Origin: a virus
Taxonomy: Duplodnaviria; Caudoviricetes
Reading direction: 5' to 3' (one strand)
IMG/VR virus record: IMGVR_UViG_3300025323_000513
Span: 1 to 59,902 of that record
Length of the DNA: 59,902 nucleotides
Shown: positions 1 to 59,902 of the stretch, piece after piece
Layout of the letters: every line of letters begins with the position of its first letter
Numbering within the stretch: the first letter of the stretch is position 1
Translations under genes and position numbers: made by a program
The notes under the pieces: generated by a model
What the model was told of the DNA's origin: nothing
Databases searched by the model: none
What the model saw: only the letters and a program-made list of their open reading frames with translations

Positions 1-180
1 TTATTTCCCTGCAAAAGGCTGGCTGTTATCGCCCTTATTCGCAAAGTAGAACGAGAAAGCCATTGAAGCAAGGATCATGAAGTCCTTAGCTTCTACCCTT
101 CCGTAGAACATACCAACAATGACGGCGACCGCCATGAGGATGAAGACAATTTTTGATGCTGATGAATATATACTTTTCAT
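1..180 (-). CDS. Holin-like 59-aa membrane protein
   Basis: Hand-translated MKSIYSSASKIVFILMAVAVIVGMFYG...FAGK; two hydrophobic segments; follows endolysin; paralog at 35088-35267. Confidence 0.75.
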   Translation of the reverse strand: MKSIYSSASKIVFILMAVAVIVGMFYGRVEAKDFMILASMAFSFYFANKGDNSQPFAGK

Positions 181-209
181 AATTTTCTGTAATTACTGTA
201 ATTAATTTA

Positions 210-290
210 TTAATGTGCCTGCTCGATGTACCCGAGGTAGACGAGCAGAGCTACTGCTATCGCAATCAATATGTGATATCGACATTTCAT
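210..290 (-). CDS. 26-aa single-TM peptide in lysis cassette
   Basis: MKCRYHILIAIAVALLVYLGYIEQAH; ATG overlaps the endolysin TGA; same-length paralog at 35302-35382. Confidence 0.7.
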   Translation of the reverse strand: MKCRYHILIAIAVALLVYLGYIEQAH

Positions 291-898
291 AATTGATTGA
301 GAAGGCTGATAATTTGTGACTTGATCGCATCCTTCCCTGCCAACGTTTGCGATCCAAGAAGTCGAGCAAGAAGATTTGTGCGCACGATCTCTGGCTTCTC
401 TTTGTAGTCGGCAATATCTCCGTGAATGATGATATTCTTTTCATCGAGAACGAATGAGATATCAAGATTTCCGGCAAACGACTTTACAAGATCAGTAAGG
501 GCTTGGTACTGCCACTCCGTAATATTGTTTTCATTAGGTTCGACCATGCCGTCTTGATCCACGTCGTATCCTGCTGCAAGTTCAATACCGATTGTGTACT
601 GATTTGGGTTTACCCAAGACCCATCAAGATTTTTGAGCATAATTCTTTTTGCTCGAGCATTCGGGTTACTGATTATCCCCGCATGCCATGCAATGTCACC
701 AACCTTCACTAGCTGCACGATTTCACCCTGCTCCCGACCAATAACGAAGTGAGCTGATGTTCTATTTGGTCTGTTTGCGTTACAGAGCCACTCTACCGCT
801 CCCCTGTATGCACCTAGAGTAAGATGCAGGACAACTGCAATCTTTCTCTGAGTGCCTGGCGGTGTGTAATTCAATGTCTGCTGAAATGGTATGTTCAT
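287..898 (-). CDS. Endolysin, N-acetylmuramoyl-L-alanine amidase (Amidase_2 type)
   Basis: VVLH, SAHFVIG, AWHAG, TIGIEL and IIIHGD motifs. Confidence 0.9.
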   Translation of the reverse strand: MNIPFQQTLNYTPPGTQRKIAVVLHLTLGAYRGAVEWLCNANRPNRTSAHFVIGREQGEIVQLVKVGDIAWHAGIISNPNARAKRIMLKNLDGSWVNPNQYTIGIELAAGYDVDQDGMVEPNENNITEWQYQALTDLVKSFAGNLDISFVLDEKNIIIHGDIADYKEKPEIVRTNLLARLLGSQTLAGKDAIKSQIISLLNQL

Positions 899-905
899 AT
901 ATTTT

Positions 906-1094
906 TTATTTAATCATTAAGTTAATAATTCCGGTGATTAATCCGGCAACCGATGCCGTAGCCACAATCCAGAAAAACTTCATGAGCCATTGCTGGTTTG
1001 TTTTTACGACTGCCATATCCTCTTGAATATGGCTCAAGTGGTTTTCCTTGATTTCCCTGATATCTGCTTCAATTTTTCCTATTCTTCTTTCCAT
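906..1094 (-). CDS. Small coiled-coil protein with C-terminal TM (XhlA-like lysis accessory)
   Basis: Coiled coil followed by a hydrophobic tail; directly upstream of endolysin. Confidence 0.6.
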   Translation of the reverse strand: MERRIGKIEADIREIKENHLSHIQEDMAVVKTNQQWLMKFFWIVATASVAGLITGIINLMIK

Positions 1095-1103
1095 ATATTT
1101 TGT

Positions 1104-1940
1104 TTAAATTCTCACCAAGAAATTCACCACTAAATATGGAGGTATGTTGTTGTGGGCTGTATCACTTCCAGCTGATGAGGTATTGCGACTGTTAGTTGGA
1201 GTATTACTTGCTCCTGGTGAGTTCGACCAGACAGGAGTACCGCCATCTGTGGCAGTTGGATTATATGTATGCGTATGTGCTGCCAATTCTGCTGTAGTAA
1301 GTACGTGAGTTTTTTCTCCCACATAGGTATTTGGCGTGTTGAGCGTATCGAAGTTTGCATCAGTTACGTCAAAGCCGAACACCGACTTCCCTTTAAAGTT
1401 TGGAAGATTGAAAGTTGTCGACCCGTCACCCACACCAGAGTTGAATACTCGCCATGTGTGAGTGCCAGATTGAGATCCTGAGGTGTTGACTGCACTGCCA
1501 CCTCGAGTTGTTGAAACTCTAAAGTCATTTGCACTTAAGCCCGCCGAGATAACATAATAATCCGTTCCTATAGCAAGACCTGTTGGAAGTGATCCTGTTG
1601 TCGTTAGTCGTATTTTATCGCCCGCAACCAAACTATGAGCTGTTGATGTAAAGACCGCAGGTGATGCAATAGTTACCGTGAAGGTAGCGGAGGGACAGAG
1701 TGCGTCAAAGAGTGTTGCATATGTAGTCCTTGATACGGCTTGTCCATCACAGAGAAGCCAACCCGCAGGAATACTTCGTCTCATGGTGGGGACGATTATT
1801 CCTGTAAGTGTGAGACCGAGAAAACTATTATGAAGAAGTCCATTTGCATCGAGCTTCGGTACTTTCCCCACATCTCCACTTCCAGCTGATGAAGCTACGA
1901 AGTCTGATGCTAACGCTGTTTGTCCTTGTGTAATTGCCAT
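1104..1940 (-). CDS. Tail fiber protein with tail-collar domain
   Basis: PAGWLLCDGQAVSRTTYATLF, GDGSTTFNLP, HTHT and HNNIPPY collar motifs; insertion inside the collar domain. Confidence 0.85.
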   Translation of the reverse strand: MAITQGQTALASDFVASSAGSGDVGKVPKLDANGLLHNSFLGLTLTGIIVPTMRRSIPAGWLLCDGQAVSRTTYATLFDALCPSATFTVTIASPAVFTSTAHSLVAGDKIRLTTTGSLPTGLAIGTDYYVISAGLSANDFRVSTTRGGSAVNTSGSQSGTHTWRVFNSGVGDGSTTFNLPNFKGKSVFGFDVTDANFDTLNTPNTYVGEKTHVLTTAELAAHTHTYNPTATDGGTPVWSNSPGASNTPTNSRNTSSAGSDTAHNNIPPYLVVNFLVRI

Positions 1941-1943
1941 AAA

Positions 1944-2429
1944 TTAATTTAAAGTTATTTGTAACTCAATCGTCGTGTCCTCTCCTGTGCCTTTGGTATA
2001 TGCCACTCCGAACAGGGCGCGATTGAAAATCTTCCCTGTACTCACCGAGGCAGTACCATCGACAAAAGATCCAAATTCGTTATACGTTCCGTTCGTAAGC
2101 ACCGCATCGGAGAAGAAAAATTGAAGAGTTGCTACTGCACCCGACACGGATCCGATAGCAACAGCCGCTCGAGCAATTGGAGTTTGAAGTGTAGTGTCGC
2201 TCGTTGCAGGTGAATTAGTGCCAGTGCCCATGTCCGCATGAGTGAGGTTTAAACTGTACGTATTAATGCTTGCAAGCCTCTGAAGGACAAGTGTTCGTCC
2301 AGTGTTCGTGCCAAGCATGACTAGATTCGAATACCAGTCGCTAACCCTAAGAACCTCTCCAGTTCCCGCCTTAGTGGTGATGATTCGTATTTTGCCTTGA
2401 GGCTTTATATTTTCATTGAATGTATTCAT
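1944..2429 (-). CDS. Baseplate/tail-tip protein
   Basis: GTGTNSPATSDTTL...NGTYNEFG...IFNRAL resembles tail-fiber N-terminal/baseplate proteins; start moved to MNTFNE. Confidence 0.65.
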   Translation of the reverse strand: MNTFNENIKPQGKIRIITTKAGTGEVLRVSDWYSNLVMLGTNTGRTLVLQRLASINTYSLNLTHADMGTGTNSPATSDTTLQTPIARAAVAIGSVSGAVATLQFFFSDAVLTNGTYNEFGSFVDGTASVSTGKIFNRALFGVAYTKGTGEDTTIELQITLN

Positions 2430-2439
2430 ATATTTGTTA

Positions 2440-3852
2440 TTAACCCCATGTACCAAGGTCCCATTTAAGAGCATTGGCATCCTCGCCCCACTTGTAGGGA
2501 CCTAATGTTTTGGTAGCTGTTATGGCATCACTCGAGGTCATCGATTCAGCAAAAACTTCCAAGCGCTGCAAGACTTCATTTATTGCAATAGAGATATTCT
2601 TTTTATCTTTACTTAGGAGTTCCACCATGATGTCAGTAAAAGAAACCTGACCAGATGCAATGAGATACACGCTGTATTCCATTGAGTTTCCGTCTCTCAC
2701 TTTTCCAGTGATCTTGTTTATTTTGAATGTCTTATCGACACTTCGGAGTGCGCTCGAGACTCGAATTTGTTGACCTACTTTGAGTCCAATTTGTACTGTT
2801 TTAAATGAAGCCTCATAGACACTCTCGGAATATTTCTTAAGCTCAGTCTGTGCGCGAGTCTGAGCTTCATTGATAGAGGTGATACTTTTATCAATAACGG
2901 CCGCCTGATATTCGCCGTAGGTTGCGATGGATATCTGATCACGGACTTGTGCGATGATTGGAATATATGCATCACCAAAGATTTTAATGGTGTGTCCATT
3001 AATAGGTGCGGTGGTATATTTGATAAATTTTTCATTGAAGTTATAGAGCACATCAACAGATAGAGGATCAGATTGCTGGTCAGTACCGACAGTGTTTACC
3101 GTGGAATTATCTTTGACCGTGATGTTGTCGTATTTATATGAAAGAGGAAAAACTTTCTGCGTGCCATCGGCAACGAAAATGTCCTGCGCACTCCCTTCAG
3201 CAATTGTCTTTTTATACTCACCTCCCCGCACAAACACAGAGTTTTTGATCTGTGTAATCGTCTTATTAATTTCTAATGAATCCCACTTATACTTGTCATT
3301 GGTATCAGTAATCTCAAATGGAGCTGAAAGATTTTCACTATCGAAAAAATGAATGTCTTTGTCGGGGTCAACATACCAATCCCAGCCGACCTGATCGGCA
3401 AGCTGAGTGAGGCATCGTGTTACCTGCTCGTAATTAAATTTTATTGACCCTACAGTTGGAGTAGAAGTAGAAACATTTGAGGTAGTGAAGCCGGAAGTGT
3501 AAGTTGAAATGAGATCGAGGACAATAGAACGGGCTGTGACGGAAGTATAGCTTCGGACTACTACCTTTCTGTCTAGATATTGAGAATAGTCTTTACATCG
3601 GATCTCGTAGGCAATGAGAAGTCCACCCTTTACGATTTCATTTCGTTCGGTAATCACTCCACCGAAAATCTTTACCCCACCTTCCTCGAGTGTGACATCA
3701 TCATTTACGCTTGGAATGGTTTTTGCCGGAGTTTTAATGATCTGAAACTCGAGACGGTCAACTTCCTTTGAAAGCACTTCAGTAATGACAAGAGTGTCCC
3801 ACTTAACGTAGCTTGTGCGATCAACGGTATTTATTTTAAGTACGAGTGACAT
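2440..3852 (-). CDS. Tail hub/tip protein
   Basis: Follows tape measure; LTQLADQVGWDWYVD..KDIHFF hub-like motif. Confidence 0.7.
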   Translation of the reverse strand: MSLVLKINTVDRTSYVKWDTLVITEVLSKEVDRLEFQIIKTPAKTIPSVNDDVTLEEGGVKIFGGVITERNEIVKGGLLIAYEIRCKDYSQYLDRKVVVRSYTSVTARSIVLDLISTYTSGFTTSNVSTSTPTVGSIKFNYEQVTRCLTQLADQVGWDWYVDPDKDIHFFDSENLSAPFEITDTNDKYKWDSLEINKTITQIKNSVFVRGGEYKKTIAEGSAQDIFVADGTQKVFPLSYKYDNITVKDNSTVNTVGTDQQSDPLSVDVLYNFNEKFIKYTTAPINGHTIKIFGDAYIPIIAQVRDQISIATYGEYQAAVIDKSITSINEAQTRAQTELKKYSESVYEASFKTVQIGLKVGQQIRVSSALRSVDKTFKINKITGKVRDGNSMEYSVYLIASGQVSFTDIMVELLSKDKKNISIAINEVLQRLEVFAESMTSSDAITATKTLGPYKWGEDANALKWDLGTWG

Positions 3853-3857
3853 ATTTT

Positions 3858-5213
3858 TTATGCTCTTATGCCTCCCAGGTTGATCTGGTTTTTAATAATG
3901 CGGGCTAGCTCATTGCCGAATTCCTCAGCTACTTCCGTTGTTGTGTAAAAATGACCGTTGAGGTTCACGGTTAAGCCTCCACCTTGACCGAGCTTGCTTA
4001 AAGGAATGATGGCTTCGGGACCAGCTTCACCAACGAGGCCAAGAGTGGGACCGGTAACAATGCCTCCATCAGCAAACTTCGATACAACACTTTTTACGGC
4101 ATTCACCGCCCCCTTTATGGGAGCACTTACGGCTGAGACCACAGAGTTGTAGGCGCTCTGAATAGAAGCTATGGCCCCTTTGATCTTCTCTATGCCTGCA
4201 TTGAAGAGGTCGACGATACCACCCCAGATTGTGGTAAAGAGATCTTTTATGCCATTCCATGCGTCGATGAATACTGCCTTGATGTTTTCCCATTGTGTTT
4301 TCCAGAGGGTGTAGAAGAAGATGATGACCGCGCCTATGGCTGCGATTGCCGCGATGATGAGACCCAAGGGACCCAAGAATGCTAAAGCAGCGGCGGCAGT
4401 TACAATAAATCCAGCCAGAAGGAGTCCTGTAAGGAGACTTCCCACAACGATTAAGAGAGTTTGACTATTCTCAAGAAACTTATTGATCCCGCCTTGGGCA
4501 TGGATCCAGTTCTGAATTCCTTTGGTAACCATTTCGATTGCAGGTGCAAAGAGACTTCCCAATGACTCAGCTCCCTCAGTCCCTAGTTGCTTTGTAATAT
4601 CAAGCTGACCTTTGAGTGTTTCAGAATACGCCGCAGCCTGACCATGAACAGTCTTCATGATGGCTGCAAGAATCGTCTCCTTTGAGGCGTGATCATCCAC
4701 TTCAATACCGAATTGCTTCAAAAGACGAGCATTTCCCTGAAAGGCAAGAATCAGAGCCTGGGTTGATTCCTCAAGTCCGATACCTTTGTAACGTGCCAGA
4801 TCCATAGCTGCCGTGAATGCCTGAAATGCAAAGGGACCGTCATTCGTTGCCTGAAGAAGTCGTGCAATTGAGAGGGCAGCTTCTTCATTATCAAAACCAA
4901 ACTTACTTAAGGCTTCATCCGCAACAGCAAGTATCTGTTCTCGAAGAGCTTGAAGATTTGGAGGTAGAGTTTTAAGAATTGCATCAAAACGAGTCATCTG
5001 CACTTCAGCTTCAGCAAAGGCACCAATGGCACTTTTCAAGATTGCACCTGCACCGATGGTTTGAAGCACACCAGCCAAAGCACCAACTTTGTCACCGGCA
5101 AAGCCAGACTGCCCGCCAAGGTCTGACAGGCTGTTACTCATACTTCGGATTGCAGTACTTGCTTCATCCCGAAGTTGAACCAATATTTGTAGTTTGCTTA
5201 TTGACTCTGCCAT
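3858..5213 (-). CDS. Tape measure protein (short, 451 aa)
   Basis: Ala-rich helices, TM segment, W/F periodicity, C-terminal FADGGIVTGPTLGLVGEAGPEAIIPL. Confidence 0.9.
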   Translation of the reverse strand: MAESISKLQILVQLRDEASTAIRSMSNSLSDLGGQSGFAGDKVGALAGVLQTIGAGAILKSAIGAFAEAEVQMTRFDAILKTLPPNLQALREQILAVADEALSKFGFDNEEAALSIARLLQATNDGPFAFQAFTAAMDLARYKGIGLEESTQALILAFQGNARLLKQFGIEVDDHASKETILAAIMKTVHGQAAAYSETLKGQLDITKQLGTEGAESLGSLFAPAIEMVTKGIQNWIHAQGGINKFLENSQTLLIVVGSLLTGLLLAGFIVTAAAALAFLGPLGLIIAAIAAIGAVIIFFYTLWKTQWENIKAVFIDAWNGIKDLFTTIWGGIVDLFNAGIEKIKGAIASIQSAYNSVVSAVSAPIKGAVNAVKSVVSKFADGGIVTGPTLGLVGEAGPEAIIPLSKLGQGGGLTVNLNGHFYTTTEVAEEFGNELARIIKNQINLGGIRA

Positions 5214-5428
5214 GATGATTTATTCTTTTTCTTTATCTCTGCACTTTCCGCCTTCAACATTTCGATTATCGTGTCTATGAAGGTCGTGGGCTGACTTTGG
5301 TATTCCTCAAACGTCCACTTCATCTCCCTGCAAATCATTGCCGCTACCATTTCATCTGTGAGAGAGGCTTTGAGCCCTGCGAAGTACCTCTCCCACGAAT
5401 ACCCTACTTCGCCGACTGAAAATTTCCC
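5198..5428 (-). CDS. Tail assembly chaperone -1 frameshift extension (gpT-like)
   Basis: -1 frame open from the slippery site to TAA at 5198: ...ICREMKWTFEEYQSQPTTFIDTIIEMLKAE... Confidence 0.8.
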   Translation of the reverse strand, partial: GKFSVGEVGYSWERYFAGLKASLTDEMVAAMICREMKWTFEEYQSQPTTFIDTIIEMLKAESAEIKKKNKSSWQSQ

Positions 5429-5748
5429 TTTGTGACTTTGTTCAATTCCACAACCACGAAGTCGTACTCGGAAGGCGATGCTTGCTCGAGCCTGTCAGAA
5501 ATATTCTCCGGATTGCCGTCATATGACACGATGAGCTGTTCAAAGGTTCGCTTCTCAGCCTTGAGCATGATCGAAGCGTCGACATCTTTCATGATGCTTT
5601 CACCCTCACTGGCGATGTCATTGGGATCAATCTTGATCCCTTCAAGAAAGGCACTCTTGATGGCATTCCTTTCCTTGGCATTCATGAAGGACTTGATAAC
5701 GAGGTCTTTTCCGAGTGGTGTTATGAGTTTTATTGTTTCTCTTTCCAT
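5404..5748 (-). CDS. Tail assembly chaperone (gpG-like)
   Basis: Between tail tube and tape measure genes; slippery G GGA AAT near 3' end. Confidence 0.85.
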   Translation of the reverse strand: MERETIKLITPLGKDLVIKSFMNAKERNAIKSAFLEGIKIDPNDIASEGESIMKDVDASIMLKAEKRTFEQLIVSYDGNPENISDRLEQASPSEYDFVVVELNKVTKGNFQSAK

Positions 5749-5766
5749 AATGGTTAATTATTTTGA

Positions 5767-6756
5767 TTAATATGATGCCACTGCATTTGTTGCTAAGACT
5801 GAAATCATCAAGGTGTCACTTATACTGTAGTGAGCCTTGAATGAAAGTGTCTGACGGACTAGGTCATTGACCTTCACTGGCCGAGTGATTTCCTTGAAGA
5901 TCACTTTTGCAAGATCAATGCGGATCTGGGGATTCGCAGCACTTCCGATTGTGACATCGGTGTTCTTAAGATCGAGTCTCATTGCCTTTGCAGTTGTGGC
6001 AAGAGCTGCGGTCTTGTAGTCCGACTCGTTTTGCCAGAGAGCTTCGAGAGTTCCTTCAATTGAAAACTGCTTGTTGAGGAAATCCGATGGAGTTGAGCTT
6101 CCGAGAACGTCATCATCCTCAATATTCTGATCAATCTTTAGTGTGAGTGACTTGATGTTCATGGCTGAAGTGGCACCAAGACCGGCATATGTAGATGCGA
6201 GCTTGAAGGTGAGATGCTGTGGTAGGAATCTGTTCTCGGTTGTAGCTGAAGGAGTGAGTGTTGCGGTCGCTCCCTTCTTTGCTTTAAGTCCGAGAGTGTA
6301 ATCAAGAAACTTATTAAGTTCATAACTAATCTCAAGCGATGATACTGCTCCGTTTCCATGCTTGTAATCCTGTGCTCCGAGTGGATCATCAATGAAAAGC
6401 GAAAGTGCCTGGTGCTGAGAGCTTTGAGCTACCGTTATGGTGTGATCTTTAATCGTTGCATCGGAATCTGCATTATCTCCAGTTGAAAGCGAGCCAAGAA
6501 TAGAGTAGAGAATGAGAGGAAAATGCTTGTCAGCAATCGGGGCTTTGACCGTTCCTTCAGCCCATTCCTTTGCTTTGCTCTGCCCAACCGCATCCTCAAT
6601 TACTCCTCTCGACTGATCGTCGGTAACGAGTGAAAACTTTTCATTGATATCAAGTTCTGAAAATGGAATCCAGTAAGTAGCCGCAGACTCGGGCGTACCA
6701 CGTACCGTTTCCTTTGCAATTCCGAACTGTATTAATCTTCCTATTCCTTTTGACAT
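5767..6756 (-). CDS. Major tail tube protein
   Basis: FGIAKETVRGTP N-terminus; size and position. Confidence 0.85.
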   Translation of the reverse strand: MSKGIGRLIQFGIAKETVRGTPESAATYWIPFSELDINEKFSLVTDDQSRGVIEDAVGQSKAKEWAEGTVKAPIADKHFPLILYSILGSLSTGDNADSDATIKDHTITVAQSSQHQALSLFIDDPLGAQDYKHGNGAVSSLEISYELNKFLDYTLGLKAKKGATATLTPSATTENRFLPQHLTFKLASTYAGLGATSAMNIKSLTLKIDQNIEDDDVLGSSTPSDFLNKQFSIEGTLEALWQNESDYKTAALATTAKAMRLDLKNTDVTIGSAANPQIRIDLAKVIFKEITRPVKVNDLVRQTLSFKAHYSISDTLMISVLATNAVASY

Positions 6757-6766
6757 ATATTTTTAA

Positions 6767-6952
6767 TTAATTATTTTCTTTTAATGGCTCACCGACTTTT
6801 TTCCTCGACTGCTCCCACTGCCTCTCCGCTTCCTCCTGACTATCGGCTTGTATGGTCTGGGGAAGATATTCCTGACCTCCGGAGAAGAAGTATTCCTGCT
6901 TGTTTTTTACGTCTTCCTTCCCTATCATTTTGTTTTTATTATTTGTTTGCAT
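6767..6952 (-). CDS. Hypothetical phage protein
   Basis: Fills the gap in the late operon. Confidence 0.6.
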   Translation of the reverse strand: MQTNNKNKMIGKEDVKNKQEYFFSGGQEYLPQTIQADSQEEAERQWEQSRKKVGEPLKENN

Positions 6953-6956
6953 ACAT

Positions 6957-7400
6957 TTAGAATGATAAATTTTTAATGGCCTTGGCTTTCACTGTGACTG
7001 TAAAGACCACAAAACTTCCATCCCCAGATGTGATGCTCTCCGGAGTGGAGGAAGATGGCTCAACACCGCCGTTTGCTGCGCCGCCGAGTGTCGGATCTTC
7101 ATCGAAGGCATTGATAATGGTTTCCATAAGCTCCTCGATGCCATTGGCGGAGGCTATATTTTCTCCCTTTTGGATGATTCCAATCGTGAAATTGTGAGTA
7201 CGAAGATTGTCACGGTTCGTCTCTGCTACGCCCTCAAGCGAAGGAGAGGCTAGTACAGCGGCAGGAAATGTTCCAATGTCCTTGTATGCAAATCCATCCT
7301 GCTTGAAGTCATCAACAATGACCTGACCGAGGGTTGCCGGTACGAGAGAATCAAGTTTTGCCTTCACTGCATTTTTAATTGTGGTTACTATTGCTGTCAT
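6957..7400 (-). CDS. Tail terminator/completion protein
   Basis: FPAAVL motif; position before tail tube. Confidence 0.65.
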   Translation of the reverse strand: MTAIVTTIKNAVKAKLDSLVPATLGQVIVDDFKQDGFAYKDIGTFPAAVLASPSLEGVAETNRDNLRTHNFTIGIIQKGENIASANGIEELMETIINAFDEDPTLGGAANGGVEPSSSTPESITSGDGSFVVFTVTVKAKAIKNLSF

Positions 7401-7783
7401 AGTCGTGTTTGATTAGCTATCTGCCTGTTCACCATGTCCTGGGCTTCTCTAAATATTTTATTCACTTCTGGCTCCGCTTTTTTAATAATCTTGAGCATGA
7501 AGGGATTTGCTTTTATATATTTCGTACCGTCATGCACAAAGATTGCGTAGTGAGCGGTGGGATACCATGCTGCTTGAAGCCTCGCTGTTTTGTATCTGAA
7601 CGACTGCAAGAGATTTCCTGTTCTCCACGGGACCGGATTATCTTTCAAAGTATTTTTTGCAAAGATGGCACCGGTCGCCATGACCGCCTTCTGGAATATC
7701 GGCTCCGAAATCTTCGGATAATTCCTAAAAGCGAAGTTCAGCTCCTTAAGTCCTCGTATTTCAATTCTGAAATCTCCAGCCAT
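7397..7783 (-). CDS. HK97 gp10-like neck protein
   Basis: IEIRGLKEL, PWRTGNLLQS, YAIFVHDGT, ANPFM. Confidence 0.85.
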   Translation of the reverse strand: MAGDFRIEIRGLKELNFAFRNYPKISEPIFQKAVMATGAIFAKNTLKDNPVPWRTGNLLQSFRYKTARLQAAWYPTAHYAIFVHDGTKYIKANPFMLKIIKKAEPEVNKIFREAQDMVNRQIANQTRL

Positions 7784-7787
7784 ATGT

Positions 7788-8411
7788 TTAGAAAAAATTA
7801 ACCCTCCTATATTTATTAATCGTCTCCGTATCTTCGGGATTCAGAAGATCTTTCCAGGTGATCGACCCACCGTTAAAGTCTTCTCTGGCTTTCCCTTCCG
7901 CTTCCCGTCTTTTAAAGAACTTTATGGCAAGCCTTTCTGCAAGATCGGTAAGGTCGGCAGGCAGGGTGTGAGTGGTCATGTCGCCGTAATTAGTGAAATT
8001 AATTTTGTATCCAGCGACATAGCTTGCACGGATACCATTTCCACCCTGCGTAAATGACCCATGAAGTTCGATGACTCCCGAGACTCCATCCTCCAGAAGT
8101 TCCCAATCGTCAACGACAAACTCCGTCCAGTTAGGATTGCTTTTTAGCCCCGCTCTGTATTGAAGTGAGGTGACCGAAGATACCGGAGACTGCTTAAGAT
8201 TGAGAAAATTATTTCCCTTCCCCTGAATCGAATACACTTCGTTGGTGTATGTAGTTTCCTCGAAGTGGCGATTGCATTTACCTTCGATAAAATCAGTCAC
8301 GCTGTTTATCAAATACAAAAGTATCGTGTCATGAGTGGACACGGTGATGGTGAGCCGAGTCTTTACTCGAGCTACGGTTGTAAGTGCATATGAAAGAAGT
8401 GATTCTGCCAT
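7788..8411 (-). CDS. Head-tail connector (gp6-like)
   Basis: LTTVARVKTRL, FIEGKCNRHF, YVAGY, LPADL. Confidence 0.8.
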   Translation of the reverse strand: MAESLLSYALTTVARVKTRLTITVSTHDTILLYLINSVTDFIEGKCNRHFEETTYTNEVYSIQGKGNNFLNLKQSPVSSVTSLQYRAGLKSNPNWTEFVVDDWELLEDGVSGVIELHGSFTQGGNGIRASYVAGYKINFTNYGDMTTHTLPADLTDLAERLAIKFFKRREAEGKAREDFNGGSITWKDLLNPEDTETINKYRRVNFF

Positions 8412-8479
8412 AAATATTCGGGTTTTAAATTCCCGCTTCTCTCCCTTGAATTCAAGGGAGAGTGGCTGAGATTCAATGC

Positions 8480-8869
8480 CTACTGCACAGGCTCCTTGAA
8501 AGCTTTACCCAAGATAATGTCTACCTTAATGGTAAAGTTTGGGTTCGTGCCGGCTAGTGTCGCTACTGCTCGAAGGTAACGCCTGCGTGTTGCGGTGTTA
8601 AGTCCCTCGATTCTGATACCCTGGGAATTATTTGCCGCCGTTACTTGCACAAAGGTAAGGCCAGATACATCCGCAAAGGAACTGTTATTTGCCGAATCCT
8701 GAATTTTTACATCAAGAGTCGGAAACGCTCCCGACACAGCACCAACCTCAAGAGCAACTTCAGCAGAATTGAACCCTGCGGTATCAACTCCAATTCCGTT
8801 CACTGAGGATGTCGCCACTTGCGGTCTTAGCGTGGCTTTTGAAATTACGCTGTCATATACTGAAGACAT
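8480..8869 (-). CDS. Head decoration/cement-like protein
   Basis: Beta-rich, TLDVKIQDS...RRYLR; follows capsid gene. Confidence 0.6.
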   Translation of the reverse strand: MSSVYDSVISKATLRPQVATSSVNGIGVDTAGFNSAEVALEVGAVSGAFPTLDVKIQDSANNSSFADVSGLTFVQVTAANNSQGIRIEGLNTATRRRYLRAVATLAGTNPNFTIKVDIILGKAFKEPVQ

Positions 8870-8942
8870 AATTTTTGTTTTTAGTCTTATCGAATTGCTC
8901 AGATCGACTAGTGAGCAAAAGAGAATTTCTCTTAAAGATTGG

Positions 8943-9233
8943 TTATTTCACCTCCTTACTCCCGTCTTCTCCACTGGCAGGAGTTTCTGACTCTTTCGAA
9001 TCATTTTCAAAGGAACCTTCACCGTTTCCATCCGTAGATGGTGCGGATTTTACTTCACTCGCCCCTTCCTCTTTTGGAGGTTCAATTTGCTCGGTTTGAG
9101 CGTGGGCGAGCTCCACATCGGAACCAATGTTCTGCGCCTCCTCGTCCGTCAGTTCAACGATTGCGCCTTTTTCAAGACGGTCACCGTTGAAACCGATGGG
9201 ACGAAGCACAGTGTACTTTTTTGTATCGCTCAT
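8943..9233 (-). CDS. Small head-associated protein
   Basis: KYTVLRPI...GAIVELTDEEA followed by an acidic tail. Confidence 0.55.
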   Translation of the reverse strand: MSDTKKYTVLRPIGFNGDRLEKGAIVELTDEEAQNIGSDVELAHAQTEQIEPPKEEGASEVKSAPSTDGNGEGSFENDSKESETPASGEDGSKEVK

Positions 9234-9298
9234 ACTTGTTATTGCTTAATTGATAAAAACAACTCTATCCGTCGCCTTAAGGATTAGTGCGAACGGGA

Positions 9299-10480
9299 TT
9301 AAGCTGCTGTTTTAACGACTACGAATGCGGCAGGTAGTGCAACGACAAGAGCCACACGTTTCTTGTAAACGAGTGCTCTCTGGTCGGCAAGCGCAATTTC
9401 CTTTCCGCCGAAGGTACCTGACTCGTGTTGTGACACGGTCATCTCACCCTTTTCACCGAAAGCCAAAGCTTTCAAGTTACCGAAAATGACGAAGTTTGTA
9501 GAAACTGCTGATGCACTGTTTGCTGGCAAATGTCGAGTCGTAAAGACTGGGAAACCTGCAAGTTCTCCCATAGGCTTGATACCTCCACCTGTCGGGTTGT
9601 TTGAGAGTACCCCAGCAGAAACTGCTCCTGCTTGAGGTAAGATAAACGCACCTACCGTATCCTTCTGTGTACGAAGTTTTGCCCAGACAGTGCGATGCAT
9701 ATACCACGCCGCACCATCAAGAACCGACTCCTCGATCTGTGCGATTGTGTCAGCTGCATCTACGACCACATCAAACTCAGCAAAGGTGTCTTTACCGGTT
9801 GCGAGTGTAAATACGGTGACGTCTGGATGATTCAATACTCCAACAAACGGAGCACCGGAACCAACGAGACCTTGCTTGTCTGTCATGTTGGCGAGTGATT
9901 CACCTCCAAGAGCAAGCAACCAATCCGCAAGCTGAACGTCGGCATCGACCAAGAGATCGTTTCCGACCACAAAGGCGAGTTGCCACTTCTTGGCGATGAG
10001 GTTGGCTGCACCGAATGTGATTCCGGTTACCGAGCCAGCAGCATCAACGCCGAGGAATTCTCCCTCAAGAAATGCACCGGTGTAACTTGGGATAGCCTTC
10101 TCATCAGTGCCCATAGGCCACTTCTGAGCTTGGCTCATCACAAGACCGACTGATGCGGCAATCCGAAGGATCGCTGATTCAACTTCTTTAGCTACGAGAT
10201 AACCACCACGGTTATCCTGTTCACCAATGAGAGCTTCATTTGCCTTGACTTTGAGACCCGCAGCAGCTCGGACAACGTCGACAAACTGAGACTTCTGTTC
10301 TCCTGAGAGACCAGTCATATCCTTGCCGAAAATTGCACGCTCCATCTGCATCTTCTCTACGATTGCTCGAGTTTCCTTGGCAACGAGAGGCGACACAGCT
10401 TCGCCGAGACGCTTCTCCATGACCTCCTCAACGGCGGTCTGGAGCTGGCTCCTGATCAATTCCAATTGTTTTTGATCCAT
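9299..10480 (-). CDS. Major capsid protein, HK97 family
   Basis: GGYLV, WYMHR...LRTQKDTVG, LAGFPV, IFGNL; start MDQKQL. Confidence 0.92.
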   Translation of the reverse strand: MDQKQLELIRSQLQTAVEEVMEKRLGEAVSPLVAKETRAIVEKMQMERAIFGKDMTGLSGEQKSQFVDVVRAAAGLKVKANEALIGEQDNRGGYLVAKEVESAILRIAASVGLVMSQAQKWPMGTDEKAIPSYTGAFLEGEFLGVDAAGSVTGITFGAANLIAKKWQLAFVVGNDLLVDADVQLADWLLALGGESLANMTDKQGLVGSGAPFVGVLNHPDVTVFTLATGKDTFAEFDVVVDAADTIAQIEESVLDGAAWYMHRTVWAKLRTQKDTVGAFILPQAGAVSAGVLSNNPTGGGIKPMGELAGFPVFTTRHLPANSASAVSTNFVIFGNLKALAFGEKGEMTVSQHESGTFGGKEIALADQRALVYKKRVALVVALPAAFVVVKTAA

Positions 10481-10481
10481 A

Positions 10482-11600
10482 TTATTTCCTACGAGCCTTC
10501 TCATTGATCTTAGTCAATGATTCGCTCGTAAGACTATTTATCATCCGCAACACCTGCTGATTATCGTTGAACTTTTTTAAGGATTCAACGAGATCAGCCA
10601 ACTCTGCGGTATTCGACCTTTTTTTCAGGGCATCTCCATCGAGATGTTCCTTCCCTTCGCTACCGTCGAGGATTTCCTCGAGGGCGACGATTGTGGCTTT
10701 CATGCCATTGATGGCTATTTTGATTTTTGTGCGACTCATCAGTTGTCGCACTCGTGCGGTCTTTTCAGCCTTGGCTTCATCGCTCTCGTCTCCGGTTTCC
10801 GCAGTGATCAAACTTATGATCTCTTTGGAATGAGCGATGATGCTTGCATCCGTTTCTGATTGAATTGCGGAAAGCTCTGCACCGATTTTCTGCACAAGCA
10901 GAGGCTTCTCTGCTTTCACTTCAACAGGAGCATCAACTTTCGCTTCCTCTTTTATCGTGCAAACCAATGCACCGGAACCGTCAGGAAGTATCGTGCCTTC
11001 TTTGCCGTCATCCGTTGTGCACGGATCCCCTTCCTGAGGTTCAGCTTTTATAAAGAGTCCTTTTGTCATGAGCTCGGATGCATTGAGGTTCAATTCCTTA
11101 GCCAAAGAGAGAGCCATTGGGTTTGCAGGGACCGGAACGAATGAGAACTCAAGTAATTCTGCTTTTGTAATCACGTTCCCTTCCATTTCTCGAGCAATGA
11201 ATCCTACGGATGTGGTCTTTACAATCTTTGCATCGTAGAGTCGGCGTACTTGCTGAGCAAAAGGATTGGCTTCTTCTGGTGCAAATCGTCCTTTTGCAAT
11301 CGTCTGACCTTTGTCGTTTGTAAAAATCTCATCAGTCACACCGATTGGAAGCTCACAATAGTTATGGCCCCAGAGAACGACGGGATTGTTCTTGTAGTTC
11401 GTAAAATCCCACCCGCTCTGGTCAATGACTTCGCCTTGGCGGTCTTGATCTGCGGTCGAGATGATGACCTCGAAAGTTCCCGAGTCGGTTGCAGCCTTGG
11501 TTTTCTCGATCGCATCCTTAAATTCCTTTGTGGCGAACGCCAAGGAGACCTTCTCTAAGATCTCGTTATTTATTTTTTGAAATGTTGCTTCTTTTTTCAT
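10482..11600 (-). CDS. Prohead protease (HK97 type) with C-terminal extension
   Basis: DRQGEVI, NPVVLWGH, SVGF, LLEFSFVPVPANP. Confidence 0.9.
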   Translation of the reverse strand: MKKEATFQKINNEILEKVSLAFATKEFKDAIEKTKAATDSGTFEVIISTADQDRQGEVIDQSGWDFTNYKNNPVVLWGHNYCELPIGVTDEIFTNDKGQTIAKGRFAPEEANPFAQQVRRLYDAKIVKTTSVGFIAREMEGNVITKAELLEFSFVPVPANPMALSLAKELNLNASELMTKGLFIKAEPQEGDPCTTDDGKEGTILPDGSGALVCTIKEEAKVDAPVEVKAEKPLLVQKIGAELSAIQSETDASIIAHSKEIISLITAETGDESDEAKAEKTARVRQLMSRTKIKIAINGMKATIVALEEILDGSEGKEHLDGDALKKRSNTAELADLVESLKKFNDNQQVLRMINSLTSESLTKINEKARRK

Positions 11601-11623
11601 AATTTTATTTATTTTTTTATTAA

Positions 11624-13819
11624 TTACCCCTCGATACTTATCTCCTCCGGTCTTGTGTAGCACCTGCAACTCACATGTAAGGGCGGTGATCCCACGTCGC
11701 TGTATGAAATATCGAGCTTCGAGCCATCTGAGCCGATGTGGGTATCTCCTTTATCATAAAAATTGTCATCAATGCCGATCACTTTTCCGTTCATGTTGTC
11801 GCACCATGGGCAGACCATCTCATCGGCCGCGGTATACCACTTGATCGTCTTCACTACTCCCGTTTGCTTCCAGGCTTCCTTGGTAGAGTCATTGGCAATT
11901 CGGAATGTTTCTGTTCGAGCAACTTGAGCAGCACGGACTTCGTCGCTAAAGGCATAAATATTTGAGATTTTGCTTGTAAGTTCTGGTAGTGAAGCACCTT
12001 CAGCAAGGCCCTCCTCGATTCCATCCTTCAAAAGTCCGAGTGTCGTATCGTTGTAACTTTCTGCAAGAAGTTTCATTGCACGTTCAAGGGCAAGGCGTAC
12101 TTCGGAGGTGAGTCTGAATCCGCTTGAGCCAAGGAGTTGCATTGCTTCAGCTCCTTCGGTTGTGTAGAGGTCGGTCAGTATTGGATTTGAGAGATCAATC
12201 ATCGCTCCGACCCATGCTTCACGATTAAAAATATCCTCTACTGCAATCTTCCAGCCCTTCTTGTCAAAGAATCGGTCAAGGTTTGCAAGAACTACAGCTT
12301 TCTGGTCATTGTTGAATTTCTTTATTCCTTCGACCATGAGGTTTTCATATCGAGTAACTCGAAGGACAAAGCCTTTGTACAAGACTTCGTATTCACTATG
12401 GGAAAGGCTTAATAAACTAAATTGTGCTTTTACCTTCACATCCTCAAACTGCTTTTTGCTTGCATCAATAGAGTCGGCCACTCGCTTTGCGATTTCCTCT
12501 GACATCACTTTTCTAGCTTTTGTATTCTTCGCACCTCGTGTTGAAGGTTTCTTGTCAGCCGTGCTTGTCTTTCTGCCAGAGCGATTGACTGACTTTGGTT
12601 TAGGCTTGCCTAGAGCAATCTTCGAGAAGTCAGTCATGACATTTTCCCCGTTATCAATCCCATCGAGTCCGAAGTATTCTTCACGCGCTTCGTTAACACT
12701 CATTACCGGCTGTCCGGCAAGAGCTGCTTTCATTTCTTCAGTCTTTTGGAGCCTGTCTTCTGGGACCGGATCTACGAAATCGAGATACAAATTGTCGCCA
12801 TATCGTGGTACAAGAAATTCATTCAATTGCTGGACGATCATTTCCATCTTTGGCTTTATCGTTCGAGCTGCGAAGACATAGTTTGAGGTTTCTGCGGTAG
12901 CACGATTGGTTTCTGATTCTGATCCTCCGAGAACAGTTTTTGGCACACGGAACCCTGCAAGGATTTTATCTCGCATGACCTGTTGAAGATTGGCGAAGTC
13001 CATATCCTTAGGATTGCTGGATGCTTCGTCATACTTCACGCCCTTAGGAAGTACTGCGACTCGATATGCATTGCCTGCACCTTTGTAGAGATTCTCAAAT
13101 GATGCGCGGAGTACTTTCATCTGCGCGTCAGTGATTGCATTGTCAGAGCTCAAAAGTCCACCGAGTCTTGCACCATTTTTGAAGTAGTTGAGGTTAACTT
13201 CGGAAGCAAAATTGTCAGAATCTATCCAATCAAGTATCGCCTGGACTGTGCCAATGCCTTGATATGGGTCATTTGGATCCGGATATTTTAGGTGAAGAAT
13301 TTGTGCCGGTTTGTATGTAACTGTTTTTCCATCAATGGAATAGCTGTAGCCCTTAATGAATTCAGGGAGAGGTGCAGGAACCGGATTCGTGTACTTAGGA
13401 TTCAAAAGAAATATTGCCTTTGGCTTATCGGTATCTTTTTCAACACCATCAAGAAGCCAGTATGAATTTCCGGCAAGTTCAAGATGCGAGCCTGTGAGAT
13501 ATCGAAGTTCATATCCGGTTTGAAAAGGATTCACTCCGTCTAAAAGATCGAGAAGCTCATGGTCAAATATTTCCTCATGCACTCCGTCTTTATTTACCTG
13601 AAACAAACGGAATGATATCTTTGCTAATTCCTCTGATATCGCACGGATGGCGGCATACGTCCATGCATTATATGTACCCATCGCTTTATCGATGGACACT
13701 TTTCTTGAACGGCTCCATAGGGTAAACGGATCATCATTTGATAGACCCGAAGCAAGCGGGAGATTTAATCCTTTGCGCGTGAGACCTATGAGATTTAATG
13801 TTTTGTCTAAAATATTCAC
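11624..13819 (-). CDS. HK97-family portal fused to MuF minor head domain
   Basis: N-terminal portal motifs (NPFQTG, GNSYW, ILHLK, YFKNGA, FRVP); C-terminal ARTET...KWYTAAD..CPWC...PPLHVSCRC. Confidence 0.85.
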   Translation of the reverse strand: MNILDKTLNLIGLTRKGLNLPLASGLSNDDPFTLWSRSRKVSIDKAMGTYNAWTYAAIRAISEELAKISFRLFQVNKDGVHEEIFDHELLDLLDGVNPFQTGYELRYLTGSHLELAGNSYWLLDGVEKDTDKPKAIFLLNPKYTNPVPAPLPEFIKGYSYSIDGKTVTYKPAQILHLKYPDPNDPYQGIGTVQAILDWIDSDNFASEVNLNYFKNGARLGGLLSSDNAITDAQMKVLRASFENLYKGAGNAYRVAVLPKGVKYDEASSNPKDMDFANLQQVMRDKILAGFRVPKTVLGGSESETNRATAETSNYVFAARTIKPKMEMIVQQLNEFLVPRYGDNLYLDFVDPVPEDRLQKTEEMKAALAGQPVMSVNEAREEYFGLDGIDNGENVMTDFSKIALGKPKPKSVNRSGRKTSTADKKPSTRGAKNTKARKVMSEEIAKRVADSIDASKKQFEDVKVKAQFSLLSLSHSEYEVLYKGFVLRVTRYENLMVEGIKKFNNDQKAVVLANLDRFFDKKGWKIAVEDIFNREAWVGAMIDLSNPILTDLYTTEGAEAMQLLGSSGFRLTSEVRLALERAMKLLAESYNDTTLGLLKDGIEEGLAEGASLPELTSKISNIYAFSDEVRAAQVARTETFRIANDSTKEAWKQTGVVKTIKWYTAADEMVCPWCDNMNGKVIGIDDNFYDKGDTHIGSDGSKLDISYSDVGSPPLHVSCRCYTRPEEISIEG

Positions 13820-13835
13820 GAAGGTTTTTACAAAT

Positions 13836-13899
13836 AAAAAAAGAGGGCTTGCAACGCAAACCTTCTTCGTGAGAAAAAGACTTACATCACAAGCCCTCT
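13836..13899 (-). terminator. Long-stem terminator upstream of portal
   Basis: AGAGGGCTTG...CAAGCCCTCT then a T tract; inner G-U pairs favour the minus strand. Confidence 0.65.
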
Positions 13900-13996
13900 G
13901 GGGTATCCAGTCAGACTATATAAACACAAATTTTGAAAAGTACTCTTGTAGTATATCGGTCCCACAATATCTGCACCAGACAGGGTGTGGATAAAC

Positions 13997-14179
13997 TTAT
14001 AACCCCTTTACTTCGAAATCATTCGGATCTCCCGGCTTCTTCTGGACCGTATATTCTACGAGCGTGACTTTCTTTTCATTGACCCTTAGGACGATCTGAC
14101 CATGCGGAATTTTATCAGCAAGCTCCATAATGTCCTGCCACTCTTTCGTTATCTCTTTCATGATTCTGGTCGGTATCAT
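13997..14179 (-). CDS. DUF2292/YezD-like small protein
   Basis: IPHGQIVLRVNEKKVTLVE pattern. Confidence 0.55.
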   Translation of the reverse strand: MIPTRIMKEITKEWQDIMELADKIPHGQIVLRVNEKKVTLVEYTVQKKPGDPNDFEVKGL

Positions 14180-15627
14180 ATGAGTCCAATTACCTCAGGG
14201 TTCTGCATTCCCTGCTGCACCAAGCCGAGAATGAGATATACGAGTGCATCGACGAGATCGTCGTGTTCTTCTACTCCGAATCCAAGAAGTTGAATAATGA
14301 GGTCTTCACAGCCAGAGTGAGGAAATACAACGGTCCCATTTTGAATGTACACAGCGACAGCTCGGAGTCTGGCTCTTTTATCACCACCTGCTGCCATTGC
14401 AATCACCGGCAAGAGTGCGCGTTCCATTTCTTCTATCGCTGCTTTCTGGTATGCAACATTTTCTACAAAGAAAAGTGAGAATGGATTTGCTACCGCCATT
14501 GCTTTTGTTGTCTCTATAGTTTCGTGGAATGAGAGACGAACGTTGATGGCATTTGGCTTCACATATATTTTTGGTATACCGTCCTTAACAAAAGAAGTAC
14601 CTGATACCATAGCAGTATAGTCAGCCGTTTCTTTTTTACTGATTGCAAGATCAACACCGGTCCCAGATAGTCCAGTCTGTAGTTCAGGAGGTTCGGTATC
14701 GTAATACTGGATCCATTCTTCTTTAATATCAGCGCCCTCCTCAGGAACAATTTTAAGCAGGTACTCTCTTTGCCACGCTGTAGTCCCGACCTTATCACGC
14801 TGATCATCGAGTGCTTTTTGAGTTGGGTATTTTGCTGGCCACGTATTTTTCCCATTCTGTATAAGTGAATACTCGAGATGTTTAAATGATTTGTATCGGC
14901 TCAAGCGTGCCATGAGTGCATCAGTATGAAGTTGATTTCCAATGACTACTAATCGCCCTTGGGCCTCATCAATCGCAGGAATAACTTCACCTCGAAGCCA
15001 TCTTTCAGTCTTATCTCTATTTTCTTTAGTACGGACCCACTCCAAATCTTCAGGATCATCTATTACAACCAGACTTGGTCTACTTTGTTTATGTCTGAAT
15101 CCTCTGATTTTTTGACCTCTTGATCGTGCAAGGATACGTACACCGTTTGAAAGGAGCATATTTCTTGCCTGCCATTCTTCCTCACTTTCCAAGGTGAAAT
15201 CTTGTCCAAATTTCCCAGTCACATTTCCATAGTCTTGTTTAATCAGAGAATTATTCTCAAGTTCCTCTTTTATATTCCTGATGTTCATGTTGGCTTGTGA
15301 ACTCGTGTCAGCTATGGGAATTATGAATGGGTAGAGTTTGGAATGTTCAAGTGCCGCCCACAACGGCAAGGCTAGAGATCCGAATGTTGATTTGGCACTT
15401 CCTCGAAAGCCAAGAACCTCAATCATTTTTTGTTTATGATCACTCAGTGTGTCCAATAATTCATCATGAAAATCTGCAAGAGCGATGGTTAGATAGTGTG
15501 GAAGGTAGACCATACAAAATCCTTTAAGAGTCTTCGCCATATTTCTTCGAGTCTCATGATCATCGTACAAATCATGATCCTCGAACCATGAGTGCAGTTG
15601 TGGTTGTAGGTTGTTCTTTTTTGTCAT
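14176..15627 (-). CDS. terL: Terminase large subunit
   Basis: FRGSAKST Walker A, VVIDD Walker B, GVDLA and HDDLVDA nuclease motifs. Confidence 0.92.
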   Translation of the reverse strand: MTKKNNLQPQLHSWFEDHDLYDDHETRRNMAKTLKGFCMVYLPHYLTIALADFHDELLDTLSDHKQKMIEVLGFRGSAKSTFGSLALPLWAALEHSKLYPFIIPIADTSSQANMNIRNIKEELENNSLIKQDYGNVTGKFGQDFTLESEEEWQARNMLLSNGVRILARSRGQKIRGFRHKQSRPSLVVIDDPEDLEWVRTKENRDKTERWLRGEVIPAIDEAQGRLVVIGNQLHTDALMARLSRYKSFKHLEYSLIQNGKNTWPAKYPTQKALDDQRDKVGTTAWQREYLLKIVPEEGADIKEEWIQYYDTEPPELQTGLSGTGVDLAISKKETADYTAMVSGTSFVKDGIPKIYVKPNAINVRLSFHETIETTKAMAVANPFSLFFVENVAYQKAAIEEMERALLPVIAMAAGGDKRARLRAVAVYIQNGTVVFPHSGCEDLIIQLLGFGVEEHDDLVDALVYLILGLVQQGMQNPEVIGLI

Positions 15628-16150
15628 CTTTTATTTGTTCCTTTGGAAAAAATCCGCAGTTGATGAATGCTTGTCGCATCTGCTCTCTCATTTCTTTTGA
15701 TATGGGTGTATTTCTTCTCTCGATTTCAAGGGTACCTAGATGGCGTTCAAAAATACCCATATCCATCTCAGCGTTGAGTATTGCTAGATCAAGTTTCATG
15801 ATTGAATTTAAGGCGGCAATCTGATCCTTGTAACTTGGAGGTGGCAAGCCTTCTTTTTTCAAATCATCTGTATAGAAGGCTATACGGACCAGACGGTCCA
15901 CAACAACACGCTCTCGTTCTTTGAGTTGAGCTACCCTGTGTGAAAGCTTCTGTCTATCAACGTCTTCATCAAGCGCTCTATTCACCTTCCATACCAACCT
16001 TGAAAGGTATTCTCGACTGGCAATTTTCATGCCTTTTCTTTCCAGGACATCTTGGAGCGAGCGCACAGAAACCAACGGATCAAAAACGATTGTATCCCTT
16101 ATAACCCTCATGATTTTCTCTTGTGCTGGTGGAAGAATCTTCATGGACAT
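15572..16150 (-). CDS. Probable terminase small subunit
   Basis: Helical protein immediately upstream of and overlapping terL. Confidence 0.6.
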   Translation of the reverse strand: MSMKILPPAQEKIMRVIRDTIVFDPLVSVRSLQDVLERKGMKIASREYLSRLVWKVNRALDEDVDRQKLSHRVAQLKERERVVVDRLVRIAFYTDDLKKEGLPPPSYKDQIAALNSIMKLDLAILNAEMDMGIFERHLGTLEIERRNTPISKEMREQMRQAFINCGFFPKEQIKDDKKEQPTTTTALMVRGS

Positions 16151-16160
16151 CTATGGCCAT

Positions 16161-17288
16161 CTATTTTGGCAAAACCCTTGTGAATACTAGCTTTTTTACG
16201 ATCGCCTGAACCACGTTTACGGTCACTGCATTCCCCAAACACTTGTATCTTTGGGTATCACTGGCACCTAGAGTCCAATCATCAGGAAATCCCTGTAATC
16301 GTTCACATTCTTTTGGTGTAAGGCGCCGAATCTTCTGTAGTCCTTTGACGGCATACAGTCCTGTCTTAGCTCCCAGACCTCCTGCTTGGCTTGCGAGAGT
16401 GGTGGCTATGCCCTTAGCATCATAGATTCGGCTCCCTTGGGGAAAGTTCCGACTAAGCTGTTTTCCATCATCAAGCCATTTCTTGTTTTTCTCGCTCATG
16501 ACTGCTCCTATGTACTTTAGGTCTTTATGTGACGGTCTTTTACTAACATAAGTTCCGTTCGAGTCTGCGGTAACACGTGTCGTGATGGTTGGTAGGATAA
16601 TATCCTCGCTTGCGTTTTGGGCGAGAGGAAATACTTCCGGTCTGGGTGTGCATCTAAGATGTCCGACAATGAAGACTCGCTCTCGGTTCTGAGGTACTCC
16701 GAAATTCTTGCTGTTAAGCACCTGCCATTGGAGGTCATACCCAAGACCATCCAGTGTGCGGAGGATAATACCGAAGGTGCGCCCTTTTTCGTGAGAGAGA
16801 AGCCCCTTAACATTCTCAAGGAGTAGAAGCCGTGGTCTTTTGGCAGCGATAATGCGAGCAATCTCAAAGAACAATGTCCCTCGAGTGTCTTCAAAGCCCT
16901 TTCTCTTGCCGGCAATAGAGAAAGATTGGCAAGGAAAACCTCCAATGAGTAAGTCGAAATCGGGCAGATTTCTTGATTTGATTTTTCTGATGTCTCCATA
17001 ATTTGTGTGCTTGAAATATTTTTCATAGATTTGTATTGCGTGCTTGTCGATCTCAGAGTAACCCACGCAAGTAAGCGATTCTTGTCGTAAGCCGTCGCAG
17101 TGATGGTGTTTGCAAGGTTGTCCCCTCTCGGGGTGAGCTTTTTCAGGCTTCTTGTATCCTTTACCACTCCGAGTCTTCGTAATCGCTTTGCCTCCTCCGT
17201 TCTTCTTTCTGTTAGCTGTTTCCACATATGCGTTGTGTATGCCGAGTTCGAAGCCTCCAATTCCTGAGAAGAGACTGAGATACCTCAT
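16161..17288 (-). CDS. C5-cytosine DNA methyltransferase
   Basis: FSGIGG, GFPCQ, ENV, QNRER, RRLTPKECERLQGFP, GNAV. Confidence 0.95.
   Translation of the reverse strand: MRYLSLFSGIGGFELGIHNAYVETANRKKNGGGKAITKTRSGKGYKKPEKAHPERGQPCKHHHCDGLRQESLTCVGYSEIDKHAIQIYEKYFKHTNYGDIRKIKSRNLPDFDLLIGGFPCQSFSIAGKRKGFEDTRGTLFFEIARIIAAKRPRLLLLENVKGLLSHEKGRTFGIILRTLDGLGYDLQWQVLNSKNFGVPQNRERVFIVGHLRCTPRPEVFPLAQNASEDIILPTITTRVTADSNGTYVSKRPSHKDLKYIGAVMSEKNKKWLDDGKQLSRNFPQGSRIYDAKGIATTLASQAGGLGAKTGLYAVKGLQKIRRLTPKECERLQGFPDDWTLGASDTQRYKCLGNAVTVNVVQAIVKKLVFTRVLPK
16517..17227 (-). CDS. Alternative-frame ORF inside the C5 methylase (EcoHK31I beta-like)
   Basis: Same strand, different frame; open for about 237 codons in both phages; SSLSDIL..PDRKYFLSP motif. 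Confidence 0.7.
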   Translation of the reverse strand: MWKQLTERRTEEAKRLRRLGVVKDTRSLKKLTPRGDNLANTITATAYDKNRLLAWVTLRSTSTQYKSMKNISSTQIMETSEKSNQEICPISTYSLEVFLANLSLLPARERALKTLEGHCSLRLLALSLPKDHGFYSLRMLRGFSLTKKGAPSVLSSAHWMVLGMTSNGRCLTARISEYLRTESESSLSDILDAHPDRKYFLSPKTQARILSYQPSRHVLPQTRTELMLVKDRHIKT

Positions 17289-18568
17289 TGTTTTATTTTA
17301 TTAATCCTCTCCCAACGATTGCGAATGACATCACAGAACTTGGGATCAAGCTCAATCATGTACGCCCTTCGGCCGACCTTTTCCGCCGCAGCCATGGTGC
17401 TGCCGGACCCTCCGAAGGGATCAAGAACAATGTCATTTCTTTTTGTAGAATTGCGAAGTGCTCTCATTGCAAGCCAATCAGGTTTTTCAGTCGGATGGAG
17501 ATAGTGTGCAACTGCTTTCCTCGGCATCTCCCAGACATCAAACTCATTGTCACCATAGAATTTGTGAGTACCATTTTTCCAACCATATATGATTCCTTTT
17601 GCAGTTTTTGGATCAGGCTTCTTTGCACGTGCTATCCACTCGTGTTTGTAGCGGTAGTCATTCCAACCCATGCTCGGAACATTCTTAACCCAGATAATTA
17701 CCCCCGAATGCTGGAAGCCATGCTTGAGCATGCTTTCAAGGAATTGCGCGTATGAGCTCCAACCAGAGCAAGTGTAAAATGATGCGCCTTCTTTTGTGTT
17801 AATGAATAATGCATAGAAAGCTGAATCAATGAATGCTCGGAATTGATTGTCATCCATGTTGTCATTCTTGATGGATTCATTCCCTTCTTCTTTGAGTTTA
17901 TTTCCTCGGCTCTTATAGTTCACATTGTATGGGGGATCTGTGAAGACCATGTCGGCTTTCTCATCTCCTAGAAGTTTTTTGTAAGTCTCGGGATCAGTGG
18001 AGTCACCACAGATGAGTCTATGGGACCCGAGCTCATAGATTTCTCCAAGCTTCGATCGAGGTTCTTTGTCTACTTCATCTCCCTCTCCTTCATCTTCTTC
18101 CTCATCGTCGAGCGTCTGATCAAGAATCCGGCTGATTTCATCATCCCTGAAACCTGAAGCGGGAATGGATGGCGATTCCTTAAGCTCAAGAATAATTTCA
18201 AAGAGTTTTTTCTCATCCCATTTTCCCTTGATCTTGTTGAGGGCAAGGTTGAGGAGCTTCTCTTCGGGAAAGTGCAAATCCACTAGATTGGCTGGAATGA
18301 GGGCTACTCCGTCCTTGGTTTCAATGCCTTTTATGGCTTCACCTTGGGCTACAAGCTCCTCTACGGCGGTAGTTCGCTGATGACCCCCTACCAGTACCCA
18401 TTTTCGGTCACCGCATTGGTCACAGGTGTGAGTATTCACAACTACCGATTCCACAAAGCCGAAAGTCTTGATACTTGTTTTAAGCGCGGACATTTCATTC
18501 TCCAGCATAATACGGGGATTGTACTCAGCCCGCCTTAACTCAGTGATTTTAATTTTTGTCGACTCCAT
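17285..18568 (-). CDS. ParB-domain amino-DNA methyltransferase
   Basis: YNPR...GGHQR ParB domain; DPPY; HPTEKP; DPFGGSG. Confidence 0.92.
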   Translation of the reverse strand: MESTKIKITELRRAEYNPRIMLENEMSALKTSIKTFGFVESVVVNTHTCDQCGDRKWVLVGGHQRTTAVEELVAQGEAIKGIETKDGVALIPANLVDLHFPEEKLLNLALNKIKGKWDEKKLFEIILELKESPSIPASGFRDDEISRILDQTLDDEEEDEGEGDEVDKEPRSKLGEIYELGSHRLICGDSTDPETYKKLLGDEKADMVFTDPPYNVNYKSRGNKLKEEGNESIKNDNMDDNQFRAFIDSAFYALFINTKEGASFYTCSGWSSYAQFLESMLKHGFQHSGVIIWVKNVPSMGWNDYRYKHEWIARAKKPDPKTAKGIIYGWKNGTHKFYGDNEFDVWEMPRKAVAHYLHPTEKPDWLAMRALRNSTKRNDIVLDPFGGSGSTMAAAEKVGRRAYMIELDPKFCDVIRNRWERINKIKQ

Positions 18569-18926
18569 ATTTTTCAGCGAAGTTAATTCTTGCATTTAAT
18601 TGGTCGACCTTTTCTTTTTCCTTACCTGTATTCACTTTAATTACAGTGATAGTCTCATCGCAGGAAAGGGTGAATTCTTCAGCGGTTGCAATCTTCTTCT
18701 CGAAGTCTTTTCTTTTGACCCGAGTGACCTTGGTGGTATCAGTAGGATCGATTTTCTTAAATTCGATATTCAACTCATCGAGTTCCTTAAATTTTCCGTC
18801 TCTAAGTTTTTCTATATCTGGAATCTTGGAGAGGTCAAAAGCAATATTCATTTCTTTTCGCCATACCTGTTCCTGCAATTCGAGAATAAATTTATCTCTT
18901 ATTATTTTTGTTTGTTCTGATGTCAT
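18549..18926 (-). CDS. Hypothetical coiled-coil protein
   Basis: In operon; charged helical sequence. Confidence 0.65.
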   Translation of the reverse strand: MTSEQTKIIRDKFILELQEQVWRKEMNIAFDLSKIPDIEKLRDGKFKELDELNIEFKKIDPTDTTKVTRVKRKDFEKKIATAEEFTLSCDETITVIKVNTGKEKEKVDQLNARINFAEKYGVDKN

Positions 18927-18935
18927 AAATATTTT

Positions 18936-19358
18936 TTAATTGTGAATAGTAATAAATACTTCTACCTTCCCTTTCTTATCCTCTGCAATTTCGCTTTTGA
19001 ACGAGCCGTCCAAATTCTTATCGTTGAAGAAGAGAGCGTCTGCAATCGAACCAAAGATATTTTCGGGATCGCCGTGAGTGTTGTCTTTCCAGAAGATGCG
19101 GATATCCATGACTGCTTTTCCGGGAACATTGAGCTTTATCGGTTTTCGGAAGAGTCTCATGATTCGGATGTGGACCGGATAGTCGATACCTTCTCCAGCC
19201 AATGAATCAAAAAAAGCGTGCTGAATGTGTCCTTTCCATGCTGTATACCTTTGTGCTTCTGGACTCCATTGCTGGGCTCTCGTCTTTTTCAGTTTGGGTA
19301 TGGCATTTTCATGAATATCTTCGTGATTGCCTTTTATGGTGAATGAGAATGTTTTCAT
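18936..19358 (-). CDS. RusA-like Holliday junction resolvase
   Basis: GDPENIFGSIADALFFNDK; paralog at 56656. Confidence 0.75.
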   Translation of the reverse strand: MKTFSFTIKGNHEDIHENAIPKLKKTRAQQWSPEAQRYTAWKGHIQHAFFDSLAGEGIDYPVHIRIMRLFRKPIKLNVPGKAVMDIRIFWKDNTHGDPENIFGSIADALFFNDKNLDGSFKSEIAEDKKGKVEVFITIHN

Positions 19359-19921
19359 GGTTTTTGGTTAGTGGTTTTTAAAGAGAACTTATCCGTGAGC
19401 GCCGCCCTGAGCATTAAAAACTCAGGGCGGTTATCCACAGGTGGACCTAAATTTTTGCTAATACTAGGTTTCTCTTTGTTTCCTTGGTTTTGTGTGTCTA
19501 CTAGGTAGACCGATTTCGGTCTATTCTTTAGACCACTTTTGGTCAATCTTCTAGACTGGTCTACTAGGTTGACTACTTTATCCACAGGCATTTCAAGGTT
19601 AATTTTGTAGAAATTTCCCCTGCTATTTTTTGTTGAAATAACCACCCCTGCACGGACCAGATTTTTGAGTCCTTGAGAGACCGATTGGCGGGATAATCCG
19701 GTGCCATAATCGAGAACGACTCCTCTCCTATCCTTAATCCCCTCCATGAATTGCGAGAAGCTGATACGGTCGGATTCTTTTTGAAAACCGAAGGTGCGGC
19801 GACAGATATAAATTAAGCATCGTGCTTCGGCTTCAGGAATAAGAGGAATAATCTTATCGAGAAGAATATTTGGTAACTGTGTACTATTTGGTATTAAATT
19901 GTATTTTTTATGTTCTTCCAT
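19355..19921 (-). CDS. Replication initiator (lambda O-like N-terminal domain)
   Basis: TQLPN.LLD, YICRRTFGFQK..DRISFSQF, TGLSRQSV; carries internal iterons. Confidence 0.85.
   Translation of the reverse strand: MEEHKKYNLIPNSTQLPNILLDKIIPLIPEAEARCLIYICRRTFGFQKESDRISFSQFMEGIKDRRGVVLDYGTGLSRQSVSQGLKNLVRAGVVISTKNSRGNFYKINLEMPVDKVVNLVDQSRRLTKSGLKNRPKSVYLVDTQNQGNKEKPSISKNLGPPVDNRPEFLMLRAALTDKFSLKTTNQKP
19431..19586. repeat. Putative replication origin A: four GTCWA-N5-TWGAC iterons plus two DnaA boxes
   Basis: Iterons start at 19496, 19519, 19542, 19559; TTATCCACA at 19431 and 19578. Confidence 0.8.
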
Positions 19922-19960
19922 GTTGATGAAGAAAGAAAGCGCCCGTGGGCGATCCTTGAT

Positions 19961-20020
19961 GCTTAGCTCCTGATCTCAATCCTCACGCCACTGCGATGAG
20001 GACTGAGTCAGTGGCCAAGC
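19961..20020 (-). ncRNA. Conserved structured element upstream of rep (copy A)
   Basis: 53/60 identical to 57665-57724, with a compensatory change. Confidence 0.65.
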
Positions 20021-20034
20021 GCCGAGTACTTTCC

Positions 20035-21180
20035 TTATTTTGCTTTTGCTTTGACCTCTGCTTTCTTGGTTGGCTTTTCGACCTTTACTGGCTCACCACT
20101 CATCTCTGCGCTTTGGAGTGCGGTGTGTTTTCTTACAAACTCCTGAACCCTTGCAAATCCTGCTTCCAATGCTTCAGGTCGCAATGATTCGACAACTGTC
20201 CAGCTCATCGTGTTGAAGGCGAACTGAATGGCATCAATCTTTAGTTTCTTCTGGTCTGCGGACTGTCCCGGCCATACAGAGACAAGATAATTCTCGATCT
20301 CCTCAAGCCATCGTTTCTTCATTTGTTTCCATTCATACTTTTCCTCCTCGGTTCGGAAGAGCGTTCCTGCATCTCGTTCAGCCGTAGTCTCAAGTTTTTC
20401 AGGAGCTTCTAGCATCACTTCGATTGCAGGTGCAAAATCCTTGAAATCAGGATTTTCGAAGACCTTGCCATCGATTACAGTTGAACGATCCTTGATGACA
20501 ATTCCTTGTCTCGTCACCTTCTTGATTGATCCACCTTCCATCTCCTGCATGCGTTCCATGAGGACAAGGAGATCGGGCTCGTATGCTGTTTCTCCTTCAA
20601 CCTTCATCTTTATTCCCGACTTATATATTTCTCTTTTTCCTGTTTCTTTATTGATCTCGTTCTCATATTCATATCCGGCACGGCCAGTCATGATGATGTG
20701 GTAGGGATCGCGTACGAAGACATCGGAAAACTCTGTCTTCCATGTCGGCTTGATTACGCCCCAGTCTTGGAATTCGAGACGTGTTCTGCGAACCTTCTCA
20801 GCGTATGACTTGAGGAAGTTCTCCCAGACATGGCTGATTGAATCGATGATGAGAACGTCACTCGCGCCTTCTCTCATGCGGGTCATTGTCTCTTTGAGGT
20901 CGGCAAGGGATTTTGATTCGCGGACCAGTACCTCAATCCCTTCTGCTACAAACATGGATTTGAGGAACTTGGCCGCTTTTTCAGTATCGAAGATGATGAC
21001 TGGTTTCTTCGACCCAACTCTCTTATGTAGACCTATGGCAACTTTGGCTGCCGTGTACGTCTTACCCGTTCCAGCGAAGCCTTCAAAGGCTGCCTTGAAA
21101 TAGGGTTTGGTGTTGCCGATCAGCGCGAAGAAGTTATCTTGCGCCTTTGGCTTACTTGTTGTTATATTTTGTGTGTTCAT
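20035..21180 (-). CDS. AAA_24/Sak4-like P-loop ATPase
   Basis: GFAGTGKT, IFDTE, LIIDSISHVW, YEPD. Confidence 0.8.
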   Translation of the reverse strand: MNTQNITTSKPKAQDNFFALIGNTKPYFKAAFEGFAGTGKTYTAAKVAIGLHKRVGSKKPVIIFDTEKAAKFLKSMFVAEGIEVLVRESKSLADLKETMTRMREGASDVLIIDSISHVWENFLKSYAEKVRRTRLEFQDWGVIKPTWKTEFSDVFVRDPYHIIMTGRAGYEYENEINKETGKREIYKSGIKMKVEGETAYEPDLLVLMERMQEMEGGSIKKVTRQGIVIKDRSTVIDGKVFENPDFKDFAPAIEVMLEAPEKLETTAERDAGTLFRTEEEKYEWKQMKKRWLEEIENYLVSVWPGQSADQKKLKIDAIQFAFNTMSWTVVESLRPEALEAGFARVQEFVRKHTALQSAEMSGEPVKVEKPTKKAEVKAKAK

Positions 21181-21188
21181 TATGGTTA

Positions 21189-21262
21189 TTGACTTCCCAT
21201 AGGTTTTTTGAGAGAATGAATCTATCTGACGGATCCAATCTCTCCCTGCGGGGAGATTTTAT
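21189..21262 (+). ncRNA. Putative tiny antisense RNA unit (promoter + terminator), copy A
   Basis: TTGACT-17-GAGAAT, then hairpin AATCTCTCC-CTGC-GGGGAGATT and T tract. Confidence 0.55.
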
Positions 21263-21561
21263 TTTCTGAATAATTTAGTAATTCTCTTGTCGGCTTCTGC
21301 CAGCATCGTTTCATTGATCTGACTCATGATTTCGCTGAACAATCTGTCCCGGATAATGCCGTGTGCCATTGTTATGGCTTTGTCATTTTCCGCATCAAGA
21401 TTGGTGAGCTTTCCCATGATGTCGCCGGTGAATTCCGCTACTTCGTCGAGCATGTGAGGCAGGATCTGTTCGTCGACAATTGTCGGTGCTTTATCCTTCA
21501 CGAGTTTCAATGCTTCTCTGGCTAGCGTTTTCATCTTGGTTTGTAATGGCGTCATGTGCAT
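21259..21561 (-). CDS. Conserved hypothetical early protein
   Basis: Strongly similar paralog at 59004-59297. Confidence 0.8.
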   Translation of the reverse strand: MHMTPLQTKMKTLAREALKLVKDKAPTIVDEQILPHMLDEVAEFTGDIMGKLTNLDAENDKAITMAHGIIRDRLFSEIMSQINETMLAEADKRITKLFRK

Positions 21562-21796
21562 ATCCTTGAATTCTTCGTCTGCGGATTTCCGCCTTCTCTT
21601 TGAGCATGGTTTGTCGCTCTTTACTGAGAGATTGGTTCTTCCGTAACCGAATTTCTTTAGGTTGATAATCTATATCGATGACATCACCTATGTTCAACCG
21701 ATATTTTCCTGTGAGCCATTTTCCTTCGAGGATGAGGGCAGGAATGCCATATCTCCGATAGGTAACTGCTCGGGTACTTTTAGGTTTGTTTTTCAT
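21491..21796 (-). CDS. SymE-like (AbrB-fold) protein
   Basis: PALILEGKWL...IGDVIDI..QPKEIRL matches the SymE pattern; paralog at 59236. Confidence 0.65.
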   Translation of the reverse strand: MKNKPKSTRAVTYRRYGIPALILEGKWLTGKYRLNIGDVIDIDYQPKEIRLRKNQSLSKERQTMLKEKAEIRRRRIQGYAHDAITNQDENASQRSIETREG

Positions 21797-21843
21797 TGGT
21801 AGCATCTGCCGTTGTACATCGGCTGATCCTTTTCAGGACAATG
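21794..21843 (-). ncRNA. Three-way-junction RNA motif, copy 1 (covers symE-like ATG)
   Basis: CATTG-TCCT-GAAA-AGGA-TCAGCCG..CGGCAGATGCTAC-CAATG. Confidence 0.75.
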
Positions 21844-21850
21844 ATTTTGA

Positions 21851-22210
21851 TTAGATTCCCTTATCCACTATCACCTCATTAGCAAAGTGGTTTTTAAGGA
21901 ATTGATCTACAAGCTCGCGCTTTCCTTTGCTACCTATATGCCAGGTTGTAATCTCACGAATCGGCTGATCACTTTTGTATTCGTAGATTGTCACAATGGT
22001 TGGTTTTCTCGCACTTCCATCTTTGAAAGCCCATTCAACACGCACTTTGCTGTCACCGGATCTCCAGTCACCTTCTTGCGTGCAGTCATGTGGCTCTCCA
22101 AACTTTTCGACAAGCTGTTCGTATGTGGCTTTTATATACCGGTAGAAACCAGACCCCCACACATCCTTAAATTTGGCTTTTGTGAATTTAGAGTTAGATT
22201 TCATAATCAT
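21851..22210 (-). CDS. Hypothetical early protein (prophage A only)
   Basis: ATYEQLVEKFGEP...KVRVEW...TIYEYK...WHIG; no counterpart in prophage B. Confidence 0.75.
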   Translation of the reverse strand: MIMKSNSKFTKAKFKDVWGSGFYRYIKATYEQLVEKFGEPHDCTQEGDWRSGDSKVRVEWAFKDGSARKPTIVTIYEYKSDQPIREITTWHIGSKGKRELVDQFLKNHFANEVIVDKGI

Positions 22211-22255
22211 TTGTTGGTTAATAATTTCGACCTTTATAGACGATTCCCGGATATG

Positions 22256-22282
22256 AAAAAGACCCGGTATTACCAGGTCTTT
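22256..22282 (-). terminator. Terminator after the replacement gap 3' end (A)
   Basis: AAAGACCTGG-TAATA-CCGGGTCTTTTT. Confidence 0.7.
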
Positions 22283-22314
22283 AAATCAATTTATTAAGTT
22301 GTGAATCTTGGTCG

Positions 22315-22410
22315 CTAGACTAATCTACCGGCAGCAATGACATGATTTACGAGGGTGTATGTGTACCCTAGTTCATTGCTGTACCATGTCAGCTGTTTAG
22401 ACCTTTTCAT
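22315..22410 (-). CDS. Putative 31-aa leaderless ORF spanning att
   Basis: TGA-TACAAT extended -10 lies 7 nt before ATG; MKRSKQLTWYSNELGYTYTLVNHVIAAGRLV. Confidence 0.4.
   Translation of the reverse strand: MKRSKQLTWYSNELGYTYTLVNHVIAAGRLV
22331..22386. repeat. att junction between prophages B and A; recoded gap 3' end
   Basis: 40/56 nt identical to 59772-59827 with a perfect 10-bp core; minus strand encodes WYSNELGYTYTLVNHVIAA. Confidence 0.85.
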
Positions 22411-22580
22411 GGAGCTTATTGTATCACTTTTTCGAGAAAAAACCTCGCCCGCTCACCTGCTAAAATTCCGAGGACATCTCAGAAACTCAGCAGGCGAGCG
22501 AAGTGTGTAGTTGTCAAAGGACTTACAACTACGATTTTACCCGAACTCCTGACACATAGCAAGCAACAAAACGGACATTG

Positions 22581-22820
22581 TTAACAACTCATCAGGCCAG
22601 GATATTTGCTTTTGACAACCCCTGAAGATTGGGCTTTTTTGTCTCCCCTTTTAGCCTTTTCCCGTATGTATATTTCATGCACGGTTGATCGGGACAGGAA
22701 TTTCCCGGTCTTTTTATTCTTGTAGCGTTTCGCAAGACTCGCAAACGTATGAAGGACCGGATCGAGGTCATGCAACCTTACGATCTCGTCGTTCCTTTTC
22801 TGATGTGGCTGATTTGCCAT
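22581..22820 (-). CDS. Small basic HTH-like protein (regulator or excisionase candidate)
   Basis: KRNDEIVRL...TFASLAKRY...LSRSTVHEIY; between integrase and att; palindrome TTCGATTT-GTGA-AAATCGAA next to TATGAT upstream. Confidence 0.65.
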   Translation of the reverse strand: MANQPHQKRNDEIVRLHDLDPVLHTFASLAKRYKNKKTGKFLSRSTVHEIYIREKAKRGDKKAQSSGVVKSKYPGLMSC

Positions 22821-22864
22821 ATACGACTAATCATATTCGATTTTCACAAATCGAAAAGTAGGAA

Positions 22865-24004
22865 TTATACTTTTGACCACTTTCCGCCTCCTGGCGTGCG
22901 TACGACAGTCGCTCTTTTGGGAGCATTTATAAACTGATGATGCGATGGGACGTTTCCTTTTTGCATGTACTCGATAAAGTTTTCGAGGACTTCTTGTGCG
23001 TTGTCCAGACCATCCATGCTAGCAAGGCTTTTAAGATTTTTATTGAGTCTAGCCTTATCTTGTTTCGGATTACCTGGGTTATTCTTTTGGAATACCTGCC
23101 ATCTCTCCTTCAGGTCATTCCCCCACATCATGGTGTAGAACTGTGAGCTCTCAAGGTTTGAGTGTCCGAGGATGTTAGTAACGTCTGCACTTGCTCCACC
23201 CTCTTTGATAATCTTGCGACCTCCATAATGTCGAGCGGAGTGTGCATTGAAGATGGTCGGCAAACCAGCACGATTTGAGGTCATACGGAATACTTCACAA
23301 ACTCCACGTCCGGTCATTCGTTTACCGCGCACATCGTATGCCGCACATTTTCTAATTGAGGTAAATACTGCACCCTGATCTTCGAATGTCATCTTGTCTT
23401 GAATCTGGGATTTTTTCTTCAACCATGCTTTTAGATATTTTCCTGTTTGTGCTGTCCAGAATATTTCTCGGATAGGTCGGCGACCTCTCGACTTCTCTGT
23501 TTTAATAATTGCAGAGCCCGAGCAGTCCTTATTGAACACAAGGTCTTCTTCATTGAGCGAGACAATTTCGCCGGCGCGTGCCCACGAATCCCATACTATG
23601 TGTATCAGAGCAAGGTTTCGAATATTGTTTGGATTCGTATCGCGCGGGACCGCTTTCACCATCTTCTTAAAGTCTGCCTCATTTGCCACTCGAGGAATAT
23701 TGAATTCCTTTTTAGGTAACGGGATGAGTGATTCGTTGACGCATCGATATCCCTTTAGATTGTAGTATTCAAAAAACTTTCTCAATGCAAGAGCAACAAT
23801 CGTTATGCCATTTCTTTTCCACCCTAAACGCTCCATTTCTTTCATGTAATGGAGGATGTGATGTATTTGTACTTGCTCAATATCGGGGTCACCGAATGTT
23901 AAGCAAAAAATACGGAGGACCGCATCGTAGCGGATCACCGTTTGGCCAGAGACTTTAAAGCCTCTCCAATTTTTAAATTCTTCTATTGCTTCGCTAAATT
24001 TCAT
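22865..24004 (-). CDS. int: Tyrosine integrase
   Basis: RNLALI...ARAGE, HSARH, LGHSNL...Y catalytic residues; start MKFSEA. Confidence 0.92.
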   Translation of the reverse strand: MKFSEAIEEFKNWRGFKVSGQTVIRYDAVLRIFCLTFGDPDIEQVQIHHILHYMKEMERLGWKRNGITIVALALRKFFEYYNLKGYRCVNESLIPLPKKEFNIPRVANEADFKKMVKAVPRDTNPNNIRNLALIHIVWDSWARAGEIVSLNEEDLVFNKDCSGSAIIKTEKSRGRRPIREIFWTAQTGKYLKAWLKKKSQIQDKMTFEDQGAVFTSIRKCAAYDVRGKRMTGRGVCEVFRMTSNRAGLPTIFNAHSARHYGGRKIIKEGGASADVTNILGHSNLESSQFYTMMWGNDLKERWQVFQKNNPGNPKQDKARLNKNLKSLASMDGLDNAQEVLENFIEYMQKGNVPSHHQFINAPKRATVVRTPGGGKWSKV

Positions 24005-24240
24005 ATTATGGCCAACCAAAAAGTCCACCCAGATGCTAATCAAAGTGGACTTTTGGCGGCCTAATACTAATTAGTTTTTGGCCATTCCCAAGCTTGGGAT
24101 CATACCCTCTCGGGTATGCTCTCTCATCTTACTCTATTCCTTGTGGACATAGCAAGATGATGCTCGGGTCAAAGTCTCATTGTTAGCATCTGCCGTTTCC
24201 GGCTGATCCCTTTCGGGACAATGGAATCTTATTCGGTTGT
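24004..24240 (-). ncRNA. Structured integrase leader RNA with motif copy 2 (24178-24223) and complementary-loop hairpin (24004-24066)
   Basis: Five consecutive stem-loop elements between promoter and int ATG. Confidence 0.7.
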
Positions 24241-24247
24241 GCACTCT

Positions 24248-24276
24248 ATCCTAGTAGAGTGTGTACCTATTGTCAA
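24248..24276 (-). promoter_or_regulatory. Sigma70 promoter of leader RNA/integrase
   Basis: TTGACA-17 nt-TAGGAT. Confidence 0.75.
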
Positions 24277-24358
24277 GAAGGACAATGTATGGTTTAAAGT
24301 TTAACAACTAGAAAGTCTATAAAGTCAATTAAAATAAGGGTTTTTTGAAGGTACAAGA

Positions 24359-24391
24359 AAAATGTCGCATCACCTTTTGGGTGATGCGACA
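24359..24391 (-). terminator. Terminator after PRTase gene
   Basis: TGTCGCATCACC-CAAAA-GGTGATGCGACA then TTTTT. Confidence 0.8.
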
Positions 24392-24414
24392 GGTGTTTAA
24401 CAGATGAGGACGAA

Positions 24415-25416
24415 TTATTTGAGCATTTTTAACCTATTTTCCAAAAAGCCGACGATTTCCATGCCTAACGATGGCGGGCTTTGGTGAGAGCCGATTTCGA
24501 TAGGTAAAGAAACCCTTGGATTCTGCCCCAGGAGCTCTCCTATCGTCATTTTCTGCCCCACACGGCCGAATAACTCGATACTTGTCTCTAGGCAAAGCCT
24601 CGACAAATCTCGAGCCCCCTCAATCGGTAGGCTTGCCCACTCCTCGATCTTGCCGAATGGCAGGATATAAGGATAAGCACAGCTTGAGCCGTCCGCAGTT
24701 CGGACTGGCATAAAGCCGTGCGAGACAGGCTCTCCAAGGACACGTCCGCAGTTCGGGATGAATGGGATGAGGTCGTGGTCAGGAATCCAGTCGAGAAGGT
24801 TCTCGATCGGATGCACTATCACAAGCTCACCCTTGAAGACATGGCCGAGAACAAACTTTGCTCTTGTGCAACAGAATCCGATTACAATTGCCGTGACTGT
24901 GATACCTCGACTATTGAGCTCATGAAGTACGAATCGAAGAGTGCCACCACTGAATGCACCATCTTCGATGAGAACAACAGAACGACCGGCGATTTTCTTT
25001 GCCAGGTCGTCGAATTTCTTATCGAGAGGCCTGAAACCAGGACGAGGACCATGCCCGATCAACTGTCCGTCTGTGTTGAACAGCCGGTTGATGTTGAGGA
25101 GTAGACCTTCGCTTTTCGGATTTGAGTTGGCGATTTCTGGGCATGTGCTGAGGACCGCCTGCTGACCAAGGTCAGTGATACGGGCATCAACTTGCTCCCA
25201 GATTTTGCGCCGGAGTTCACTCATCTCGATCGTGTCGATCGTAATGCCTGGTAGAGCCTGCTGTATCTTTTGAAACAGGCCCATGTGAAAACGTTCGAAC
25301 AATTGATCGTCCGGACGCGGGATTGTGAGCGTCTTCGGGCGGAATGCCTGAAGACGACTTGCCACGTCATAGGTAACCACGTAGGTCCCATGACGAGTCG
25401 GTTGGACTATTTGCAT
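24415..25416 (-). CDS. Phosphoribosyltransferase-domain protein
   Basis: VVLIEDGAFSGGTL PRPP-binding loop. Confidence 0.75.
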   Translation of the reverse strand: MQIVQPTRHGTYVVTYDVASRLQAFRPKTLTIPRPDDQLFERFHMGLFQKIQQALPGITIDTIEMSELRRKIWEQVDARITDLGQQAVLSTCPEIANSNPKSEGLLLNINRLFNTDGQLIGHGPRPGFRPLDKKFDDLAKKIAGRSVVLIEDGAFSGGTLRFVLHELNSRGITVTAIVIGFCCTRAKFVLGHVFKGELVIVHPIENLLDWIPDHDLIPFIPNCGRVLGEPVSHGFMPVRTADGSSCAYPYILPFGKIEEWASLPIEGARDLSRLCLETSIELFGRVGQKMTIGELLGQNPRVSLPIEIGSHQSPPSLGMEIVGFLENRLKMLK

Positions 25417-25505
25417 GGGACCCTCCTTTTGGTTTTTGGTTTGTGAATGAAAAAGAACTGATATTGTCAGTCCTTAGTTTAACTTTTTCTGAGTGTTAGA
25501 GCGAA

Positions 25506-25826
25506 TTATTTTTGCTCATCCTTCATTCGCTCAATCATCATCTTGTATCCACCTGTTCCTTCCTTAAGCCAACGACTGATTTTTGCGATTGTAGCCATCG
25601 CCTCACCAGAGCTTTCCTGAATCTTTTCATAAGTTTCGCCGGCATCCAGTTTCTTTGCAACTTCCCATCGCATTGCGAATTCTCGCAAGTCTCTCTCACT
25701 CATGAGATCCCTGAAAAACATCTTTAATTCTTCTTCATTTTTCAACGACAAAAAGACCTTTAGTAAATCAGGGGATTTTTCCTTGATCTCTGCCCATATT
25801 CCATTTTTTTCTTCTTCTGGGATCAT
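25506..25826 (-). CDS. TrpR-like (YerC/YecD) protein
   Basis: FFRDLMSERDL..FAMRWEVAKKL..GETYEKI..SG...ATIAKISRWL..GTGGY. Confidence 0.85.
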   Translation of the reverse strand: MIPEEEKNGIWAEIKEKSPDLLKVFLSLKNEEELKMFFRDLMSERDLREFAMRWEVAKKLDAGETYEKIQESSGEAMATIAKISRWLKEGTGGYKMMIERMKDEQK

Positions 25827-25905
25827 ACGTTCCTTAAGTATACCAATTTTCAGGCGCGAAGTGGAGAGTTGAGGATTTCTTTACCTTTTCTTTATTAAAA
25901 ATTGA

Positions 25906-26289
25906 CTATTCCACGAGCTTGAAATCCCTCATTTCTTCCTGTGCCCTATCTAAATCCTCGCATACCCTTGCTGCTACATCCTTTGTTTTCTGGCTGTCTC
26001 TGTTCTCAAAAACAAACTCCACATCATCGTCATCTATAAAAGTTGCCAGAGATATATAGGCGGCGGCGAGTAATTTCATTCTCTCTCTCAGAGCCTGTTT
26101 CATTTTAGCTTTGGGCTGGGAAAGTTGAGAAAGCCGATTGAATATCTCGTGCCGGTTGAAAGGTATTCGAATGTGTTCGGCAACTTTGCGGACTGCCTCC
26201 ATGTCATCTTCTTCCACAGTACGAACATACCGAGAAGAGATTTTGAAGTCTAGGAGGACTTTACCAACAGACCTCTGGTTTCTCTCCAA
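25906..26289 (-). CDS. Hypothetical protein (start uncertain)
   Basis: ORF fills the gap between sppA and the TrpR-like gene. Confidence 0.5.
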   Translation of the reverse strand: MERNQRSVGKVLLDFKISSRYVRTVEEDDMEAVRKVAEHIRIPFNRHEIFNRLSQLSQPKAKMKQALRERMKLLAAAYISLATFIDDDDVEFVFENRDSQKTKDVAARVCEDLDRAQEEMRDFKLVE

Positions 26290-27130
26290 TTTTTTCCTCG
26301 ATATAGTTTTTCACTTCAGTATATCCACCAATGCTATCGATTAAGCCGAGCTCCTTTGCGCGCTCTCCAAGAATCGAAGAACCGTCAGCTATTGCTTGAA
26401 CTTTCTCAATCGGAATATTTCTATTGGTTGAGACATCTTGGATAAAGTTTTCATGGATAATTTTCAAGTCTCGAATAATGAGAGTTTTTTCTTCGTCAGT
26501 GAGCGTCTTGTCTGGACTACCGGCATCTTTGTATTTACCCGCGCTCAGCTGGATGTATTTGAGCCCTTCTTTTTCATTCTTCGAAACGTTATCGAGATAG
26601 GATGTTGTGACCCCAATGCTACCCACATCGGAATTCTTTGATGCGAATATCTGATCAGCTGTGGTGATTGCCCAATATGCTGCCGAAGTTCCGCTCTGGC
26701 GAATAAAGGCCACTACAGGCTTACTTGATGCCTTTATTGCATTGGCTACTTCTTCGCCTGCGACAGGATAACCTCCGAGAGAATCCACTTCCACAATAAC
26801 AGCTTTGATATTTTCATCATCTTCAGCAGATTCTAGCAAGCCCATTATTTCTTCACTCCCTACCACATCTTTATTGCTCATTAATTCATCGTCGTTGCTT
26901 TCAGGTACGTATGTATAGAGGTCGCCATGAAGATTGATGCCTAAGACGTTGCATGAGGAAGTGTCTTCATCTTCTGAATATTCGGATGCCACTGTGTCCA
27001 GCTTGAACGAGTCGTATACAGCCTCACTAGCAATGCTCATTGCAAAAAAGAGTATCAAAACACCGACGACATAGAATTTTCGTCGGTGTTTGTGTACAAA
27101 TTCGAGGGCTTTTTTCTCTGACTGCTGCAT
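26261..27130 (-). CDS. sppA: Signal peptide peptidase SppA (S49)
   Basis: N-terminal TM; VDSLGG, SAAYW, VGSIGV, AGKYKD, ADGS, GLID. Confidence 0.9.
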   Translation of the reverse strand: MQQSEKKALEFVHKHRRKFYVVGVLILFFAMSIASEAVYDSFKLDTVASEYSEDEDTSSCNVLGINLHGDLYTYVPESNDDELMSNKDVVGSEEIMGLLESAEDDENIKAVIVEVDSLGGYPVAGEEVANAIKASSKPVVAFIRQSGTSAAYWAITTADQIFASKNSDVGSIGVTTSYLDNVSKNEKEGLKYIQLSAGKYKDAGSPDKTLTDEEKTLIIRDLKIIHENFIQDVSTNRNIPIEKVQAIADGSSILGERAKELGLIDSIGGYTEVKNYIEEKIGEKPEVCW

Positions 27131-27166
27131 ATATGGAGTAAGTTTATCAGCTTTTGAGCTCGTCCG

Positions 27167-28201
27167 CTAATCAGACGTTTTTCCAGTTACAGAAACAACA
27201 GGAGCACCCTTGCTTGCAACCACAATTTCTTCTTTTATGAGTAGGTTTACCCAGTCTTCAGTATAAATATAATCCTTATGGACCATATCGTACTGACAAT
27301 ACTTTGATGTGGTTTTTGTCTTATTCTGGTCGTTTGTGGCAGGTCTTACCGCATATTTTCTCCACATGTCGGTATGCCAGTTTGAGCTTTTCTCGATACC
27401 AGTCCTTTCAAGTATTGTCTTCAGAATATCTTTTGGTTTGTATTTGCCTTGATTGGCTACTGGGACCTGCTTTTCTTTGATCAGTGCCTGAATCTTTTCA
27501 AAGTTTTCTTTTTGATTCTTGTCTGCAAGGTCAAAGTTTACAAATTCAACAGCTAGGTCTGATGAGTTTCTGTGATTTCCAATTTTAGGTATAAGGAATA
27601 CCTTGAATGAAAACTCTTGCGAGTCTCGAACCACGCGCGATATAGAACTTCTGTGATTCTTAATGAAATCAATCACATCCTGTCCATCCTGCGTAACCGG
27701 AATCTTTCTTTTAAAGTTACTGATCTGTAGAGGGATATTCAAATGGTCAACAATAGAATGCTTATTGGAAAATTCCTTGATCAAAAGGCTCTCATAGTTA
27801 ATCAAAAAGGCTTGGCACTCTCCGAGGACATGACTATCTATTTCCGGAATAAATCTATGCTCGATTTTATTTCTGAGTTTCGCCATAAACTCAATGTTTC
27901 GGAAGATAGGATTTGTCTGATGCTGAAAATATTGCTCGGCACACTTCACCAGTTCCCAAGCCTTATAGTCTCCATCGACTGTTTCGTAACGAATCGAATT
28001 TTTTCTTTTGTAGTAATACTTGACCCCCCTTCTTTCAAAAACTGCATGAAAAAAAGCCGTGTACGCTATACACATTAAGGTTATGTATGCGAAGGATTTA
28101 AAGGCTGTTCTCGGCTTGTTGTAAACTTCGACGGCAAGTAGCGAGGAGTCTTTAGATTTTTCTAGTAGTAGAGCTACTTTTTTGGGTAATCGGCCAGCCA
28201 T
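27167..28201 (-). CDS. DUF3644-like HEPN-domain protein
   Basis: AVEVYNKP N-terminus; RNKIEH Rx4H motif. Confidence 0.75.
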   Translation of the reverse strand: MAGRLPKKVALLLEKSKDSSLLAVEVYNKPRTAFKSFAYITLMCIAYTAFFHAVFERRGVKYYYKRKNSIRYETVDGDYKAWELVKCAEQYFQHQTNPIFRNIEFMAKLRNKIEHRFIPEIDSHVLGECQAFLINYESLLIKEFSNKHSIVDHLNIPLQISNFKRKIPVTQDGQDVIDFIKNHRSSISRVVRDSQEFSFKVFLIPKIGNHRNSSDLAVEFVNFDLADKNQKENFEKIQALIKEKQVPVANQGKYKPKDILKTILERTGIEKSSNWHTDMWRKYAVRPATNDQNKTKTTSKYCQYDMVHKDYIYTEDWVNLLIKEEIVVASKGAPVVSVTGKTSD

Positions 28202-28213
28202 AGATTTTCATGA

Positions 28214-29572
28214 TTATTTCTTTATCTTTACAGTCACAAGGTATTTGATTGGCATGATGGTAACCCCTAGAATCTCATTTGCGAATGGATTCGGCATTCG
28301 ATAGATGAGTGGAGTTGGTGAAGTGTAATCAAAAACGATGTAGAGATGATAATTTGGATTCTTCTGGGCAATGAGGACTTCGTTCTCAGAGATATAGAAT
28401 CTGAAAGTGAGTCCTGGCTTGCTCTTTACTGCCTTCACTTCGATATGCTTTTCTGATCCGTCAGCATTGTAAGAAAGCACGTCGTAGCCGAGCATGTCGC
28501 TCTCCAAAGAAACCTGCTTTATTTGAGACACTAAATCAGGGCGAACCTTTGCTAGCTCCTCTGTCTCGTGTTTAATTACGATCTTTTCTGCAAAGTCGCC
28601 GGCTACCCTATTCGCACCATCTCGCAATTCGAAGTCGATTTTGTGGGCAACAACATGTGCCCTCTTTCTTGGGACCGTACTGGTATCGACATCTTCATCA
28701 ATTTCGATATTTACAGTCTGAGGATGTACGCTGTCGATATCAGGCAAAAGAGAAGGCTCTCCAACTAGCTTATTGATTATTTCCTCCTGTTCTTCGGTGG
28801 ATCTCTTTTCAAGATTTTCTATCACACGCAAGTAGTTTGGGTTGAGAGTGTAGATTTGCCATCCATTGTTTGAAGTAAGGTATGGGAAGTATCCCTCATC
28901 GCTGAAGTCTCGGACCGAGAAACTCTCGAGGACTACCTCGATGTCTTTCTTTGAAAGGTTGGAAACAATTTTGTTGTCCGCATCCTTTTGGATATATGAG
29001 GAAATAAGAAGCATATCGAAGAATCGTTTTACGTTGTCAGCAAAATCTCCTATTCCGAGCTCCTGGCTCTTTTCCTCGAGTGCTTTGAGGTAAACATCTT
29101 TATTTGGAGATACTCTAAATTCTTCTATCAGCTTTATTGCCGTGGGTATTTCATCTTTGCTATTGATCCAACAAACGAAGAGTCGGTACTCGTCAAAGGA
29201 AATGTGGTCAAGCGTGTATAAGATATGCAACAATACCTCCATTGGAGCAATCTTGATTGAAAGATTGTCATTGAGTTTTGCACAATCGAGATAAACTTTC
29301 ATGACCTGCTCGTCGAGTATCTTTTGCTTGTATGGAGAATGCAGAAAAGTCTCGCCGGCATTCGAGATTTGCAAATTGTCGCCTCCGAGGTTAATCACGA
29401 GACCGAGATATCTCAAGGTAATACTGTTTCGTGTAGTGAGCTGATTAAAATCAGTCGTCAAATCAGCGTGAATTTTATTCACAGCATCACTGGTATATTC
29501 CTTTTGCTTTGCTTTCTTCCAAAAGTTTCCAGTGCCTTTGTTTTCTAAAAAATGTTTGTATTCGTTCTCCAT
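28214..29572 (-). CDS. Putative restriction nuclease: recognition domain + DUF3883-type PD-(D/E)xK domain
   Basis: GDFAEKIV...GYDVLS...HIEVKA...FYISENE. Confidence 0.8.
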   Translation of the reverse strand: MENEYKHFLENKGTGNFWKKAKQKEYTSDAVNKIHADLTTDFNQLTTRNSITLRYLGLVINLGGDNLQISNAGETFLHSPYKQKILDEQVMKVYLDCAKLNDNLSIKIAPMEVLLHILYTLDHISFDEYRLFVCWINSKDEIPTAIKLIEEFRVSPNKDVYLKALEEKSQELGIGDFADNVKRFFDMLLISSYIQKDADNKIVSNLSKKDIEVVLESFSVRDFSDEGYFPYLTSNNGWQIYTLNPNYLRVIENLEKRSTEEQEEIINKLVGEPSLLPDIDSVHPQTVNIEIDEDVDTSTVPRKRAHVVAHKIDFELRDGANRVAGDFAEKIVIKHETEELAKVRPDLVSQIKQVSLESDMLGYDVLSYNADGSEKHIEVKAVKSKPGLTFRFYISENEVLIAQKNPNYHLYIVFDYTSPTPLIYRMPNPFANEILGVTIMPIKYLVTVKIKK

Positions 29573-29574
29573 AA

Positions 29575-30687
29575 CTATTTATTCAAAATTTGCGCAATTC
29601 TCGAAGCAATTGCTTTAGCTAATAATGGTGGGACCGCATTCCCGATCTGGATGCCTACCGAGCTCTTGTTGCCATAGAATACGAAGTCATCGTCAAATGA
29701 CTGGATTCTGGCTGCCTCACGGGGAGTGAGGGCTCTGTGGGAGACTGGATGGGTGATTCTACCTACTGAAGGTGTATCAAATCTGGTCGTAATTGTATAG
29801 GCCGGCTTATCTTTCTCCAGTCGGCCGAAAGCTCCACTATGCACGGATTTGGTCTGTAGCTCCTTTGGAATGTGGATTCTGCCTTGGCCAGGCTTTATCG
29901 TCTTCAAGAGGTCTATAATTCGCTTATCGTGCTTTGTGGCTTGGTGATTGTAGAGTTTCTTCGCCTTGCCCTTTCTATCCTTGGCATACGGCGCAATAGG
30001 GGCATTTCCTGCGTATTCTGATTCAAATTCCCCCGCCCCCGCATCGATTTTAGGCAAATCGAGAATCGTTTCGCCGATTGTCACATAAGGCTTTGATGCC
30101 TCTGGACCATGAGTTTTCTTTGGAAAGAACTCTTTAGGGTCGATACCGAGTCGATTACCGATGAATACAGCTCTTTTTCTAAGCTGTGGCACACCATATT
30201 CCGCTGCAAGCAATACTCTGACTTCTGTCTCGTATCCGATCTGCTTGAATAGGCGGATTATTTCATCCTTTACTGCGCCATCATGCATGTTGAGCATAGC
30301 GGCGACATTTTCCATCACGAATACTTTCGGCTTTATGTCTTTGACGATTCGATGGAACTCTTTGAAAAGTTCGTTTCTAGGATCGTTCATAAAAGCGCCA
30401 TCATTTCTGATTCTTCGCCCTGCCATACTAAAGCCTTGGCATGGTGGACCTCCCACAATCACGTCTATTTCTTCGCCATTATATAAATCCTTAGACTTTA
30501 TTTTTGTGATGTCTTCGACAATCATCTTAGTACCAGGATGGTTTTTGGCGTAAGTGTTCGCAATGTCAGGTTTGTATTCGTTTGCAGCAACTACCTCAAA
30601 GCCGGCTTTTTTGAAACCGGTTGAGATACCTCCGACACCTGCGAACAGGTCTATGATTTTTAGTTTTTTATTTTTGTTGCCAGCCAT
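29575..30687 (-). CDS. C5-cytosine DNA methyltransferase of the RM locus
   Basis: DLFAGVGG, GGPPCQGFS, ENV, QLRKR, REAARIQSF, GNAVPP. Confidence 0.95.
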   Translation of the reverse strand: MAGNKNKKLKIIDLFAGVGGISTGFKKAGFEVVAANEYKPDIANTYAKNHPGTKMIVEDITKIKSKDLYNGEEIDVIVGGPPCQGFSMAGRRIRNDGAFMNDPRNELFKEFHRIVKDIKPKVFVMENVAAMLNMHDGAVKDEIIRLFKQIGYETEVRVLLAAEYGVPQLRKRAVFIGNRLGIDPKEFFPKKTHGPEASKPYVTIGETILDLPKIDAGAGEFESEYAGNAPIAPYAKDRKGKAKKLYNHQATKHDKRIIDLLKTIKPGQGRIHIPKELQTKSVHSGAFGRLEKDKPAYTITTRFDTPSVGRITHPVSHRALTPREAARIQSFDDDFVFYGNKSSVGIQIGNAVPPLLAKAIASRIAQILNK

Positions 30688-32263
30688 GTTCGTTTTTTTC
30701 TTTAACGAAGTTGTAGGCAAGGTGTTTTTTGAGTACATCTTCAATATTCATAACTTGCCCATCCTTATCCGCATACAAATGTTTTTCAACAATGAAAGGG
30801 ATCAGTCTTTCGTATAATGCGTCCGAGCTAATTGAGCCCTTAGCTTGGTTAATCCAAGTTCCGACCTTTTTGATAATTTCTTTTTCGTTATCCACTATGC
30901 TGCGGACGACAGGCTTTTCAGCCTTGATACTTGTGTCTTTTAGGAAGTTGTAGACGAAGTCACCTCTAAGGGTATTGTTTCTGTTAATTCCCTGCGTTCC
31001 GGATGCTACCGCTTGCTCCTGATAAACAACGTTTACGAGGTGGAATCCTGCATCTGTAACCGCATCCATGACTGCTTTCCAAATATTCAGATTTCTATTG
31101 TGGAAAGTGAATGATAGATAGCTCTTATTTTTCAATACTCGGAAAAGTTCTGCGTACACTTTCTTCATTCGAGAAGAGTAATCTTCGTATTTCTTGTTTC
31201 GATACGGGTCATAGATAATCTCGTTCTCGTAGTTCACTACGTTCTTGAGCCATGCATTCCAGAACATACTTAGACCGAAGTATGCAATGCTATCGCCATA
31301 CGGCGGATCGGTGAAAATATAATTTACTGAAGAGCTCTCGACTGCTTTTAAATTTGTTGCATCAATGTTTAATATTTTTGCATCCTTTGGGTTAAAGATA
31401 CTCACTAGCTCACTCTTACCTTTATGTATTTTTTTGAACCGTTCTCTGAAACTGTTGAGTGGATTCCTCTCGGTGTGAATCTTAGGAGCCCAGAGTTTAC
31501 TAATAACCCATCCTGATTTTCCATTCACTGTCTCTGGATCGCCTGGAATCATTTTTGAAACGTTCGGCAACATCGACGTAAAGCAAAGAAGAATTAATTT
31601 CTTTGTATTCTGATTCTTGACCTCATCAATATCTTTTATGATTGATCCGAGCACGGCAAGAGAACGCTCAGTAAAAAATTGATTCAAGTGGCTCTTACCA
31701 TTTCTCTTAACGAATTTTAATATCTCATCCTTCGGGTAAAATAATTTATGCGCCTTATCTAGTTTCAAAAAAGTCTCTGTTGCACTCTTAAGTACCTTTT
31801 GGTCATAGGCATCTGTATTCTTTGTAAATTTACCGCAAGACGGGCATGTACCTTTTACTTTTGAAAAAACTTCATGATCCCAGATTGAATTTTCAAATGG
31901 AACTTCTGTTTTGCAGTGCGGACACTTTGTGAGATACAGCTCAATAAACTTTTTATAGTTCTTATCGTAGATATCTTCGAACTCAACCTGGAAATCATTC
32001 AAATCAACATCGCTGATAGTGTTTTGCGCTATAAAACACGCCATCGGATTTAAATCGATACCGATTGCCTTTCTATTATTTTTGAGCGATTCAATCACAA
32101 CCACTCCACTACCCATAAATGGATCAAGAACAACGTCGCCCGGCTTTGAAAAATTGAGGATGTAATCTCGCACAACGTTATGAGGTTTTCTTCCCCAATA
32201 CTTGTGCATCATGTAGTGTGATGGATGTGTCTCTGCTACTATATTTTTGTTGATTTTCTTCAT
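30668..32263 (-). CDS. Amino (N6A/N4C) DNA methyltransferase with Zn ribbon
   Basis: DPFMGSG precedes DPPY; CPHC..CPSC. Confidence 0.9.
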   Translation of the reverse strand: MKKINKNIVAETHPSHYMMHKYWGRKPHNVVRDYILNFSKPGDVVLDPFMGSGVVVIESLKNNRKAIGIDLNPMACFIAQNTISDVDLNDFQVEFEDIYDKNYKKFIELYLTKCPHCKTEVPFENSIWDHEVFSKVKGTCPSCGKFTKNTDAYDQKVLKSATETFLKLDKAHKLFYPKDEILKFVKRNGKSHLNQFFTERSLAVLGSIIKDIDEVKNQNTKKLILLCFTSMLPNVSKMIPGDPETVNGKSGWVISKLWAPKIHTERNPLNSFRERFKKIHKGKSELVSIFNPKDAKILNIDATNLKAVESSSVNYIFTDPPYGDSIAYFGLSMFWNAWLKNVVNYENEIIYDPYRNKKYEDYSSRMKKVYAELFRVLKNKSYLSFTFHNRNLNIWKAVMDAVTDAGFHLVNVVYQEQAVASGTQGINRNNTLRGDFVYNFLKDTSIKAEKPVVRSIVDNEKEIIKKVGTWINQAKGSISSDALYERLIPFIVEKHLYADKDGQVMNIEDVLKKHLAYNFVKEKNEHGWQQK

Positions 32264-32331
32264 AGTTATTAAAACGGGGTATGTACCGTCACACACGACA
32301 CATACCAAGAAACCCATCGAATAGCAATGAC

Positions 32332-34791
32332 CTATTTCCCTTTATGAAAATGAAGGACATCGCCTCTAAAGTATAGCATGTTCTCGTACGTTTCCGGAGT
32401 ATTTTCGTCATACATCACGAGCTTTCCGGACTCGTACAAGGACCGAAACTCATGAACTCTTGACCGAACCTCATCAATGTACTCTGGTTTGATGCGAATA
32501 CCCTTTGAATCCTTCTCCAGATACTTGCAGTAGTGAACAATTCCGTAAAATCGAGGGTCAATATTATTTTTTGAATCTAGAAGTTTTTTTATCTGATGTT
32601 TTTCATCATCATCACGATATCGGAGGATTCTTTCGGTGACTTCCTTCCCTTCCGAGTGCTCTTTCGTAATCGCTAGAAATGTGTTGAACTCAAATTTGCT
32701 AATGAATGCCTCTGAGCCGTAGTCATCAACGAGTCTGATCATTACATCGTAGATAAAGAAGAAAGGATAAATCTTGAAGTCTTTGAATGACACTCTTTTT
32801 GTTGGATCAACATACTTGTTGTAAGCACCGTATATTGAATTCCAATAAAATATTTTTTCGAGCTGGTTTGTCAGTATGTCTTCATAACTTTTAAGGTCTG
32901 AGAAGTCGGTTACCTTTTCGTAAATTTCATCGAAAGGTGGCATTGGCTTGAGCGGAGATTCTGCGGAAACAAATCCGCTTATCTTGCTGAGTATGAGAGC
33001 GCGGAATCCGGCCGTCATATTCTTCTTCGGATACTTTTCCTCTACGATCTTCTGTATCTTTTCTATAAATTCCTTCTCGGTGATTTCAGGGTTCTCTTTG
33101 ATTATTTTTATTGCCTCAAAGTTCACCTCGAAATACTGATTTTGCTGCCCTCGTTTCCAGTAGAGGTTATCCTTCGTCCATTTCTCAATGTAGTCGGAGT
33201 ATTCTCTCCATTCCGCATCGATAACATCACCTTTTACCTCTTTTGAATGGACCGCCTCATTGCTCTTGAAGATGTCGACAACCTCTGCCTCAAAGACGAC
33301 CTCACAGCCGTTGATATCGTAGACGAACATGTCCTTTCCATCACGATGCACTTTCTTCAGTCCGCGCACTCCATTTTTTATATTCAAAGCCTCAAGGATC
33401 AGGTTGGCTGTTTTGTAGTTACCGATAAAATCCAAAATCAGCACATTTTCTTTTGTAGCCGCAACTCGTAAGCCACGACCCATGTGTTGTATAAAAATCG
33501 TTCGTGATTCTGTTGGTCGTAGGAAAAGAAGGCAGGAAACATCTGGTATGTCGACACCTTCATTGAACATGTCCACAACGAAGGCAACTTGGCATTTACC
33601 CTGTCTAAAATGCTTTATAAGCATCTCCTTGCTCTTATCCTCGTATTCCTCGAGACCCTCGCTCCGTGAGTGCACGGCGATGGCATTTATCCCTGCTGCC
33701 TTGAAGGTCTTGGCGCAACGCTCTGCATGCTCAATTGAGGCACAGAATCCGATGGTCTTTCGATCCCCTGCCTGCTCTTTAAATTTCTTTATGATTGCCT
33801 CGTCACGAGCGTCGATAAGAAGGTGTTTGTTTAGGTCTTTGGTATCGTACCGGAATCCATTGAAGAAAATATCGGAGTAATCAATATCGTCTTTGAAACC
33901 GAGGTACTTGAACGGAGTAAGATATCCTTGCTCGATAGCCGCCTCCTGCCCCATTTCAAACACAACATTGCCATTGTAAAAACCGAGGATGTCTTTCTTA
34001 TCCATTCGGTCAGGTGTAGCGGTCAAGCCTAGGAAAAACTTGGGCTTGAAGTAATCGAATATTTTGGTGTAAGTCGGAGCTGCTGTGTGGTGGGTTTCGT
34101 CAATGATGATGTAGTCGAAATAGTCCGGAGGGAAACTCTGGATATGCTTTTGCCTTCCCATGGTCTGGATTGATGCAAAGAGAATCTTTTTGTCTTTATC
34201 TTTTTGTTTGCCGGTATAAAAGCCAAGGTCGTCCTTTCTTTCTGGTGCTACTTTTTCGAACGAATCCTTGGTCTGTTTTAAAATTTCGTTGATGTGCACG
34301 ATAAACAAAATCTTGTCAGCTTTTGCAGCTTTGGTATCGAGTGCAGAGAGTATTGTTTTACCTAGACCTGTAGCAAGAATTGCGAGCGCTCGGCCAGCAC
34401 CATTCTTTCTCGACTCATCTAAATTGATGAGCGCTTTTTCTTGAGCCTCATGTGGACGAACTTCTTTCCCTCGGCGAAGATACAGATTGAAAAGTTCTTC
34501 ATTGGCAATAAATTGTCTTCGAATGAAGTATTTTATTTTCAAAGGGTCGCTGTCAATGTTTTCACGTCCGATTGTAATTTGCTTGTTGGCTGATTCTAAT
34601 TTTTCGCCATCAACAACGTAGACTTCATATTCTGCGTACTGAGTCTTGATCTTGAATGAAGGATTTTTACCGTCATTTATGTCGCTTAGGTGGTTCTCAA
34701 ATTCAGGACCGAAGTCATTAAAAATAATCCCTAGGAGTTTACCCAGGTGACCATCTTTACTTTTACTGACTATGTGGTGGACCGCACTCAT
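32332..34791 (-). CDS. SF2 helicase/ATPase (Res-like) with C-terminal recognition-type domain
   Basis: ATGLGKT, DETHH, TATP, FNEGVDIP, QHMGRGLR. Confidence 0.88.
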   Translation of the reverse strand: MSAVHHIVSKSKDGHLGKLLGIIFNDFGPEFENHLSDINDGKNPSFKIKTQYAEYEVYVVDGEKLESANKQITIGRENIDSDPLKIKYFIRRQFIANEELFNLYLRRGKEVRPHEAQEKALINLDESRKNGAGRALAILATGLGKTILSALDTKAAKADKILFIVHINEILKQTKDSFEKVAPERKDDLGFYTGKQKDKDKKILFASIQTMGRQKHIQSFPPDYFDYIIIDETHHTAAPTYTKIFDYFKPKFFLGLTATPDRMDKKDILGFYNGNVVFEMGQEAAIEQGYLTPFKYLGFKDDIDYSDIFFNGFRYDTKDLNKHLLIDARDEAIIKKFKEQAGDRKTIGFCASIEHAERCAKTFKAAGINAIAVHSRSEGLEEYEDKSKEMLIKHFRQGKCQVAFVVDMFNEGVDIPDVSCLLFLRPTESRTIFIQHMGRGLRVAATKENVLILDFIGNYKTANLILEALNIKNGVRGLKKVHRDGKDMFVYDINGCEVVFEAEVVDIFKSNEAVHSKEVKGDVIDAEWREYSDYIEKWTKDNLYWKRGQQNQYFEVNFEAIKIIKENPEITEKEFIEKIQKIVEEKYPKKNMTAGFRALILSKISGFVSAESPLKPMPPFDEIYEKVTDFSDLKSYEDILTNQLEKIFYWNSIYGAYNKYVDPTKRVSFKDFKIYPFFFIYDVMIRLVDDYGSEAFISKFEFNTFLAITKEHSEGKEVTERILRYRDDDEKHQIKKLLDSKNNIDPRFYGIVHYCKYLEKDSKGIRIKPEYIDEVRSRVHEFRSLYESGKLVMYDENTPETYENMLYFRGDVLHFHKGK

Positions 34792-34845
34792 TATCCACTA
34801 TTCTACTTCAAAAACGGCCGAGAATAAAGTGGCCGTGGTTAAGGA

Positions 34846-35055
34846 CTATTTTCCTTTGTCGAATTTAGGATCGATGTTCTTTCCGTATGATTGCTGCATG
34901 ACCCCGCGCATGCCCTTTCTGACGCATTCTTGTGAGCAAAAACGGCTTAGGGATGCCATGCTTTTTTTGCGTGGATGATATTCCTGTTTGCAGTGATCAC
35001 AGACCTTCACGATTGAAAGGTCTCTATTTTTAGGATCGTCTGAGTATTTAACCAT
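34846..35055 (-). CDS. Small Zn-finger protein
   Basis: CDHC...FCSQEC. Confidence 0.65.
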   Translation of the reverse strand: MVKYSDDPKNRDLSIVKVCDHCKQEYHPRKKSMASLSRFCSQECVRKGMRGVMQQSYGKNIDPKFDKGK

Positions 35056-35087
35056 GACCCCATCGTATCAGAGGCTGGTTACATTGC

Positions 35088-35267
35088 CTACTTGCCTGCA
35101 AAAGGCTCATTGCTCTCTCCTTTGTTTGCGAAGTAGAAAGAGAATGCCATCGATGCAAGAATCATGAAATCCTTGGCATCTACTTTTCCGTAAAACATCC
35201 CTGCAATCACGGCGACTGCCATAAGGATGAAGACTAGTTTGCTTGCTGAAGTGTAAATTTTGCTCAT
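35088..35267 (-). CDS. Holin-like 59-aa membrane protein
   Basis: Hand-translated MSKIYTSASKLVFILMAVAVIAGMFYG...FAGK; paralog of 1-180. Confidence 0.75.
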   Translation of the reverse strand: MSKIYTSASKLVFILMAVAVIAGMFYGKVDAKDFMILASMAFSFYFANKGESNEPFAGK

Positions 35268-35301
35268 AAATATTTTATTAATTCTTTATAATTTCTTTAT
35301 C

Positions 35302-35382
35302 TCAATGTGCATGCTCGAGCCATATCGCATAAGCGAACAGGAACATTGCGATTGCTATGAGGATTTGTGATGCATACCTCAT
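35302..35382 (-). CDS. 26-aa single-TM peptide
   Basis: MRYASQILIAIAMFLFAYAIWLEHAH; ATGA overlap with endolysin stop. Confidence 0.7.
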   Translation of the reverse strand: MRYASQILIAIAMFLFAYAIWLEHAH

Positions 35383-35984
35383 AACTGATTTAAGAGGGCA
35401 ACGATTTGAGACTTTATCGCCTCTTTGTTTGTTGGTTGAGATGGAAACAACCGCTTGAGCAGTTCAGTGCGGACGATCTCCGGCTTTTCTTTGTAGTCCG
35501 TAATGTCGCCGTGAATGATAATGTTCTTTGCATCGAGAACAAAAGCGGTTTCAGGATTATTTGAGAATGATTTAACGAGCTCGGTGAGTTGCTGATATTG
35601 CCATTCGGTAATATCGTTCTCGTTCGGTTCGACCACGCCGTCCTGATCAACGTCATAGCCTGCCGCGAGTTCGATGCCGATTGTGTATTGGTTCGGATTT
35701 ACATAAGTGCCATCGAGGTTCTTTGGCATAACTTTCTTTGCTCGATCATTCGGATTGCTGATTGCACCTGCATGCCATGCGATGTCTGCTATTTTTACGA
35801 GTTGCACGATTTCTCCCGAATTTCGACCGATAACAAAATGTGCCGATGACCTGTTAGGTCTGTTGGCATTTGAAAGCCACTCTACCGCCCCTATGTAAGA
35901 ACCGAGGGTAAAGTGAAGGACAACAGCGGTCTTCTTTTTGGGACCCGCTGAGTAGTTTGGAGTTTGTTTAAATGGGATATTCAT
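35379..35984 (-). CDS. Endolysin, Amidase_2 type
   Basis: Close paralog of 287-898. Confidence 0.9.
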   Translation of the reverse strand: MNIPFKQTPNYSAGPKKKTAVVLHFTLGSYIGAVEWLSNANRPNRSSAHFVIGRNSGEIVQLVKIADIAWHAGAISNPNDRAKKVMPKNLDGTYVNPNQYTIGIELAAGYDVDQDGVVEPNENDITEWQYQQLTELVKSFSNNPETAFVLDAKNIIIHGDITDYKEKPEIVRTELLKRLFPSQPTNKEAIKSQIVALLNQL

Positions 35985-35987
35985 AAA

Positions 35988-36269
35988 TTATTTTTTAGCG
36001 GGTAATCGTTCCTCGAGGATTGTTTCAATTTTTATCAATCGTTCGCTTGTATCTCGATAGCGTTCGGTATTCGCTTGATCGAGTCGTTTTACGTTTTCCT
36101 CGATTGTGTGAATATGGTTGTCACGAATGTTGTTGAGTGCCTCGATGACTTGAATGTCGCTCTTTGGCGCTTGGAGCATATTGAAGATTCCAAATGATAC
36201 GCCGACGATACCGATTACCAGTGAGACCTGGTTGTATAAAAACTTTTTGAATGACTCTTGCTTATCCAT
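35988..36269 (-). CDS. N-terminal TM + coiled-coil lysis accessory protein
   Basis: Hydrophobic N-terminus, then NHIHTIEE...RLIKIETIL. Confidence 0.65.
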   Translation of the reverse strand: MDKQESFKKFLYNQVSLVIGIVGVSFGIFNMLQAPKSDIQVIEALNNIRDNHIHTIEENVKRLDQANTERYRDTSERLIKIETILEERLPAKK

Positions 36270-36275
36270 GCTTTC

Positions 36276-36313
36276 ATCATAGAGGCGGGTTCTTGCCTAA
36301 CTGTAGGAATTAC
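36276..36313 (-). promoter_or_regulatory. Late promoter motif (lysis genes)
   Basis: GTAATTCCTACAG-19 nt-TATGAT-6 nt-ATG. Confidence 0.75.
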
Positions 36314-36374
36314 AAAAAAGGACTCTGATTCAGGACATTTGCACAACAAATGCGCTTATGGATACAATAAGCGC

Positions 36375-36512
36375 ATGCCTTATGCAGTATTTTTTATAGC
36401 CCTAGCGATTCTCGTTTTTATTGGAGGAGCACTCTTTGGATGGGTTGGGGTTTTGATTGGAGCGGTACTCGCTTTTATTGTGGCACTTGGTTCAGCTTTT
36501 CTTTTTCACTAG
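36375..36512 (+). CDS. 45-aa membrane moron (superinfection-exclusion candidate)
   Basis: Fully hydrophobic; TTGCAC-18-TACAAT promoter ends 6 nt before ATG. Confidence 0.65.
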   Translation: MPYAVFFIALAILVFIGGALFGWVGVLIGAVLAFIVALGSAFLFH

Positions 36513-38517
36513 AAAGGATTTCATTCACCGCTTTAACACCCTGCGAGTTAAGAAGTTGTACCCAGTATTTTGCCGCATTGAGAGTTCCGATTTCCATTAT
36601 CTTTTCAGCAAGCTGATTCTTTTGTACTGCACGAAGTGTGTTGAACCATGTGCTGTTGAGAGCTGTGGTAAGTCCTACCGCCAAACTACCACCGGCAACA
36701 GTACCGACAGCTGAACCGGCTGGACCAGCTGCTGATCCCGCAGTGCCTCCAATTGTCGCCCCTGTACTTCCCATGATCGCGTTGAACCACGAAATAAGTG
36801 GGCGCGCCTCTCTTCGTTTTGCTGTCTCATCAAGAATATCAAAGAGTCGTGAGTTGAGTGTATAAACTTTATTTATTTTTTCGTAGTCAGGATTGTTTGT
36901 GTTGAGAAGTTCACGAATAGCGCCATCGATTTTTCGCACCTGCGAAAGAGTGCCGTTGTCTTCAACAGTCTTCAAACTCTTTCTTGTCTCGTAGACCACG
37001 TTTCCATAATCCTGGGCAAGCTCACGAAGGTCTTGCTGGTATGCCTCGAGTGGTTTTAGTGATAGATGATATGCCTCTATATCTGCACGAAGTTTTTTGA
37101 GTTGATTTACTTTCGACACATTCACAGAGATTGGTCGATTTGGCATAGCCTCAGATACTGCATGTTTCAATGCACGAGAATATTCGTCGATACTATCCAT
37201 TTTGCCCAGATCAAGATTGTCGATAAGGTCACCGATGTCATCCATACCATTGTGTCGGAGCTGATCTACGATGTTTCGTTTAGAGTCGGCAATAATGGCA
37301 GGTACGCCACCAGCTTTCTTTACTTGCTTTACCATGTCAGGGTCAGCAAGAATCTGCTTTGCAGTAGTGAGGTGATTATCGATTGCACTCTGGACCGCAG
37401 TTGTTTTTTCAGTGAATGCACGACCTCCTTGCGAATAATTAGAAATCTCGTCATCGATTTTATTGAGAAGTCCTTCTGTATTGACTGTACCTTCCAACTC
37501 ACCAAGCTTTGCGTATTCGTCATTTGATAGCCTGATTCCCTTCTCTGCCTTTTTGATAAGCTGCTTACGAGTTCCCCACGCTTTTTCATCAAGAAGGTCA
37601 GGGATAATTTTGTCAGCCTGCTCTTTGTACTTTTCTTTGGTCGCACTAAGACCTTTCTTGTAGCTTTCAATCGCCTCTTGCTTGAGTGTTTCCGGGCTCA
37701 CATTTTTCATGTTTGCAAAGCCTGACAGAGTACCTCCAATTACACCGGAGATTACGCTACTTCCAAATGACTTCTTGAGAATTGTCGGCAAGTCATCATC
37801 AACCTGCATAGAAGATGCCGCGCCGTAGCTTGCACCAAGCGGAACAGCCTCTTTCGCACCCTCGACGAATCCTTTGCCGAATGCCGCAAGTTTCGAAGTT
37901 GCTGTTGGAATTGTCTTTTGGAATGCGGTTGATGCCCCTTCAGGAAGAGCCTTTGCAAGAACACCACTCATCTTTCCTTTCACAAGCAACTTTCCTGTTT
38001 GAGCCCCTTTTGCAGCATTTCCATAAGTTCCAAAAGATGCAATGTCAGTTGCTACTCCTAGTCCTTCTCCAAATATCTGCTTTGCACTTTTATTGACGCT
38101 GGCATTTGTTTCGTTTATATCGATCGGCGGCTTGCTTGTGTCTTTGATGTGCTGTTGGAGTGCAGCCTCTAGCCGAGTAACGTCTTCGCCTCGAGCTTTC
38201 TTTTCTTTGATAGTCTTCAGGAGATTGTTGGCGATGTCCTCATGCTGTTTCATTAATTCTTCGTTTTGCTTGTTTGTCCAAGCAGCACTTCCTGGCACAA
38301 AAGAAGGTAGAGCATCAGCTATGCTTTTTCCAAATTTCAGCTCACTAGAAATGAGAGCCTTCCCGACAGTTTTTAAGATGCTATCTTTCTTTGGTGGCTC
38401 AGGTTGCTGTGCAGATTGCGACGGCAAAGAATCGAGCCATTCTTGGATCTCGTTCTGGCTTGCACCTTGGCTTTCCAGTGACTCAATATTCTGTTTGATT
38501 TTTTCTCTAGTAAGCAT
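36475..38517 (-). CDS. Internal virion/DNA ejection protein
   Basis: Large helical protein with Gly/Ala-rich hydrophobic segments at the end of the podovirus tail module. Confidence 0.65.
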   Translation of the reverse strand: MLTREKIKQNIESLESQGASQNEIQEWLDSLPSQSAQQPEPPKKDSILKTVGKALISSELKFGKSIADALPSFVPGSAAWTNKQNEELMKQHEDIANNLLKTIKEKKARGEDVTRLEAALQQHIKDTSKPPIDINETNASVNKSAKQIFGEGLGVATDIASFGTYGNAAKGAQTGKLLVKGKMSGVLAKALPEGASTAFQKTIPTATSKLAAFGKGFVEGAKEAVPLGASYGAASSMQVDDDLPTILKKSFGSSVISGVIGGTLSGFANMKNVSPETLKQEAIESYKKGLSATKEKYKEQADKIIPDLLDEKAWGTRKQLIKKAEKGIRLSNDEYAKLGELEGTVNTEGLLNKIDDEISNYSQGGRAFTEKTTAVQSAIDNHLTTAKQILADPDMVKQVKKAGGVPAIIADSKRNIVDQLRHNGMDDIGDLIDNLDLGKMDSIDEYSRALKHAVSEAMPNRPISVNVSKVNQLKKLRADIEAYHLSLKPLEAYQQDLRELAQDYGNVVYETRKSLKTVEDNGTLSQVRKIDGAIRELLNTNNPDYEKINKVYTLNSRLFDILDETAKRREARPLISWFNAIMGSTGATIGGTAGSAAGPAGSAVGTVAGGSLAVGLTTALNSTWFNTLRAVQKNQLAEKIMEIGTLNAAKYWVQLLNSQGVKAVNEILSSEKEKLNQVPQ

Positions 38518-38519
38518 GA

Positions 38520-40127
38520 TTAATTTGGGAGGTTATATGTTTTCCCGCTCTTACTTGTGAATGCGGATGTTTCAGCAACTGGACTTGAACCATATCCAAG
38601 CTCCGACTTGAGCGATTCGGCTTTGGAATTCAGTCCGGTGTAGATAGATTCAAAACGAGAAACGTCACGTTGACCGGCAGCCATTGAGTTGAGCTGGCTT
38701 GCGAGTGACCGAGTAGCAATATCAAGAGTCATGGCCATAACTGCTTTGTTCACATCACCAGTGCTTCGAAGGTTTGCGATTGTGCGAGAGTAATTCTCAA
38801 TGTCAGCATCCGTAAGCACGCCCACTTCTCCATATACTCCACGGGCAAGTTTTGGCACGATGGCAGTAATCGCCGCTTTCATTTGCTGCGCCTTAGTGTC
38901 GTATGGGTTATTACTCTTAATGATTCCGACAATAGGACCAGTATCGACACTATTGATAAGGCTTGTGATTGTGTCGGCCTGACTTACGATCGTTTGAATA
39001 TCAGTAATAGGCTTTAGCTCTCCCTGAGTCATCACTCTGCCACCTTTTGATTTTCGAATCGCATCGAGTGTGTAATTTGCATCATCGTATGCGAGTGTCG
39101 TGCCCGGAGTTCCTGTTGAGCCTGGTGCATATGTCTTCGCTCGAGCAGCAACAAGTTTTGCCGTTCCCGTTTCAGGATCATAAACATAGCGAGCCTCACC
39201 CTCGCTTAGGTCAAACTGATTCATTTCAGTCTTTGTCTTTTCAATATCAATTTTCTTTTTGTCGAGATCGGCAGCGGACATTGCAGATTCTTGTTCCTGT
39301 GCCGCTTTCTGTGTTTTTATGTCACCAAATAGAGCAGTAATCTGATCTTTACTGAAACCGTACTGGTCTTCCAACTTCTCAAAATCTTTATCGTCGATAG
39401 TGTTTGGGTCAACACCGAGTGCGAGCATATTTCGAAGGAAAGATGTTACCTGATCTTTCTTTCGCTGACCTTGGGTTTCCAAGAATTCAAAATATTTATC
39501 TGCACCCTCTTTAATTGCTGCACGCTTTGCCTCGATTTCTGATGTCGCATCACGAGTTGCTGCGCCGAGAAGTGCAGAGATTTTTGCATTTGCCTCACTT
39601 TGGTATGTTTGTTCTTCTTGCCTGTTATAGTCTTCAGTGGTTTGGAATTCTGCCTCTCCTGTCGCACTTCCGATTCGACCACCTGCTGCTGCTAATGCAT
39701 AGCTTTGACCTTGGCGATTTTTCCCTGTTGTGTTTCTGAAATTAACTATCTGATCTTGGACCGCAGCATTGATGGCATCGATTTGCCCTTGTATGCGAGC
39801 TCGAGTGGCTGACCTAATCGCCTCCTCATTCACCCTGTCTGTCGCCTGATCTTTGAGACTCTGACCGATTTTCTTGCTCGTGGGGTCTTCCACATAAGTT
39901 GGCATCGTAACCTTTGCCACTTGTGCGATTGTTTGCTTTTGAGCAGGTGCGGGAGTGGGAGCAGGTGTGGGTGCAGCAGAAGTTCCTAACGACAAAGTAC
40001 GCCCAGCATATATTTTGTTGGGATCAGTGATAGACAGATTGAGTCGCATCAATTCTTGGATGCTCTTGCCTGTTTTTGATGCGATTCCGCTTAGGGTATC
40101 GCCGTATTGTATCGTGTAAGAATTCAT
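38520..40127 (-). CDS. LysM-domain virion/ejection protein
   Basis: YTIQYGDTLSGIA...LMRLN.SITDPNKIYAGRTL, Pro/Thr linker, coiled coils. Confidence 0.8.
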   Translation of the reverse strand: MNSYTIQYGDTLSGIASKTGKSIQELMRLNLSITDPNKIYAGRTLSLGTSAAPTPAPTPAPAQKQTIAQVAKVTMPTYVEDPTSKKIGQSLKDQATDRVNEEAIRSATRARIQGQIDAINAAVQDQIVNFRNTTGKNRQGQSYALAAAGGRIGSATGEAEFQTTEDYNRQEEQTYQSEANAKISALLGAATRDATSEIEAKRAAIKEGADKYFEFLETQGQRKKDQVTSFLRNMLALGVDPNTIDDKDFEKLEDQYGFSKDQITALFGDIKTQKAAQEQESAMSAADLDKKKIDIEKTKTEMNQFDLSEGEARYVYDPETGTAKLVAARAKTYAPGSTGTPGTTLAYDDANYTLDAIRKSKGGRVMTQGELKPITDIQTIVSQADTITSLINSVDTGPIVGIIKSNNPYDTKAQQMKAAITAIVPKLARGVYGEVGVLTDADIENYSRTIANLRSTGDVNKAVMAMTLDIATRSLASQLNSMAAGQRDVSRFESIYTGLNSKAESLKSELGYGSSPVAETSAFTSKSGKTYNLPN

Positions 40128-40132
40128 TAATT

Positions 40133-42211
40133 TTAATCTGTTACGAGGTACATGTGATCGATCTGTGCAAATCGCTGCACACTGTCATTGCTTTTTATCT
40201 TTAGTCCAAATTCTTCCTTTCCGATAGGAACATCAACTGTGATCTTTTGCATAAATCCCAGATCGGTCTTAGTGAATGTTCCGAAGTAGTCATCACCGTT
40301 GTAGAGATCGAAGCTAAATGGCTTATCACTAAACACGGCAAATTGACCGCTCATGTTGTTGTCAGTGGTGATGAAGAACATATTGCCGTTACAATTCACT
40401 GGATCACCGATCTGAGGAAAATTGTTGTACTGCTGATACCGATAGATTGCCTGAGCACCATCGTTTTCATTCCATCCAAATCCTTTATAGGACATTTGTG
40501 GAATCGTAAGAGTTGTGCCACTTAATGTTACTTTTCCGCCAGTAATGCGAGTGCTTTCGTATCGATAAAGATAGAAACTTGTAGCATCAATCGGCTTGAA
40601 AAATATCAGACCTCCCCACCAGCCCGATGGAACATAGGTACTGCTTGTGAGAGTTGTATTTGTGCCGGAAACAGTTATGAGGCCCATTCTTTGTCGATCA
40701 CGAGTCTGGTATTGCACCTGTCCCCAATGACTCCAAAAAACAAAAGAGTCTGTGGCAATCTGGCGTAGGAATATGTATCGATATGAGAAGTTGGCATCGT
40801 AGCTGATTTGCACGCCCGCTTGGACTGTGATTGTGCTTCCTGAAGTAGTTACTACTGATGAGTACCATCCACCTGATCCGATATATGCAATCTGACACTT
40901 ATCAGTTCCGTTTGGAGCAAGATGAGGCTTTGAAGTTGAGGCGATGCTTGCGAGCGATCCATATGAGGGGACAGTTCCAGATACCGAGATGCAGTAAAGG
41001 TTAATCGCTCCACCATTTTCAAAAGCGATAATGGCTTTATCAGTTCCCACTTTCACGAGCTGTTTATAACTTGGTGCGACAGCTACAATCTGGACTGGCG
41101 TATTGAGAGCAATACCCGTACCTGAAATAGTGACAACTGCGGTATGAATGTAGTTTGAGGCTCCATTTGGAAGTGCGATCAAAATCTTATCGGTATTAAT
41201 GAGTACCGCATCAAAGTTTTCGTTATACCAATCGACTGTATACATCAGAAGCGGTGCGCCCCATGTAACAGTCCCATCTGCATTTGTGCTGCCCACCACT
41301 GCATAAATACCGGTTGTTCCAGCCTGCTGACGATAAAAGGTGATGAATCGAGTGGAGTCAAGCTCGAGTGTCTTGAATACAATATTTCCTGTGCTTTTTG
41401 CGAATGGAGAGGAGAGCGTCTGTGTCTCAATATCACGAAGTTTTGTGTATAGAGTAAGGGTTTTGACGGTCTTGATTTTTCTCTCAATGAAATTCATCGC
41501 ATACATTTTTCGTGTAGCGCCCGCAGCAATTTGATACTCATGATATGGAAACTCTCGGATCAACTCGTTTTGAATGCCGAATACCCTATCCTCATCACCG
41601 TCCCACGATGACCTACCAACATAGAACATTTCTCGGTTGTTCCACATGTTGTTGATGTAGTTGTTGAAGCATCCTCGATATCCAGGGATGATCAGAGAAT
41701 CTGCATCACTGGCAGCAGCACCGGCTCGATATGTTCCAAGAGTTGTGTCATCAAAAACATTCGGAGCTACAAGAGTTGAAGTTGACACTATTGAGTTTCC
41801 GGAAGTCCCGCCTACTTTTGCCGTAAAGATAATATCGTTTCCTGAGATGAGTGCCACTTCTACATCAGCATTGAGAGATGTTGCTGATGCATATTGACTT
41901 CCAGGGAGACCTGAGAGGTTTACTGCCGCCATTACGTTTGCTCTAGTCGCCGCAGTATTTCCACCAATCACAATCTGTCCGTCTGTATTGGTGACAAGAC
42001 TTGCGACAAATGAATATGTTTTAGTTCCAAGAGTGATTGTCTCACCAGCAGAAGGCTGATTCTGGAGAGTGAGCTTTCCTTGTGCTTTGATTGCTGGCCA
42101 CTGTGCCATTCCTGGTCTATCCCACTCCACAAATTTTGGAAAAGGAGTTGTTTGCTGACCTTTCACTATTGTTGATCTATCTTGTCTTCGATCTACTTGT
42201 AAATTAATCAT
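40133..42211 (-). CDS. Tail spike/receptor-binding protein
   Basis: Beta-rich repeats (TISGT.I..G; TDK); N-terminal domain shared with capsid insertion. Confidence 0.65.
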   Translation of the reverse strand: MINLQVDRRQDRSTIVKGQQTTPFPKFVEWDRPGMAQWPAIKAQGKLTLQNQPSAGETITLGTKTYSFVASLVTNTDGQIVIGGNTAATRANVMAAVNLSGLPGSQYASATSLNADVEVALISGNDIIFTAKVGGTSGNSIVSTSTLVAPNVFDDTTLGTYRAGAAASDADSLIIPGYRGCFNNYINNMWNNREMFYVGRSSWDGDEDRVFGIQNELIREFPYHEYQIAAGATRKMYAMNFIERKIKTVKTLTLYTKLRDIETQTLSSPFAKSTGNIVFKTLELDSTRFITFYRQQAGTTGIYAVVGSTNADGTVTWGAPLLMYTVDWYNENFDAVLINTDKILIALPNGASNYIHTAVVTISGTGIALNTPVQIVAVAPSYKQLVKVGTDKAIIAFENGGAINLYCISVSGTVPSYGSLASIASTSKPHLAPNGTDKCQIAYIGSGGWYSSVVTTSGSTITVQAGVQISYDANFSYRYIFLRQIATDSFVFWSHWGQVQYQTRDRQRMGLITVSGTNTTLTSSTYVPSGWWGGLIFFKPIDATSFYLYRYESTRITGGKVTLSGTTLTIPQMSYKGFGWNENDGAQAIYRYQQYNNFPQIGDPVNCNGNMFFITTDNNMSGQFAVFSDKPFSFDLYNGDDYFGTFTKTDLGFMQKITVDVPIGKEEFGLKIKSNDSVQRFAQIDHMYLVTD

Positions 42212-42225
42212 GATAAAAAATTAAA

Positions 42226-42999
42226 TTAATGAATAATGCTTACGATTCTCTCGTCGACAGCATGAATTGACCACTTCTTCACACCGTCATAGATGCTTCG
42301 AAGTAGTAGATTGTCGTCGTACTCAAACACGAATGTTTTTCCATTCACGTTGTCGTGAAGGGATCGAACACTGCCATCGGCATTTATTGCAACATCGACA
42401 TACTCAAGTCCTGCCTGAATACCTGTAAGCGCAGCGGCCATGAGCTGAGAAAGCGTTACGGGTTGCGATGCACTCACCGCATTTGGAACATTCGGTGAAT
42501 TGATGAAGTTGTTATTTCCGGAAAAAGTATTGTTGCCATTTGTTGAGGCTTTGCCGGCTAGATTGGTATCAACGTATCCTTTTGAGACCAGTTGTTTTGA
42601 GTCATTGAAAGTTGGGTCAGCATCGTATTTAATCGGCTTTATGGAATCGAGAGTATCATCACCGTTTAAGATATCAACAATGATTTTTAGATTTACGAAA
42701 TCAGTCAGATAACATTTTGAGCCAGCTCTATGTCCGTTTAAATTCTGAACGCCGACAGTCTGTACCCCCTGTCTCGAAACACTGAAAATACTAGTCACAG
42801 TTGTACCCGAGAGGTCAAACAAGAGATGTTCTTCATCACCAGTTCCTCGGTCGATGATCATGCAGTATTTGCCTACTGGCAGGTTTATGCCGTTCTTATC
42901 CGTGATGCTAGTTAGAGCACCTGAAGTAGCACCATTTGCGAGCTTTGCTGCAAGTGATGTTTCGAAGTTTGCGATTACTTTGGTGAGTTTGCTCGACAT
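42226..42999 (-). CDS. Tail fiber/adaptor protein
   Basis: FETSLA, HRAGS, KGYVD, NTFSG.NNF fiber motifs. Confidence 0.65.
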   Translation of the reverse strand: MSSKLTKVIANFETSLAAKLANGATSGALTSITDKNGINLPVGKYCMIIDRGTGDEEHLLFDLSGTTVTSIFSVSRQGVQTVGVQNLNGHRAGSKCYLTDFVNLKIIVDILNGDDTLDSIKPIKYDADPTFNDSKQLVSKGYVDTNLAGKASTNGNNTFSGNNNFINSPNVPNAVSASQPVTLSQLMAAALTGIQAGLEYVDVAINADGSVRSLHDNVNGKTFVFEYDDNLLLRSIYDGVKKWSIHAVDERIVSIIH

Positions 43000-43005
43000 A
43001 GTTTG

Positions 43006-43043
43006 AGTATCTCTCCTAAAAAATGAATATCTGTAGGAATTAC
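43006..43043 (-). promoter_or_regulatory. Late promoter motif (fiber genes)
   Basis: GTAATTCCTACAG-19 nt-GATACT-6 nt-ATG. Confidence 0.75.
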
Positions 43044-44941
43044 TGGTTGACTTGCTTGCCGTCTAGACTTACATGCTCTTTTTGCCTATAGACCTTTGGT
43101 AGTTTGTCTTCGTAGGTCAAAATATCCCAATCGACCGACTCCATCACGCTGACATAGCCGATACCCCTTGCTATAAAGCGAATGCTGCGTCTTCGGAATT
43201 TCGGAATCTTCATTGCTTTTATTTGAAGTTCGTATGGATATACTTGGGCTGCACCATCACCACCAACCGCAGAGTCTCCAATCATGGTTGTGCCCACGCT
43301 TGAGGGACTTGTGCGGTTTACATAGGTAGCATCTCCCCTGATTGTTCCGACGAGTGAATATCCTGCTCCGTCAAAATCGGCATAGACTTCCACGTATTGA
43401 GCAGGGTCTATTTCACCTCTGTATCGCAGGCGGCGATATTTCTTTAGTCTTCGCACTCCGTAGGTTTCGTATTTGCTATCCCAATTATTTTGAATAACAT
43501 AACCGTCATCATCGAATCCGTTCAGAATTTTATAAACAGTTTGAGTATGGGGACTTCCGCCATAAAGCACACCTGAGTCTTTGGCGAGCGCTTTCATTCC
43601 GTAGTTTGAGATGTCGACTGTGTTTTTTACGATATCAATCACTAGCGTTCGATCGTTTACAATACTGGATTGAGCACGGCATGAGAGAACAATAAATTGT
43701 CCGTATGTTTCCATGACCGCATCTGAATAGTCGAATTTCTCCCATGCAAAATGTGGGATGAGTTCCGTTGCAAGAATGTCATCGCCGAGTGGATTCTTTT
43801 CTAGAACCGTAAGTTGAGGGCGGTCTGGATTTGCAGTGTTGATGAAGACAACTCCTCGGCCGGTAGTAACCACACTCTTTCGAGTGAGCACACCGATATT
43901 TCTTCGTACCACTTGGTTATTGAAAGTCTTATCATCGTCTGTGTACTTGTGCTGATATGCGCTCTGCTTTTTGAGTGAGTAGTAATTTCCATCAATACCA
44001 ATCACTAGTTGTTGAATGGCATCGCCACCTTCGTCCTGTCGAATCACATCACCTTCGCCTGCAAGACGGGATGCGCTGTATGTAAAATCTGCGACACCTT
44101 TGCTCGTGCTATTTTCCCAGACATAATCTGCTTTTATATTGTTTGCCGATGCTGAAGGTACAGTTACGAAAGTGACACTCCATGCACCTGTAATGTAATT
44201 TATAGTTCCTACGCCTCCAGCAGTCCCCTTTAAGTTTCCATTTTTATCATCAGTAAATATCTCACCTCCTCCGTCAGTACACTTGATAGTTACGAGTCCG
44301 CAGTTTCGCTTTGGTTGACCTGATTTAAATAGAAGAGTGCCAGTGAATACTGTTTGTGATCCGTTTCCACTTCCGACATTCTCGTTTGATGTTTGTGTGA
44401 AGCTTGTGCCATCGCGCTGTACGTCAACATAACTTCGATAAAGACTTGTAGGGTCTTTTGCTATTCCCCAGAGATACATTCTGGCTTTATCAATGAGAGG
44501 AAATCCGCAGAAAAAGTCGGTTGTAGTATAAAGTTGGATGTAATCATTCGGATTTGCGTTTGCAAATTTGAAGAGTCCTCCTGGACCTCCGGCAAATGTC
44601 CATGCCCCTGTAAGTGAGCTATAGTTTGTAAAAATGTAGAGGTCATTTACTCCGAGTCCTGTGACCACGTCTATCCATGCGAGTCCGTTGAAATATTGGA
44701 TTTTAGTTGCGATTTTGCGCCAGAGAATTGCAATACCAGTGCTTTTGTATCCGATATGGATTGAGGGACATGTTCCTGCCGCGCCTTCTTGTCCGACAGT
44801 TACCTTTCCTCGAGCAAGTTCAATACGACCATCAATCGTCAGCCAATTGATGGCATCTTTTGCGCTGTCTTTTGGAGTATCCTCATTGTCTTCACGATTG
44901 TGTACTCCTGATGCAAATTTTTTAATTTCATGGTCTGCCAT
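43040..44941 (-). CDS. Tail tube/DNA stabilization protein (P22 gp10-like position)
   Basis: Size, beta-rich composition and position after adaptor. Confidence 0.65.
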   Translation of the reverse strand: MADHEIKKFASGVHNREDNEDTPKDSAKDAINWLTIDGRIELARGKVTVGQEGAAGTCPSIHIGYKSTGIAILWRKIATKIQYFNGLAWIDVVTGLGVNDLYIFTNYSSLTGAWTFAGGPGGLFKFANANPNDYIQLYTTTDFFCGFPLIDKARMYLWGIAKDPTSLYRSYVDVQRDGTSFTQTSNENVGSGNGSQTVFTGTLLFKSGQPKRNCGLVTIKCTDGGGEIFTDDKNGNLKGTAGGVGTINYITGAWSVTFVTVPSASANNIKADYVWENSTSKGVADFTYSASRLAGEGDVIRQDEGGDAIQQLVIGIDGNYYSLKKQSAYQHKYTDDDKTFNNQVVRRNIGVLTRKSVVTTGRGVVFINTANPDRPQLTVLEKNPLGDDILATELIPHFAWEKFDYSDAVMETYGQFIVLSCRAQSSIVNDRTLVIDIVKNTVDISNYGMKALAKDSGVLYGGSPHTQTVYKILNGFDDDGYVIQNNWDSKYETYGVRRLKKYRRLRYRGEIDPAQYVEVYADFDGAGYSLVGTIRGDATYVNRTSPSSVGTTMIGDSAVGGDGAAQVYPYELQIKAMKIPKFRRRSIRFIARGIGYVSVMESVDWDILTYEDKLPKVYRQKEHVSLDGKQVNQ

Positions 44942-44944
44942 AAT

Positions 44945-45568
44945 TTAGATGAGTTTGAATCTCGCATCTCTTAGCTTGAGATTCTTTAGGTATCTCTGGT
45001 ACTGCACAAAGTTATCCTGCATGCTACTTCTCGCCTTTTCAGACTTCTTGATAATTTCCTCATCGATAAGCATTGAGAATACAATCATTGGATGATATTC
45101 GGCAGGAAGTTTTGGCGACGTTCCAACAGTGATGTCATCTGGACTTGTTTTGTAATCGAATTCATATGCAGCACCCGTGCCAGGATTTTGTGCAAAGTTT
45201 ATTTTTCCGTCAGTTGGATCAATCCAACACACATTGCTGTAGTTGTTTGCATTTCTCTGACCCATTGGAACGACGAGGTATGGTGATCGTCCGACATAAA
45301 CAACTTTTGTTATAGGCTCACCGACAGTTGGGTCTTCGCTGTAATTCTCCATGAGCTCGTCAAAGTCGGAGGGTGGAGTAATCTTTCCGTCGCTCTCTAC
45401 ATTGCCTGCTTTCTTTCGACGAAGAAATTCCCATGGCTGTTCCATGTAAATGAGCCGCAACTTATCGTTTGCGAGTATCAGTTCTTCATCGCTCGACAGA
45501 TCAGTTGTGTCGTCCGTGTAGAGTTCGAATCGGTCTATGATTTGTTGTCCGGTTAATGGTGTAGCCAT
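44945..45568 (-). CDS. Head-tail adaptor
   Basis: PWEFL, PSDF, PKLPAEYHPMIV. Confidence 0.7.
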   Translation of the reverse strand: MATPLTGQQIIDRFELYTDDTTDLSSDEELILANDKLRLIYMEQPWEFLRRKKAGNVESDGKITPPSDFDELMENYSEDPTVGEPITKVVYVGRSPYLVVPMGQRNANNYSNVCWIDPTDGKINFAQNPGTGAAYEFDYKTSPDDITVGTSPKLPAEYHPMIVFSMLIDEEIIKKSEKARSSMQDNFVQYQRYLKNLKLRDARFKLI

Positions 45569-45652
45569 AATGATTTTTATTTCTCAATGCCAGAGGCAAA
45601 GCTAAGTTTGACCCTGGCACTGAGCCCGAGCGAACTCGGGTCAGTGTGTCTG

Positions 45653-46855
45653 TTAAGACTGGAGAAGAACGTCGAGGAACTGTGGCTTTCCATCGGCGAA
45701 GGTGAAAATTCCGTAGATTGCATCTGCACGGATGATCTTTGCTCGCTGATATGGGTCGTCCACCATTTCCATTTCGGCGAGGTCTTGGATGACCACGTCG
45801 ATCGCACCCTTCTTACCGTAGTAAGCGTGTACGAGATTCTTGGTGACTGTGTACGTTGCGTTTCCACCGAACACAAGTCGACCTGAACCAGTACCAGTGA
45901 TGGTGATTGTGTCTGCGCCATCGTTATCGACTGCAGCAAGCTGCAAGTCGACCCAGTTGGACTGATCGTAACTAGGGTCAGTGTCAGTCCATGCGACATA
46001 CTTCACTCCGGCTGTGCCAGAAGTTTGGTGAATCGCATCGATAAGATTGTCTCGAGTTGCATCCACACCTGCCTCGAGAAGAACGTTACCTGGCGTAGCA
46101 CCGATTGCGGCCACGAACGTGTACACGAATCCATTAAGCGAGAACGTCTCGCCAGCCGTTGGATTGGCTGACATCGTGATCACTGCCTCTGCGAGAAGGT
46201 TCTCGGAAAGGTAGAGCTCAGCGCCACCGACTGGACCGGCATAGCCATTCTTGAAGGCAGCAGCAGCGAGGTCAATGTTTTTAGACATGACGTACTGCTC
46301 GATCACCGAACCACCATAACTGTCGAGGACGAGAGCAAGACTTGTGAGGTCTTGGTTTGCCTTTCGCAACTTCGCACGTCCCTGAGCCAAAAGCTGAGGG
46401 ATGTTTGTGGTTGAAAGAACGATAGCCGTTCCGTTCGAACTCATCGTGGTCAAGTCTCCGGTATCGAATGTCTGAAGAGCATTCTTTACCTGAGCGAATA
46501 CATCGGCATCGATGTAACGAGATAGTTTCTTGGCTACCTCTGCACCGATTGTCTCTGCCGGATTCAGTGGGCCAGCCTGAATCATTTCTTTCTTTGAGAC
46601 ACGGAAGTCTGCACCCTTGTTCTTGTTTACAAGAAGGGTTTCGCCCGAGTCATTGAGCTGGTCAATGGTTCGGTTCACACCGATCGTAATGTTTCGAATA
46701 CGAATCGGAGCGAGAGAATACTTCACACGTTTTACGGATGCTCCGTACTCGAGTTTCTTTTCGAGGCGTGTGTTGGCGATCTCCATAGCCACGAGCACTT
46801 TGTCGAATACCGCTTGATAGGCGTTATCGAACTGTTCTTTGAATTGAACTAACAT
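45653..46855 (-). CDS. Major capsid protein, P22 coat-like, with inserted domain
   Basis: Follows scaffold; ANTRLE..LEYGASV, C-terminal RADAIYG. Confidence 0.8.
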   Translation of the reverse strand: MLVQFKEQFDNAYQAVFDKVLVAMEIANTRLEKKLEYGASVKRVKYSLAPIRIRNITIGVNRTIDQLNDSGETLLVNKNKGADFRVSKKEMIQAGPLNPAETIGAEVAKKLSRYIDADVFAQVKNALQTFDTGDLTTMSSNGTAIVLSTTNIPQLLAQGRAKLRKANQDLTSLALVLDSYGGSVIEQYVMSKNIDLAAAAFKNGYAGPVGGAELYLSENLLAEAVITMSANPTAGETFSLNGFVYTFVAAIGATPGNVLLEAGVDATRDNLIDAIHQTSGTAGVKYVAWTDTDPSYDQSNWVDLQLAAVDNDGADTITITGTGSGRLVFGGNATYTVTKNLVHAYYGKKGAIDVVIQDLAEMEMVDDPYQRAKIIRADAIYGIFTFADGKPQFLDVLLQS

Positions 46856-46903
46856 GGTTGGATAAATTAATTAAGTGAATAAATTTACCCTTCCAGATAT
46901 CAA

Positions 46904-47758
46904 TTACTTAGAGCGATGACGTGAGCGGTGGGTCAGTCGGTCGATAAGACCTTCTTGGTACTTATCAAATTCCTGTCCGCCCTTTTCTCGGGACTCAGCG
47001 ATGCGCTTGTGATCTTCTTCGGATGGCTTGGTGTAGTCCGGTTCTTTCTGGTGATTACCGCCTTGTGAGCTGTATCCTTCCATTCCAGGTTCGGGCTTTA
47101 CTGTATCGCCATAAAGTTCCTCAAGGATATCTTCCATCGTGCGACCGAGGTTTTCCTCACTCGACATGATGTACTTCCTTACGGCCTCTCTTTTGGCGAC
47201 CTTTCCAAGCTCCGGATTGTCAGCAATCACTCGGTCAAACTCTTTCGAGATTGCACCAGTGATTTGAGCGTTACTGATTTCCTTTGATTGAGCCTCCGTC
47301 TTCTTCTTTATGTCTTTGATGTCTGAAAGGTACTCGTCTTCGAATTGTTTCTTAGACTTTGTGAGCAATGCGTTTGCCAGCTTTCGTGTGAACTCTGGGT
47401 CTGCACTTCCTTCGATGAGCGTTTCGATTTCGTCTTTAGCGTCCTCGCCACGCAAACCTCCCTTCTTGATCTGCTCTTGCAGTTCACGAATGGTTGGAAT
47501 GACCTCGTCACGAATCATTTTTTTCATCTCACGATTCTCTTTCTTGAGGTCGACGATGAGACTGTCTCGGTCGTCACCTTCTTTAGGCTTGCCGCCCTTA
47601 GAATCACTTTCGCCTCCTGCAACTTGTGCAATCGATTGACCATTTGAAGGGTTGTCTGAATCTTTCTTGCCACCCTTATCGGCTGGCTGAGATTCCCCTG
47701 CAGCTTTTCCTGACTTATCGTCAGCGGGCGCTGCATCCTGTGTGTGTGGTTTTGGCAT
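46904..47758 (-). CDS. Capsid scaffolding protein
   Basis: Charged, disordered then coiled-coil protein directly before coat gene. Confidence 0.75.
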   Translation of the reverse strand: MPKPHTQDAAPADDKSGKAAGESQPADKGGKKDSDNPSNGQSIAQVAGGESDSKGGKPKEGDDRDSLIVDLKKENREMKKMIRDEVIPTIRELQEQIKKGGLRGEDAKDEIETLIEGSADPEFTRKLANALLTKSKKQFEDEYLSDIKDIKKKTEAQSKEISNAQITGAISKEFDRVIADNPELGKVAKREAVRKYIMSSEENLGRTMEDILEELYGDTVKPEPGMEGYSSQGGNHQKEPDYTKPSEEDHKRIAESREKGGQEFDKYQEGLIDRLTHRSRHRSK

Positions 47759-47866
47759 ACGTTTTATATTTCGATGGTTTCGCCCCATCGATGCTCCACT
47801 TGGAAACGCTGAGCACTAGCGCGATTAACCTTTTTATTAATAAGAGGTTGGCCCCTCTATGCTCTA

Positions 47867-47904
47867 AGTGTGTTCGAGAAAAAATGCAGAACTGTAGGAA
47901 TTAC
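47867..47904 (-). promoter_or_regulatory. Late promoter motif (scaffold/coat genes)
   Basis: GTAATTCCTACAG-19 nt-CACACT. Confidence 0.7.
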
Positions 47905-47968
47905 TTTTTATAGAAAAAGCCACCGATTTTGGCGGTGGTTTTTTCTTTATCTTTTCTTGAAAATTTCT

Positions 47969-48367
47969 TTACTTCGCAAGGTCTGCTGCTGCACTTGGGC
48001 GTTTGCGAGCAAGCTCATTTAGCAGAGTATCCATGTCTTCATCTGCTCCGACAAAGCGCCTAAGCATCTGCACTGATGCCTCAAATCGAGCAACGATTGA
48101 TACAAGCCGTCCGATTTCTGGATTCTCATGGAGTACCGCAAAGAGTTCATTCATCGCCTTGCGAGATTCATTCTGAAGGCGCTCGATTGTGTCTTTGCCG
48201 GCAGGAGTTTTGCTCCAAGAGACAAGGTCAGCGCTTACATCGATGGCTTTGTTGAGTTCCTCGACTTCGGCATCATCAGCTTGTTGATTTTCTTGTTCAA
48301 CTTCCTGTTGAGCATTGTGCGGACCAGTAAGGTCTGGCTCTGGTTGTGTTTCTTGTGGTTCACTCAT
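47969..48367 (-). CDS. Hypothetical head-module protein
   Basis: In operon between portal and scaffold. Confidence 0.7.
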   Translation of the reverse strand: MSEPQETQPEPDLTGPHNAQQEVEQENQQADDAEVEELNKAIDVSADLVSWSKTPAGKDTIERLQNESRKAMNELFAVLHENPEIGRLVSIVARFEASVQMLRRFVGADEDMDTLLNELARKRPSAAADLAK

Positions 48368-48738
48368 ATTTTTAATTGATTACGGACCTCTTTGTCTTCA
48401 GCGATAAGAGTTCGGAGAATACTTTTCGACATTTTCTCCTGATCCTTGAACTGTTTCGCTTTGTTTTCCTGAATGGCGAGCATGGTCAGAGCAAATCGCT
48501 TTTTGGGCGATAGTTTTTTCATCAACGCTACAAGTTCAGGGTTGGCACGACGAATGTTATCAGCGAGAGACTCTTGCAACTTTGCATTCGCCTCCATTTC
48601 ACGCGCTTGCTTACGAACCTGCTCAATGTTTCGGTTCATTTCGCGCAAAGAAAACTCAGTGACCTGACCATGCTTTGTGATGCGATAGTCGCCTTTATCT
48701 TTTGCTTTCTTTTTTACTCTGTAAGCGAATTTAAGCAT
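48364..48738 (-). CDS. Hypothetical basic protein
   Basis: Coupled start and stop codons. Confidence 0.7.
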   Translation of the reverse strand: MLKFAYRVKKKAKDKGDYRITKHGQVTEFSLREMNRNIEQVRKQAREMEANAKLQESLADNIRRANPELVALMKKLSPKKRFALTMLAIQENKAKQFKDQEKMSKSILRTLIAEDKEVRNQLKI

Positions 48739-49070
48739 TAGAGTGATGCCGAGCCGGCGCTGTTATCGTTGTTTGCTTGCTGATTTTCTTCTCCCTCCAC
48801 ATTTCCGACAGTCGACTCTACCTGACCTTCAGGAGCGATTTCTTGAGACTGTCCGGATTCGGTTGATGATGCTACCTCATCGACAGAGGAATCATCTGAT
48901 TGAATAGGTTCACCATTATTTTTAGAGCCATTCAACTCGTAATCCTCACGAGCCGCTCTCTCAGTTTCGAATAATGGACTACGGAAAATCACAGACCCGT
49001 TCACGTCATAGCGTTTCCAGAGCCACTTTCCTTCAGCCTCTACAAATTTCACATTGTTTGATTCAGACAT
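48738..49070 (-). CDS. Hypothetical protein (YegP-like N-terminus, acidic tail)
   Basis: GKWLWKRYDVNGSVIFRS..FETERAARED. Confidence 0.6.
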   Translation of the reverse strand: MSESNNVKFVEAEGKWLWKRYDVNGSVIFRSPLFETERAAREDYELNGSKNNGEPIQSDDSSVDEVASSTESGQSQEIAPEGQVESTVGNVEGEENQQANNDNSAGSASL

Positions 49071-49087
49071 AAATTTAATTTAATTAA

Positions 49088-51106
49088 TTATTTTGATAAT
49101 GCTGCGGTTACTGCAGCCTCCGCGCCTGGGTCACCAAGCGGGATCTCTCCTGTTGCTGCTAAATCAGTGTTCTCGAGACCGGTTCCATCGACCATTCTTC
49201 CCCCGCCTCCACTGATCAAGCCTGCCTTTGCGGATTCCGCTACCACTGAGCGTGCTGCATTCTTCTCTACAATCGGACTCATCTCATCGATGTAAGCAAA
49301 GACTGCCGCATGCTGTTCAGAAGTGAGCTCGTGATCGTATTTGTCCGAGAGGTCATGGAGTCTTTGCAGGAATGCAGTATTTGCATCCTTATAGGTTGGG
49401 GCTTTATCGCCTCCGATAATAAGTTGGAACGCCTCATCTGCCTGAGCGACTACTTCAATCGCATCATAATCACTGGTATCAAGAAGACGTTTGATTGTGT
49501 CGTCATCGACACCGGCAATTGCTGCCTGAGTTTCAAAGAGAACTTTCTGATTGATTGTCTGGTCACCTTTGTATGATCCGAGGAATGTTAGTTTGTTCTT
49601 GCTATCAGCGAGATTGCTTTGTGCCTCTGCAAGACTTGATTCAACGAGAATGTCGTAGTCGTCTGAGAAAGGTTTCAAATCTCTCGAACTCACCATTTCG
49701 ATTTCAAGACCCATTGGACCGAGAATTTGAACGGCTGTCTTCTTCTTCAAATCTTGCATCACACCTTCTTTGTGCAAGACGGCGAATCGGTAGTAACCTT
49801 CGGCATAGCTTTTGTTTAGGAGACCGAAACGATCTCCTGCTTGCATGAGATTTCCTTCGTAAATTCCGAGTGTGTCCTCATCCCCTGTGCCTTTCACATC
49901 TGCTGTAACTCCACTTTCTGTTTCAGTGATCTGTTCGAGCTTGTCGTACACCTTGAAGGGACCTTCAATCGGAGGAGTCTGGCGTGTTTGCAATACTCTG
50001 TTTACATCTACGTTGCCCTCAATTTCTATATACCCATCTTTTCGATATCTAACCTGTGCGAGATTTCGTACATAATCGACGTTAACCGCAGTCTGAGGTC
50101 TGTTAATCTGCTCTGAGTTATCGAGCGACTGATTGATACTCTTTTCTTGTGCCATGAAGATGCCACGGGCAAAATCACAATACGAAGGAGTCCAAAATTC
50201 ACGAGGGTCAGGGAAACAAGCCCATGTCCAAATCGGATATCTTCCGCTTTTTCTTATTTCAGTCCAAGGCTCACATCGGATGCAGTCACCGGATGGAGTG
50301 ATGACGAGATAGTAGCGATCATCATTCTCATCGGTAGTAATCCATGTATAAAAAATAAACTGATTCTCATTCTTGAAACGTTCTCGGGGTGCACCACTTG
50401 CCTTTCGATTATCTTTGTCGTTATCTTGTTGGGTTTTTGCTTTGGTGTTTGTGCCACCATCAAGCAAATCTTCGACCACTTTCTTGTAATAGATTCCGTC
50501 TTTGATTCCTTTTGAGAGTTGGGCACGAGTGAGTTTGGTATTCCACCATCCGAGGTATGCGGCTTTCTCGACACCGCTACCATCCTCTTCTTCAGTGCAG
50601 AGACCTCCAACGTCTGGGTCAATAAGAAAGTCTTTCGGATCAATGAGGTTGAGCAAACTTCGATACTGACCTTTATCGTTTCTTGTAAGATAGAGATAAA
50701 TTGCACGTCCGTAGATTGCTGCATCTCGCTTACCCATGAGGTCTTTGAAATTCCAACGCCCTATCTTTGCATCCTTATCCTTGATGGCGTTCATGAGTTT
50801 CGACTTCTTCAAGTCAGCCGATTCTCCTTTCACATATTTAAATGTCAGAGGGCTATCAATCTTTGAGAGAATTGTGTGAACGAATCCATGCATCTTGTAG
50901 AGAGGCACTTGTGCTCGAGTATCAGCCTGTTGTGTCGTGCCTCCAAATGGTGAGATGACTGCGGGACTACTTTTATCCGGATTCATCATGTCTTCGTTTT
51001 TATTCCACGCAGACATTCGCGCCTTTTTGTAGCGATATGAAAAATCTATCTCTTTGAGTGCCTGTTGAGCGAGGGCATCTCGTTTCTTGTAATGCGCTAA
51101 TGCCAT
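49088..51106 (-). CDS. Portal protein (podovirus/P22-like)
   Basis: Follows terL; AAIYG, IDPKDFLIDP, ESGVT. Confidence 0.8.
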   Translation of the reverse strand: MALAHYKKRDALAQQALKEIDFSYRYKKARMSAWNKNEDMMNPDKSSPAVISPFGGTTQQADTRAQVPLYKMHGFVHTILSKIDSPLTFKYVKGESADLKKSKLMNAIKDKDAKIGRWNFKDLMGKRDAAIYGRAIYLYLTRNDKGQYRSLLNLIDPKDFLIDPDVGGLCTEEEDGSGVEKAAYLGWWNTKLTRAQLSKGIKDGIYYKKVVEDLLDGGTNTKAKTQQDNDKDNRKASGAPRERFKNENQFIFYTWITTDENDDRYYLVITPSGDCIRCEPWTEIRKSGRYPIWTWACFPDPREFWTPSYCDFARGIFMAQEKSINQSLDNSEQINRPQTAVNVDYVRNLAQVRYRKDGYIEIEGNVDVNRVLQTRQTPPIEGPFKVYDKLEQITETESGVTADVKGTGDEDTLGIYEGNLMQAGDRFGLLNKSYAEGYYRFAVLHKEGVMQDLKKKTAVQILGPMGLEIEMVSSRDLKPFSDDYDILVESSLAEAQSNLADSKNKLTFLGSYKGDQTINQKVLFETQAAIAGVDDDTIKRLLDTSDYDAIEVVAQADEAFQLIIGGDKAPTYKDANTAFLQRLHDLSDKYDHELTSEQHAAVFAYIDEMSPIVEKNAARSVVAESAKAGLISGGGGRMVDGTGLENTDLAATGEIPLGDPGAEAAVTAALSK

Positions 51107-51115
51107 GATGTTTTG

Positions 51116-51153
51116 AGTATGAGCGTGAAAATTGTTCTTTCTGTAGGAATTAC
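51116..51153 (-). promoter_or_regulatory. Late promoter motif (portal)
   Basis: GTAATTCCTACAG-19 nt-CATACT-9 nt-ATG. Confidence 0.75.
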
Positions 51154-51159
51154 TTTCAT

Positions 51160-52839
51160 TTAGATACCGATATCAGGGTATTGAGGACCGATATCCGTGT
51201 ATTCGTCTTCATATGCCGGCTTTATCTTGCCGTATGCAGTATCTATTACCCTTTCTGGTTGGATATCTCGAGGGCGTTCTGTGCCTGCGGGACGTGCAAT
51301 GTCGCTTTGGTATGCTGTCGCATCGCTTGTGTCGTCGTATGGCGAGTCAGGAAAGCGGATTAATTCATTCTCGAGATCATTACATTCACCTTCTAGATGA
51401 AAAACGCTCCGAGTTTCGTATCGGTAAAGCAAACCTGTTCTTATTCGATCTTCCTTCGATCTACCTGCATGTTTGAGCCACATCAATGGTAGGAATATTT
51501 GTCGCATTCTCTGCTCATGACGGAACATCGGTTCAAGACCGCGCGTGAATGCTGTATCTTCCCATCCGAACTTCACAGGAGGAGTACCTGCTTGAATTAG
51601 AAACGCATAGAGTCCGAACATCTTCTCGATGATTGCTGTTGGACCGAGCTTTTCTCTCCATGCTTTCAGATGCCACTTGCCCTCTTTGTCTATCCAGTTG
51701 ATACAGATGCCGACATAGTCTCCCTCCTTACTTACTTCGCCCTCTTTTCTACTTGGAGTGTCGAGCGTTACATATGCGGCCAGTTTCTTTTGCATCAAGT
51801 TTTCCCATGTGACTGTCTGGAACCACTCGCGCTTGAAGATAGCTCGTGTTTCGTCTACCGGCTGACAAAGCATTTCAGCTTGGAAGTCGAGGTCACCTTC
51901 TTCAGGAGTCCACATTGATCTTTTCTTTGCCTCGATACTTAGCTTTCCTGTTTCTTGTGCATCAGCATCCGTTACAGTCCATCGTTCGGGCCATGTAGGA
52001 GTATGCAAACCTTCCATCAAAGTGCCCTGGCAGATTGGCACAACTCGGACCCTGAGTTCGGAATCGACTTTTGCTCTCTCGATAACACTCTGCACGTTTC
52101 CGTATTCGCTTAGAATGTTTCCGAGGTATAGAACTCTGCGCCTTCGAGAGTCGAGACTTCTTTTGAATTCTTGGATGTGTGTACGAATCTGATTTGTAGC
52201 GGCCTCACTCTTGAGAGTCTTCTTTGTTTCAAAGTCATCAAGCAATACGAAACCTGGACGCATTGAGCCGTGCACTCGACCTCGAACACTTTCTTGTGTG
52301 CTGTGTGCCTCGATACGAATACCTTCCTTTGTGATGTTTCCAAAATCATCTTTCATCGGATTCGTCACAAAGTCTTTCACTCTTTTCTGAGTTACCTCAT
52401 CGTGAGTTCTTTTTGTGTTGTACTTTTCCCCGAAGTCTTCAATGAATCGCTGGTTGGTCTGAAGTTCCCATACAATATCGAAAAGGATACGCTCCGAGTT
52501 TGTACTATCGAATGCATCGGTGTTGATGTAGGGCTCGGTGTCATAAGCAATCATGTAAAGAATAAGAGCCTTTGCAAAACTTGTCTTCGCACTTTCACCG
52601 AACATAAACCATGCAACCTCTCTGATGCGATGCTCCAAGAGGTCATGCACGTCAGCCATCATGTCGTAGTGAAAATCCCCGAATTCACTTCGGACATAAT
52701 GTTTCAAGTAGTAGGCTACGAAATATCCAAAATGGTCTTTGATATTATTCGTACGCACCTCCTTGCGTTGCTCCCTCAGTGCTCGGAGACCCTCCGTTGT
52801 CACTGGCTTGAGCGATGCTGTTGGTCTTGGGTTTATCAT
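51160..52839 (-). CDS. terL: Terminase large subunit
   Basis: FGESAKTS, VLLDD, FPDSPYDDTSDA. Confidence 0.9.
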   Translation of the reverse strand: MINPRPTASLKPVTTEGLRALREQRKEVRTNNIKDHFGYFVAYYLKHYVRSEFGDFHYDMMADVHDLLEHRIREVAWFMFGESAKTSFAKALILYMIAYDTEPYINTDAFDSTNSERILFDIVWELQTNQRFIEDFGEKYNTKRTHDEVTQKRVKDFVTNPMKDDFGNITKEGIRIEAHSTQESVRGRVHGSMRPGFVLLDDFETKKTLKSEAATNQIRTHIQEFKRSLDSRRRRVLYLGNILSEYGNVQSVIERAKVDSELRVRVVPICQGTLMEGLHTPTWPERWTVTDADAQETGKLSIEAKKRSMWTPEEGDLDFQAEMLCQPVDETRAIFKREWFQTVTWENLMQKKLAAYVTLDTPSRKEGEVSKEGDYVGICINWIDKEGKWHLKAWREKLGPTAIIEKMFGLYAFLIQAGTPPVKFGWEDTAFTRGLEPMFRHEQRMRQIFLPLMWLKHAGRSKEDRIRTGLLYRYETRSVFHLEGECNDLENELIRFPDSPYDDTSDATAYQSDIARPAGTERPRDIQPERVIDTAYGKIKPAYEDEYTDIGPQYPDIGI

Positions 52840-53329
52840 TTCGGCTAAACATTAATTCGTAATCTTCTATCTCTTTTTGCGTGTATACGACCACGCCGAT
52901 TCTTTCTGTCTTATTGACCTCGAACGTTTGAGGGACTTTTCCATCCACTCGGTCAATGACCATTCCCGCTGCTTTAAGGTTGCCGTCTGCTGCCATCGTT
53001 ATCAGTTTTTTTGCGATCACTTTGTCGTAGGTGACCTTCTGTCCATCCTTGGTTACCCCGCCGACCTCTCGGACCGCATCTCTGAATAAAGTCGAGAAAT
53101 GCCGAGCACCCAGAGGCTTGCCCGGATTACCTGGAAGGAACTGTCCTGTGGCTGGGTCTTTACCCGTATTTTGCCCGTATTTACGGGTGTCAGACGAGTC
53201 TGAAACAGGCTCGGAAACCCCCTTATTTGCCTCCACAGGTGCAGTAGGTTGATCAGCCGTCTGAACGGCTTTAGGAGCCTCCAAAAGGAGCACTTTTTCT
53301 TGTTTGTTTTCATTATTCTTCTGGGTCAT
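52745..53329 (-). CDS. Terminase small subunit (DUF5681-like)
   Basis: GQFLPGNPGKPLG; GNLKA..MVIDRVDGK. Confidence 0.75.
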   Translation of the reverse strand: MTQKNNENKQEKVLLLEAPKAVQTADQPTAPVEANKGVSEPVSDSSDTRKYGQNTGKDPATGQFLPGNPGKPLGARHFSTLFRDAVREVGGVTKDGQKVTYDKVIAKKLITMAADGNLKAAGMVIDRVDGKVPQTFEVNKTERIGVVVYTQKEIEDYELMFSRNDKPKTNSIAQASDNGGSPSTEGATQGGAYE

Positions 53330-54641
53330 GCTCGTATAAGGTCTTTGGCCACATTTCGGACTGGCCGTTCCGGACTACCTGTTCTATGCCGGTGAAATCT
53401 ACCCATCGCTGGACGATTACGTCGACGAACTTCGGGTCGAGTTCGATGCCCGCACAAACACGGCCGGTTTTCTCGCAAGCGATGAGCGTGCTACCGCTAC
53501 CGAGAAATGGATCAACAATTAAATCTTCTGCTTTGGAACTGTTGAAGATTGCATACGTTATTAGTTCGACTGGCTTTTGTGTTGGATGCAGGTACTCATT
53601 CACTTTGTCTCGCCGCATTGTCCAAATCGTGAGCTTTCCTTCAGTCTCAAGTTTCTTTTGTCGTTTTGCCCAATTGATTAGTTTCTGTTCACTATCCTGG
53701 AAGTCGATAATTGTTGAATGTGTGCGATCACCATAGAAGACTGTTTTAGTTCCATCCTTTGATGCGTAGAAGAACGGCTCATGTTTCCATCGGTAGTCGC
53801 CCCACCCCATCGATGCTGTTGGCTTATTCCAGATGAGCTGGTTTCGAATAGCCATTCCGTATTTTTTTAACGCCTTCTCGAATTGTGCTTGTGTTGATGT
53901 TGAGTGGAAGACATACCAACCCGCACCAGTCTTTGCCACCTCAGCGAGACATCCGAATGCTCTCTCGAGGAATGAATCAAATGCCTCTGCATCCATATCG
54001 TCATTCATGATTCCCTCGCTTGTTTTCTTTCCTCGCCCTGAGTAATTCACGTTGTATGGTGGATCGGTAAAGATGCAGTCTGCTTTCCTTTGCTGGACCG
54101 ACTTGTCATAGGCATCTTTGTCAGTTGAATCTCCACAGACAACAGTGTGCGGACCGAGTTGGTATACGTCACCTATTTTTGTTTTCGGCTCTATGGGCGT
54201 TTCGGGAACTATGTCATCTTTCTCATCGTCTTCGAGAATGATGTCTCTATCAAAGCCTGTGAGAGTGATATCGAATCCTGCGGCATCGAGGTCTTTGAGC
54301 TCATCAGTTATGAGTACCATGTCCTGACCAGTGAGTGCGTTGAGTTGATTGTCTGCTATTCGATACGCTTTGATTTCGTCTTCGTTCAGGTCATCGACCA
54401 TGACATAAGGGATTGCTGCCTCACCTTTCTTCGTGAATGCCTTTTGCTCCATGAGCGTGTAGCCGAGGAGTTCGGTCATTGCAATAAAGCGTCCGTGCCC
54501 TGCAACTATCACACCCGCAGCATCGAGGACGATCGGTTGCTTACATCCGAATGCTTTTATCGAACTTGCGATTTTCTCAAGCTGAAAGCCTGGGTGTTCT
54601 TTGGCATTCTTATCGTATTTTTTTACGTCAGTTATTTGCAT
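53313..54641 (-). CDS. ParB-domain amino-DNA methyltransferase
   Basis: AGHGR, YRIADN, DPPY, HPTQKP, DPFLGSG. Confidence 0.92.
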   Translation of the reverse strand: MQITDVKKYDKNAKEHPGFQLEKIASSIKAFGCKQPIVLDAAGVIVAGHGRFIAMTELLGYTLMEQKAFTKKGEAAIPYVMVDDLNEDEIKAYRIADNQLNALTGQDMVLITDELKDLDAAGFDITLTGFDRDIILEDDEKDDIVPETPIEPKTKIGDVYQLGPHTVVCGDSTDKDAYDKSVQQRKADCIFTDPPYNVNYSGRGKKTSEGIMNDDMDAEAFDSFLERAFGCLAEVAKTGAGWYVFHSTSTQAQFEKALKKYGMAIRNQLIWNKPTASMGWGDYRWKHEPFFYASKDGTKTVFYGDRTHSTIIDFQDSEQKLINWAKRQKKLETEGKLTIWTMRRDKVNEYLHPTQKPVELITYAIFNSSKAEDLIVDPFLGSGSTLIACEKTGRVCAGIELDPKFVDVIVQRWVDFTGIEQVVRNGQSEMWPKTLYEHDPEE

Positions 54642-54642
54642 A

Positions 54643-55053
54643 TTAGTTTTTTTCCATCCAACCCACCATGCTCGACTCGTTGCATGCACCAACTTTGCCG
54701 TCATCGTCGATGTACTCATAGGTGGGTTTGCCTTTTTCTGTTGGCAGGATGCCGATTACAAGACGCTCTATTCCTTTTCTGTTGCGACAGATAGTACCGA
54801 AGGTGTAAGTCATCTTTTGATTTGGATTCTTCTTTTCCCAATGATGGCGGAGTGCTGCGAAGAATTCTCCTTGGACCGTTTCAAGGAAGGCGATAATTGC
54901 TCCCCTGCTGTCTGTTTTGAAAATTGGCAGGAGACTATGTGCGCCGATAATCCAAGCACCGACAAAGTCCGGACGTGCCGTAAGGAATCTTGCCGATAGG
55001 CTTATTGGATTCAGCACGGGTTTTGTTTCTTTTTTTGTGTTCTTTTTTGGCAT
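54643..55053 (-). CDS. Hypothetical protein
   Basis: In operon. Confidence 0.65.
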   Translation of the reverse strand: MPKKNTKKETKPVLNPISLSARFLTARPDFVGAWIIGAHSLLPIFKTDSRGAIIAFLETVQGEFFAALRHHWEKKNPNQKMTYTFGTICRNRKGIERLVIGILPTEKGKPTYEYIDDDGKVGACNESSMVGWMEKN

Positions 55054-55068
55054 ATGAATTAATTATTT

Positions 55069-55452
55069 TTAATGGTTATGACATGTCGCATCTGACTCGA
55101 GTATTTCATTGCAGACACTGCATCTCTTAATCCAGAGATGATGCGCGCACGCCTGTCTCTTTCTTTCTTGCCCGAGCATCTGAATATATTCGTAAGAGCC
55201 TTTTACTTTCTTCAGGTATTTTTCTTTCTGTCTCTCCCTGTAGACCTTTACTATTTCTTCAGGCATGTACTTTGGCATTGCAACCCTTCGAACCCATCCG
55301 TTGTTCCCTGCGTGGAATCTAATCGCGCGAGGATCAACTTTGAAGAAACGTGATATCCACAGAATCTTCCAGCCACAGTCTTCATACTGCTTTCTAGCCT
55401 CATCGATTTGTGAGGCATTTAATTTGTGCCGTGGGTTATTTGCGTTGAACAT
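55069..55452 (-). CDS. HTH + Cys/His protein (late regulator candidate)
   Basis: KLNASQIDEARKQY...ISRFFKVDPRAIRFH; C-terminal CAH..CSVC. Confidence 0.6.
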   Translation of the reverse strand: MFNANNPRHKLNASQIDEARKQYEDCGWKILWISRFFKVDPRAIRFHAGNNGWVRRVAMPKYMPEEIVKVYRERQKEKYLKKVKGSYEYIQMLGQERKRQACAHHLWIKRCSVCNEILESDATCHNH

Positions 55453-56659
55453 AGCTTTTTCTAGACCCAGTGAAGAGGAGTTTTCCGATGATTGCCTGGA
55501 CCGCGTTCACTGTTACCGCATTGCCTAGGGTTTTATATCTTTGCGAATCACTTACGCCTTTCGTCCATCCATCCGGGAAGCCTTGGAGTCGTTCGCATTC
55601 TGTGGGAGTGAGTCTTCGTATCTTCATATCTGGAGTTAACGTGTGCTGTTGCATTCCGGTATCCAGTGTCTGCGCTACGTCGCTCACTCTGCCTCGCCGA
55701 GTCTTGCTATTCGGGACTGCAAGATTTATTGATTGACCGACCTTCGCCTCCGCATATCCCTTCTTGGTCGCCTCTTTAATGCGGACGGCATACAATCCTG
55801 TCTTTGCTCCGAGACCACCGGCTTGACTTGCAAGCGTGACGGAGATTCCTCTCGGATCGTAGACTCTATTTCCTTGACTACCGCCTATGATTTGACGTGG
55901 CGATCTTTTACCAACATAAGTTCCGTTTGAGTCAGCGGTAACTCGTGTCGTGATGGTTGGTAGGACAATATCCTCGCTGTTGTTTTCGGTGAAAGGAAAT
56001 ACTTTTGGTCGGGCTGTTCCTCTAAGATGTCCAACAATGAACACGCGCTCCCGATTCTGTGGGACTCCGAAATTCTTTGAGTTAAGCACCTGCCACTGAA
56101 TGTCGTACCCCAATTTTGCAAGCGTGGAGATAATGGTTTTGAAAGTGTCGCCATTGTCATGAGATAGCAATCCTTTGACGTTCTCCAATAGGACAAGCCT
56201 TGGTTTTTTACTTCTGAGAATGCGTGCGATGTCAAAAAAGAGCGTACCGCGCGTATCTTCGAAACCTTTCCTTTTACCAGCAATCGAGAAAGCCTGGCAC
56301 GGAAATCCTCCGACCAGTAGGTCGAAATCGGGCAGTTTGTTTGGTTTGATTTTTGTGATGTCTCCATAGTTTTTGTGTTCAGGGAATCGCTTTTGGTATA
56401 TCTCGATCGCATGCTTGTCGATTTCCGAGTAACCCACGCAAGTAAGCGGTTTTTGTCGTGAGCCGTTGCGGTGATTGTGTTGGCTAGTCCGTCCTCTCGA
56501 GGGACCAGAACTTTTAAGCTGCGAGTATCCTTTACCACCCCGAGTCTTCTCAGTTGCTTTGCCTCCTCGGTTCGCCTTTCGGTCAGCTGTTTCCACATAT
56601 GCGTTGAGTATGCCTAGCTCGAACCCGCCGATGCCGGAAAATAGGCTGAGATACTTCAT
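55436..56659 (-). CDS. C5-cytosine DNA methyltransferase
   Basis: All C5 motifs present; paralog of 16161-17288. Confidence 0.95.
   Translation of the reverse strand: MKYLSLFSGIGGFELGILNAYVETADRKANRGGKATEKTRGGKGYSQLKSSGPSRGRTSQHNHRNGSRQKPLTCVGYSEIDKHAIEIYQKRFPEHKNYGDITKIKPNKLPDFDLLVGGFPCQAFSIAGKRKGFEDTRGTLFFDIARILRSKKPRLVLLENVKGLLSHDNGDTFKTIISTLAKLGYDIQWQVLNSKNFGVPQNRERVFIVGHLRGTARPKVFPFTENNSEDIVLPTITTRVTADSNGTYVGKRSPRQIIGGSQGNRVYDPRGISVTLASQAGGLGAKTGLYAVRIKEATKKGYAEAKVGQSINLAVPNSKTRRGRVSDVAQTLDTGMQQHTLTPDMKIRRLTPTECERLQGFPDGWTKGVSDSQRYKTLGNAVTVNAVQAIIGKLLFTGSRKSYVQRK
55885..56598 (-). CDS. Alternative-frame ORF inside the C5 methylase
   Basis: 237 aa; homologous to 16517-17227. Confidence 0.7.
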   Translation of the reverse strand: MWKQLTERRTEEAKQLRRLGVVKDTRSLKVLVPREDGLANTITATAHDKNRLLAWVTRKSTSMRSRYTKSDSLNTKTMETSQKSNQTNCPISTYWSEDFRARLSRLLVKGKVSKIRAVRSFLTSHAFSEVKNQGLSYWRTSKDCYLMTMATLSKPLSPRLQNWGTTFSGRCLTQRISESHRIGSACSLLDILEEQPDQKYFLSPKTTARILSYQPSRHELPLTQTELMLVKDRHVKS

Positions 56660-57060
56660 TGCTCATTTGAGTTGAGGACTATCTCCACTTCGACCCGTCC
56701 TTTTCCATCGGACGCATAGTGAGATTCGAATGCCCCATCAAGGAACTTATCGTTTTGGAAGAGCGCATCAGCAAGCCCTTTGAAGACATTGTCTGGGTCT
56801 GCATGCACTCCATTGACCCAATAGATAACGATGGACATCTTTGCCCTTGCTGATATTTTTGTGGTGAGAGGTTGTGTGGTTTCGAACTTGAACTCAGGAT
56901 ATTCACGATAGAAAATACTGCGGACGTATTCTTTCCATGCGTGGTATTTCTTTGCCTTTGGTAGCCAGAGTGCTCTGCCTACTACTCGGACATACGGGAC
57001 CGGATTACCTTCTATGTCTTCCGGGTTTCCTTTTATAGTGAATTTGATTGTTTTCTTCAT
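56656..57060 (-). CDS. RusA-like resolvase
   Basis: ADPDNVFKGLADALFQNDK. Confidence 0.8.
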   Translation of the reverse strand: MKKTIKFTIKGNPEDIEGNPVPYVRVVGRALWLPKAKKYHAWKEYVRSIFYREYPEFKFETTQPLTTKISARAKMSIVIYWVNGVHADPDNVFKGLADALFQNDKFLDGAFESHYASDGKGRVEVEIVLNSNEQ

Positions 57061-57068
57061 GGAGTTTT

Positions 57069-57605
57069 TTAGTGTTTAAATCTGTTAATGGTCATCTTTT
57101 GAGTGAGTTCTCGTATTTGCTTTCCAAAGTTATCCACAGGGTCCCTAATACTAGGTTTCTCTTTTTTCCCTAGATTCTGTGTGTTAACTTGCTTTACTAC
57201 TTTTGGTAAAGAGGATTTACCACTTCTGGTTAACTCTCTTAACTGGTTAATTTCGTTTACTACTTTATCCACATCCATATGCAGGTTTAGCTTGTAGCGA
57301 TTTCCCATTGATCTCTGCTGTACTGAAATGACTCCAACTTTGATGAGATTTTGGAGTGCTGTGTTTACTGATGGACGAGACAATCCTGTGCCGTAATCCA
57401 AGCGTCTACCCTGGCTCGTCTTGATGCCGTTTTCGAATTGAGAAAAACTGATGTTGTCTTCGACCTTATGAAAACCGAAAGTGCGTCTACATATGTAAAG
57501 TAGGCATCGAGCCTCTGCCTCGGATATGCGAGGAAGAACAAGATCCAAAATTACATTTGGAATCTGGGAGCTATTTGGTATTAAGTTTTGGTGTTTTTCG
57601 TCCAT
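57069..57605 (-). CDS. Replication initiator (lambda O-like N-terminal domain)
   Basis: Paralog of 19355-19921. Confidence 0.85.
   Translation of the reverse strand: MDEKHQNLIPNSSQIPNVILDLVLPRISEAEARCLLYICRRTFGFHKVEDNISFSQFENGIKTSQGRRLDYGTGLSRPSVNTALQNLIKVGVISVQQRSMGNRYKLNLHMDVDKVVNEINQLRELTRSGKSSLPKVVKQVNTQNLGKKEKPSIRDPVDNFGKQIRELTQKMTINRFKH
57130..57273. repeat. Putative replication origin B: four GTWAA-N5-TTWAC iterons plus two DnaA boxes
   Basis: Iterons start at 57183, 57206, 57229, 57246; TTATCCACA at 57130 and 57265. Confidence 0.8.
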
Positions 57606-57664
57606 AGTTTTTTGGAAGAGAGAAGACATCGATTGCTCGATGTTCTTCCCTGGTTAGTGCGGGG

Positions 57665-57724
57665 GCTTAGCCCCCGATCTCAGCCCTCATGCCACTGCGA
57701 TCAGGGCTGAGTCAGTGGCCAAGC
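57665..57724 (-). ncRNA. Conserved structured element upstream of rep (copy B)
   Basis: Matches 19961-20020. Confidence 0.65.
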
Positions 57725-57734
57725 TACTTAGTTG

Positions 57735-58925
57735 TTACTTGCCACTTTTCACTGCAGCCTTGGCTGGCTTTTTGGGCTTATCTTCTGTCTTTGAATCTCG
57801 AAGGTCTTTTTCGAACTTCTGTTCAGGTGTCGGCTCAGGCACTTGTTCGCCTTTCAATTCAGCGATCTTCTTCTGAGCAAATTCCTGTACTCGTGCGAAT
57901 CCGTCCTCGAGGACATCTGGTCGCATCGACTCTATTGCGGACCAGCTGCGGGTCTGGAAGGCGTACTCAAGCGCATCAGTTTTGTTTTTCTTTTCCTGTG
58001 CGCCTGTGCTTGGCCAGATTGATACGAGGTAACCCTCGATTTCCTCAAGCCATCGCTTTCTTTCAAGGACCCACTTACGCTTATCTTCTTCTGTGCGGAT
58101 CAACTCTCCGGCATCTCGCACTGCTGGGCTAAAACGTGCGGTTGCAGGGTCTTTGATGACTGCCTCGATTGCCGGTGCAAAGTCCTCGTAGGTAGGGTTT
58201 TTGAAGACCTTTCCGTCCAAGAGATTGCCTCGACCCTTGAGGACAGTTGCCTGTCGCCACACCTCTCGGTTTTTTCGAGTGATGAGCTCATGGCGTTCCA
58301 TCAATACCAAGACATCGAATTCGTATGCGGCGTTTTTCTCTGCCTGCATCTTTACTCCGGTCTTGGTAAATTCCTTGCGACCATCCTCATCTACTTCCTG
58401 TTCCATTCGATCCGACACACGCCCTGTGGCGATGATGTGGAGTGGCGACTGGACCATTGGTATTGAGAAGTTTCGGTTCCAGTCGGACTTGATTGCCATC
58501 CAGTCTTGGATTTGGAACGTCTGGCGATTAAGCTTTCGCTTGTACGCCTCTTGGAAGTCCATCCAGATGTGAGTGATACTGTCGATCACCACAATGTCTG
58601 AATATCCATCCGTACAGAGTTTCATTGCCGTTACCAAGTCAGCGAGCGAGTGTGTCTCGCGCACCACCGCCTCAATCCCATGCTCTTTGAAAAGCGGGAC
58701 CAAAAACTTTGATGCTTTCTCGGTGTCGATAAGGACAATTGGCTTTGTACTTGCGATCTTCTTGTGAAGACCGATTGCTACTAATGCGGCACTCCAGCTT
58801 TTGCCTGTGCCCGGCTCTCCCTCAAAGGCTGCTTTGAAGTAGGGCTTTGTGTTTCCGATTGCGGTGAAGAAACTTTCTTCGTCCACTATCGGGACCACCT
58901 TCCTTTCTAATGTTTGTGTTGTCAT
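57735..58925 (-). CDS. AAA_24/Sak4-like ATPase
   Basis: GEPGTGKS, VVIDSITHIW, YEFD. Confidence 0.8.
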   Translation of the reverse strand: MTTQTLERKVVPIVDEESFFTAIGNTKPYFKAAFEGEPGTGKSWSAALVAIGLHKKIASTKPIVLIDTEKASKFLVPLFKEHGIEAVVRETHSLADLVTAMKLCTDGYSDIVVIDSITHIWMDFQEAYKRKLNRQTFQIQDWMAIKSDWNRNFSIPMVQSPLHIIATGRVSDRMEQEVDEDGRKEFTKTGVKMQAEKNAAYEFDVLVLMERHELITRKNREVWRQATVLKGRGNLLDGKVFKNPTYEDFAPAIEAVIKDPATARFSPAVRDAGELIRTEEDKRKWVLERKRWLEEIEGYLVSIWPSTGAQEKKNKTDALEYAFQTRSWSAIESMRPDVLEDGFARVQEFAQKKIAELKGEQVPEPTPEQKFEKDLRDSKTEDKPKKPAKAAVKSGK

Positions 58926-58938
58926 AGTTTTTTAGCTA

Positions 58939-59010
58939 TTGACTCCACGAAGGGGTCTTTGATACGATGTATCTACGGTAAGAGGCCTCCTTCGGGGGGT
59001 CTTTTATTTT
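58939..59010 (+). ncRNA. Putative tiny antisense RNA unit, copy B
   Basis: TTGACT-18-TACGAT, then cUUCGg hairpin and T tract. Confidence 0.6.
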
Positions 59011-59297
59011 TTGAATAATTTAGTAATTCGCTTATCTGCCTCAGTCAGCATCGTTTTGTTGATCTGACTCATGATTTCTTTGAGCAATGCATCTCTGATG
59101 ATTCCGTGTGCCATGGTGATAGCTAGGTCATCTTCAGGATCAACATTGGTCAGCTTTCCCATGAGTTCGCCTGTGTAATGGGCTACCTCATCGAGGGCTT
59201 CTGGAAGGATTCGCTCATCGACTATTGCCGGAGCTCTATCTTTGACCAGTTTCAACGCCTCCCTCGCTAGCGTTCTCATCTTTTCTTGATTCGGCAT
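59004..59297 (-). CDS. Conserved hypothetical early protein
   Basis: Paralog of 21259-21561. Confidence 0.8.
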   Translation of the reverse strand: MPNQEKMRTLAREALKLVKDRAPAIVDERILPEALDEVAHYTGELMGKLTNVDPEDDLAITMAHGIIRDALLKEIMSQINKTMLTEADKRITKLFKK

Positions 59298-59538
59298 TGT
59301 TTGATTCTTGAATTCGCTGCAATTGAAACTCTTTTTTCTCTTTGCGCTTTTTTTGGTTTTGAAGGCTTAGAGGAGTATTCTTCTGCAATCGAATTTCTTT
59401 AGGCTGATAATTGATATCGACTTGATCGCCTATGCTGAGTCGATATTTTGTCGTGAGCCATTTACCTTCAAGGATTAAGGCTGGTATGCCTGGTCGCCTG
59501 TAGGTAACAGCTCGTGTGGTGTTGAGTGTTTTCTTCAT
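59236..59538 (-). CDS. SymE-like (AbrB-fold) protein
   Basis: PALILEGKWL; paralog of 21491-21796. Confidence 0.65.
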   Translation of the reverse strand: MKKTLNTTRAVTYRRPGIPALILEGKWLTTKYRLSIGDQVDINYQPKEIRLQKNTPLSLQNQKKRKEKKEFQLQRIQESNNAESRKDENASEGGVETGQR

Positions 59539-59582
59539 TGTTAGCATCTGGACCCGTCGGACCGATCCCTTTCGGGACAATG
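59536..59582 (-). ncRNA. Three-way-junction RNA motif, copy 3
   Basis: CATTGT-CCC-GAAA-GGG-ATC..CAGATGCTA-ACAATG. Confidence 0.75.
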
Positions 59583-59631
59583 ATTAATTGGCTAGTAATT
59601 TCGACCTTTTTGGTGAACTGCGGAGCAATAC

Positions 59632-59661
59632 AAAAAGCCCCGCTTTTCAGCGAGGCTTTTT
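59632..59661 (-). terminator. Terminator after gap (B)
   Basis: AAAAAGCCTCGC-TGAAAA-GCGGGGCTTTTT. Confidence 0.75.
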
Positions 59662-59683
59662 CTTCGATATTGTGATTTAAGCT

Positions 59684-59902
59684 CTATTTCTGTCCGTCCC
59701 GGCCATTTGTCCAAATGCCTGCGTTTATCCTCATCTGTCTCCCTTCTTCTTCTGGGAGGAGGTAGGATGCCGCCGCAATGACATGGCGAACCAATGTATG
59801 GGTGTACCCTATTTCGTTGTCATACCAAGCTAAAACCTTCACCAAATCACCCCCGACTACTCTGGTAAACGTCAGATCAGCAATCGAGGCGTGCTTGTTC
59901 CC
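59684..59902 (-). CDS. gap: Glyceraldehyde-3-phosphate dehydrogenase, 3' end (partial; integration target)
   Basis: Hand translation GNKHASIADLTFTRVVGGDLVKVLAWYDNEIGYTHTLVRHVIAAA contains the GAPDH KV.AWYDNE.GY signature. Confidence 0.92.
   Translation of the reverse strand, partial: GNKHASIADLTFTRVVGGDLVKVLAWYDNEIGYTHTLVRHVIAAASYLLPEEEGRQMRINAGIWTNGRDGQK

Follow-up and report, generated by a model that had tools for sequence, protein, structure and literature searches.

The window analysed here (the whole stretch of 59,902 nucleotides, positions 1 to 59,902 of IMG/VR record IMGVR_UViG_3300025323_000513) carries at its right edge, on the minus strand, the final 72 codons of a gene for GAPDH (gap), the translation of 59681–59902 ending in VKVLAWYDNEIGYTHTLVRHVIAAASYLLPEEEGRQMRINAGIWTNGRDGQK before the stop. 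By itself this 72-residue fragment had no Pfam match at 1e-3; 35 of 44 residues were identical to residues 278–321 of a relative's 325-residue protein, which matches both Gp_dh_N (PF00044) and Gp_dh_C (PF02800). A second copy of the gap tail, without a gene, lies at 22315–22386, 37,441 bp from the gap copy (the minus-strand translation of 22312–22500 ends in MKRSKQLTWYSNELGYTYTLVNHVIAAGRLV before the stop, and a stop codon stands 14 codons ahead of the W); both versions are present as an earlier note on this DNA had described. The two were recovered by a repeat search of the window as repeat family D12 (22331–22386 and 59772–59827; 56 nt, 40 of them identical (71%), spacing 37,441), and their 10-mer core, GTGTACCCTA, occurs in the window only at 22361–22370 and 59802–59811 (chance expectation 0.02), reproducing the identity, perfect core and spacing first reported for the pair. 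Behind each tail come a hairpin with a U run, a 14-mer found in the window only at 22222–22235 and 59596–59609 (chance expectation 0.05) and an early operon, the order that had been claimed for both sides; the hairpins were detected by folding, neither being picked up by a simple terminator scan of the window, and the two early operons share 74–88% DNA identity in many blocks. Neither an Rfam family nor a tRNA gene was found anywhere within the window, so the attachment site is not of the tRNA type. The junction features, from right to left, are:

59812–59902, minus strand: host part of the GAPDH gene (gap), about the last 30 codons, to ...AWYDNEI; the body runs past the right edge (80% identity to GAPDH residues 278–321)
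59802–59811: gap-side junction core GTGTACCCTA (minus strand TAGGGTACAC, codons x-G-Y-T; repeat and exact-match search)
59805–59809: putative crossover GGGTA, gap side (junction comparisons among relatives)
59684–59801, minus strand: phage-B-supplied gap tail, (T)HTLVRHVIAAASYLLPEEEGRQMRINAGIWTNGRDGQK and stop, 24 residues over native (translation versus native tails)
59620–59670, minus strand: terminator after the gap/B tail, hairpin and U run (−21 kcal/mol, z −4.45)
59596–59609, minus strand: 14-mer box AAAGGTCGAAATTA before the B early operon (similar boxes in relatives)
22361–22370: second junction core GTGTACCCTA, B/A junction (repeat and exact-match search)
22315–22360, minus strand: phage-A-type gap tail, (T)YTLVNHVIAAGRLV and stop, displaced from the gene by B (same tail at the gap junction of genome G264)
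22236–22290, minus strand: terminator after the A tail, hairpin and U run (−16.1 kcal/mol, z −2.3)
22222–22235, minus strand: 14-mer box, second copy (exact match)

Between the two junctions lies a tailed temperate phage unit, B, with terminase, SU10-type portal and adaptor, amidase and integrase, which together make up a complete-looking prophage of 37.4 kb:

22371–59801, minus strand: prophage B, repeat unit 37,441 bp (Pfam and PHROG matches)
53313–59538, minus strand: early/replication module (AAA_24/Sak4-like, Rep-O-like, RusA, C5 and N4/N6 methyltransferases)
51160–52839, minus strand: terminase
49088–51106, minus strand: SU10-type portal
44945–45568, minus strand: SU10-type adaptor
38520–40127, minus strand: tail/LysM protein
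35379–35984, minus strand: amidase
24415–34791, minus strand: cargo region, flanked by lysis genes and integrase
22865–24043, minus strand: tyrosine integrase (PF00589 and phrog_1)
22581–22820, minus strand: 79-residue ORF right after the integrase, a candidate excisionase or regulator from its position only
22371–22566, minus strand: integrase-side arm of the B attachment site, ending ...MKRSKQLTWYSNEL (identical over at least 30 nt, to GGGTA, in loci L001 and L011)

The cargo comprises a helicase-nuclease (mREase_IV-like), N6/N4 and C5 methyltransferases, a PD-T4-1/PDC-S36-like protein, PDC-S19 (DUF3644), an S49 peptidase, a Trp-repressor-like protein and a PRTase-like protein. The integrase matched PF00589 at 64.4 bits (cut-off 27.1; E = 1.5e-17) and the phrog_1 integrase at 4.4e-21, and candidates picked by eye for the catalytic R...HxxR...Y residues of tyrosine recombinases are WARAGE, HSARH and LGHSNLESSQFY. 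The 79-residue ORF had no match in Pfam or PHROG and is 58–82% identical across 14 related loci, and a remnant 87% identical to the B arm was found in locus L069. The assignment of integrase and cargo to B was borne out by relatives, the order integrase, small ORF, GAPDH tail being found in 13 of the 14 related loci with downstream sequence.

Left of the second junction, a further set of tailed-phage genes, built differently from B, represents the right-hand part of prophage A:

1–22221, minus strand: prophage A, right-hand 22 kb only, the rest beyond the left window edge (Pfam and PHROG; collinear with a 46-kb prophage in G264)
18549–22210, minus strand: early operon
16161–18595, minus strand: methyltransferases
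14176–15627, minus strand: terminase
11624–13819, minus strand: HK97-type portal
9299–11669, minus strand: protease and capsid
5767–6756, minus strand: tail tube
1104–1940, minus strand: baseplate/collar
287–898, minus strand: amidase

The A-like prophage of G264 is 81–83% identical to A in DNA over 13 kb, ends ...YTLVNHVIAAGRLV and stop at its gap junction and bears a native-type tail, ...EHVIKAGRLI and stop, at its far end. Judged only from G264, the cargo, integrase, far junction and native tail of A would lie left of the window.

Relatives of the B integrase at 54–94% identity were found in Patescibacteria metagenome-assembled genomes (MAGs) only, and all 17 genome loci with integrase relatives belong to such MAGs. 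A gap tail fragment stood about 0.5 kb past the integrase at 13 of the 17, that is, at 13 of the 14 with downstream sequence (three of the remaining four have none, and the fourth, L015, has an integrase only 43% identical). Integrases at 43–45% identity (L015 and G207) were not adjacent to gap, and the INPHARED phage collection held only relatives below 27% identity (10 records). The survey proposed in the earlier note shows a family-wide association between this integrase and gap, and the idea of gap as a reusable attB held up in the wider layout: in six genomes or records a single gap gene is followed, after 35–45 kb, by integrase and tail fragment (gap-to-integrase distances of 35.4–37.1 kb in G001–G003, 44.7 kb in G264 and 44.5 kb in G192; 36.9 kb in an IMG/VR record, L023/G014, rated 100% complete), and a homologous early operon directly follows gap in nine loci (L018–L022, L026, L029, L032 and L045). 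The closest relatives of B are L001, L002 and L011. A displaced 3' fragment at the integrase end is present in 13 of the 14 related loci that have downstream sequence, and in the window this fragment is the A tail. None of the 13 related integrase–tail loci had a second phage downstream, so tandem arrays are not common; the pattern of two tails 331–361 nt apart was found in none of 401 genomes of an order-level sample.

Measured from the W, the gap tail is 47 residues long with B proximal and 23 residues long in the A or native version, the 24-residue extension being read at the window's own gap/B junction. The longer frame claimed for B proximal is present, with the extension adjusted to 24 residues, the earlier figure of 27 being the count after HVIAAA. 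In the comparison with prophage-free alleles that the earlier note had proposed, prophage-free relatives end ...EHVIKAGRL[IV] and stop. More broadly, 27 gap tails of the family sample without these phages' early-gene homologues downstream end G[RKM]L[IVL] (one, RKLL), with a stop within 1–2 codons; the LVNH tail occurs in none of these 27 and was found only at L045 (G264), with an A-like prophage downstream. This recurrence of ...YTLVNHVIAAGRLV and stop where an A-like prophage meets gap supports the claim that each phage carries its own tail, and the comparisons show that these tails are phage-borne and that the A-type tail at 22315 moves with A-type phages. Exactly one gap match was found in 57 of 61 related genomes; in lysogens the single gap gene is the copy at the prophage junction, and the frame stays open to a stop in the window and at nine lysogen gap loci. 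The enzyme would presumably be functional with either tail.

Junction comparisons among relatives also bear on where strands are exchanged. The phage-side sequences of B, L001 and L011 are identical as far as GGGTA and divergent beyond it; one phage type found in both G003 and G011 has an identical tail from GGGTATAC, with different host sides; and in G264 the block identical at both junctions is GAGATGGGGTA. When the phage-supplied tail was set against the displaced one in 12 within-genome pairs, the two had short identical blocks at most in common, except in G014. The comparisons of closely related phages across hosts locate the crossover at GGGTA, inside the 10-nt core described in the earlier note. 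A crossover at CAA, derived from a 12-letter loose end in contigs, was rejected because the phage-to-phage comparisons favour GGGTA.

Taken as a whole, the window probably derives from a Patescibacteria (Parcubacteria/Paceibacteria-type) chromosome in which two heterologous, tailed, temperate phages are inserted in tandem at gap, and covers the portion of the array nearest the gene. Tyrosine integrases of this lineage would recombine within the invariant WYDNExGYT motif, at its G-Y codons (GGGTA), some 17 codons ahead of the stop of the single-copy GAPDH gene, and the phage attachment site would carry surrogate last codons and a terminator. Because the phage site would bring its own surrogate tail, integration would leave the gap frame open, and the tail present until then would end up on the integrase side of the prophage. 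B (37.4 kb) would adjoin the gene and provide the tail with the 24-residue extension, and the tail displaced to 22315–22386 would have come from phage A, in an earlier or an independent event, the A early operon being next to it; the native tail would be expected past the A integrase, over 20 kb beyond the left window edge. The order of events, the activity of both phages and the contiguity of B with A in one cell are what we infer.

Within the window's own contig, B and A are contiguous. None of the Logan contigs listed bridges B-specific sequence (right of 22379) to A-specific sequence (left of 22315); they end between 22341 and 22378. Contigs from the B side in runs X1 and X2, either of which may be the source sample, so that they are not independent, join the B arm to 38 nt of exact A-type tail, including the N codon of LVNH. 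A junction lacking B is present in X1, X3 and X5. This junction, the sole alternative seen, joins at TTG (22376–22378, equivalent to 59817–59819), 6–8 nt from GGGTA, and differs from what precise excision would be expected to yield. Contig depth was higher on the A side than on the B side in all four runs (for example, 22–27 versus 14.5–14.9 in X1), per-bin contig depths that we do not take as copy number. The attP predicted in the earlier note was not recovered: an exact search with the B arm matched no viral contigs and two metagenome contigs, both in the integrated form, with no free attP form among the matches.

Of the tandem array as first claimed, two distinct phage units with an attachment-type junction are present, and a B/A bridge is absent among the independent contigs listed. 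The breaks at 22341–22378, the unequal depths, the A junction without B and the lack of tandems among the 13 related loci could all reflect an assembly chimera, in which two lysogen strains, one with only B and one with only A at gap, were joined by the assembler through shared tail sequence and no cell held both phages. We consider this improbable, because the native tail of a B-only strain would have to equal the phage-borne tail of A beyond the assembler's word length, whereas the B arm is fused to exact A-type tail through the N codon of LVNH, an ending found among the sampled tails only in G264 and absent from all 27 tails lacking the phage early genes, and within-genome tail pairs other than that of G014 share only short blocks. 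A true tandem might instead have formed by homologous recombination through the early or lysis modules (74–88% identical), or through a co-integrate, whether ahead of insertion or following it, rather than by two integrase events; long similar blocks are common to both phages, and an account of Mycobacterium abscessus tandem prophages discusses this route as an alternative (PMC9934374). Yet the B/A junction lies outside the shared modules and is built exactly as an attachment junction (B arm to GGGTA, then a complete tail, terminator and 14-mer box), which makes such a route very unlikely.

Hardly credible is a reading of the right-edge gap copy as a phage-borne auxiliary gene: the record has a viral classification and the window stops inside gap, with its upstream context beyond the edge, but nearly all related genomes have a single gap match, lysogens carry that very copy at the prophage junction, and host genes lie upstream of gap (for example, a histidine-kinase C-terminus in L069). 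Beyond the tandem array, a more general possibility is that the gap 3' end in Parcubacteria-type bacteria would serve as an integron-like landing pad, where not only whole phages but also compact units of 0.3–0.9 kb (a gap tail with one gene for a small membrane protein) would be inserted and stacked by phage integrases acting in trans and the phage-specified C-terminus, for instance the 24-residue extension, would alter the enzyme, a form of lysogenic conversion affecting the central metabolism of a minimal cell; we hold this to be doubtful.

Insertion of different elements at one site has precedents. Wang et al. (J Bacteriol, 1997) reportedly found two different phages, e14 and phage 21, at one icd site, and work by Williams in 2002–2003 is said to describe islands and prophages inserted successively into tRNA and tmRNA genes, each with its own gene 3' end and with displaced fragments stacked downstream. 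Those arrays target RNA genes, whereas here the target is a coding frame and a newcomer changes the sequence and length of the product. The mechanism is that known from icd, the isocitrate dehydrogenase gene of Escherichia coli, where e14 and phage 21 likewise insert into the 3' end of a gene for an enzyme of central metabolism and bring a substitute end; e14 is described as a tyrosine-integrase element with a substitute 3' end and a 163 bp displaced fragment at its other end (PMC6379469). In the window, too, the attachment site is inside a coding region, a surrogate 3' end is supplied and the frame is open. Unlike the icd case, the target is gap, the host belongs to the Patescibacteria (genome of about 0.6–1 Mb), the swap spans only ~17 codons, one tail adds 24 residues and two phages are present at once.

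Tandem occupancy has been described in M. abscessus for prophiT36-2a and prophiT36-2b, two different prophages at one attB (attB-2) that each excise separately and are proposed to have arisen from an incoming attP recombining with a resident prophage junction (PMC9934374); there the host differs, immunity is integration-dependent, the attP lies in the repressor gene and no host enzyme is recoded. Proviruses were reported in 106 of 519 groundwater Patescibacteria MAGs (PMC12960796) and prophages with predicted attachment sites in Absconditicoccaceae (10.1101/2024.03.08.584096), and the portions of these two accounts available to us name no gap site, tail replacement or tandem array. A titles-level literature search on prophage, GAPDH, CPR and Parcubacteria topics turned up no description of phage attachment at gap. 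The integration strategy is a known one, of the icd type, and what is new is the gene targeted, the phylum of the host and the tandem arrangement.

Temperate phages of the candidate phyla radiation are barely characterised and their hosts are hard to manipulate genetically. The locus defines a triple of integrase, attachment site and target (the WYDNExGYT codons of gap) across several Parcubacteria-type lineages, a testable candidate for a site-specific integration tool. The prophage share of a 0.6–1 Mb genome can be large, here about 37 kb together with 46 kb that are inferred, and the array would offer a natural example of a glycolytic enzyme, encoded by a single-copy gene, whose C-terminus is set by the last-arrived phage.

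Every long open reading frame (ORF) in the window lies on the minus strand, with the GAPDH gene (gap) entering at the right window edge and a second copy of its tail, the last codons, farther left. Prophage B (22371..59801) lies between the two tail copies, and prophage A, left of 22315, is cut by the window edge. The features needed here are:

59684-59902, minus strand: C-terminal 72 residues of GAPDH, at the right window edge
22315-22386: second gap tail copy, reading WYSNELGYTYTLVNHVIAAGRLV and then a stop codon on translation
22865-24043: tyrosine integrase of B
287-898: amidase of A

The 72-residue fragment alone is too short for a Pfam match; a related metagenome contig encodes a 325-aa protein that matches Gp_dh_N and Gp_dh_C, and the fragment is identical to its residues 278-321 at 35 of 44 positions. 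Past ...AWYDNEIGYT, its translated frame continues with HTLVRHVIAAASYLLPEEEGRQMRINAGIWTNGRDGQK to a stop codon. The copy at 22315-22386 has no preceding gene body (its W is preceded, 14 codons earlier, by a stop). Together the copies make up repeat family D12 (56 nt, 71% identical, 37,441 bp apart), and two words are confined to their sites: the 10-mer GTGTACCCTA (0.02 expected) and the 14-mer TAATTTCGACCTTT (minus strand AAAGGTCGAAATTA; two occurrences, 0.05 expected). Downstream of each tail come a hairpin with a U run, the 14-mer and homologous early genes, in that order; folding gave −21 kcal/mol (z −4.45) and −16.1 kcal/mol (z −2.3) for the hairpins, neither of which was detected by a consensus terminator scan. 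Neither tRNA genes nor Rfam families were found in the window. The tail copies, shared core, 14-mer, terminators and early operons listed in the earlier note were all recovered by translation, repeat search and folding. B-like arms also contain an ATG whose reading frame is that of the tail (MK[RKT]S[KN]xLTWY...; window 22315-22407 and the same place in the related loci L001, L002, L009, L011 and L069), so that a mini-ORF of 31 aa is predicted in the prophage, and a longer version in the attachment site of the free phage.

B encodes an early/replication module (AAA_24/Sak4-like protein, Rep-O-like protein, RusA, and C5 and N4/N6 methyltransferases), virion and lysis genes (large terminase, SU10-type portal and adaptor, LysM tail protein, amidase), the integrase with an accompanying conserved 79-aa ORF, and a 10-kb cargo block. 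This cargo includes a helicase-nuclease similar to type IV methyl-directed restriction enzymes (1.8e-79), two type II methyltransferases, a PD-T4-1/PDC-S36-like protein, a PDC-S19 protein (3.9e-125), an S49 peptidase, a Trp-repressor-like protein and a PRTase-like protein; as a whole (24415-34791) it resembles a defence island. The early operon of A is related to that of B (74-88% DNA identity in blocks), and its virion module, unlike B's, comprises an HK97-type portal, protease, capsid, tail tube and baseplate proteins. From the position of its amidase, A is truncated by the window edge directly after the lysis genes, at a point corresponding to ~35,088 in B. A C5 cytosine methyltransferase adjoins an N4/N6 methyltransferase in both early regions (A, 16161-18595; B, 53313-56659), and these pairs are the most similar long blocks between the phages (77-79% DNA identity). 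A conserved ~50-nt motif with a GAAA-loop hairpin (CATTGTCCCGAAAGGGATC...CAGATGCTAACAATG) precedes the first shared early gene of A (21818-21843) and of B (59557-59582), and lies ~155 nt before the B integrase (24198-24223); it recurs in locus L029, has no Rfam match and is a candidate operator or leader. Contigs from two public sequencing runs (X2, depth 8.6; X5, depth 6.6) represent a population variant of A without the 119-aa ORF at 21851-22210, omitting 378 nt (window 21846-22225) for 14 other letters, with four base differences nearby. The same ORF is absent from the A-like prophage of a related genome, G264.

That genome bears on which phage owns the tail at 22315. In a family-level sample, the 27 gap tails without homologues of these phages' early genes downstream end ...TLV[EDQR]HV[IV]xxG[RKM]L[IVL] (one RKLL) and reach a stop within the next one or two codons. 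The window's ...TLVNHVIAAGRLV ending, with its stop, recurs once, at the gap junction of G264, whose ~46-kb prophage is collinear with window A (81-83% DNA identity over 13 kb) and has at its far end an integrase, a phage arm (...PAWYRCEM) and the native-type tail GYTYTLVEHVIKAGRLI with a stop. This match identifies the tail at 22315 as A's own surrogate, the assignment proposed in the earlier note. By analogy, A should continue for at least 20 kb left of the window, to an integrase and native tail. Tails from B-like phages elsewhere end ...GQY[IL]K or ...GQYLKEAEAKQGK, each with a stop, or carry a 20-residue extension; gap tails of variable length, present in several lysogens, appear to be tolerated.

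Within-genome junction pairs (n = 12) are similar from the W codon on but identical only over short blocks, and therefore do not by themselves place the crossover. Comparisons between phages were more informative. The integrase-side junctions of B and its relatives L001 and L011 (integrases 94% and 92.5% identical to B's) are identical for at least 30 nt through GGGTA and differ beginning with base 3 of the Y codon, and two genomes with the same phage type (G003 and G011) have gap-side tails identical from GGGTATAC for >45 nt, preceded by differing host codons (GACAACGAAGCA versus GACAATGAAATG). In G264, the sole long block identical between both junctions is GAGATGGGGTA. Integrase-side copies usually read WYSNE, WYRNE or WYGNE, whereas all real gap genes read WYDNE. 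The phage-to-phage comparisons thus point to strand exchange at GGGTA (the G-Y codons), within the 10-nt core (22361-22370 and 59802-59811) that the earlier note had marked, and all sequence from roughly the T codon through the stop would come from the phage.

A collection of species-representative genomes yielded 17 loci with B integrase relatives, all in Patescibacteria MAGs (labelled Paceibacteria, Parcubacteria, Nomurabacteria, Taylorbacteria, Saccharibacteria and Kerfeldbacteria); relatives in a phage collection were all <27% identical. A GAPDH tail fragment, typically ...LTWYxNExGYTxTLVxHV..., follows the integrase by ~0.5 kb at 13 of the 17 loci; at the other four, either no sequence lies downstream of the integrase (L005, L016 and L017) or the integrase is only 43% identical (L015). 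The 79-aa ORF separates integrase and tail at 14 loci. A single gap gene lies 35.4-37.1 kb upstream of the integrase in G001, G002 and G003 (same contig as judged from coordinates), 36.9 kb in G014, an IMG/VR record rated 100% complete, and 44.7 and 44.5 kb in G264 and G192 (integrases 54-55% identical to B's); none of the integrases 43-45% identical to B's adjoins gap. At L018-L022, L026, L029, L032 and L045, a homologous early operon comes immediately after the gap stop; a terminator and 14-mer-like box are visible at L026 and L029, and L027 has a more divergent version. Prevalence is modest: integrase relatives (E ≤ 1e-30) occur in 6 of 201 genomes of an order-level sample, and the phages follow gap at 2 of the 30 gap loci examined in the family-level sample (61 genomes, 57 with one gap hit), where a third contig (L025) ends exactly at ...GGGTATACG. 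Two related-MAG contigs, L025 and L002, end exactly at or within the tail, as would occur if mixed site occupancy broke the assemblies.

Extra GAPDH tail fragments are also stacked without an intervening phage, immediately after gap or a prophage integrase (two each at L034 and L039, three at L055, and three at L060, where the final tail is frameshifted). Their 307-356-nt units, nearly filled by one small membrane-protein ORF ending at the next tail, may represent either scars of decay or small mobile cassettes that exploit this site. Such stacks were found at 3 of the 30 family-sample loci, and a spacing-restricted tail-pair pattern in none of the 401 genomes of another order-level sample. 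At L069 (213-2145), two small ORFs of 119 and 76 aa come after a complete gap ending in a native-type tail, and next is a remnant of 230 nt that shares 87% identity with the integrase-side arm of B (window 22337-22566) and joins a further tail at GGGTA, with host genes beyond; this unit is a minimal derivative of a B-like element.

The junction stretch was 85-99% present in each of five public runs, two of which may be the source sample, and we compared Logan contigs of four runs (X1, X2, X3 and X5) with window 12401-32400. Mismatch-free contigs cover both phages, and every one stops between 22341 and 22378; none of those listed bridges B-specific and A-specific sequence, as would suit an assembly chimera. 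In X1 and X2, contigs on the B side begin at 22341 and therefore contain the B arm joined to 38 nt of exact A-type tail, including the N codon of LVNH, which prophage-free tails lack. That start lies exactly 30 nt left of 22371. With the 31-letter words from which Logan contigs are built, such a start would be expected of a branch at 22371, where a precise gap/A junction would diverge. A-side contigs of X1, X3 and X5 reach 22378 and continue with 12 letters equal to 59820-59831, placing the A tail directly on the gap body without B. This junction corresponds to a clean 37,441-bp loss of B joined at TTG (22376-22378/59817-59819), 6-8 nt from GGGTA and not the expected product of precise excision; it could derive from another host allele, a third phage arm reading AWYDNEL or an integrase-independent deletion. 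Depth was higher on the A side than on the B side in all four runs (X1, 17.5-27 versus 14.5-14.9; X2, 21.4-30.9 versus 15.5; X3, 7.05-9.9 versus 5.3-6.6; X5, 10.9-17.1 versus 9.09-9.89), which fits cells with A and without B, only as a hint because contig depth is not copy number. We consider B and A probably a real tandem array, and a chimeric assembly unlikely.

In a tandem array of this kind, each phage would integrate inside the gap 3' end and bring a substitute end; either order of arrival accounts for the observed arrangement, with B entering the gap/A junction of an existing A lysogen or A entering the integrase-side junction of B. Genomic islands stack at tRNA and tmRNA genes, and the arrangement of A and B resembles this. 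Insertion in an enzyme gene's 3' end with a phage-borne substitute end parallels e14 and phage 21 in icd (PMC6379469), and occupation of one attB by both A and B parallels the tandem prophages of M. abscessus (PMC9934374). The mechanism is thus already known and not new. Two further sources report proviruses in 106 of 519 Patescibacteria MAGs (PMC12960796) and prophages in Absconditicoccaceae (10.1101/2024.03.08.584096). Full-text literature searches gave no report of gap as a phage attachment site, although supplements of provirus papers could list such sites.

Together, these results support the interpretation of the earlier note, in which prophages stand in tandem in gap, each with its own recoded C-terminus. 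They define an integrase together with its attB for a phylum that is difficult to work with, and indicate a large prophage load on a minimal genome, in which a single-copy glycolytic enzyme would have a phage-dependent C-terminus.

What the first reader, a model, noticed from the sequence alone, without database searches (positions are those of the whole stretch)
24004..24276. Candidate RNA-based lysis/lysogeny or toxin control: a three-copy start-codon-burying RNA motif and a matching antisense loop in the integrase leader
Seen: the minus-strand motif CATTG(T)-CCY-GAAA-RGG-ATC-[variable stem-loop]-CAGATGCTA-(A/C)CAATG occurs at 21794-21843, 24178-24223 and 59536-59582. It shows a compensatory CCC/GGG to CCT/AGG change and a swappable second hairpin. 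The closing stem always contains an ATG: the symE-like gene in both phages, and a 3-codon ORF (ATG AGA CTT TGA) in the int leader. The int leader starts at a TTGACA-17-TAGGAT promoter and ends in a long hairpin at the int ATG. Its loop TTTGATTAGCATCTGG (24029-24044) is complementary to the motif's conserved (C)CAGATGCTA(A): 11 nt to the phage B early copy, 10 nt to the cis copy, 9 nt to the phage A copy. Established: P4 CI, P1 C4 and SymR control immunity or toxin genes by short RNA-RNA pairing. Inference: the lysogenic int transcript supplies an RNA that silences the early operon or SymE-like toxin in trans and tunes int in cis. No classical CI repressor is visible in prophage B.
Basis: partly seen in the sequence, partly recalled or inferred. 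Interest (0 to 1): 0.88.

Follow-up and report, generated by a model that had tools for sequence, protein, structure and literature searches.

The report
Structured integrase-leader RNA in CPR prophages
The stretch before the integrase gene of this prophage of a tiny "candidate phyla" bacterium encodes a previously undescribed, highly folded RNA whose end loop base-pairs with a small RNA motif that also covers the start of the phage's early genes, so it probably acts as an RNA switch linking integration to early gene expression.

Summary
The three motif copies, the promoter and the complementary loop lie where stated and exceed chance. The window holds two related tailed prophages in tandem at the 3' end of a gap gene. 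Relatives carry Patescibacteria (CPR) labels.

The int leader (24005-24240, minus) is a ~235-nt structured RNA found in 28 distinct related leaders. It matches no Rfam family. Of 63 proposed pairs, 98.5% of cells pair and 17 pairs show compensatory changes. The loop-to-motif pairing (GAUGCUAR with YUAGCAUC) holds in 28 of 28 leaders, with three pair types at one position and a double swap in one phage.

Two mutually exclusive folds are nearly equal in energy, which suggests an attenuator-like switch before int.

In 10 genomes holding both the leader and the early-operon motif, the early copy's variable base pairs with the loop: 9 Watson-Crick, 1 G·U. This favours pairing in trans, but the evidence is thin, purely comparative, and lacks expression data. 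"SymE-like toxin" is not supported by HMMs; there is only a weak AbrB/MazE-like fold signal.

The parts
24248..24276 (-). P_int promoter, TTGACA-17-TAGGAT
   Evidence: scores it 10 of 12. TTGACAAT, a 17-nt spacer and TAGNNT are present in all 25 full-length leaders collected. TTGACAAT was used to cut out the sequences, so its invariance is partly by construction.
24242..24261 (.). 7-bp inverted repeat (CACTCTA / TAGAGTG) straddling the -10 box; a candidate operator
   Evidence: Helix 1 has 7 pairs, 2 of them with changes on both sides (AU 16 / CG 7; CG 13 / UA 8 / UG 2). Its 5' arm lies upstream of the likely transcription start, so a DNA-level role is more likely. No binding protein was identified.
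24005..24240 (-). int leader: a structured RNA of about 235 nt (helices P0, P1-P3 motif, P4-P8)
   Evidence: Fold energy -96.9 kcal/mol, z -8.16. In the 23-sequence alignment A1, 63 pairs are 98.5% paired, 17 pairs carry double changes and 0 of 500 shuffles do as well. No Rfam hit.
24232..24239 (-). P0 5' strand (CAACCGAA); pairs with 24013-24020 (UUUGGUUG) to close the leader domain
   Evidence: Helix 2 has 8 pairs, 97.8% paired, 2 with double changes and 2 with one-sided (wobble) changes.
24177..24224 (-). Leader copy of the 48-nt three-way-junction motif: P1 CAUUG/CAAUG, P2 UCCC-GAAA-GGGA, variable hairpin P3, single strand J
   Evidence: Covariance model R1 scores it 71.4 bits. P2 has 2 pairs and P3 has 4 pairs with double changes across 44 distinct copies.
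24183..24190 (-). J strand GAUGCUAA; pairs with loop bases 24032-24039 (UUAGCAUC)
   Evidence: Helix 5 has 8 pairs, 100% paired, 3 with double changes. The last pair reads A-U 16 / G-C 7 in A1, and C-G in L225.
24172..24176 (-). GACUU segment just 3' of the motif, complementary to the 5' arm of P8 (AAGUC); part of the alternative long helix
   Evidence: It is invariant in 23 of 23 leaders. It is paired in the RNAalifold consensus. There is no covariation because both sides are invariant. The P8 arm was fixed by the search pattern.
24086..24160 (-). Central hairpins P4, P5 and P6; P6 is the palindrome UCCCAAGCUUGGGA
   Evidence: P4 has 9 pairs (4 double changes) and P5 has 9 pairs (6 double changes). 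P6 is invariant, but 12 of its nt were fixed by the search pattern.
24021..24052 (-). P8: terminator-like hairpin (8-bp stem, 16-nt loop 24029-24044) followed by a U run, 17 nt before the int AUG
   Evidence: Read. Helix 9 is 100% paired (U-A 16 / U-G 7 at one pair). The terminator scan does not list it, because its loop exceeds that scan's 3-8 nt limit.
22865..24004 (-). Tyrosine integrase gene of prophage B
   Evidence: Pfam Phage_integrase E 1.4e-17. PHROG integrase E 1.3e-20.
22581..22820 (-). 79-aa ORF after int; possibly an excisionase or helix-turn-helix protein, judged by eye only
   Evidence: ORF listed. No Pfam or PHROG hit.
22330..22400 (-). gap-3'-end-like fragment: the att junction between prophage B (int side) and prophage A (early side)
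   Evidence: It aligns with the host gap 3' end at about 59700-59830. DNA contigs of run X1 break at 22341-22370, with depth 28 against 15.
59535..59583 (-). Early-operon copy of the motif in prophage B, covering the start codons of the first early gene
   Evidence: R1 scores it 63.1 bits. Its strand CCAGAUGCUAA is 11 nt complementary to the leader loop (duplex -18.5 kcal/mol).
59236..59535 (-).
   Evidence: Pfam gives no significant match and nothing to SymE: one sub-threshold hit, Cupredoxin_1, E 0.014, 15.8 bits against a cut-off of 27. At least 120 homologue clusters exist, all unannotated. The AF2 model has pLDDT 69, and its best PDB folds are AbrB-N, Sso7c4, MazE and SpoVT at E 0.4 or worse.
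21793..21844 (-). Early-operon copy of the motif in prophage A; its J ends in C (GCUACC)
   Evidence: R1 scores it 62.4 bits. It is identical to the copy in genome G005, whose own leader has J = C and loop = G.

Best explanation
What it is. The region is the 5' leader of the integrase operon of a temperate tailed phage of Patescibacteria (CPR). It encodes a conserved, structured RNA of about 235 nt.

Anatomy.
- The 5' domain is a 48-nt three-way junction: P1 CAUUG/CAAUG, P2 with a GAAA loop, a variable hairpin P3, and a single strand J = GAUGCUAR.
- The 3' end is a terminator-like hairpin (P8) 17 nt before the int AUG.
- The 16-nt loop of P8 pairs with J over 8 bp. This is shown by covariation.

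Proposed switch (inferred). The strands of P1 and P8 can also swap partners. J, the 3' strand of P1 and GACUU then pair with the 5' arm and loop of P8, giving a long helix of nearly equal energy. The leader therefore most likely works as a two-state switch (attenuator) that sets how much transcription or translation reaches int.

Proposed action in trans (inferred from comparison only). A second copy of the junction motif, without the rest of the leader, covers the first start codons of the early operon. This phage almost entirely lacks Shine-Dalgarno sites, so start-codon accessibility should matter. The J of that copy carries the same variable base as the leader of the same phage. The loop of the leader RNA can therefore pair with the early mRNA in trans. 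That would most likely block translation of the first early gene and couple the separately promoted int unit to the early operon, in the manner of P4 CI or P1 c4 RNAs.
For: Shown:
- The leader is conserved in 28 distinct sequences from genomes and metagenomes.
- 63 pairs are 98.5% paired. 17 pairs have double changes. 0 of 500 shuffles match this, and slid controls give 34-40% paired.
- The J:loop helix is 100% paired. It reads A-U 16 / G-C 7 in A1, plus C-G in L225. L219 has GAUGC changed to AACGC, matched by GCAUC changed to GCGUU.
- On an Int tree the J/loop state needs 5 changes, at least 3 of them forced by well-supported branches.
- G·U pairs are frequent in P0, P4 and P5, so the structure is specific to the transcribed strand.
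- The two mutually exclusive folds differ by at most 5.9 kcal/mol in 23 of 23 leaders, without counting the pseudoknot.
- GACUU and the U run after P8 are invariant.

For action in trans:
- In 10 of 10 genomes with both elements the early J base pairs with the loop: 9 Watson-Crick and 1 G·U. In five of them (four genomes plus prophage B of the window) the two elements lie 21-36.5 kb apart on one strand, in the order expected for one prophage.
- Permutation p is 0.005, or 0.018 after merging near-identical phages.
- The first seven bases of J are invariant in all early copies, although P3 beside it varies freely.
- Predicted loop:early-J duplexes are -12.3 to -18.5 kcal/mol.
- Only 5 of 61 ORFs have a Shine-Dalgarno-like motif.
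- The two tandem phages of the window differ at the J position (A against C), as heteroimmune phages would.
Against: - There are no expression data. No RNA run holds the locus, and the three runs labelled RNA-Seq are flagged as probably DNA.
- P1 and the P8 stem never covary, so neither of the two folds is proven separately.
- P8 has an unusually large loop for an intrinsic terminator, and the terminator scan did not call it.
- The phylogeny-aware test has only 2-3 independent pairs: 1 goes the same way and 1 shows no change.
- The leader and the early motif lie only about 2.4 kb apart in the circular phage genome. Linkage or gene conversion could therefore mimic three-way covariation.
- A single-base difference changes the predicted duplex energy little: same-phage mean -14.2 against cross-phage mean -12.6 kcal/mol. 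U-type loops pair equally well with G-type targets.
- In contig L188 a leader of type G/C is followed 2 kb downstream by an early copy of type C. If that contig is a free phage genome rather than a tandem junction, it is a mismatch.
- Protein regulators are not excluded.
Confidence: 0.55

Rival explanations
1. Cis-only regulator. The leader is an int attenuator, or a riboswitch-like or protein-binding element, in which J:loop pairing acts only within the leader. The early-operon copy is the same sensor or structural module acting on its own. It either buries the start codon or binds the same unknown protein or ligand. The match between early J and the loop would reflect common descent, linkage or gene conversion between the two motif copies.
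For: - All strong covariation is intramolecular.
- The motif is a compact three-way junction with a GNRA loop and an invariant junction strand, like many aptamers.
- The two copies lie about 2.4 kb apart in the phage genome.
- The phylogeny-aware test of early J against the loop is not significant.
- A single mismatch costs little predicted energy.
- L188 is a possible mismatch.
Against: - The J/loop state changes 3-5 times relative to the adjacent int gene. Yet the early J, which lies beyond int, still matches in 9 of 10 genomes and wobbles in 1. Linkage alone does not explain this well.
- P3 differs between the leader and early copies of the same phage, so wholesale gene conversion is unlikely.
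- A protein that reads J would not need a complementary loop.
Confidence: 0.3
2. DNA operators. GATGCTAR, present twice directly and once inverted in the loop, is the binding site of a phage DNA-binding repressor. Candidates are the AbrB-like early protein or the 79-aa ORF. The variable base would mark repressor specificity.
For: - All three sites change together, as operator sets do in heteroimmune phages.
- No G·U pair occurs within the J:loop helix in cis.
- The first early protein has a weak AbrB/MazE-like fold, which is a DNA-binding fold.
Against: - The sites are embedded in helices that covary with strand-specific G·U pairs, and one site sits exactly in a hairpin loop.
- The sites lie 50-230 nt downstream of the promoter, not over it. 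A separate palindrome already overlaps the -10 box.
- In G406 the early site reads G where the loop complement would need A. This is a different DNA site but a legal RNA wobble pair.
Confidence: 0.08
3. SymE/SymR-like type I toxin-antitoxin. The motif is the 5' structure of a toxin mRNA controlled by a cis-encoded antisense RNA. The int-leader copy would be a remnant of such a gene.
For: - The early protein has a weak AbrB-superfamily fold, the superfamily to which SymE belongs. That SymE belongs there is recalled, not tested.
- A weak promoter-like site on the plus strand at 21678-21707 points toward the motif (9 of 12).
Against: - There is no SymE_toxin Pfam hit, even at E up to 10.
- The gene heads a replication and recombination operon in every relative seen.
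- The leader copy is conserved together with about 190 nt of further structured RNA and is no remnant.
- The antisense promoter lies in conserved coding sequence and was not shown to be conserved beyond that.
Confidence: 0.04

Closest known systems
Phage P4 immunity RNA (CI RNA, with its targets seqA and seqC); Rfam families C4 and IsrK
   Same: - An RNA made from an operon leader carries a short sequence complementary to sites on phage transcripts, including one in cis on the same transcript.
- Pairing, not a protein repressor, is proposed to control early expression.
- The P4 system is described in a passage of PMC3632133 read. Mechanistic details beyond that passage are recalled.
   Different: - No sequence or structure match to C4 or IsrK in Rfam.
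- Here the RNA is the int leader, not the early-operon leader.
- It is about 235 nt and no processing is known.
- The target strand sits in a three-way junction over a start codon.
- The host is a CPR bacterium, not an enterobacterium.
Phage P1/P7 c4 antisense RNA (immI: c4-icd-ant)
   Same: - Loops of a small structured RNA pair with sites at a ribosome-loading region of a co-resident operon.
- A few compensatory base differences between loops and targets distinguish related phages (recalled).
- Here a variable J/loop base distinguishes the two tandem phages.
   Different: - Not a member of Rfam C4.
- Only one loop and one 8-bp site.
- A one-base difference gives a small predicted energy change.
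- No evidence for RNase P processing.
Transcription attenuators and riboswitch expression platforms (terminator against antiterminator)
   Same: - Two mutually exclusive helices share strands.
- A hairpin with a U run lies just before the controlled gene.
- A structured 5' domain could be stabilised by a factor.
   Different: - No ligand or protein is known.
- The hairpin loop itself pairs with the sensor domain.
- The same sensor domain recurs on another mRNA without the platform.
SymE/SymR type I toxin-antitoxin
   Same: - A short RNA-RNA pairing over the 5' end of a small gene for an AbrB-fold-like protein.
- The fold signal here is weak.
   Different: - No SymE Pfam match.
- The regulator would be trans-encoded 22-37 kb away in the prophage, not a cis antisense RNA.
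- The gene is the first of a phage early operon.

Membership tests
Rfam C4 antisense RNA (P1 c4 / P4 CI) and IsrK (P4 seqA) | Match to the family covariance model at or above its gathering score | tested here: not met
   No Rfam family matched the whole window at gathering score. At E up to 10 in 21500-24400 there were 4 weak hits, none to C4 or IsrK and none on the motif. A spurious mir-5984 hit (21.4 bits against a gathering score of 95) lies on the P8 hairpin.
Antisense-RNA phage immunity (works like P4 CI / P1 c4) | Regulator sequence complementary to target site or sites on phage mRNA, kept through compensatory changes | tested here: met
   Cis site: 8 bp, 100% paired, 3 positions with double changes. 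Trans site: 9 Watson-Crick and 1 G·U in 10 genomes. Permutation p is 0.005 or 0.018. The phylogeny-aware test is underpowered.
Antisense-RNA phage immunity (works like P4 CI / P1 c4) | A stable small RNA accumulates in lysogens and confers immunity | not testable with these tools
   No RNA run holds the locus. The runs that were laid are contigs flagged as probably DNA.
SymE/SymR type I toxin-antitoxin | Protein matches the SymE_toxin family (Pfam) | tested here: not met
   No SymE hit for either early protein at E up to 0.01 or at E up to 10. PHROGs gives only one family of unknown function, for one of the two proteins.
SymE/SymR type I toxin-antitoxin | Cis-encoded antisense RNA overlapping the 5' end of the toxin gene | tested here: inconclusive
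   A weak promoter-like site lies on the plus strand at 21678-21707 (9 of 12). It is inside coding sequence. Its conservation was not examined, and there are no RNA data.
SpoVT/AbrB (swapped-hairpin) superfamily | Fold match to solved members | tested here: inconclusive
   The AF2 model has mean pLDDT 69.1. The top Foldseek PDB hits are AbrB-N, Sso7c4, Abh, MazE and SpoVT, but E is 0.4-2.5 and TM is 0.29-0.35 on the query; none reaches E 0.001. A profile search of PDB sequences gave only one spurious hit.
Terminator/antiterminator attenuator | Two mutually exclusive helices sharing strands, one of them a hairpin followed by a U run just upstream of the gene | tested here: met
   The RNAalifold consensus gives the long helix. 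The forced local and long folds lie within 5.9 kcal/mol in 23 of 23 leaders. The U run is invariant. That termination actually occurs is not shown.
Intrinsic terminator, by the definition of the scan tool | Stem of at least 5 pairs, loop of 3-8 nt, then a T run | tested here: not met
   P8 is not among the 6 terminator-like sites. Its loop is 16 nt.
Tyrosine recombinase (phage integrase) | Match to Pfam Phage_integrase above the cut-off | tested here: met
   E 1.4e-17, 64.4 bits against a cut-off of 27.1.

The most novel reading that the evidence does not exclude
CPR phages of this family keep lysogeny and immunity through RNA rather than a CI-type protein. The int-leader RNA comes from the only separately promoted unit of a genome whose genes otherwise all run one way, and it would be the prophage's immunity factor. 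Its hairpin loop reads a start-codon-bearing junction strand on early mRNA, while the leader's own copy of that strand acts as a built-in competitor or switch for int. The J/loop base or bases would set the immunity type, which would explain how two related phages with different J bases sit in tandem at one att site.
Probability: 0.25. Interest if true: 0.85.

Novelty: new variant of a known kind. Interest (0 to 1): 0.72.

Why it matters
- Almost nothing is known about gene regulation in phages of the Candidate Phyla Radiation, and their hosts are mostly uncultured.
- This is a conserved RNA, well supported by covariation and absent from Rfam, that sits at the decision point of a temperate phage: integrase on one side, early operon on the other.
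- If the trans pairing is real, RNA-based immunity, so far known from P1, P7 and P4-like elements of enterobacteria, would extend to a distant phylum with an unrelated RNA.
- It would also give a simple, testable rule (J/loop complementarity) for immunity types and double lysogeny.
- Even under the cis-only reading, it is a new class of structured leader controlling a tyrosine integrase.
- The near absence of Shine-Dalgarno sites in these phages makes start-codon burial a plausible general control mode there.

Tried and rejected
- Known RNA families. Rfam over the whole window at gathering score gave 0 hits. At E up to 10 over 21500-24400 there were only 4 chance-level hits. Resemblances that I recalled (hammerhead, twister, small riboswitches, integron attC) found no support. 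The attC or single-stranded-DNA idea was dropped because the helices use strand-specific G·U pairs; this was reasoning, not a dedicated test.
- Motif as att site. Rejected. The att junction is the gap-3'-like fragment at about 22330-22400 and 59700-59830.
- Int protein search in viral contigs. No relative was found.
- Loose DNA pattern in viral contigs. Apart from the window's own three copies, L032 was the only true instance among the 124 matches examined.
- Tighter pattern. 4 viral stretches, 2 true. 55 genome stretches, 13 true.
- Leader patterns in viral contigs. 2 and 45 stretches, none a true leader.
- Random sample of 401 genomes of the phylum. The leader was found only in the genome used as the centre of the search.
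- RNA evidence. No RNA holder is listed. Three runs labelled RNA-Seq are flagged as probably DNA, and their contigs also cover the promoter, so nothing can be said about transcripts.
- Profile search of PDB sequences with the early protein. One spurious hit.
- treekit. The careful Int tree did not finish, so the quick tree was used. The independent-pairs test had too few pairs.
- Early promoter. No convincing sigma-70-type site was seen by eye upstream of the early motif. The conserved AAAGGTCGAAATTA box next to att may instead be an Int arm site or a different kind of promoter. This is unresolved.
- Supplementary files of papers were not consulted.
Full report
CHECK OF THE OBSERVATION

- The minus-strand motif lies at 21793-21844, 24177-24224 and 59535-59583 (covariance-model scores 62-71 bits).
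- Its 19-nt 5' half occurs 3 times against 0.08 expected. CAGATGCTA occurs 4 times against 0.33 expected. In both cases 0 of 100 shuffles reach the observed count.
- The fourth CAGATGCTA is on the other strand, inside the loop of the hairpin just before the int ATG at 24004.
- The loop (24029-24044) is complementary over 11, 10 and 9 nt to the three copies, as stated.
- The promoter TTGACA-17-TAGGAT lies at 24276-24248.
- The short motif folds only modestly better than shuffles (z -1.8 to -2.7).
- The whole 256-nt leader folds at -96.9 kcal/mol, z -8.16, with 0 of 200 shuffles as good.

CONTEXT

The window is one IMG/VR provirus record, and all of its genes lie on the minus strand. It holds two related tailed phages in tandem, about 77% identical and collinear.
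- Pfam finds portal, capsid, tail tube, collar and amidase proteins.
- Pfam and PHROGs find AAA_24/Sak4-like, RepO-like, RusA-like and methylase proteins.
- The right end of the window is the 3' end of a glyceraldehyde-3-phosphate dehydrogenase gene.
- A second, gap-3'-like fragment lies at about 22330-22400, between the int module and the early genes of the left phage.
- DNA contigs of a probable source run break exactly there and change depth from 28 to 15.

Prophage B therefore runs from about 59.75 kb down to about 22.36 kb. Its order is early genes, structural genes, lysis, a cargo island, then P_int-leader-int-ORF79. Prophage A starts at about 22.33 kb and runs off the left end of the window.

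Relatives of the motif were found in 13 loci of 12 genomes. Eleven of those loci carry Patescibacteria or CPR labels: Saccharibacteria, Parcubacteria, Paceibacterota, Taylorbacteria and "Patescibacteria group". In a random sample of 401 genomes of that phylum the element was found only in the genome used as the centre of the search. It therefore marks a particular phage family, not the phylum.

THE LEADER IS A CONSERVED STRUCTURED RNA

Collection.
- A pattern of 20 fixed bases (P6 and the 5' arm of P8) found 21 true leaders among 41 metagenome stretches.
- Four more came from genome contigs.
- Five further distinct ones came from BLAST searches of the genomes that hold the motif.
- In all there are 28 distinct leaders. 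The alignment A1 holds 23 of them.

Structure counts. For a structure with nine helices:
- 98.5% of 1436 cells form standard pairs.
- 17 of 63 pairs show changes on both sides.
- 0 of 500 shuffles reach any of the five measures.
- Sliding the partners by 1-3 columns drops pairing to 34-40%.

Individual helices.
- P0 closes the domain by pairing the 5' end with the bases just after P8. P0, P4 and P5 covary, often through G·U pairs, so the structure belongs to the transcribed strand.
- P1 (CAUUG/CAAUG), P2, P6 and the P8 stem do not vary within the leaders. For P6 and one P8 arm this is partly because the search pattern fixed them.
- Across 44 distinct copies of the short motif, both leader and early type, P2 has 2 pairs and P3 has 4 pairs with double changes. 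P1 shows only U-A to U·G in 3 copies. That alignment was fitted to the model, which biases it toward the model's structure.
- No Rfam family matches. Two literature searches returned no description of such an RNA in their listings.

THE LOOP PAIRS WITH THE MOTIF IN CIS

The strand J (GAUGCUAR, 24183-24190) and the loop bases YUAGCAUC (24032-24039) are complementary in every leader.
- The last pair reads A-U in 16 and G-C in 7 sequences of A1.
- In the five further leaders it reads G-C in L223, L224 and L261, A-U in L252 and C-G in L225.
- L219 has changed GAUGC to AACGC in J and GCAUC to GCGUU in the loop, which makes two more compensatory pairs.
- On a tree of 24 Int proteins the state of this pair needs 5 changes, at least 3 of them forced by well-supported branches. 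A and G states occur in both main Int clades (this is the quick tree, because the careful search did not finish).

TWO FOLDS

RNAalifold prefers a long helix. In it J, the 3' strand of P1 and the invariant GACUU pair with the 5' arm and loop of P8, and the 5' strand of P1 pairs with the 3' arm of P8. This excludes the local fold, in which P1 and P8 both form and J:loop becomes a pseudoknot.

Forcing either fold gives energies within 5.9 kcal/mol of each other in 23 of 23 leaders, without counting the pseudoknot. P8 is followed by an invariant U run and stands 17 nt before the int AUG.

I therefore read the leader as a two-state attenuator-like switch. That reading is inference.
- Covariation does not distinguish the two folds.
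- The terminator scan does not list P8, because its loop is 16 nt.

THE EARLY-OPERON COPY AND THE TRANS QUESTION

The early copies carry the same P1, P2 and J but lack the rest of the leader.
- They sit on the first start codons of the early operon. Both the AUG in J and the AUG in P1 are in frame, and many database gene calls start with ML(T/A/P)M.
- Only 5 of 61 ORFs in the window have a Shine-Dalgarno-like motif, and the upstream regions are A/U-rich. A GC-rich fold over a start codon should therefore be inhibitory.

Ten genomes hold both elements. The states at the variable position, given as leader J / loop / early J, are:
- window B: A/U/A
- G001: G/C/G
- G004: G/C/G
- G005: C/G/C
- G406: A/U/G
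- G407: A/U/A
- G408: G/C/G
- G410: A/U/A
- G411: G/C/G
- G412: G/C/G

That makes 9 Watson-Crick pairs, 1 G·U and no mismatch. In G004, G005, G406, G412 and window B the two elements lie 21-36.5 kb apart on one strand, in the order expected for a single prophage.

Statistics and energies.
- Shuffling the early states gives at least 9 matches in 0.5% of trials, or 1.8% after merging two near-identical pairs. This ignores phylogeny.
- The phylogeny-aware test finds only 2-3 independent pairs (1 same way, 1 no change) and cannot be significant.
- Predicted loop:early-J duplexes are -12.3 to -18.5 kcal/mol. The same-phage mean is -14.2 and the cross-phage mean is -12.6. One base therefore gives little specificity.

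Early copies that lie directly downstream of a leader, across the att region, differ from it.
- In the window the leader is type A/U and the downstream early copy is type C. That copy belongs to phage A. It is identical to the early copy of G005, whose own leader is type C/G.
- In contig L188 the leader is type G/C and the downstream early copy is type C.
- L188 may be another tandem junction or a free phage genome. If it is a free genome, it is a counter-example.

WEIGHING THE EXPLANATIONS

For action in trans:
- J is invariant in early copies, while the neighbouring P3 varies freely.
- The early J follows a loop state that has changed several times relative to the int gene lying between them.
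- The P_int unit is the only separately promoted unit in a genome that otherwise runs one way.

Against it:
- No transcript data exist.
- Few independent contrasts are available.
- The two copies are physically linked in the phage genome.
- Candidate protein regulators exist: a TrpR-like protein in B's cargo, the 79-aa ORF after int, the first early protein, and a covarying palindrome over the -10 box of P_int.

My odds are:
- about 0.9 that the leader is a structured cis-acting RNA with J:loop pairing;
- about 0.5 that the loop also acts on early mRNA in trans;
- about 0.25 that this amounts to the phage's immunity system.

THE "SYME-LIKE" GENE

- Neither early protein matches SymE_toxin or any Pfam family at useful E-values. 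PHROGs gives one family of unknown function for the B protein and nothing for the A protein.
- At least 120 homologue clusters exist, all unannotated or named as hypothetical, apart from one source name that looks automatic.
- An AlphaFold model built from 36 sequences has mean pLDDT 69.
- Its best PDB matches are AbrB-N, Sso7c4, Abh, MazE and SpoVT, but at E 0.4-2.5.
- The swapped-hairpin superfamily is therefore a reasonable lead. "Toxin" is unsupported. A DNA-binding early regulator is at least as likely.

COMPARISON WITH KNOWN SYSTEMS

The system works most like the antisense immunity RNAs of P4 (CI RNA with seqA and seqC; passage of PMC3632133 read) and of P1/P7 (c4; recalled). In each, a leader-derived structured RNA pairs with sites on phage transcripts, including a site in cis.

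It is not a member of those Rfam families, and it differs in several ways:
- its location, the int leader;
- its size;
- its target architecture, the junction strand of a three-way junction over a start codon;
- its host phylum.

It also resembles terminator/antiterminator attenuators, but no ligand is known.

I class it as a new variant of a known kind: a new RNA family using a known regulatory logic.

LIMITS

- Metagenome contigs could not be extended or searched by handle.
- No RNA run holds the locus.
- Supplementary files of papers were not consulted.

Noticed in passing
window 1-59902; junctions at about 22330-22400 and 59700-59830: The single IMG/VR 'provirus' record is really two related phages (about 77% identity) integrated in tandem into the 3' end of a gap (GAPDH) gene. 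Each phage supplies a replacement 3' end for gap. In source-like DNA contigs the assembly graph branches at 22341-22370, and an alternative gap-to-phage-A junction appears as a loose end.
   Followed up: partly
window 24242-24261: A 7-bp inverted repeat overlaps the -10 box of P_int. It exists in several covarying versions in related phages (CACTCTA, CACTACA, CACTATA, CACTCCA and their complements). It looks like an operator with specificity types. The binding protein is unknown.
   Followed up: partly
window 22205-22235 and 59579-59609; also L163, L188, L226, L227, L229, L230, L256, L257: A conserved box, AAAGGTCGAAATTAYTARCCAA, lies between the att-side terminator and the early motif (or the first early ORF). 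It could be an Int arm-type site or an unusual early promoter. No good sigma-70-type promoter was seen there by eye.
   Followed up: no
whole window: Shine-Dalgarno-like motifs are nearly absent from the phage genes (5 of 61 ORFs), and the upstream regions are A/U-rich. Two cargo genes do carry such sites: the PRTase-like gene ending at 25416 and the TrpR-like gene ending at 25826.
   Followed up: partly
window 24415-34791: Prophage B carries a cargo island between lysis and int that phage A-type relatives seem to lack. It encodes a PRTase-like protein, a TrpR-like protein, an S49 peptidase (SppA-like), DUF3644, a NOV_C-domain protein, a C5 and an N6/N4 DNA methylase, and a ResIII helicase with an AlwI-like nuclease region. 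This looks like a restriction or defence island.
   Followed up: partly
window 24086-24099: Leader hairpin P6 is the perfect palindrome UCCCAAGCUUGGGA, invariant in all leaders (12 of its nt were fixed by the search pattern). Its self-complementary loop AGCU could mediate RNA dimerisation by kissing.
   Followed up: no
window 19961-20020 and 57665-57724: A 60-nt intergenic stretch between the RepO-like and AAA_24 genes is 88% identical between the two phages, above the roughly 77% background. It contains inverted repeats. It may be an origin or another structured element.
   Followed up: no
window 36294-36313, 43018-43044, 47879-47905, 51128-51154: The motif CTGTAGGAATTAC(T) recurs in front of several late genes of prophage B. 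It is a candidate late promoter or regulatory site.
   Followed up: no
L188 1400-3720 (minus strand): This 5.7-kb metagenome contig has a leader of type G/C, then int, then the att-side box, a homologue of the 119-aa ORF, and an early motif of type C. It is either a second tandem junction of heteroimmune phages or a free phage genome whose loop and early target mismatch.
   Followed up: partly
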